Part shown: one piece after another, positions 1-32,000 of the stretch | How the letters are laid out: every line of letters begins with the position of its first letter | Numbering within the stretch: position 1 is the first letter of the stretch | Source of the DNA: Candidatus Saccharimonadota bacterium | GTDB lineage: Bacteria > Patescibacteriota > Patescibacteriia > 2-12-FULL-60-25 | DNA: 32,000 nucleotides | Assembly: GCA_016699205.1 (NCBI GenBank) | Contig: CP064964.1 | Location: 930,001-962,000, forward strand | Direction: 5' to 3' | The notes under the pieces: model-generated | Database searches by the model: none | What the model saw: the letters and a program-made list of their open reading frames with translations, nothing else | What the model was told of the DNA's origin: nothing | Position numbers and translations under genes: made by a program

Positions 1-7605: not shown

Positions 7606-9024
7606 ATGGATTTGTCTCAGATTCGCCGTGCCCATCTCGTTGGGATTGGGGGTATCAATATGTCGGGCGTTGCCAAATTGTTGGCACGTGCCGGCGTTCG
7701 CGTCACAGGATCGGATGTTGTTTCATCGGAAGCGACGGATGAACTGATCAAGCTCGGAATTCCGGTTATTATTGGACATGAAGCAAGTAATCTTCCGACC
7801 GATACGGAGTTATTGATTTATACCTCTGCCGCTCCGGAGAAAAATCCGGAACGATTAGCCGCTGCTGCAAGAGCGATTCCTCAGGTAACGAATTTTGCTT
7901 TTTTGGGGGCGTGGCTCGCGCATAAGCGCTGTCTCCTTGTATGCGGAACGCATGGTAAAAGTACGACGACGGCCTTAGCAGGCCTTCTTTTAGAGGGCGC
8001 AAATCAAGATCCGATGGTCATTGTCGGAAGCCGCGTGCCGTCTTTTCCGGATGGGAATGTGCGGTTTGGCATGTCGGATATGGTGGTGATTGAAGGTGAT
8101 GAATACGCGCGTCATTTTTTGGAGTTTGAGCCGTATGCGGTGATTTTGAATAATCTTGAGCTGGATCACACGGATATTTTTCCGGATCTTCAGAATTTAC
8201 TGCAAGCGTTTCGTGAGCTGCTTGAGAAGGTCCGCAATGGCGGAATCGTGATTGCGAATGCGGATGATCCGAATGTCCAGACGTTGGTCGGACAGGAACG
8301 TGCCGCTCTGCTTGAGCGCGGCGTCCGCATCCGTACGTTTGGTTTTGGAACGCATGCTGATCATCAAATCGTTGATCACGCCGTGAAGGCCGGGGAGCAG
8401 ACATTTGGTTTGCGCGATGTGAGCAGCCGCGTGTATCGATTCAAGCTATCGATCCCTGGACGCATGAATGTCATGAATAGTGCGGCTGCGCTCAGTCTCG
8501 TTTCTTCTATGGGTATTCCATGGACGGGTCTTGAGAATGTTTTGGCAGCCTTTAAAGGCATTTGGCGTCGTTTTGAGCGTATTGCTGATCGTGATGGTAT
8601 TTTGGTTATTTCTGACTATGGTCATCACCCGACCGCTGTTGCTGCGACGCTCGAGGCCGCCAAGGCATTTTATCCTGGCCGACGTATCGTGCTGGCGTTT
8701 CAACCGCATCAACGGCGTCGCACGCGTGACTTCTTTTTGGATTTTGTTCCGAGCTTTGATCGAGCGGATGCCTTGTTGTTGGTGGAGATTTATGATGTGG
8801 CTGGCCGGGAATCGCCAGAGGATGAATCCGTAAGCTCTCGCGATTTGCAGGATGCGATTGTGCGGCATGATGCGGATCGTGCAACGGTGCGCTCCGTCGA
8901 CTTTGCGCCAAACTCGGATGAAGCGCTGGCGATCTTGCGTCGATGGAAACGTCAGGGGGATGTAATTATTGTTATGGGTGCCGGAGATATTTATAAAATG
9001 GCCGATAAAATCATGGATGTATGA
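7606..9024 (+). CDS. murC: UDP-N-acetylmuramate--L-alanine ligase
   Basis: N-terminal HLVGIGGINMSGVAKLL, P-loop GTHGKSTTTAL and a Mur ligase C-terminal region. 472 aa. Confidence 0.95.
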   Translation: MDLSQIRRAHLVGIGGINMSGVAKLLARAGVRVTGSDVVSSEATDELIKLGIPVIIGHEASNLPTDTELLIYTSAAPEKNPERLAAAARAIPQVTNFAFLGAWLAHKRCLLVCGTHGKSTTTALAGLLLEGANQDPMVIVGSRVPSFPDGNVRFGMSDMVVIEGDEYARHFLEFEPYAVILNNLELDHTDIFPDLQNLLQAFRELLEKVRNGGIVIANADDPNVQTLVGQERAALLERGVRIRTFGFGTHADHQIVDHAVKAGEQTFGLRDVSSRVYRFKLSIPGRMNVMNSAAALSLVSSMGIPWTGLENVLAAFKGIWRRFERIADRDGILVISDYGHHPTAVAATLEAAKAFYPGRRIVLAFQPHQRRRTRDFFLDFVPSFDRADALLLVEIYDVAGRESPEDESVSSRDLQDAIVRHDADRATVRSVDFAPNSDEALAILRRWKRQGDVIIVMGAGDIYKMADKIMDV

Positions 9025-10004
9025 TGCCGCTTACGGAAGAAAAGATTGCTGCGTTTTATGCGCGTATTCCATCGGTACAGCGGGATGAGCCGATGGCAAA
9101 ACGGACGAGCTTTCGTGTTGGAGGAAATGCCAAATTGCACGTCACAGCCAATTCATCTGAATCGTTGATTGAAGCGGTGACGGCCGCCTTGGATTTTGAT
9201 ATCCCGTTTTATGTCTATGGCGGGGGATCGAATTTGCTGGTGTCTGACGATGGTTATGAGGGTGTGATGATTCAGGCGGGGAATCGTATGATCACGCTTC
9301 ACGCTTCACGCGTCACGGTTGAGGCTGGGGCAATCACGGGAATGGTAGCGAGGCAGTCAGTCGACGCAGGGCTGACGGGGTTTGAGTGGGCGATTGGGGT
9401 GTTAGGGACGATTGGTGGCGCCGTGTATGGAAATGCGGGTTGTTACGGTGGGGAGATGAAGGATTCGGTGCTATCGGTGGAAGTTTTTGATTTGAATACG
9501 CATGAGAGAAAAATGCTATCGAATAGCGAGTGCGAGTTTGTGTATCGCGGGAGCATGTTTAAGCATCGTCCGTATCTTATTTTGTCGACAACATTGCAGT
9601 TGAAACCTACGAGCGATATCGTCGCGGGAAAAACGCGCATGGAAGAAATTATGAAGATGCGGAAAGAGAAGCAGCCTTTAGATGCATCGAGTGCTGGTTG
9701 CGCGTTCAAGAATTTTGAATTTAGCGATGAATCGGCGCTGGATATTTTGAAACGTTCGGTAGAAGTTCCGGAATCGATGATCAAAAATAAATCCGTGTCA
9801 GCGGGTTGGTTGATCGACCAAGCGGGAATGATGGGCGAGTCTGTCGGCGATGCGCAAGTGAGTACAAAGCATGGAAATTTTTTCTTGAACAAGGGGCAGG
9901 CTCGTGCGCAGGATATTTTGGCGTTGATTTCTCGAGTAAAAATGAAGGTTCGGGACGAGTTCGGTATCGAGATGCAGGAGGAGGTGCAATTGGTTGGGTT
10001 TTAG
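9021..10004 (+). CDS. murB: UDP-N-acetylenolpyruvoylglucosamine reductase
   Basis: FAD-binding signatures FRVGGNAKL and GGGSNLLVSD, and a C-terminal MurB domain (SAGCAFKN, GWLIDQAG). The start overlaps the murC stop (ATGATG). Confidence 0.95.
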   Translation: MMPLTEEKIAAFYARIPSVQRDEPMAKRTSFRVGGNAKLHVTANSSESLIEAVTAALDFDIPFYVYGGGSNLLVSDDGYEGVMIQAGNRMITLHASRVTVEAGAITGMVARQSVDAGLTGFEWAIGVLGTIGGAVYGNAGCYGGEMKDSVLSVEVFDLNTHERKMLSNSECEFVYRGSMFKHRPYLILSTTLQLKPTSDIVAGKTRMEEIMKMRKEKQPLDASSAGCAFKNFEFSDESALDILKRSVEVPESMIKNKSVSAGWLIDQAGMMGESVGDAQVSTKHGNFFLNKGQARAQDILALISRVKMKVRDEFGIEMQEEVQLVGF

Positions 10005-10006
10005 AC

Positions 10007-10035
10007 TTGCGAGTCAGGCGACCGAGGTTTACGAT
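10007..10035 (+). promoter_or_regulatory. Sigma-70-type promoter for hpf: TTGCGA-17 nt-TACGAT
   Basis: -35 at 10007-12, 17-nt spacer, -10 at 10030-35, only 8 nt before ATG 10044. No SD. Confidence 0.4.
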
Positions 10036-10043
10036 TTTAGAGT

Positions 10044-10358
10044 ATGACTATCAATATTCTTGCAAAGGACATCGAGCTTACGCCGGCTATCAGAGAATAC
10101 GCCGAGGAAAAGATGCAGAGCTTGGAAAAATATCTAGAATCCATCCGACATACCGATGTTGAGGTTGGTATGGCGGAAGGTCATCAGCATTCCGGAAAAA
10201 TCTTCATGTGCAAGGCGAATGTACAGATTGGCGGCGAAACGATTTTGGTTGAGCGCGAGGCGGATGATCTCTATAAGGCGATTGATAAGGTAAAAGATCA
10301 TTTGCGCGAGACAATTACGCAATGGAAAAAGAAAATGGAGGAGCGCGATAAGTCCTAA
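10044..10358 (+). CDS. hpf: Ribosome hibernation promoting factor / RaiA family (short form)
   Basis: 104 aa. MTINILAKDIELTPAIREYAEEKM...DLYKAIDKVKDHLRE is typical of the S30AE/YfiA family. Confidence 0.9.
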   Translation: MTINILAKDIELTPAIREYAEEKMQSLEKYLESIRHTDVEVGMAEGHQHSGKIFMCKANVQIGGETILVEREADDLYKAIDKVKDHLRETITQWKKKMEERDKS

Positions 10359-10367
10359 GATTAGGTT

Positions 10368-10397
10368 AAAAAGACGCCTTGTAAGAGGCGTCTTTTT
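10368..10397 (+). terminator. Rho-independent terminator
   Basis: aaaaagacgcct (10368-79) / aggcgtcttttt (10386-97), 6-nt loop, U-tract included in the stem. Confidence 0.75.
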
Positions 10398-10416
10398 AGG
10401 CTAAGATCGGCCAACT

Positions 10417-13134
10417 ATGAAGTTTCTTACCAAGCTGTTTGGTGACCCGAATGCGCGTGAAGTGGCGCGATTGCGGGCTATCGTCGAGCAGGCCAAAACG
10501 CATGAAGCTGCCATGCAGGCTCTTGCAGATAGTGATTTTGGCTCCAAGACGGCTGAGTTTAAGGAACGTTTGGCAAAAGGCGAGTCGAGCGATGCGTTTT
10601 TGCCAGAAGCTTTTGCCTTGGTACGCGAGGTTTCACGCCGCAAGCTTGGTCAGCGTCAGTATGACGCGCAGTTGATCGGTGGATTAGCGCTGCATCGCGG
10701 AATGATTGCGGAAATGCGTACGGGTGAAGGAAAGACGCTTACCGCTACGGCGCCGGTGTATTTGAATGCGCTTTCCGGAAAGGGTGTGCACGTTATTACG
10801 GTGAACGATTATCTTGCACGACGCGACGCGGTTTGGATGGGTCAGGTGTATCACGCGCTTGGACTTTCTGTTGCGTGTATCCAGCATGCGGGAAGTTTTG
10901 TGTATGACCCGGAATTCAAAGCCGAGGAAAAACATGACGAGAATCGCGACGCGACCGGATCATTCCGTGTCGACATGGATTATTTGCGTCCGGTTTCGCG
11001 TCGCGAGGCTTATGCGGCTGATATCACCTACGGAACCAACAATGAATTTGGTTTCGACTTTTTGCGTGACAACATGGTTCAGCGCGCAGAAGAAATGGTT
11101 CAGCGTGAATTGCATTATGCGGTAGTCGATGAAGTCGACTCGATTTTGATCGATGAAGCGCGCACGCCTCTTATCATCAGTGCTCCGGCGGAAGAAGCGA
11201 CGGAAGAATATTTCCGTTTTGCCGATGTGGTCGGAAAGTTGGTGCAGGAAGAAGATTATAAGCTCGATGAAAAACAGCGTGCATCGACATTGACCGAGGC
11301 AGGTGTTGCCAAGCTTGAGCGCTTGTTGAATATCGAGAATTTGTATGTTCAGGGCGGCATGCGCACGGTGCATCATATTGAGCAGGCTTTGCGCGCCAAG
11401 GCTTTGTTTAAACTTGATCGCGATTATGTGGTGCGTGACGGAGAAGTGATGATTGTGGATGAATTTACGGGCCGTTTGATGCCGGGACGCCGTTATTCAG
11501 AAGGTTTGCATCAGGCTATCGAGGCCAAGGAACGCGTGAAAGTTCAGCGCGAGTCGATTACGCTGGCGACGATTACGTTCCAAAACTATTTCCGTTTGTA
11601 CGAGAAGCTTTCTGGAATGACGGGTACCGCTGCAACGGAAGCAGAAGAATTCCACAAGATTTACAAGTTGGAGGTTTTGTCGATTCCGACGAATAAAGAT
11701 AATCAGCGTATCGATCTGCCGGATCGTGTTTATAAGAACGAGATCGGTAAGTTTCGTGCCGCTGTGCGCGAGATCAAGATGCGTCATGAAACGGGTCAGC
11801 CGGTGCTGGTTGGTACCGTGTCGATCGAGAAGAACGAATTGCTTTCGGAATTGCTTCGCCAGGAAGGCGTGCCGCATGAAGTGTTGAATGCCAAGAACCA
11901 TGCGCGTGAAGCCGAGATTATCGCTCAGGCAGGTCGTAAGGGTGCGGTAACCGTGGCAACGAACATGGCTGGCCGTGGTGTCGATATTTTGCTTGGTGGA
12001 AATCCTCCGACGCAGGAAGAGGCAGATGAGGTGCGCAAACTTGGCGGTTTGCATGTGCTTGGTACGGAGCGTCATGAGTCGCGTCGTATCGATAATCAGC
12101 TGCGAGGACGTTCTGGCCGTCAGGGTGATCCTGGTTCAACGCAGTTTTACGTCTCGATGGAGGATGATTTGATGCGCATCTTTGGATCGGATCGCATGAA
12201 GTCGATGATGGAGCGCTTGGGTGTGCCGGAAGATGAAGCGATCGAAAATAAAGTATTAACAAGCTCGCTTGCTGCGGCCCAGCGCAAAGTGGAAGGTCAT
12301 AACTTTGATATCCGTAAGCACTTGCTTGAGTATGATGACGTGCTTAATAAGCATCGCATGGTGATCTACAAGAAGCGCCGCGATTTATTGAAGGCGAGCA
12401 TGGAGCGCACGGAAAACAATGAAAGCCCGCTCAAGCCGCTTATTATGGAGATGGTGGAGGGAGAAGTTGAACAGATGGTTTCCTTCCATACGTCGGCCGA
12501 GAATGCGGCGGATTGGGATTTGGATCAGCTTGCAGAAGCTGCGTCCGCGATTTTGCCTAAAGGCGTTGATGTCCGAGGACAATTACAAGCGGCGAGCGAG
12601 AATAAGGATGGCCGCGAGAATCTTGTCTTGATGCGTACGGCTTTGGTCGAGACGCTGCTTAAGCTTGCTCGTGAAGCCTATGAAGCCTTGAGCAAGCAGG
12701 CGGGTGATCCTGGTTTGCAGGCGGAAGTTGAAAAAGCGGTTGCGGTGCGTGCGCTTGATGATCTTTGGATTGCGCATTTGGAGAACATGGATTATCTCCG
12801 TCATGGTGTTGGTTTGCAGGGTTATGGCCAACGTGATCCGCTCGTTGAGTATAAGCGCGAGGCGTATCGCATGTTCCATGGATTGCTTGGCACATTGAAT
12901 CAGCGCGTTGCGTCGACTATTTTTAAGGTGCAAATTGCCCGCGAGACGGCTGAAGAGGAATTGCGCCGATTGCAGTCGCAGGCCAAGCCGATTGAGTTAT
13001 CGGGCCCGCAGAAAGAGACAGAGAGCGTTTCTGTGCCATCATCGGAGGAAAAGAAAGCGATGGGGGATGTTGGGAGAAATGATCCGTGTCCTTGCGGAAG
13101 TGGAAAGAAGTATAAGAAGTGTCACGGGGTGTAG
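10417..13134 (+). CDS. secA: Preprotein translocase ATPase SecA
   Basis: 905 aa. Walker A MRTGEGKTLTAT, DEVDSILIDEARTPLIIS and a C-terminal zinc motif CPCGSGKKYKKCHG. Confidence 0.98.
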   Translation: MKFLTKLFGDPNAREVARLRAIVEQAKTHEAAMQALADSDFGSKTAEFKERLAKGESSDAFLPEAFALVREVSRRKLGQRQYDAQLIGGLALHRGMIAEMRTGEGKTLTATAPVYLNALSGKGVHVITVNDYLARRDAVWMGQVYHALGLSVACIQHAGSFVYDPEFKAEEKHDENRDATGSFRVDMDYLRPVSRREAYAADITYGTNNEFGFDFLRDNMVQRAEEMVQRELHYAVVDEVDSILIDEARTPLIISAPAEEATEEYFRFADVVGKLVQEEDYKLDEKQRASTLTEAGVAKLERLLNIENLYVQGGMRTVHHIEQALRAKALFKLDRDYVVRDGEVMIVDEFTGRLMPGRRYSEGLHQAIEAKERVKVQRESITLATITFQNYFRLYEKLSGMTGTAATEAEEFHKIYKLEVLSIPTNKDNQRIDLPDRVYKNEIGKFRAAVREIKMRHETGQPVLVGTVSIEKNELLSELLRQEGVPHEVLNAKNHAREAEIIAQAGRKGAVTVATNMAGRGVDILLGGNPPTQEEADEVRKLGGLHVLGTERHESRRIDNQLRGRSGRQGDPGSTQFYVSMEDDLMRIFGSDRMKSMMERLGVPEDEAIENKVLTSSLAAAQRKVEGHNFDIRKHLLEYDDVLNKHRMVIYKKRRDLLKASMERTENNESPLKPLIMEMVEGEVEQMVSFHTSAENAADWDLDQLAEAASAILPKGVDVRGQLQAASENKDGRENLVLMRTALVETLLKLAREAYEALSKQAGDPGLQAEVEKAVAVRALDDLWIAHLENMDYLRHGVGLQGYGQRDPLVEYKREAYRMFHGLLGTLNQRVASTIFKVQIARETAEEELRRLQSQAKPIELSGPQKETESVSVPSSEEKKAMGDVGRNDPCPCGSGKKYKKCHGV

Positions 13135-13137
13135 AAT
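13132..13137 (+). promoter_or_regulatory. -10 box TAGAAT, 6 nt upstream of ATG 13144 (overlaps the secA stop)
   Basis: gtg TAGAAT aattgc ATG. No SD. Confidence 0.35.
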
Positions 13138-13143
13138 AATTGC

Positions 13144-13677
13144 ATGATCTATTTCATCACTGGTAATGACAAGAAGTTTGCCGAGATGAAGGCGGTGTTG
13201 CCGGAGATCGAGCGAATGGATATTGATTTGCCTGAAATCCAAGCAATGGATTCTCAAGCGATTATTCGAGCAAAGCTGCAAGAGGCATTACGACATACGG
13301 ATGGAGAATGCATCGTGGAGGATACTTCCGTTTCTTTGGAGTGTTTGAATGGGCTTCCCGGACCGTTGATTAAGTGGTTTTTGTTGAAGATGGGTATTGA
13401 GGGATTAGCATCGATGGCGGAAAAGCTCGGAAATGATCGTGCGATAGCGACTGTTGTTATTGGTTACGCAAAGAATGCTGATGAAGTGATGTTCTTTGAG
13501 GGCTCGATTCCTGGGAGAATTGTTCAGCCGAGAGGTGATCGTTCTTTTGGTTGGGATCCGATTTTTTTACCGGATGGATTTGATCAGACGTTTGCCGAGA
13601 TGGGAGTCGAGGAAAAGAGTGCTGTTAGTATGCGCAGGATAGCCGCGGAAAAGCTCGCCAAGCATTTACAGCAGTAA
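13144..13677 (+). CDS. Non-canonical purine NTP pyrophosphatase (ITPase, Ham1/RdgB family)
   Basis: [19 protein letters not shown] and [12 protein letters not shown] signatures. 177 aa. Confidence 0.9.
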
Positions 13678-13723
13678 ATTCTTTATCTTATTAAAGGTGG
13701 TGGGTTTTCTGCCGTGTAAGAAT

Positions 13724-14203
13724 ATGAATGAAACTTCCAAGACGTTGACCCTTGTTTATCTCCGTAGAGGTGATGAGATTCTTTTAGGTTACAAGAAGCG
13801 GGGATTTGGAATGGGGCAGTGGAATGGGCTGGGTGGAAAAGTTGAAGAAGGGGAGGATATTGGTTTGGGTGCGCGACGTGAAGTGAAAGAAGAAGTTGGG
13901 ATCGAGGTTGGGGCAATGCGGAAGTTTGCGGTGATTGAATGTGATTATCGGAATGTGGAGAAGCCGGGTGTTATTGAAATCCATATGTTCGAGTCTTTTG
14001 ATTTCAAGGGCGAGGCTGTCGAGACAGAGGAAATTGAGCCAAAGTGGTTCAAGGTTTCCGAGTATCCTTTTGATAAGTCGTGGCCGGATGATCGGTATTG
14101 GTTTCCGTTTTATATCGAAGGCAAAACATTCCGGGGAAGTTTCTTATTCGATGGGTACGATAAAATCACCTCGTACGAGATTATCGAGGAGCTGATCGAT
14201 TAG
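13724..14203 (+). CDS. Nudix hydrolase, MTH1/NUDT1-like (oxidised purine NTP pyrophosphatase type)
   Basis: Nudix box GGKVEEGEDIGLGARREVKEEVGI. KKRGFGMGQWNGLGG and WPDDRYWFPFYIEGKTFRGSFLF resemble the MTH1 signatures. ATG 13724 is preferred over GTG 13697 on alignment logic, so the start is uncertain. Confidence 0.85.
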   Translation: MNETSKTLTLVYLRRGDEILLGYKKRGFGMGQWNGLGGKVEEGEDIGLGARREVKEEVGIEVGAMRKFAVIECDYRNVEKPGVIEIHMFESFDFKGEAVETEEIEPKWFKVSEYPFDKSWPDDRYWFPFYIEGKTFRGSFLFDGYDKITSYEIIEELID

Positions 14204-14997
14204 TTTATTTTGCGAGCGCGTAATCCGAGGAACAGCGGGATTTCTTTACGTGCGACATTTTCTGCTTTTGCTTTTGGACCGGAGTCGCTGGTTTTGTTGG
14301 AGACCCATTCTTCGAGCGCATCGACGACAAAGCCGTGTTTGGCGAGTTCGGTGACGTACATCGAGAGCGGACGGTGATAAGAGTAGGTTTTGACGTCCGG
14401 AGCGGAACCCGGGTGCGCGATGATCGGCATTTCGTAGTCGCTCATGTATTTATCGACACGGCGATATTGGAGTTTACGCTCTTCATCCCAGCCCCAGCCG
14501 CTTTGTCGCGGTTGGCGGAATGCCGGGTGATTCATTGTAAGGATGAGTACGCCGTTGGGTTTAAGAACGCGGCTCGCATCAGAAAAGACAGGACCGAGCG
14601 GATCGATATTTTGAATGGCGAGATTACAGACAATGCCATCAAGCGATGATGGCTGGAATTGATGAGCAAAGTTTGTGGCGTCGTCGACAGCAAAGCGGAT
14701 ATTTTTAGGCGCGTTCTTTTTGGCCTGGAGAATCAAGGTCGGGGAGGCGTCGAGTCCATCGACCATCGCGGCTTTGGGTGCAAGGAGTTTGCTGAAGGCG
14801 CCTTGTCCGCAAGCGAGGTCCAAGTAGCGGCCGTCTTTTTTTGGGGTGAGCAAACGCATGGCACCCGGGAAGATTAGGTCGCGTTGGAAGTCGCCGCCTT
14901 CTTTGCCCATGTAGCCGGAATACCAGCCGGCGACGGACTCCCAGCTTGATTTGGGGTTTTGGATTGGTTTGCGGACGCGTCCGCGGATAGATCGCAT
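14200..14997 (-). CDS. Class I SAM-dependent methyltransferase
   Basis: Motif I YLDLACGQGAFS and post-I/III motifs (VLKPNGVLIL). 265 aa. Its stop overlaps the convergent Nudix stop (TTAG). Confidence 0.85.
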   Translation of the reverse strand: MRSIRGRVRKPIQNPKSSWESVAGWYSGYMGKEGGDFQRDLIFPGAMRLLTPKKDGRYLDLACGQGAFSKLLAPKAAMVDGLDASPTLILQAKKNAPKNIRFAVDDATNFAHQFQPSSLDGIVCNLAIQNIDPLGPVFSDASRVLKPNGVLILTMNHPAFRQPRQSGWGWDEERKLQYRRVDKYMSDYEMPIIAHPGSAPDVKTYSYHRPLSMYVTELAKHGFVVDALEEWVSNKTSDSGPKAKAENVARKEIPLFLGLRARKIN

Positions 14998-15036
14998 ATG
15001 GACGGTATGCTACACTGTCACCATATTCCTACCAAT

Positions 15037-15297
15037 ATGGGATTCATTCTTCGCGTACTTCTTGGGCTGGTGATTGTGGCGGTTGGAGCATTCTTTGTGA
15101 TCAGAACGCGCTCTATCGTTGACTTCTTTGGCGGAGTTGATTTTGCCGAGCGTTATCTGGGCGGCGGCGGTACCAATTTGTTTTATAAGCTGCTCGGTAT
15201 TGTTTTCTGTCTTTTGGGTTTCTTGGTAGCCACCAATCTTTGGAATGCGTTCTTGCAGGCTACTCTTGGCTCGTTGTTCCCGTCCGCTTCTCCATAA
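15037..15297 (+). CDS. Small membrane protein (86 aa, two predicted TM helices)
   Basis: ATG 15037 (MGFILRVLLGLVIVAVGAFFVI...LLGIVFCLLGFLVATNLW). The upstream part of ORF 14959.. overlaps the divergent gene. Confidence 0.5.
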   Translation: MGFILRVLLGLVIVAVGAFFVIRTRSIVDFFGGVDFAERYLGGGGTNLFYKLLGIVFCLLGFLVATNLWNAFLQATLGSLFPSASP

Positions 15298-15301
15298 AAA
15301 C

Positions 15302-15916
15302 ATGCATCATAGCGGTAATGAGCTGATTAATCCGTTCAAAGCCTTAGAACGCGCCGGTTTGCGCAAAGGCTCGCATATTGCTGATCTTGGTTGCGGAGCT
15401 CTTGGTCATTTTGTGTTTCCGGCAGCGCAGATGACAGGCGGTGAAGGGCGCGTGTATGCGGTTGATATCGATAAAGCAGCTTTGAAAGCGGTAGAGCGTG
15501 CAGCAAGACATGATCAGTATTGGAATGTGATTCCAGTTTGGTCGGATATTGACGTGGTTCATGCGGCGCGTATTCAAAGCGGTACCATCGACTTGACGAT
15601 ACTGGCTAATAACCTCTACCTTTCCGCCAACCGATCAGGCATGGTTGAGGAGGCTTTGCGCCTTACCAAGCCCGGCGGACGCATCTTGGTGATCGAGTGG
15701 AAGCCCATTCGGACAACGATTGGCCCACCGGTTGAAAATCGTATGTCGGCAGAGGAAGCCAAACGCTACTTTGCGGTAGACGAGCTCGACTTGATCGATG
15801 AATATGATGCGGGAGATTCCCATTTTGCGCTTGTTTATGCCAAGCATGAGCCGATGCGTGAAACGGAAGTCGTCTCGACACATATTCCCGAAGAGATGGA
15901 AGCAGCTGAAGAATAA
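15302..15916 (+). CDS. Class I SAM-dependent methyltransferase
   Basis: Motif I IADLGCGALGHF, plus VYAVDID and LTKPGGRILVIEW. Start at ATG 15302, 4 nt after the previous stop. Confidence 0.85.
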   Translation: MHHSGNELINPFKALERAGLRKGSHIADLGCGALGHFVFPAAQMTGGEGRVYAVDIDKAALKAVERAARHDQYWNVIPVWSDIDVVHAARIQSGTIDLTILANNLYLSANRSGMVEEALRLTKPGGRILVIEWKPIRTTIGPPVENRMSAEEAKRYFAVDELDLIDEYDAGDSHFALVYAKHEPMRETEVVSTHIPEEMEAAEE

Positions 15917-15931
15917 TTTCATTACTTGTTT

Positions 15932-16348
15932 ATGGATCTGATCAAACCCTTGTTGACCTTCCAGTATTGGTTCGGTACCGGTGTTATTCCATTTGTCCCA
16001 GCCGTGAGCCGTGTCATTTTGATTTTGATGACGGCACTCGTATTGGCTGGTATCGCTATCGCTGTTTATCTTAAACTGCAGAAGAAAATAAATAAGGCGA
16101 TTCGCCGTGTTTGGAAGCGCGTTGCGACGCTGTGTGCCACCATGGGTGTCATCGGACTCCTTTTGTACGGATTTTACTACGAGGGAATTCCGGTGCTCTC
16201 GATGCGTTTTTGGTGGATTGTATGGTTTGGCATTCTTGGTTGGTGGAAATACGATATCTGGATGGAATATCGTAAGACGATGGCATCACGTATTGTTGAC
16301 AAAGATCGTGCGAATTACGAAAAGTGGTTGCCAAAGCCAAAGCACTAA
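15932..16348 (+). CDS. Membrane protein (138 aa, ~3-4 TM helices), unknown function
   Basis: Hydrophobic segments VILILMTALVLAGIAIAVYL, LCATMGVIGLLLYGFYY and FWWIVWFGILGWW. ATG 15932. Confidence 0.6.
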   Translation: MDLIKPLLTFQYWFGTGVIPFVPAVSRVILILMTALVLAGIAIAVYLKLQKKINKAIRRVWKRVATLCATMGVIGLLLYGFYYEGIPVLSMRFWWIVWFGILGWWKYDIWMEYRKTMASRIVDKDRANYEKWLPKPKH

Positions 16349-16353
16349 GAATC

Positions 16354-16380
16354 AAAGCCCCTCTTTATGGAGGGGCTTTT
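16354..16380 (+). terminator. Rho-independent terminator
   Basis: aaagcccctc (16354-63) / gaggggcttt (16370-79) followed by T. Confidence 0.7.
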
Positions 16381-16418
16381 GTATTGACGGCTGAGGAAAT
16401 CCATGGAACGGGGTAGAT

Positions 16419-16775
16419 ATGGACTTCCGAAAAATACGCGGACAAAGCGGGGAGTCGATCGCCTTGGCTTATCTGGAGGAGCGGGGATTCCGGCTTATCG
16501 AGCGCAATTGGAATTGCCGGCTTGGCGAGATTGATTTGATTGTCGAGCGGGGCGGGGAGACAAGGTTTATCGAAGTAAAATTACGAAGGACGATGGAATA
16601 TGGCTACCCAGAGGCGTCGATTACGAGGACGAAATTAAGGCATTTAAGTCGGGCTATTGAGTGCTGGATGAAAGCGCAGGCTAACCCGCCAATTTGCTAT
16701 CAGGCCGACGCTATCGCTATATTTGCGCCTCTAGGTGAGACGCCTACGATTACTTGGATTGAGGGTATATATTGA
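16419..16775 (+). CDS. YraN family (UPF0102) endonuclease-like protein
   Basis: GESIALAYLEERGFRLIERNWNCRLGEIDLIVERGGETRFIEVKLRR is the typical YraN core. 118 aa. Confidence 0.85.
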   Translation: MDFRKIRGQSGESIALAYLEERGFRLIERNWNCRLGEIDLIVERGGETRFIEVKLRRTMEYGYPEASITRTKLRHLSRAIECWMKAQANPPICYQADAIAIFAPLGETPTITWIEGIY

Positions 16776-16812
16776 AAGTAGCTAATATTAGCCAAATACT
16801 AGTTTGTACTGA

Positions 16813-16841
16813 TTGACAAAATCTCATTTTTTTGTTATGCT
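16813..16841 (+). promoter_or_regulatory. Sigma-70-type promoter TTGACA-17 nt-TATGCT
   Basis: Consensus -35 at 16813-18, 17-nt T-rich spacer, -10 at 16836-41, 33 nt upstream of ATG 16875. Confidence 0.5.
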
Positions 16842-16874
16842 ACGACGTTCGATTACCCATATATCCTTATTACT

Positions 16875-18050
16875 ATGACTATCGTCATGATCGGCCAAAA
16901 GGGCTTGCCGGCTCGTTCCGGCGGTATCGAGCGCCACGTAGAAGTACTGGCGCGCGGACTTGTATCACGCGGACATCGCGTGGTCGTTTTTGGACGTGCT
17001 TGGTATGTGGGTGGAAGCCGCGCCCCGGCTGGCGTTGAGCAGATTATTACCTCCGGAATTCGCACCAAGCATTTGGATGCCATTACCCATGGAATCACCG
17101 CGCTTTGGCGCGCTCGTTCACTGAAGGCTGAGATCGTGCATTTGCATGGCACGGGTATTGCTTTGCTTACCCCGCTCGCGCGTTTGATGATGCCAAAGAG
17201 CAAGGTTGTTGTGACCTTTCACTGTATCGACCGCGTGCTCGCCAAGTGGAATGGTTTTGCCAAACTCGCTTTCCGTGTTGGTGAATGGCTTGCTTGTCAG
17301 GCTAGCCATCGCACGATTGCCGTTTCTGAAACGCTTGCGCGTTACTGTTTGGATACGTATGGCACGCAAACGGCTTACGTCTCTCATCCGATTCCAGAAC
17401 CGGAGCCTATCGGCGATGAAGGAGCTTTGTCTGCCAATGGTTTGCAAAAGGATCGTTATTTCTTGTTTGTTGGCCGATTGATTCCCGATAAGCAGGCGCA
17501 TGTGTTGGTTGAGGCTTATAATCGCGCACGCAAAATCCGTCCTGATTTGTTGGTGGAACGCCCGCTTGTCCTTGTTGGCGGTGCTTCTTGGACCGATCGT
17601 TACGCGACTTGGTTGTGTGGTCTCGCTGCTCGTGCGCCGGGTGTCATGATGCTTGGTGAAAAGAGCGGCCGTGAATTGACGGCGCTTCAGGCAAATGCGC
17701 TGGCCCACGTTTTTCCGACGGCTAGCGAAGGCTTGTCACTCGCGGTTGTTGAAGCCTGTCAGCATCGCCGCGCGATTATCGCCACGGATATTCCGGGAAA
17801 TCGTGAAGCGACTGGCGGTCATATGAAGGCGGTTCCATCACGCGATGTAGAAGCTTTGGCTGATGCGCTGATTGAGCTTGCAGGGCAGAGTGCTGCGCAG
17901 CGCATGGAAATGGGTTCGCGCGCGCACGCCTATGTGGCACGCGTTCACAGCGTTGAAGATCGCATGGATGATTTGATCCGCGTCTATCAAACGACGTTGA
18001 ATGGCCATACGGAACTTGTTAGCCAGCCGCTTCTCGGAGCGAGTTTCTAA
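16875..18050 (+). CDS. Glycosyltransferase family 4
   Basis: N-terminal IVMIGQKGLPARSGGIERHV and the C-terminal EX7E region SEGLSLAVVEACQHRRAIIATDIPGNRE. 391 aa. Confidence 0.9.
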   Translation: MTIVMIGQKGLPARSGGIERHVEVLARGLVSRGHRVVVFGRAWYVGGSRAPAGVEQIITSGIRTKHLDAITHGITALWRARSLKAEIVHLHGTGIALLTPLARLMMPKSKVVVTFHCIDRVLAKWNGFAKLAFRVGEWLACQASHRTIAVSETLARYCLDTYGTQTAYVSHPIPEPEPIGDEGALSANGLQKDRYFLFVGRLIPDKQAHVLVEAYNRARKIRPDLLVERPLVLVGGASWTDRYATWLCGLAARAPGVMMLGEKSGRELTALQANALAHVFPTASEGLSLAVVEACQHRRAIIATDIPGNREATGGHMKAVPSRDVEALADALIELAGQSAAQRMEMGSRAHAYVARVHSVEDRMDDLIRVYQTTLNGHTELVSQPLLGASF

Positions 18051-18056
18051 CAAAAT

Positions 18057-18088
18057 AAAAACGACCCGATTTATTCCGGGTCGTTTTT
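18057..18088. terminator. Bidirectional rho-independent terminator
   Basis: aaaaacgacccg (18057-68) / cgggtcgttttt (18077-88), flanked by A and T runs. The stop codon of the convergent HTH gene lies in the loop. Confidence 0.75.
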
Positions 18089-18373
18089 ATTTTCCGGTGG
18101 GCGGGGAGAGTATTTCAGATTTTTCATACGCCATTGATCGACCCATTGGCCGATGCCTTGTTCGTCGCGTTTATTCCTTACTTTGGTTTGAGCTTGCGAC
18201 CAAGTGACCAGAGATGGAAAGGAGATTTTATAACGCCCCCGAACAACGATGTATCGAAGCTCTTGGGCAGTGATGGCTCGGCGGATGGTGCGTGGATTTA
18301 CGCCAAAGAGTCTTGCCGCCTCGCTGACGGTGACACGAACGATATTTTCTTTGTTTTGGGACAGCTCAGGCAT
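18071..18373 (-). CDS. Helix-turn-helix DNA-binding protein (excisionase/MerR-like HTH_17 type)
   Basis: VTVSEAARLFGVNPRTIRRAITAQELRYIVVRGRYKI matches the excisionase-family HTH pattern. 100 aa. Divergent from the ECF sigma gene. Confidence 0.7.
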   Translation of the reverse strand: MPELSQNKENIVRVTVSEAARLFGVNPRTIRRAITAQELRYIVVRGRYKISFPSLVTWSQAQTKVRNKRDEQGIGQWVDQWRMKNLKYSPRPPENKNDPE

Positions 18374-18481
18374 GGCTTGAAGTTAGCGCTTTTTTCTATT
18401 TCTGTCTAGTATATTGTGGACTTAACTATATAAAAATGCTTTGTTTTTGCGAATTTTCTAATAAAAATAAGCCTTTTCAGC

Positions 18482-18510
18482 TTGCGAAAAAGCCCTTTTA
18501 GAGCTAATAT
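18482..18510 (+). promoter_or_regulatory. Sigma-70-type promoter TTGCGA-17 nt-TAATAT for the sigma factor gene
   Basis: -35 at 18482-87 and -10 at 18505-10. SD GGAGGGG at 18536-42, 7 nt before ATG 18550. Confidence 0.5.
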
Positions 18511-18549
18511 CCCTAAACTCCTTGCAGTGGTTTTTGGAGGGGAAATCGC

Positions 18550-19113
18550 ATGAGCCAGCTCATCGACCAATACCAACTGTATCGCGTGCGCACACGGCGT
18601 GACGCGGACGCATTTGCTAGCCTATACGACCGGTATATCACATCGATATACCGGTTCGTTTACTTAAAATTACCGTCTCGTGAAGCCGCGGAAGATGTCA
18701 CGTCCGAGACGTTTCTTCGTTTTTGGAATGCGATTCTTCAGAATACGGAAATCCGCAATGTTAGAGCCTTTCTCTACCAGATTGCTCGTAACTTGGTTGT
18801 CGACTTTTATCGCAAAGAAGAGGCTCAAAAGCAGGCGGTTGTAACAACTGATGAGGAATATACGTCTACTGTTAATGAAGGGTTGGTATCGGATCGAGGG
18901 CGTGATCAGAGGCTGATCGAGGCTCGCGTCGATTTACGCATTGTTCTTGAGAGAATCGAGAAATTGAAAGAAGACTATCGCGATGTGTTGACCTTGCGGT
19001 TAATCGACGGACTCGGGTTTGCGGATATCGCACTCGTCCTCGATAAAACGCCGGGACATGTCAGAGTCATCTATCACCGAGCGATTAAAGCGCTCGACAA
19101 ACTTTCCCCCTAA
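18550..19113 (+). CDS. RNA polymerase sigma factor, sigma-70 family, ECF subfamily
   Basis: Region 2 (IYRFVYLKLPSREAAEDVTSETFLRFW) and region 4 HTH (LTLRLIDGLGFADIALVLDKTPGHVRVIYHRAIKAL). 187 aa. Confidence 0.92.
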   Translation: MSQLIDQYQLYRVRTRRDADAFASLYDRYITSIYRFVYLKLPSREAAEDVTSETFLRFWNAILQNTEIRNVRAFLYQIARNLVVDFYRKEEAQKQAVVTTDEEYTSTVNEGLVSDRGRDQRLIEARVDLRIVLERIEKLKEDYRDVLTLRLIDGLGFADIALVLDKTPGHVRVIYHRAIKALDKLSP

Positions 19114-19114
19114 C

Positions 19115-20308
19115 ATGACCAAGCGCGACTTACTCCGTAAATTGCAATCCGTCCGATCGGCGGAGCGCGGCATCGTGCCTGATGCGGAGTTTGTGTTGCG
19201 TACGCGCGAGAATTTATTGATGCAGGTTCGCAACACATTGCCGACGCGCCCTGTGGCGATGCCGGCTCGTGCCAAGCTTGCTCTCAATCATTTGGTTCCG
19301 GAGCGTTTGATGAATTTGGTTCGTGCTCCGGCCTTGGCTACGCTTTCCGTCATCGTCACGGTTTTCGGCGGATCGATTTTTAGCGTGTCGGCTTCGGATC
19401 GTTCTCTGCCTGGTGACTTTTTGTATCCGATCAAGATCGCGACAGAACAAACTCGTTTGGTGTTTACCTCAGGCAAACTTGAAAAGCTTAAGCTTAAGTC
19501 TGAGTTCGTAGATCGTCGTGTGGATGAAATTAAGACATTGGCTACTGCTACCGACCCAGAGCAGCCGGTGCGTTTGAAGCAGGCTGCGGAAGTTTTGAAG
19601 CGGGATTTGAATACGGTAAAAAACCAGCTCTCGGAGGTGAAGTCGGATACGACTCCGGAAACAGCTGATGCTGTTAAGCTTGTTGATAAACAGAGTGAGC
19701 AAATCATTGAGGATTTGAAACTTGTCAGGGATGAAGCACCGGAAGAGGTGAAGAGTAGCTTGGCTGAGGCAGAAGTTGCTGCTGTGCACACAGGTGTTAC
19801 GGCTTTTGAGGTTTTACTTGAGGCGAGCAATGATCCAGATAGCCAGTGGGTGGTGAGCGAGTCGGATATCCTTGATTCGATCAACAAGAAGGTTGATAGC
19901 ATCTCTGCTACTTTGTCCGGTTCTGCTGATAAGTTGCGCTTGGTTAGTGCTTCTAGTACTATCCTACCGATTAATACACAGGCAACTGGGACAGGGGATA
20001 ACCTATTGCTGGGAATGACGAGCACCACTGTCGGACAACTGAATGCCGCTAGCAGCACGTTGCAAGAAGCTCGTGTGCTTTTGAGCGAAAATAAATTAAG
20101 TGAGGTGTCCGGTAAGCTTTTGGAAGCTGCCAAGGCTGTCGCTGAAGCGGAGGTGTCGACGAACAACCTTGTTGCTTCCAGCACGCAAGCGATTCCATCT
20201 CCAGTCACTCCTTCGTCCGAGGGAATGGGAGATGCTTCTACTTCTACGACGCCTGTCACGAGCACCGCGTCTTCTTCTGCATCGTCGACAATGACGAGCC
20301 CACCATAA
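19115..20308 (+). CDS. Single-pass membrane protein with DUF5667-like extracytoplasmic domain, putative anti-sigma factor
   Basis: ATG 19115 lies 1 nt after the sigma stop. TM segment PALATLSVIVTVFGGSIFSV (aa ~72-91). PGDFLYPIKIATEQTRL resembles the DUF5667 motif, followed by a long helical Glu/Lys/Ala region and a Ser/Thr/Pro tail. No zinc anti-sigma motif was seen, so the anti-sigma role rests on position alone. Confidence 0.7.
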   Translation: MTKRDLLRKLQSVRSAERGIVPDAEFVLRTRENLLMQVRNTLPTRPVAMPARAKLALNHLVPERLMNLVRAPALATLSVIVTVFGGSIFSVSASDRSLPGDFLYPIKIATEQTRLVFTSGKLEKLKLKSEFVDRRVDEIKTLATATDPEQPVRLKQAAEVLKRDLNTVKNQLSEVKSDTTPETADAVKLVDKQSEQIIEDLKLVRDEAPEEVKSSLAEAEVAAVHTGVTAFEVLLEASNDPDSQWVVSESDILDSINKKVDSISATLSGSADKLRLVSASSTILPINTQATGTGDNLLLGMTSTTVGQLNAASSTLQEARVLLSENKLSEVSGKLLEAAKAVAEAEVSTNNLVASSTQAIPSPVTPSSEGMGDASTSTTPVTSTASSSASSTMTSPP

Positions 20309-20557
20309 AGGCAGCGAACCCTGTTCTCTCGCGAACAGGGCGACCCTGCCCCAAAAAGGTAGAGCCGTCCTGACGAGCGGGAGAACTCTCGAGCAATCGG
20401 GAATTACCCCTTTCGCTCGCGCTCGAAAAAACAACCACTTTGGCGTCAAGGTCGACACCTCGTTATGCGAGGCTGGCCAGAGTCGCAATTATTAACCACG
20501 CCCCACTAGGATTCGCACGGATCCTCCGGGCCTAGAATCCCGTAAGGGATTCACACT
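20309..20557 (+). promoter_or_regulatory. 249-nt GC-rich structured non-coding spacer upstream of the surface-protein gene (promoter and/or long 5' UTR)
   Basis: No credible ORF. Hairpins at 20319-20340 (8 bp), 20458-20472 (5 bp) and 20535-20552 (7 bp, GUAA tetraloop covering AAGGGA). TAGAAT at 20533-38. Confidence 0.4.
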
Positions 20558-23500
20558 ATGAATTTTCTCAAAAAACTTTTCTCCAGCTTCGTCGCTTTGA
20601 CGACCATCGCATGGTCTGTCGGCGTTGGCAGCCTTGCTCTCCCCAGCATGGCCTCCGCAGCTGTTGCCGGTGAGCTTATTAAGGCTTCTGGTCCTGCTGT
20701 TTACTACTACGCTAGCGATGCTAAGCGCTATGTCTTCCCTAACGAGAAGACATACTTCTCTTGGTACATGAACTTCAATTCCGTACGGACCATTACGGAC
20801 TCGGAGCTCGCCTCGATCATGATTGGTGGCAACGTCACCATTCGTCCGGGCACGAACCTCGTGAAGATCACGACTGATCCGAAGGTCTACGCCGTTGCCC
20901 CTAATGGCGTTCTCCGCTGGATCGAATCCGAAGCGATCGCCATCACGCTTTACGGAGCCTCCTGGGCTTCCCGTGTTGTCGACGTTCCGGATGGCTTCTT
21001 TGTCAACTACTCCGTTGGTTCGTCGATCTCGACGGCCCAGCATCCGGACGGCATGGTCATCACCTACGCTGGTGATTCCAACCGCTATGTCGTTTGGGGT
21101 GGCATGAAGCGCAAGCTTGTTGACCCGGCCTTCGCCGCCAACAACTTCAACCCGATGTACGTCATCACCACCGCGGTTTCATACCCGAATGGTACGGACG
21201 TCACCGGTCGCGAGTCAGCTTTGGCTGATGTCGTCGCCCCTGGTGCAACCACGGTCGGTGGCTCGGTTTCCGCTGCTCTCGCTTCGGACACTCCGGCAGG
21301 ACAGAACGTCCCGCAGGGTGCTTCGAGCATTCAGCTCGCTAAGTACAACTTGACCGCCGGTTCCGCTGGTGTCTTGATCACGGGTCTCTCCCTCCGCCGC
21401 GTTGGCGTTGGTGCTTCCGGTGACTTCGCTAACGTCTACCTCTACAAGGGCGACGGTACGCGCTTGACCACGGGCCGCACGATCAACAGCTCCACCAACT
21501 TGGTGCAGTTCAACGGTTTGAACCTCTCCATCGGAGCTGGTCAGACCTACTCGGTTGTGCTTGTCGGTGACACCAACTCATCTCTTACGGCTGGTGGCCA
21601 GCACTCGTTCGAAATTTCGGACGCTGCTTCCGTCGTCGTGAGCGGTACGGGTTCCTCGGTCTCGGGTTCCTTCCCGATCCGCGGTAACGTCTTCACCATC
21701 GGTACGACCTCGGCTTCCCGCCTTGATGTACAGAAGGGTACGACGCCAACCAACCCACAGATTGGTTCCACAGAAGCTGAAATCTCCAACTTCAAGCTCG
21801 TTGCCCAGGGCAATGACATTGAAGTCCGCCGCGTTACCCTTCTTCAGACGGGTGACATCTCCAACGCTGATCTCACCAACCTCAAGCTCTACCAGGGCTC
21901 GACCCAGGTTGCGATGACCCCGTCTCTTGCGGGTGACAAGATCGTGTTGAACTTCAGCCCGGCTTACCTCGTGACCGACGGTACGACCCGCGTCTTCTCG
22001 CTTAAGGCGAACGTCGCTGGCCGCTCTGGTCGCACGATCAAGACCTACGTCGAGTACTCGACGGACGTCTACGCCATCGACACGGAATTTGGTACGGGTG
22101 CTCGCGTCTGTATTGACTCGACCTCGCCATGTGCCGGTACGTTTGATGGTACGAGCTCGAACTTCATCACTGTGACGACCGAAGGCGGTCAGTTCACGAC
22201 GACCTACAATGGACCGGCTACGTCGGACATTGCCAAGGGTTCGCAGGATGTTCAGCTCTTCAAGTTCGCTGTCACCGCTTCCGACAGCATGCTCGAAGTC
22301 CGCAAGATGTACTTCACTCTTACGGGTCTTACTTCCAACGACAAGGTCAAGGGTAACTTGGCCACGGAGTACTTCCGCGATTTGAAGATCAAGAACCTCG
22401 ACACGGGCGCGACTCTTATGGGTCCGATCTCCTTGCCGACGGGCTTGGCCAACGCCTCGCAGTCCTCTGGTGTCATGACCTTCACCGACTCCTTCAACGT
22501 TAACGCCGGTCAGACTTTGAACCTCGCGTTCACGGCTGACTTGACGAACAGCGCTGACGACGTCTCTGGTGAATTTGCCGATGACGGCAACAACCAGTAT
22601 CGCGCGATCATGGGTTCCGGCGGCACATTGTTTGGTGCTTCCGATATCCGTATCGTCGACACGGGTGAATTCCTCCCGGTCACCGAAATCGTCCCGAACA
22701 CCACCATCAACGGTAACCCGATGACGGTGAAGGCCTCCTCGCTCTCGATCTCTCTCGCTGCTTCTCCGACGGCCGGCACGGCTGTTAAGAAGGAAGCGAT
22801 GATCCCGACGGCTGGCTTTGTGTTCACGGCCGGTTCCCAGAGCCAGATCTTGATTCGCTCGGTCAAGCTCACGGGCCGCGCTGACGTTACCGCCACCGGT
22901 ACGTACGCCCTCGCCGACTTGAACGACGCCATCACCTCCTGTGCTCTCTTCGACGGATCGACCCAGGTCGGTAACGCCGAATCCCCGGATGGCACCACTG
23001 GCGCCATGAACATCACGAACGTGAATGTCACGGTTCCTCAGGGTTCCTCCAAGACGCTCGTTGCCAAGTGTACGGCTGACTCAGTCGTCGCTTCGCAGTG
23101 GGACAAATTTGCCGTCGGTATCGCCGCAGCTGGCGACGTCACGGCTGATGACCAGGACTCCAACACGGTAACCCCGACGTTGAGCGCCTCGGTCAGCGGT
23201 AACGCAGGCGCCACCCCTTCATTGGTCCAGACGGTCATGAACGGCGGTACGCTTACGATTGCTACGGACAACCTTCGCCAGTCGACGATTCTCGTTGCTG
23301 GTGGTGATGTCTGGCAGAACCTTGCTCAGTTCAAGGCCACGGCTCAGTTTGAAGCTATGAAGCTTGAACGTGTTGCTGTCACCTCTACGGGTGATGCCGC
23401 CAACTTCTCGATGATTGCCATCGCTAAGGACGGCGTGGTTGCTGGCTCGGACATTCTTCCGTCGGGCGTCGCTGCGACGCGCGACATTGACCTGACGGCT

Positions 23501-24439
23501 TCGCCGATCATGGTTCCGAAGGATGGCTCGGTCACCTTCCAGCTTTGGGGTAAGATCGGAAATGTGCAGTCTTCCTCGTCGGTCTCCGGCGCCACCACGG
23601 GTGTCGTCCGCTCCGGCAACCAGGTCACGCTCGGCTTGAACGCCGGTCTTGTGACGGGTAACTGGGATGCTTCATACTCCGGTATGTTCAACGTCCGCAC
23701 GGTTGGTCTCGCTTCCGGAGACCTTGTTTACTCGGCCGGTTCGGCTACGGTTGGCAACGCATTTGTCATCCGCAAGTCCAAGCCGACGGTAACCCGCCAG
23801 ACGCTCTCAACCACGACGCTTGCCAACGGTTCCTCGCAGGACCTCTACCGCATGCAAGTCTCGGCTGACAGCGCTGGTTCCGTGGCTGTCAAGAAGATCA
23901 GCTTCGACTTCTCGAAGACTGGCTCCACGACTCTCACGAACTTCCGCGTTCGTAAGGGTTCGACAGACATGAACCTTGCTGACTACGCGATCGTCGATGC
24001 CAACGGCACCGATCTTGAGGCTGGTTCCCTCGTTGCCGGTACCTCCACGGGCCGCATCGTTGTGACCTTCACCAACGAAGAAACCATCACGGGCTCCGGT
24101 AACGTGTACACCTTGTACGCCACCCCGGCTGGCGCGGTTGCCAGCGACACGGTCAGCATTGCCCCGACGCGTAACCTCGCTGGTACGATCTTGACGGGCT
24201 ACATCGATGAAGAAGTGATTGCTGGTACTGGTTTGACCAATGCCACCTTCAACATGCCGGGTGCAAACCTTGACACGGCATCTTCACCGGATGGTACGGC
24301 CGACGCGGCTGGTACCTTCGTGTGGTCCGACCTCTCCGAAGTTCCGCACTCGTTTGCGGCCTCCGGTGCTGGTTCCTACGACTGGACGAACGACGTCTTC
24401 GTAGAAGACCTCACGCAGACCCAGACCTTGACTCGCTAA
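20558..24439 (+). CDS. Secreted S-layer-like surface protein (1,293 aa): signal peptide, N-terminal 3x sub-repeat module, six divergent beta-sandwich-like repeats
   Basis: Signal peptide KKLFSSFVALTTIAWSVGVGSLALPSMASA|A. Thr/Ser/Gly/Ala/Val-rich with only 4 Cys. Repeat period is ~150-185 aa. Strong C-ending codon bias. A 14-bp-stem terminator follows directly downstream. Confidence 0.85.
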   Translation: MNFLKKLFSSFVALTTIAWSVGVGSLALPSMASAAVAGELIKASGPAVYYYASDAKRYVFPNEKTYFSWYMNFNSVRTITDSELASIMIGGNVTIRPGTNLVKITTDPKVYAVAPNGVLRWIESEAIAITLYGASWASRVVDVPDGFFVNYSVGSSISTAQHPDGMVITYAGDSNRYVVWGGMKRKLVDPAFAANNFNPMYVITTAVSYPNGTDVTGRESALADVVAPGATTVGGSVSAALASDTPAGQNVPQGASSIQLAKYNLTAGSAGVLITGLSLRRVGVGASGDFANVYLYKGDGTRLTTGRTINSSTNLVQFNGLNLSIGAGQTYSVVLVGDTNSSLTAGGQHSFEISDAASVVVSGTGSSVSGSFPIRGNVFTIGTTSASRLDVQKGTTPTNPQIGSTEAEISNFKLVAQGNDIEVRRVTLLQTGDISNADLTNLKLYQGSTQVAMTPSLAGDKIVLNFSPAYLVTDGTTRVFSLKANVAGRSGRTIKTYVEYSTDVYAIDTEFGTGARVCIDSTSPCAGTFDGTSSNFITVTTEGGQFTTTYNGPATSDIAKGSQDVQLFKFAVTASDSMLEVRKMYFTLTGLTSNDKVKGNLATEYFRDLKIKNLDTGATLMGPISLPTGLANASQSSGVMTFTDSFNVNAGQTLNLAFTADLTNSADDVSGEFADDGNNQYRAIMGSGGTLFGASDIRIVDTGEFLPVTEIVPNTTINGNPMTVKASSLSISLAASPTAGTAVKKEAMIPTAGFVFTAGSQSQILIRSVKLTGRADVTATGTYALADLNDAITSCALFDGSTQVGNAESPDGTTGAMNITNVNVTVPQGSSKTLVAKCTADSVVASQWDKFAVGIAAAGDVTADDQDSNTVTPTLSASVSGNAGATPSLVQTVMNGGTLTIATDNLRQSTILVAGGDVWQNLAQFKATAQFEAMKLERVAVTSTGDAANFSMIAIAKDGVVAGSDILPSGVAATRDIDLTASPIMVPKDGSVTFQLWGKIGNVQSSSSVSGATTGVVRSGNQVTLGLNAGLVTGNWDASYSGMFNVRTVGLASGDLVYSAGSATVGNAFVIRKSKPTVTRQTLSTTTLANGSSQDLYRMQVSADSAGSVAVKKISFDFSKTGSTTLTNFRVRKGSTDMNLADYAIVDANGTDLEAGSLVAGTSTGRIVVTFTNEETITGSGNVYTLYATPAGAVASDTVSIAPTRNLAGTILTGYIDEEVIAGTGLTNATFNMPGANLDTASSPDGTADAAGTFVWSDLSEVPHSFAASGAGSYDWTNDVFVEDLTQTQTLTR
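20669..21202 (+). other. N-terminal module: three ~55-60-aa sub-repeats, homologous to the C-terminus of the 1928..5107 protein
   Basis: GELIKASGPAVYYYASDAKRYVFPNEKTYFSWY..VRTITDSELASIMIGGNVTIRPG / TNLVKITTDPKVYAVAPNGVLRWIESEAIAITLYGASWASRVVDVPDGFFVNY / DGMVITYAGDSNRYVVWGGMKRKLVDPAFAANNF. Confidence 0.7.
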
Positions 24440-24460
24440 TCGTTAGCGCCGTCATCAGTC

Positions 24461-24492
24461 AAACAAACACCGCCTTCGGGCGGTGTTTGTTT
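24461..24492 (+). terminator. Very strong rho-independent terminator (14-bp stem, UUCG loop)
   Basis: aaacaaacaccgcc (24461-74) ttcg ggcggtgtttgttt (24479-92), followed by tgtgtttg. Confidence 0.85.
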
Positions 24493-24500
24493 TGTGTTTG

Positions 24501-24509
24501 TGCTATGCT
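24501..24509 (+). promoter_or_regulatory. Extended -10 TGcTATGCT, 12 nt upstream of ATG 24522
   Basis: TG at 24501-02 and TATGCT at 24504-09. This is the same hexamer as the 16836 -10 box. Confidence 0.3.
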
Positions 24510-24521
24510 GGGGCGGATTCT

Positions 24522-26849
24522 ATGAACCGATCACAAGCCATCAAGTTCTTCAAAGCTATCTGCTTTTTGGGGATTTACGGGGGATTGCTCCTGCCGCTCG
24601 TCTTTATTCCGGTCGTTATTTTTCCCTTTGTTTTCTCCAAGCTGATTTTCTTTCAGGTGCTTGTCGGTCTGACATTTCCTGCCTATTTGGCATTAGTCTG
24701 GATGGAGCCGAGCTATCGACCGAAGAAGCACGTGCTGTTTTTTGCTATCCTGGCCTACTTTGTTGCAATCGGGTTATCGGTGGTTTTTGCTGTAGATCCG
24801 TATCGTGCTTGGTGGGGAAATCAGGAGCGCATGAACGGTTTGTTTACGTTGCTGCACTTTTTGGCTTGGTTAACGATGACTGTCGGTATCGTTAAAACAT
24901 GGGAACAGTGGAAAACGCTGCTTCATTATCAGGTTGGGCTTTCTGCGATCATGGCTATTGTCGCTATTTTGCAGAAAATGAATCCTAATCTTCTGTTGTT
25001 TCCGGCTGGTCCGCGTGTCGGAGGACTGCTTGATAATCCGATCTACATGGCGGCATATCAGATCTTTAACTTTTTCTTTTTGGCGCTGTTGTTTTGGAAA
25101 AATCCAAATAGAAATTGGCGCGTTGCTTATGGCCTTATTCTGGTCGTGGATATCATCGCGTTTATTCTTGCCCAGTCGCGCGGAGCGTTGATGGGATTGG
25201 CAGCTGGTATTGTGGCATTTGCTTTTTATACGGCGTTGTTTACAACGAATAAAAAGCTTCGTTATGGCGTGTTTGGATTGTTGCTCGCCATGTTTGCAGG
25301 ATATGGAGCGCTTTATCTTGCAAAGGATACTACGGTGGTACGAGAGTCGCCTCTGCATCGTTATGTCGATTTTCAAGGCGCGGTACGTACGCGTTTAATT
25401 GCGTGGGATATCGCTTGGCAGGGATTTGTCGAGCGTCCGCTTACTGGTTGGGGATTTGATAATTTTCACGTTCTTTTCAATCTTAAGTACAATCCGATTT
25501 CGTTGCGTTTCGGATCTTACGAAACTTGGTTTGATCGCGCGCATAACACAGTGATGGACGTGCTTTCAATGACTGGTATCTTTGGCTTTGTCACGTTCTT
25601 TGGAATCTACGGCGCTATTTTTTACAGTACTTGGCGCGCTTTCCGTAAAAAGTGGATTGATCTGCCGATTGCCGCGATTTTGTTTTCACTTCCTGTTGCT
25701 TACTTTGTCCAGAACTTGTTCGTGTTTGATCATCCGGCAGGATTCTCGATGAGTTATTTGTTGTTTGCGCTGATCATCGCCGCAACGAAAGGCGGGTTTA
25801 TCGGGGAGAAAGAGGCGATGGCTGAGAAGCATAAGGAAACGGGGATCATGCAAGCGCCATGGACGGCATTTGTCGTATTAATGGTCGTCATGGGTCTCCT
25901 TGTTCTTAGAACGTCTGTGAATCCATTTCAGGTTTCAAGAAAGGCATTGCAAGCGAATGCGATTTTTAGTGCTAATCCACAGATGTCGTATCAGATTGCA
26001 TTGGAGGCATCTAAAACATGGACGCCTTACTTGGATGAGCAATCATTTTTGCTTTCGCGTAATATGATCTCTTTGCTTGGATCTGGTGCAGCGGCGCGAA
26101 CGCCGAATTGGAAAGAGATGTATGAATTAGCCAAGACCCTCTCACTTGAAGAGATCGCGCGTCATCCTCGCAATACGCATCCGCGATTTATCTTTGCGCG
26201 TCTCGCTCAGGAGGTTATGGGACTCATTCCTGCAGAAGCTCCTGTCTCTGAAAGGATGTATCAAGAGGCGATTGCAACCAGTCCAAAGCGCCAGCAACTG
26301 CATTATGGTTTGGCTCGTTTGTATCTTATGACTGGCAATCTTGAGCCTGCGCTGAACGTGTTCCGAAATGTCATTAGCTTTGATACGGAATTTGGAGAAG
26401 GTTATTGGAATCTGGGTATTACTCTCATGTATGACAAGCGCGAGCTTGAGGCGGGTGCGGAGAATGTACAAAAGGCTTTGTCGGCACTTTATCCTTATCG
26501 CTTACAGAGTCCGCGCGAGCTGGTTGTTGTCGCTGACTCGCTCATGATTCGACAAGACGACGAAGGGATGAAAACTTTTATATCAAAACTTGGTACGGAT
26601 TATCCGCTAGGAACCGCCGATGTGTATGCTCAGCTTGTTTATAAGCTGCAGGTTGTAAAGAAGGATGAGTTGGCTCAAGCGATGCTCGCTGCGACGAGCG
26701 CCTTGGATCCAGCTACGCCTAAAGCGCTTCAGGCGCTGATCAATCAGGCGAATGGTCAAACAACCCCGACTCCTGCTCCAGCCCCGACTTCCGCGGCAAC
26801 CGGAACCGCTCCGATTGCAACGGCTACGTATAACGGATTGCGACGTTAA
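24522..26849 (+). CDS. O-antigen ligase/Wzy_C-family polytopic membrane protein fused to a C-terminal TPR-like domain and Pro/Thr-rich tail
   Basis: ATG 24522; the track start at 24483 lies inside the terminator. About 12 hydrophobic helices. ILAQSRGALMGLAAGIVAF and RLIAWDIAWQGFVERPLTGWGFDNF are typical of Wzy_C/O-antigen ligase proteins. The C-terminal part has TPR-like helical repeats (YGLARLYLMTGNLEPALNVFRNVISFD.EFGEGYWNLGITL) and the tail TTPTPAPAPTSAATGTAP. Confidence 0.85.
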   Translation: MNRSQAIKFFKAICFLGIYGGLLLPLVFIPVVIFPFVFSKLIFFQVLVGLTFPAYLALVWMEPSYRPKKHVLFFAILAYFVAIGLSVVFAVDPYRAWWGNQERMNGLFTLLHFLAWLTMTVGIVKTWEQWKTLLHYQVGLSAIMAIVAILQKMNPNLLLFPAGPRVGGLLDNPIYMAAYQIFNFFFLALLFWKNPNRNWRVAYGLILVVDIIAFILAQSRGALMGLAAGIVAFAFYTALFTTNKKLRYGVFGLLLAMFAGYGALYLAKDTTVVRESPLHRYVDFQGAVRTRLIAWDIAWQGFVERPLTGWGFDNFHVLFNLKYNPISLRFGSYETWFDRAHNTVMDVLSMTGIFGFVTFFGIYGAIFYSTWRAFRKKWIDLPIAAILFSLPVAYFVQNLFVFDHPAGFSMSYLLFALIIAATKGGFIGEKEAMAEKHKETGIMQAPWTAFVVLMVVMGLLVLRTSVNPFQVSRKALQANAIFSANPQMSYQIALEASKTWTPYLDEQSFLLSRNMISLLGSGAAARTPNWKEMYELAKTLSLEEIARHPRNTHPRFIFARLAQEVMGLIPAEAPVSERMYQEAIATSPKRQQLHYGLARLYLMTGNLEPALNVFRNVISFDTEFGEGYWNLGITLMYDKRELEAGAENVQKALSALYPYRLQSPRELVVVADSLMIRQDDEGMKTFISKLGTDYPLGTADVYAQLVYKLQVVKKDELAQAMLAATSALDPATPKALQALINQANGQTTPTPAPAPTSAATGTAPIATATYNGLRR

Positions 26850-27982
26850 TCGAGGAGAGCTGAAGCGTTGCCTGACAGCGTTTTCTCAAGCGGGAAGCGG
26901 TTTTGTACCGCTTCCTTTGCGTTTTGGCCGAGTTGAATGCGTTTTGATTCGTTGTTGGCTAACTCGAGAATGGCTCGGGTGAGCGCTTGTGTATCGGAAG
27001 GTGGAACGATGATTCCGTCGGCATCGCCGAGCATCCATTTTGCGGCGCCGACATCGGTGGCGACGCAGGGGAGCGAGGCCGCCATCGCTTCAAGAAGAGC
27101 AAAGGCCATGCCTTCTTTGGTTGAGGGAAGTGTAAAGACGTCGAAGGCACGGAGCAGAGACGATGCGTTGTTTAGTTCACCTGCAAGCGTGATTGATTCC
27201 GTAAGATTGAGATCGGTGATTTTTTGCTCGATGCGTTTGCGTTCCGGACCATCGCCAATCAAGACAAAGTGAGGAGAAGGATTTTGGTCGATGACATTAC
27301 GGATCGTGTCGATGTAGGCCGGAATATTTTTTGGAGCGTAAAAGTTAGATACACTGCCGATGACAATACTATCTTGTTTCAAGCCGAGTTTGGCCCGTGC
27401 TTCATTTTTGGAGAGCAGGTTGGATTCAAATCGAACAAAATCAATTCCATTAGGAATCGTGATGACTTTGCTTTTTGGTTTGATGGAATGTTTTGCGGCC
27501 TCGATTTCATCGGAAGGATTTACGCAGATGATCGTGTCCTTGAAGTGGGCGGTGAAACGTTCTGCGTAGATATAGATTTGGCGTTTCCAGCTCGGCAAGT
27601 TTTCCAGGAAAACCCAGCCGCCGATGCGATAGACGACCCGATCGACTTTTGCGATGTTACTCGCGATGGATCCGAGTACGCCCATTTTTGTGCTATTCAA
27701 ATGCACAACCTCAAAATGATGTTGGCGGAAAAGTTGATTGAGCTCGCGAATCGCAAGAATATCTTGAATCGGATGAATGTCGCGGCGCATGTGGTTGAGC
27801 CGTATGAAGCGGATTCCATGGGATTTTGCTTGTTCTGCAAGCCAGTTGCCTGTGCCTGCGAGGATCGTCACATCATGACCCATTTCTTTAAGGTATTGGG
27901 CGAATTCAAGCAAAAAAACCTGGACACCTCCGATCTCAGCGAGGGTCACGGCCAAGGCGATGCGTTTTTTTGCCTCATTCAT
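26846..27982 (-). CDS. Glycosyltransferase family 4
   Basis: KRIALAVTLAEIGGVQVF N-terminal strand plus EX7E region KEGMAFALLEAMAASLPCVATDVGAAKW. I prefer ATG 27982 (MNEAKKRIALAV) because TATCGT lies 6 nt upstream; the alternative start is 28021. The stop overlaps the convergent gene (TTAA). Confidence 0.85.
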   Translation of the reverse strand: MNEAKKRIALAVTLAEIGGVQVFLLEFAQYLKEMGHDVTILAGTGNWLAEQAKSHGIRFIRLNHMRRDIHPIQDILAIRELNQLFRQHHFEVVHLNSTKMGVLGSIASNIAKVDRVVYRIGGWVFLENLPSWKRQIYIYAERFTAHFKDTIICVNPSDEIEAAKHSIKPKSKVITIPNGIDFVRFESNLLSKNEARAKLGLKQDSIVIGSVSNFYAPKNIPAYIDTIRNVIDQNPSPHFVLIGDGPERKRIEQKITDLNLTESITLAGELNNASSLLRAFDVFTLPSTKEGMAFALLEAMAASLPCVATDVGAAKWMLGDADGIIVPPSDTQALTRAILELANNESKRIQLGQNAKEAVQNRFPLEKTLSGNASALLD

Positions 27983-27988
27983 GGCATT

Positions 27989-27994
27989 ACGATA
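27989..27994 (-). promoter_or_regulatory. -10 box TATCGT, 6 nt upstream of ATG 27982
   Basis: Minus strand reads cc TATCGT aatgcc ATG. Confidence 0.3.
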
Positions 27995-28035
27995 GGCTGG
28001 AGTCTGGTAAATCGTCAACATTTTTTGGCTAAGCT

Positions 28036-29811
28036 ATGTGTGGAATTGCCGGATTAATCGCTAAGAATGGACGGTCCTTGGATCAGGGCCGCTTGGTTGC
28101 GATGGCCGGTAAAATCGCACATCGAGGTCCGGATGGTGATGGGATGTGGGTTGAGGGTCAGGCTGGGCTCGCGCATCGCCGTTTGGCATTGGTCGATCTG
28201 TCACCGAGCGGAGCGCAGCCGATGATCTCTGACGACGGAAGATATGTCATCACGTTTAACGGAGAAATATATAATTATAAAGAGTTACGTGAAGAGTATT
28301 TGGCAAAAGGTGGAATGCTTCGTTCAACGAGCGATACGGAAATTTTACTGACCTTGTTTGCGCAGGAAGGCGAGGCGATGCTTGCCAAGCTGCGCGGGAT
28401 GTTTGCGTTTGCGATTTGGGATAAGCAGGAATCGTGTCTCTTTTTTGCGAGAGATCGTATCGGAAAGAAGCCGTTTTTTTATCGACACAATGAAGATGAA
28501 TTTGCATTTGCATCGGAAGTTAAATCGTTGATCGATGCTGAGGCGCGGATTGATGAGCAGGCGGTCCGATTGTTTTTGGGTTTGCAGTATGTTCCAAGTC
28601 CATTAACTGGCTTCAAGAATATTTTTTCTCTTGAGCCTGGAATGTGCGGTACCTGGAAAGATGGTGTTCTTGCGACGCGTTCTTATATTGAGCCAGTTAC
28701 CAGGTCGGACGTTTCTTTTGATGATGCTGTGCATGAGGTGCGGCGCATTCTGGATGAGAGCGTGCGTTTGCGTTTGATCGCCGATGTTCCGGTTGGTATT
28801 TTTCTTTCCGGCGGAATTGACTCTTCGTCGATTGCAGCGCTTGCGCATAAACAGGGCGTGAAACTTTCCTCTTTTACACTTGGTTTTGATGAGGCGGCTT
28901 TTGATGAGCGTGATCAGGCAGCGGAACTCGCCAAGGAATTTGGATTTGAACATCATTCTTTTTTGGCAAAGCCGGAAGACTTGCTAGCGATCGCTGATGA
29001 AGTGATCGAGCATTATGATGTGCCGTATGCCGATTCTTCATCGCTGAATACGTGGATTTTGGCTAGGGAAACCAAGAAGCATGTGAAAGCTGCTCTTACT
29101 GGAGACGGTGGTGATGAGCTGTTTGGCGGGTATCGACGTTATCGATATTTTGAACAGGCGTTAGGATTTAAACAGATGGGGGTTGGACCGATCGCTGGCC
29201 AGATGTCACGAGTAGTGGGACAGGTAATGGGAGATCCAAAGTTCCAGCGTTTTGCTGACACGATCGATGGAGGATATGCGTCACTATTTTGCGGGGCTTA
29301 TTTTCAGCAGCCGGAAGCGCTCGCGTTTATCGATAGTCACTTGAAAAAAGATTTGGATCCGATTGGCGCGGCAATGGATTTTGATTTGCATTCATATCTG
29401 TCCGATGATTTGAATGTGAAGATGGACCGCGCGTCCATGCGCCATGGACTTGAAGCTCGATGTCCTTTACTTGATCAAGAGCTTGTTTCTTATGTGACGA
29501 GTTTGCCGACCGAGTATCGATACAAGAAGGGCCAGACAAAGCGGCTACTTGTCGAGGCTGTGAAAGATTTATTGCCTATCGAGATCGGTAAGCGAGCAAA
29601 GCGCGGTTTTCAGGTACCGCTAGCTATATGGTTCCGTGGTGCTTTGCGAAACGCTTTTGTAGAGCGTTGCGTGAATTCGACGAAGCTTCATACTTATGTC
29701 GCGAAAGAACGTGTCGAGAAGCTTTTGAGCGAGAATGACCGCGGAAGCGATCATGGAAATCGTTTGTGGATGCTTTACTCGCTTGCGACCTGGTTAGAAA
29801 AATATGGATAA
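28036..29811 (+). CDS. Asparagine synthase (glutamine-hydrolysing) family amidotransferase
   Basis: N-terminal nucleophile MCGIAG, PP-loop SGGIDSS and LTGDGGDELFGGY. 591 aa. Its position in a glycan cluster suggests sugar or peptide amidation rather than Asn biosynthesis (inference). Confidence 0.92.
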   Translation: MCGIAGLIAKNGRSLDQGRLVAMAGKIAHRGPDGDGMWVEGQAGLAHRRLALVDLSPSGAQPMISDDGRYVITFNGEIYNYKELREEYLAKGGMLRSTSDTEILLTLFAQEGEAMLAKLRGMFAFAIWDKQESCLFFARDRIGKKPFFYRHNEDEFAFASEVKSLIDAEARIDEQAVRLFLGLQYVPSPLTGFKNIFSLEPGMCGTWKDGVLATRSYIEPVTRSDVSFDDAVHEVRRILDESVRLRLIADVPVGIFLSGGIDSSSIAALAHKQGVKLSSFTLGFDEAAFDERDQAAELAKEFGFEHHSFLAKPEDLLAIADEVIEHYDVPYADSSSLNTWILARETKKHVKAALTGDGGDELFGGYRRYRYFEQALGFKQMGVGPIAGQMSRVVGQVMGDPKFQRFADTIDGGYASLFCGAYFQQPEALAFIDSHLKKDLDPIGAAMDFDLHSYLSDDLNVKMDRASMRHGLEARCPLLDQELVSYVTSLPTEYRYKKGQTKRLLVEAVKDLLPIEIGKRAKRGFQVPLAIWFRGALRNAFVERCVNSTKLHTYVAKERVEKLLSENDRGSDHGNRLWMLYSLATWLEKYG

Positions 29812-30934
29812 ACGTATTTTGATTTTTTCCACAGCGTTTTATCCGGTTGTCGGAGGAGCGGAAGTGGCTTTGAAAGAATTGACGGATCGCATGCCCGGTT
29901 CGATTTATTTTGATTTGGTGTGTGCGCGCTTGAAAAAAGGATTGCCGGATACAGAGCGGATGGGAAATGTTGAAGTGCATCGTGTTGGATTTGGATATTC
30001 TTTTGATAAATATCTGCTGCCTTTCATCGGTGTTGCGCGAGCGATGAAGCTTGTGCCAAAAGGCACGCCGGTTTGGTCGATGATGGCGAGTTATGCCGGA
30101 TTTGCGAGTTTGTTTTATTGCTGGATGCGCCCATCGACGAAGTTATTGCTTACGCTTCAGGAGGGCGATCCGTTGGAGAAGTATGCCAAGCGCTTGGGTC
30201 CTTTGGGTTTTTTACAGGGCTTTTTATTCCGTCGAGCTGATCGCGTACAAGCCATTAGCCGATTTCTTGGGGAATGGGCCGTGAAGAATGGTTTTCGTGG
30301 ATCTGTCGATGTTATTCCAAACGGTGTTGATATTGAGAGTTTTTCCAAATCTATCGATGCATCGCGCCGCAAACATCTCCGTGAGATGTTTGGTTTTGGC
30401 GATGACGATATTGTTTTGGTGACGGCATCGCGCTTGTCTTTAAAGAATGCGGTAGATGATGTTGTGCGTGCTATGCCTGTGCTACCGGCTCGATGTAAGT
30501 TTCTTGTTATCGGTGTTGGGGAAGATGACGGGATGTTGCATTCGCTTGTGGATGAGCTGGGTGTAAAAGATCGTGTTGTTTTTGCCGGCTATCGTACGCA
30601 TGCAGAATTGCCAGAGCTGCTGCGCGCTTCAGAAATTTTTATCCGACCTTCTTTATCTGAGGGATTGGGTAATTCATTTTTGGAGGCGATGGCAGCGGAG
30701 ATTCCGATTATCGGTACGCAAGTTGGCGGGATTCCTGACTTTTTGATCGATGGAGAGACGGGTGTGTTTTGTGAGCCGAGAAATCCGGAATCGATTGTGA
30801 AAGCGGTCGATCGCTTACTCGTAGAACCGGGGCTAAGAGAGCGTGTTGTTACCAATGGTGCAAAGCTTGTGCGCGAGGGTTATGATTGGGCATCGATCAG
30901 CGTAAGAATGCAGAAGCTTTTGGAGACTCTATGA
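29804..30934 (+). CDS. Glycosyltransferase family 4
   Basis: RILIFSTAFYPVVGGAEV N-terminus and SEGLGNSFLEAMAAEIPIIGTQVGGIPDF EX7E region. The start overlaps the asnB-like stop (ATGGATAA). Confidence 0.9.
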   Translation: MDKRILIFSTAFYPVVGGAEVALKELTDRMPGSIYFDLVCARLKKGLPDTERMGNVEVHRVGFGYSFDKYLLPFIGVARAMKLVPKGTPVWSMMASYAGFASLFYCWMRPSTKLLLTLQEGDPLEKYAKRLGPLGFLQGFLFRRADRVQAISRFLGEWAVKNGFRGSVDVIPNGVDIESFSKSIDASRRKHLREMFGFGDDDIVLVTASRLSLKNAVDDVVRAMPVLPARCKFLVIGVGEDDGMLHSLVDELGVKDRVVFAGYRTHAELPELLRASEIFIRPSLSEGLGNSFLEAMAAEIPIIGTQVGGIPDFLIDGETGVFCEPRNPESIVKAVDRLLVEPGLRERVVTNGAKLVREGYDWASISVRMQKLLETL

Positions 30935-31636
30935 CGATTTATACTTCCGGGAATGCTGCAAAACAGTGGATTTTAACCGAACTGCATACGCGATTTGGTG
31001 AAGCGGCTTTTAAGATTTTGGATCTCGGCTGCGGTGCAGCTGGATCATGGAAGACTTTTTTAGAGATGCATCCGCAAGCGGCGTATTTTGGATTTGATTA
31101 TGACCGAGCCGCTGTGGAAAAGGGGCGGCGTGATTTTTCTGGAATAACGAATGCTGTTTTGAAGGTGGGGGATGCGCAGACATTGTCAACGGGTGAGGCG
31201 TTTGATGTTGTGACCGCGTTTAGTGCTATCGAACATGTGGTTGATAAAGAAGCGTTTTTAAAAACGGTTTTTTCTGCATTAAAATCCGGTGGTGTGGCGT
31301 ATTTGAATTATGACGATGGGGCATTTCCGATCGACGGATATCAAGGAGCGCATCATGGTTCCGGTGAGCCAGTTATTGGCGATGATTGGTATTCAGGGTC
31401 CGTATATGAAGCATGTTGTTGATACGGAATTTTCTAAGCAGGCGGAGCAAGCGGGATTTAAGGTCATCGCTCTTCGCAAGCACAATCTCTATCCTATTAA
31501 AGGGTTTATGCGTGGAGCGTCTGAGGAGGCTGTTAAAGCCTGGTATGAATTTGAAGAGAGATTGAACGAGCTCTATACGCCTGAGCAGTTGGATAAGGTT
31601 AAATGGTCTACGACACTGGTTATAGAAAAGCCATGA
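30931..31636 (+). pseudogene. Class I SAM-dependent methyltransferase interrupted by a +1 frameshift at the G4 run 31318-31321
   Basis: Motif I ILDLGCGAAGSW and LKSGGVAYLNYDDG appear in frame 1. The natural continuation HFRSTDIKERIMVPVSQLLAMIGIQGPYMKHV...FKVIALRKHN is in frame 2 (ORF 31310..31636). Removing one G restores a 234-aa ORF. The start overlaps the GT4 stop (ATGA). Confidence 0.65.
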
Positions 31637-32000
31637 GAATTTTAATTGCCTCGGGTATTTACCCGCCAGAAGGAGGAGGGCCTTCCATTTATAGCCATGC
31701 GATGGCCCGTGCTTTGATTTCCATGGGCCACAGCGTTTCTGTTGTTGCTTACGGAGAAGAAGCGAGCTCAACGTCCGATGGTTGGCGCGTTGAGCGTGTT
31801 TCTCGTCGTGGCGGACCGATGGTCCGTTACTTCCGTTTCTTTGTTCGTGCATGGAAAGCGATGAAGTCTGCGGATGTTGTTTACTTGCAGGGCGCGGTAT
31901 CGGAAGGATTGCCGACGACGATTGCGGCGGGATTGCGTCGTATCCCGACGGTGTATCGCATTCCCGGAGATTACGCCTGGGAGATGTCGCAGCAGCGCGG
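31633..32000 (+). CDS. Glycosyltransferase family 4, N-terminal part (runs off the window)
   Basis: Not in the ORF track because no stop is reached. My translation is MRILIASGIYPPEGGGPSIYSHAMARALISMGHSVSVVAYGEE..., with no stop through 32000. ATG 31633 overlaps the preceding stop (ATGA). Confidence 0.75.
   Translation, partial: MRILIASGIYPPEGGGPSIYSHAMARALISMGHSVSVVAYGEEASSTSDGWRVERVSRRGGPMVRYFRFFVRAWKAMKSADVVYLQGAVSEGLPTTIAAGLRRIPTVYRIPGDYAWEMSQQR

Follow-up and report, generated by a model that had tools for sequence, protein, structure and literature searches.

Whether a run of regulator, secreted-protein and glycan genes in a CPR bacterium forms one unit for building and decorating its surface is the question raised by this locus. 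The window, the whole stretch of 32,000 nucleotides analyzed, was found to belong to Candidatus Uhrbacteria (Patescibacteria), in agreement with the CPR/Patescibacteria-like host suggested in a preliminary description. That description took the locus for an envelope module with a structural protein, glycan machinery and a sigma switch, a reading that as a whole was partly supported here. All the open reading frames it listed were present in the window (Table 1), and the start and stop codons of the asnB-like/GT4/methyltransferase/GT4 string overlap as it described (29804-29811, 30931-30934 and 31633-31636). The peptidoglycan and secretion genes murC, murB and secA lie upstream within the same window.

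Table 1. Positions of features in the window, with strand and the basis or details of each assignment.
Feature	Position	Strand	Basis or details
Second copy of BIG N-terminal module	4646..5017	+	C-terminus of secreted beta-helix protein 1928-5107
GT4 glycosyltransferase upstream of core	16875..18050	+	Pfam Glyco_transf_4 + Glycos_transf_1
Small HTH_17 (excisionase-type) DNA-binding protein	18071..18373	-	Pfam HTH_17, E 2e-7; divergent from sigma gene
Sigma-70-like promoter candidate, sigma/DUF5667 operon	18482..18510	+	TTGCGA-N17-TAATAT, consensus match only
ECF-type sigma factor	18550..19113	+	Pfam Sigma70_r2 + Sigma70_r4_2
Single-pass DUF5667 membrane protein, candidate anti-sigma factor	19115..20308	+	Pfam DUF5667, E 3e-12
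Conserved structured RNA, leader or intercistronic element	20309..20557	+	Folding, conserved sequence blocks
RNA domain I	20322..20425	+	P1: 20336-20349 paired with 20359-20372
Domain I, P2	G-rich strand 20374-20386 with 20410-20419	+	
Domain I, P0 (alternative to P2)	G-rich strand 20374-20386 with 20323-20332	+	
Domain I, hairpin P2a	20387-20402	+	
RNA domain II	20437..20496	+	Outer stem 20437-20444 with 20476-20483
Domain II, internal loop	20447-20455	+	CAAGGUCGA
Domain II, inner hairpin	20458-20472	+	Then AAUUAUUAAC, 20487-20496
Hairpin P5	20535..20552	+	GAAUCCCGUAAGGGAUUC; contains SD-like AAGGG, 5 nt before AUG
Secreted protein BIG, 1,293 aa	20558..24439	+	ORF; AF2 models; Foldseek; conservation profile
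BIG, signal peptide	residues 1-~35		
BIG, triple-repeat module	residues ~36-232		
BIG, tandem Ig-like beta-sandwiches	to residue ~1200		
BIG, C-terminal parts	residues 1201-1250		Variable patch, then conserved last 43 residues
Intrinsic-terminator-like hairpin after BIG	24461..24492	+	14-bp stem, then T-rich tail
Wzy_C (WaaL/PglL/WsfB-type) polytopic enzyme with C-terminal TPR	24522..26849	+	Pfam Wzy_C, TPR_19
Convergent GT4 glycosyltransferase	26846..28021	-	Pfam
AsnB-type glutamine amidotransferase	28036..29811	+	Asn_synthase E 2e-90, plus GATase
GT4 glycosyltransferase	29804..30934	+	Pfam
SAM methyltransferase, frameshifted	30931..31636	+	Pfam Methyltransf_31 and others
Large multi-GT4 protein, start only	31633..32000	+	Pfam; L001 counterpart 1,221 aa

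The secreted protein, termed BIG, had been singled out for the strongest codon bias and the strongest terminator. Its values (GC3 0.708, Nc 34.2) lay beyond those of every other complete gene in the window (GC3 0.38-0.60, Nc 40-55), and no other terminator-like stem anywhere in the window was as long as that of the hairpin behind it. BIG was more codon-biased than its neighbors in 77 of 78 lineages, whatever the genomic GC, which indicates bulk structural abundance; it was the most codon-biased gene at the locus in 74 of the 78. A comparable hairpin and T tract was present no more than 150 nt past the stop codon at 61 of 76 loci. These findings make it probable that BIG is an abundant surface protein. 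Gram-positive S-layer genes are transcribed monocistronically (PMC2943079), and in cultured Paceibacteria the top-expressed secreted genes include some for large proteins that carry a peptidoglycan-binding domain or have Ig-like folds (PMC10936435).

No Pfam family was found above threshold in BIG, and neither SLH, CWB2 nor another known anchor family was detected. AF2 models (pLDDT 89.1 and 89.9) were all-beta, with tandem Ig-like domains; the composition was rich in T, A, G, S and V, with a pI of 4.7 and 4 Cys. Relatives were encoded in at least 587 species-level genomes, and in the best 80 of these the protein was 1,290-1,330 aa long with 46-99% identity over its full length; full-length homologs of 1,117-1,340 aa were found in Parcubacteria. 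The N-terminal module was the most conserved part and residues 1201-1250 the sole variable patch. The module had 4,678 representative matches, placed at one end or the other of proteins that span 186-1,753 aa and carry Big_1, Big_5, Invasin_D3 or DUF3048 domains; the second copy in the window was detected by tblastn (38% identity, E 6e-24). Its sole fold matches in the PDB were the EccB envelope repeats (weak; E 9e-4, TM 0.24), which in turn bear a weak resemblance to PlyCB, a protein that binds the wall (PMC4769845). Judged from its modeled fold, the module may be a wall anchor. BIG, initially read as a secreted structural repeat protein, does look like an abundant, secreted and wall-tethered structural protein.

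The Wzy_C domain of the enzyme encoded after BIG scored 58.9 bits (Pfam cutoff 31.7), and its only solved relative was WaaL 7tpg (E 1e-10 with a profile). The motif H341-N-x9-G-x2-G and residues R220, R280 and R291 were invariant in 36 homologs; we take this motif to be the ligase/O-OTase signature, not the RX10G pattern of polymerases. It is predicted to end a large extracytoplasmic loop, and an extra transmembrane segment at residues 448-466 (crude hydropathy) places the TPR tail, by prediction, outside the cell. The enzyme had thus been rightly recognized as a Wzy_C protein with a TPR tail. Its proposed start, GTG 24483, falls inside the terminator, and ATG 24522 is therefore the most likely start; the product called in L001, a 99% relative, is 775 aa. 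In WsfB and PglL, too, Wzy_C is combined with TPR at the C-terminus, and WsaA/WsaB divide the two between separate proteins (PMC2943079), as do the separate TPR and Wzy_C genes of distant loci here. A lipid A-core acceptor is unlikely because the envelope of CPR cells includes an S-layer but no outer membrane. The acceptor may instead be a protein, and we tentatively suggest that it is BIG, which would then be glycosylated by this enzyme; the Wzy_C family also holds polymerases and lipid-acceptor ligases, which speaks against that choice.

The glycosyltransferase cluster reaches further upstream than 18071, where the locus had been taken to begin, and an ortholog of the upstream GT4 gene occupied the same position at 32 of 66 loci with sufficient flank. 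The AsnB-type gene was found at 36 of 52 loci. For the methyltransferase, the domain was confirmed but an intact reading frame was not, as a G-run at 31318 has one G too many, which splits the gene into two frames; the L001 gene is intact (234 aa), and in locus L083 the methyltransferase is fused to GT4 domains. In the eight loci that were annotated, the surrounding 8-10 kb contained no family of initiating phosphoglycosyltransferases, flippases or ABC exporters. The module had been called self-contained, which is not supported, because no initiating transferase or flippase lies nearby.

The same genes could make a wall- or membrane-linked polysaccharide, similar to a secondary cell wall polymer or teichuronic acid, with the Wzy_C-TPR enzyme as its polymerase or as a ligase that uses an acceptor other than protein. 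BIG would then be unglycosylated and would dock on the polymer through its N-terminal module, in analogy to SLH domains on pyruvylated wall polymers. The best, sub-cutoff, NCBIfam-type scores of the GT4 and AsnB proteins were indeed against EPS and teichuronic-acid families (PEP-CTERM stp2, eps_aminotran_1, TuaC and EpsE), UDP-glucose dehydrogenase and epimerases were found in related loci, and the occurrence of the module on many different secreted proteins fits a common polymer receptor. An anchor-ligand relationship would also explain the conserved adjacency equally well, and the family does include polymerases. We nevertheless regard this reading as unlikely in view of the ligase-type histidine motif, the description of TPR tails for the protein-targeting WsfB and PglL (PMC2943079) and the lack of an LCP-type wall ligase in the locus. 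Moreover, the large multi-GT4 proteins and the methyltransferase-GT fusions look like those of a processive, methyl-capped synthesis in the cytoplasm, as with WsaE, for which no Wzy polymerase would be needed.

Upstream of BIG, the ECF sigma factor scored 78 bits against TIGR02937 (cutoff 42.9). The DUF5667 gene starts 1 nt past the sigma stop codon and is translationally coupled to it; its product has one hydrophobic segment (residues ~70-91) and a conserved cytoplasmic N-terminus of ~40 residues, in keeping with the single-pass protein initially described there. Pfam and NCBIfam-type profile searches found no anti-sigma domain in it. The protein may nevertheless be an anti-sigma factor, and together the two could sense the condition of the envelope. 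No promoter of the ECF type was detected before BIG, and the sigma operon's own candidate promoter is of the housekeeping type, a cTTGnnn-N17-TAnnnT pattern recurring 5' of the sigma gene in many relatives; a regulatory link from the sigma factor to BIG is putative. The HTH_17 gene was present at 37 of 66 loci and also at the distant loci L084 and L085.

The 249-nt spacer before BIG is a conserved, covarying structured RNA, previously undescribed, with no match in an Rfam search. It folds at -98.6 kcal/mol (z = -5.2 compared to shuffles), as expected from its earlier description as structured. Searching 57 sources (1.63 Mb) with a model of domain I, R1, gave one plus-strand match per locus, always just 5' of BIG. 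In domain I, 87.8% of cells were standard pairs, compared to 42-48% with partners slid; P1 showed GC/CG/AU swaps, and P0 was weaker. The motif AA[AG]GUCG occurred within the domain II architecture at 74 of 77 loci, and under strict criteria domain II was found at 42 of the 77, whereas 1.8% of shuffles passed; its stems came in 33 distinct sequences. The consensus fold also predicts hairpin P5, in which compensatory changes occur.

Post-transcriptional control or mRNA stabilization would be the role of this RNA. It is also conceivable, though improbable, that the spacer is not regulatory and only joins the 3' end and terminator of the sigma operon to the BIG promoter, or is a passive stabilizing 5' stem-loop region. 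Long structured leaders that extend mRNA half-life are known for S-layer genes, and a TA-rich element (UUAUUCA or UACUCA) past domain II is a possible -10 box. A passive stabilizer, however, would not need an invariant AA[AG]GUCG, which was present at 77 of 79 loci examined, unpaired in a loop between covarying stems. The G-rich strand of domain I has conserved alternative partners, domain II is retained in L084 and L085 at 28-34% protein identity, and no U tract comes after the hairpins, all of which speaks against a passive or terminator role.

BIG is the best candidate for the surface layer of these bacteria, and S-layers have been imaged on CPR cells. Whether it would form an S-layer lattice is, in our judgment, evenly balanced; an S-layer role together with glycosylation is plausible. 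An S-layer protein would not usually be as alike in many species as BIG is (46-99% identity over the full length), and no sequence or specific fold similarity to known S-layer proteins was found. The Foldseek matches were generic strings of Ig domains, with PrgB, antigen I/II, invasin-type domains and mastigonemes at the top. As these are adhesins or fibers and CPR bacteria are episymbionts, BIG might be a wall-anchored fiber or adhesin for host or surface contact, modified or regulated by the other genes of the locus; Kuroda et al. take similar highly expressed proteins as host-attachment factors (PMC10936435). We consider this rather improbable. Adhesins usually diversify and vary in length or copy number, whereas BIG keeps its length and at least 46% identity in the best 80 of at least 587 genomes, its variability is confined to one short patch, and its codon bias, extreme in 77 of 78 lineages, suggests use as a bulk structural protein.

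The order ECF sigma, DUF5667 protein, BIG, Wzy_C-TPR and convergent GT4 was kept in nearly all of ~80 related genomes (the best 80 of at least 587 species-level genomes with a BIG relative). Sigma lay directly 5' of the DUF5667 gene, upstream of BIG, at 71 of 73 loci, and the DUF5667 gene upstream of BIG in at least 68 of 73. Of 63 loci, 61 had the Wzy_C-TPR gene no more than 4 kb downstream of BIG and the remaining two had it within 7 kb; the convergent GT4 was found at 51 of 52 loci with sufficient flank. Sigma, membrane protein, BIG, TPR and/or Wzy_C, and GT4 were still in order at 28-34% BIG identity; one distant locus had a TPR protein alone, with no Wzy_C nearby. Conservation in relatives, a check set beforehand, was thus strong. 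Chance adjacency of unrelated housekeeping envelope genes, for which the envelope-rich region with murC, murB and secA might speak, is extremely improbable and already contradicted by these counts, since order and strands are constant in ~80 genomes and four distant lineages while the outer flanks differ.

It is therefore highly likely that the sigma, DUF5667, BIG, Wzy_C-TPR and glycan genes form a functionally linked module, and the locus is best explained as a cell-envelope module that Uhrbacteria and related Parcubacteria have conserved. In this model BIG would be exported by Sec and held at the wall through its triple-repeat module. It would be produced at very high levels from a transcript that is essentially monocistronic, begins with a long structured leader and ends at a terminator of its own, and it would be the likeliest building block of the proteinaceous surface layer that CPR cells display. 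A lipid-linked glycan would be built by the flanking GT4 enzymes, AsnB-type amidotransferase and methyltransferase, and taken by the Wzy_C-TPR enzyme, a WaaL/PglL/WsfB-type transferase, which would transfer it on the external side of the membrane, most likely onto BIG itself, with the extracytoplasmic TPR domain holding the protein acceptor. That BIG surface layer, glycan transfer onto it and control by sigma, DUF5667 and RNA all hold together is slightly less than an even prospect. The module gives a testable model of how tiny CPR bacteria build and decorate their outer coat.

Among known systems, SbsB consists of SLH repeats and Ig-like domains. BIG resembles SbsB-type Gram-positive S-layer proteins in its signal peptide, terminal triple-repeat anchoring-type module, beta-sandwich string, acidic and Cys-poor composition and codon bias typical of a highly expressed gene; in contrast, it has no detected SLH, CWB2 or other known anchor family, its module has only EccB repeats as fold relatives, and it is far more conserved across species. 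Streptomyces sigma-BldN and its anti-sigma factor RsbN control the chaplin/rodlin proteins of the surface sheath. The BldN family was the top NCBIfam match of the window sigma, although far below cutoff (112 bits compared to 206). In both cases the sigma gene precedes that of a membrane protein with a single pass and no recognizable anti-sigma domain, and genes for a structural layer of the cell surface are adjacent, but no ECF promoter was found before BIG, and the parallel is an analogy only. The Wzy_C-TPR enzyme shares its Pfam domain, large loop ending in a His motif and WaaL match with PglL/PilO and WaaL (7tpg), but differs in its size (~775 aa), extra transmembrane helix and 300-aa TPR tail; for WaaL, the lipid A-core acceptor is not expected in CPR cells, reported to have no outer membrane.

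Patescibacteria S-layer candidates of 1,131-1,274 aa were predicted in a 2024 preprint (bioRxiv 10.1101/2024.05.28.596244). Compared by description only, they match BIG in phylum and approximate size, and the preprint's screening criteria include Ig-like domains and an anchor; Uhrbacteria are not among the groups it lists. The keyword-matched passages of this preprint and of PMC10936435 contain no mention of the sigma/DUF5667/Wzy_C-TPR neighborhood or an RNA leader. Glycosylation (slg) clusters had been said usually to adjoin the structural gene, which holds for Geobacillus but not for P. alvei and Aneurinibacillus (PMC2943079), and is not supported as a general rule. Geobacillus stearothermophilus NRS 2004/3a differs in that no rml genes, WsaP-type initiating enzyme or Wzm/Wzt exporter lie within 10 kb here, BIG is unrelated in sequence to SgsE, and the structural gene here has an ECF sigma/DUF5667 pair and a conserved structured RNA in front of it. 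It is alike in a structural gene (sgsE) with its own transcript adjoining the glycan cluster, a Wzy_C enzyme (wsaB) with a TPR partner (wsaA), in the split form of distant relatives here, and multi-domain GTs with a methyltransferase (the GT-methyltransferase wsaE). In Paenibacillus alvei, spaA, encoding the S-layer protein SpaA, is far from the slg locus, whereas the structural gene is adjacent here, and its tyrosine O-glycosylation chemistry is not inferable for the window locus. Its WsfB, however, is a Wzy_C protein fused to a C-terminal TPR, and, like the locus here with its AsnB-type gene, the slg locus includes wsfA, a homologue of asparagine synthase (PMC2943079).

Translation of the ORF list and scans against Pfam and NCBIfam reproduced the gene map of the preliminary description, which is summarized below together with the RNA elements and a second protein that shares a repeat module with the 1,293-aa protein, BIG. 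The mechanical ORF of the Wzy_C gene starts at GTG 24483, which sits within the terminator hairpin of BIG; the start was therefore placed at ATG 24522, giving a 775-aa product as called in relatives. The methyltransferase was found split into two frames by an extra G in a GGGG run at 31318, where the contig of a 99% relative (L001) has GGG and an intact 234-aa methyltransferase; the extra G may reflect a misassembly, a pseudogene or a tract prone to slippage.

Coordinates of the genes and RNA elements considered in the window
Feature	Position	Strand	Basis or remark
Beta-helix protein	1928-5107		1,059 aa, secreted
Two repeat-module copies of the beta-helix protein	4646-5017		C-terminus; 38% identity, E 6e-24
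HTH_17 protein	18071-18373	-	ORF list, Pfam and NCBIfam scans
ECF-type sigma	18550-19113	+	Sigma70_r2 and r4_2
DUF5667 protein	19115-20308	+	begins one base past sigma
Low-complexity tail of DUF5667 protein	20180-20305		Ser/Thr/Pro/Ala
Spacer	20309-20557		249 nt, holds RNA domains I and II
Domain I	20322-20425	+	covariance model
GUUCUCCCGC	20323-20332		upstream partner of G-rich strand
CGAGCGGGAGAAC	20374-20386		G-rich strand
CUUUCGCUCG	20410-20419		downstream partner of G-rich strand
Region of the hairpin with GNRA-type loop	20535-20557		encloses AAGGG
BIG	20558-24439	+	1,293-aa ORF, no family above threshold
Terminator hairpin	24461-24492		after BIG
Wzy_C plus TPR protein	24522-26849	+	Pfam; downstream of BIG
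Low-complexity tail of Wzy_C-TPR protein	26755-26846		Ser/Thr/Pro/Ala
GT4			Pfam; convergent, after the Wzy_C plus TPR gene
AsnB-type amidotransferase, GT4, methyltransferase, GT4			translationally coupled string after the convergent GT4
Methyltransferase of the string	30931-31636

BIG had been credited with the strongest codon bias and the strongest terminator of the window, and the spacer upstream of it had been called structured. All of this held. The GC3 and Nc of BIG were 0.708 and 34.2, compared to 0.38-0.60 and 40-55, respectively, in all other complete genes; the hairpin after BIG was the longest terminator-like stem of the window; and the spacer folded far better than shuffled versions (z = -5.2).

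Homologs of BIG are annotated as hypothetical, under Candidatus Uhrbacteria or the Patescibacteria group. Nearly all of the best 120 were full length (1,150-1,370 aa, 52-99% identity). When the N-terminal domain was searched without a profile and BLASTP was then run, full-length homologs between 1,117 and 1,340 aa long were recovered at identities as low as 28%, and Parcubacteria-group MAGs were the source of some; cluster look-ups supplied names for few of the distant homologs. With each GTDB species represented by a single genome, at least 587 genomes encoded a BIG relative. Many relatives' records (L004, L005, L009 and others, TPA_asm MAGs) are titled 'uncultured Gammaproteobacteria bacterium', which looks like a placeholder and not taxonomy.

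Gene order in relatives, set beforehand as a check, was counted by tblastn of the window proteins against 80 fetched loci. Upstream of BIG, sigma was found in 71 of 73 loci, DUF5667 in at least 68 of 73 (the remainder being low-coverage matches), and either the minus-strand HTH gene or a GT4 in 62 of 66. Downstream, Wzy_C-TPR lay within 4 kb in 61 of 63 loci and within 7 kb in the remaining two, a minus-strand GT4 was found in 51 of 52 and AsnB in 36 of 52. The outer flanks varied by lineage, with a large multi-GT4 gene downstream in some and upstream in others. The core was also kept in four distant contexts in which BIG is 28-34% identical.

Gene order in the four distant contexts
Context	BIG identity	Order
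P0376	29%	sigma, methyltransferase, 562-aa protein, DUF5667, BIG, TPR protein, Wzy_C, PMT-family GT-C, Wzy_C-TPR
L084	34%	HTH, sigma, membrane protein, BIG, Wzy_C-TPR, 189-aa protein, GT4(-), GT4, GT4
L085	28%	HTH, sigma, DUF5667, BIG, contig end
L086	30%	sigma, DUF5667, BIG, TPR-only protein, UDP-glucose dehydrogenase, GT4(-), epimerase, GT4

The envelope module at this locus is genuine and deeply conserved. Loss of synteny in relatives would have refuted the proposal and was not seen, and the genes very probably form a functionally linked unit.

The codon bias of BIG is a clade-wide property. Compared to the neighbouring genes, its Nc was lower in 77 of 78 loci (by a mean of 10) and the lowest of all in 74 of 78, and its GC3 was raised in 77 of 78 irrespective of background GC. 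A T-tract hairpin followed the BIG stop codon in 61 of 76 loci. The protein is of the secreted type, with a single hydrophobic segment (residues 10-28), a KK n-region and an ASA|A site legible in the sequence, from which an N-terminal signal peptide is predicted, and it has no membrane-spanning anchor. Its composition (pI 4.7, rich in T, A, G, S and V, with four Cys) fits the S-layer stereotype. AlphaFold models built on 68-69 homologs reached a pLDDT of 89.1 for residues 94-1293 and of 89.9 (pTM 0.84) for residues 30-235, and the body is modelled as all-beta, a string of Ig-like sandwiches. Foldseek with the whole protein returned generic Ig-domain chains only, at TM 0.1-0.2 (PrgB, axonemal proteins, alpha-2-macroglobulin, integrins and titin); since these matches are generic, the fold does not tell S-layer proteins and adhesins apart. 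Known S-layer families and anchors (SLH, CWB2 and others) gave no sequence match in Pfam, NCBIfam or the PDB, and the sequence profile of BIG gave a chance match only in the PDB and nothing in NCBIfam. A study of Paceibacteria enrichments lists peptidoglycan-binding-domain and Ig-like-fold proteins among the top-expressed secreted genes (PMC10936435). A 2024 preprint (bioRxiv 10.1101/2024.05.28.596244) predicts S-layer proteins for Patescibacteria, 1,131-1,274 aa long and assembled into hexagonal, p6-type lattices; among them are A0A1G2EN61, A0A1F5NRV7, A0A0G1WWP5, A0A1F4NSF7 and GMX59286.1.

The N-terminal part of BIG, its best-conserved part in the conservation profile, is modelled as three small beta/alpha repeats. 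The sole PDB fold matches of this module were the EccB envelope repeats of type VII secretion (best E 9e-4), which are themselves only weakly like the wall-binding phage protein PlyCB (PMC4769845). The module had 4,678 representative matches, 1,503 of them below 1e-30, at the N- or C-terminus of proteins 186-1,753 aa long, and nine sampled partners carried Big_1, Big_5, Invasin_D3, DUF3048 or DUF7107 domains. Within the window, it recurs at the C-terminus of the beta-helix protein, which has a pI of 4.5 and ends in two copies. The beta-helix gene lacks codon bias (Nc 51.7), and its product may be a second, low-expression client of the putative anchor. Because the module is spread over the termini of many secreted proteins, its distribution is the behaviour that a general surface-anchoring module would have, and wall binding is predicted. 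A search for viral relatives was unproductive: the fold matches at E ≤ 0.001 were two uncharacterised proteins (from a Rhodococcus phage and an algal virus), and among viral structures the CHAP, amidase and lysozyme matches were not significant.

The Wzy_C domain (PF04932) of the enzyme encoded downstream of BIG scored 58.9 bits compared to a gathering threshold of 31.7, and its only solved membrane relative was WaaL 7tpg (E 6e-5 with the single sequence, 1e-10 with a profile). The large loop, residues 268-343, terminates in HNTVMDVLSMTGIFG, with H at residue 341. This conforms to H[NSQ]x9Gxx[GTY], which we take to be the ligase and O-oligosaccharyltransferase motif at the end of the large external loop. 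Residues H341, N342, G352, G355, R220, R280, R291, H316, D338 and R339 were invariant in 36 homologs. The TPR module was identified by a TPR_19 match and by OGT-like TPR matches in the PDB. By crude hydropathy, the protein consists of a WaaL-like core, an extra helix at residues 448-466 and a 309-residue TPR tail, and owing to the extra helix after the core the tail is tentatively placed outside the cell. The C-terminal tails of this protein and of the DUF5667 protein are predicted to be extracytoplasmic and are of low complexity. General O-oligosaccharyltransferases often glycosylate Ser/Thr/Pro/Ala low-complexity segments, and both proteins may be substrates in their own right. Among distant relatives, P0376 has the TPR part as a separate small protein next to Wzy_C, and L086 encodes a TPR protein (11548-12459) without any nearby Wzy_C; the P0376 context also contains a PMT/PMT_2 GT-C enzyme along with a second Wzy_C-TPR gene. 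The contig of another relative, L083 (1-2449), encodes a protein of at least 961 aa with methyltransferase domains fused to GT4 domains, unlike the window, in which the methyltransferase and GT4 are separate, overlapping genes.

The best reading of these data is that BIG is a wall-anchored, very abundant S-layer-type surface protein, encoded next to a WsfB-like glycan transferase and glycan-building genes, with a sigma/membrane-sensor pair and a new structured RNA in control. The main rival places the same genes in a different relation, the glycan being a wall polymer that BIG binds and does not carry; we consider it rather unlikely.

For the regulatory part of the S-layer-type reading, the sigma protein contains regions 2 and 4 only, scored 78 bits against TIGR02937 (cutoff 42.9), and is classed on these matches as a bona fide ECF-type protein. 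The DUF5667 gene is translationally coupled to it, and its product spans the membrane once and begins with ~40 conserved residues on the cytoplasmic side. No anti-sigma domain (zf-HC2, RskA and similar) was detected in this protein by Pfam or NCBIfam, DUF5667 being the only match. Coupling, the single TM helix and the conserved N-terminus suggest an anti-sigma role, and position suggests that this sigma would control BIG. A housekeeping-type promoter precedes the sigma operon in many relatives. The search for DUF5667 homologs returned same-clade orthologs only, and no mention of the domain was found in a limited literature search. The best NCBIfam match of sigma was the BldN ECF family (112 bits, far below the cutoff of 206), and the divergent HTH protein was weakly BldC-like (E 0.007, far below the family cutoff). 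BldN and BldC are Streptomyces regulators of surface-sheath proteins, and these are echoed here at scores that both fall far short of the family cutoffs.

Alignments of the spacer (14, then 72 genomes) contained blocks conserved better than the flanking proteins, and RNAalifold found helices with compensatory changes. Of 81 sources searched (1.63 Mb), the covariance model built for domain I hit 57, namely the window and 56 loci, once per locus, on the plus strand and always directly upstream of BIG. Standard pairs made up 87.8% of the cells in the domain I rows compared to 42-48% with partners slid, and true swaps occurred in helix P1, one pair of which was GC in 24, CG in 17 and AU in 11 sequences. 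The G-rich strand CGAGCGGGAGAAC pairs with the downstream CUUUCGCUCG, and an alternative partner is the upstream GUUCUCCCGC (77.9% paired compared to 54-71% when slid). This alternative pairing would allow a switch. Up to three conserved C-rich possible partners of the strand were seen, the third being AUCCUCGCC before domain II in most relatives; the pairings counted were those with two of them, and the existence of three suggests mutually exclusive folds.

In domain II, the motif AA[AG]GUCG was present in 77 of 79 loci examined, usually as AAAGGUCGA and in the window as CAAGGUCGA. It lies on the 5' side of an internal loop; the outer stem closing this loop varies in sequence, as does the hairpin that comes next. 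Because MAFFT misaligned the covarying stems, this domain was assessed by an anchor-based folding test and not by a covariance model. The architecture was found in 74 of 77 loci, and under strict criteria in 42 of 77 compared to 1.8% of shuffles, with 33 distinct stem sequences. The arrangement was also found in spacers of loci with BIG 28-34% identical, and these spacers were unusually stable as well (z = -4.8 and -6.4). A conserved hairpin with a GNRA-type loop encloses the SD-like AAGGG, 5 nt before the AUG. This is the only SD-like sequence of BIG, and it is buried in the hairpin though the gene is apparently highly expressed.

Rfam 15 gave no gathering-score match in the window and, for the spacers of the window and of another relative (L025), no match with E under about 0.7. 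A hammerhead ribozyme, prompted by CUGACGAG, was rejected given that no GAAA follows stem II in relatives and Rfam gave no match. AAAGGTCGA plus TTATTCA was likewise rejected as a promoter, the spacing being 28 to 60 nt and the stems between covarying. No shared or ECF-type promoter was found upstream of domain I, where the best bipartite word pair occurred in 20 of 56 loci. The spacer element may act as a 5' leader, or it may lie between cistrons and serve for processing and stabilisation. In some operons, the message of a structural subunit is cut free and outlasts that of the regulator, and the intercistronic option would resemble these.

Much of bacterial diversity belongs to CPR/Patescibacteria, which are mostly uncultured and attach to other cells via a poorly understood envelope. 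To our knowledge, no protein has been experimentally tied to the CPR S-layer seen by cryo-EM, and we know of no protein glycosylation system in this group. The locus supplies a concrete candidate for the structural protein that extends across the clade, a putative glycan transferase adjoining it, and a candidate regulatory pair together with an undescribed structured RNA ahead of the structural gene; the terminal repeat module could mark the surface proteome of the group. The RNA element and the sigma/DUF5667 association are the unprecedented parts. A far bolder proposal would make the spacer a cis-regulatory RNA of a new class, working as a riboswitch or as an autoregulatory leader that binds a protein, with its invariant AAAGGUCGA internal loop and G-rich strand with alternative partners, gating the major envelope protein across Parcubacteria, and the locus the first dedicated CPR system for S-layer protein O-glycosylation, with its own ECF sigma and novel anti-sigma sensor; this we regard as improbable.

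Compared to known systems, the locus differs from slg-type clusters. It had been proposed to be self-contained, and this had to be abandoned because no initiating phosphoglycosyltransferase, flippase or ABC exporter was found in the window or, judging by Pfam annotations, up to 8-10 kb away in eight annotated loci. The lipid A-core acceptor of the O-antigen ligase WaaL needs an outer membrane with LPS; published cryo-TEM of CPR cells reports an S-layer and no outer membrane, and no LPS genes were found in the window. For comparison with an S-layer lattice, He et al. report periodicities of 3.8 and 10 nm. The known kind to which the locus is likened is that of Gram-positive S-layer glycoprotein loci. 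There, WsaB and WsfB are predicted S-layer O-oligosaccharyltransferases with Wzy_C, a C-terminal TPR is found in WsfB and PglL, the separate TPR protein WsaA adjoins WsaB, an asparagine synthase homologue is encoded at the P. alvei locus, GT and methyltransferase domains occur together in WsaE, and S-layer genes are monocistronic (PMC2943079). Every one of these traits has a counterpart at the present locus; the split between WsaA and WsaB is mirrored by separate TPR and Wzy_C genes in distant loci, and the methyltransferase-GT fusion of L083 resembles the chain-terminating enzyme WsaE.
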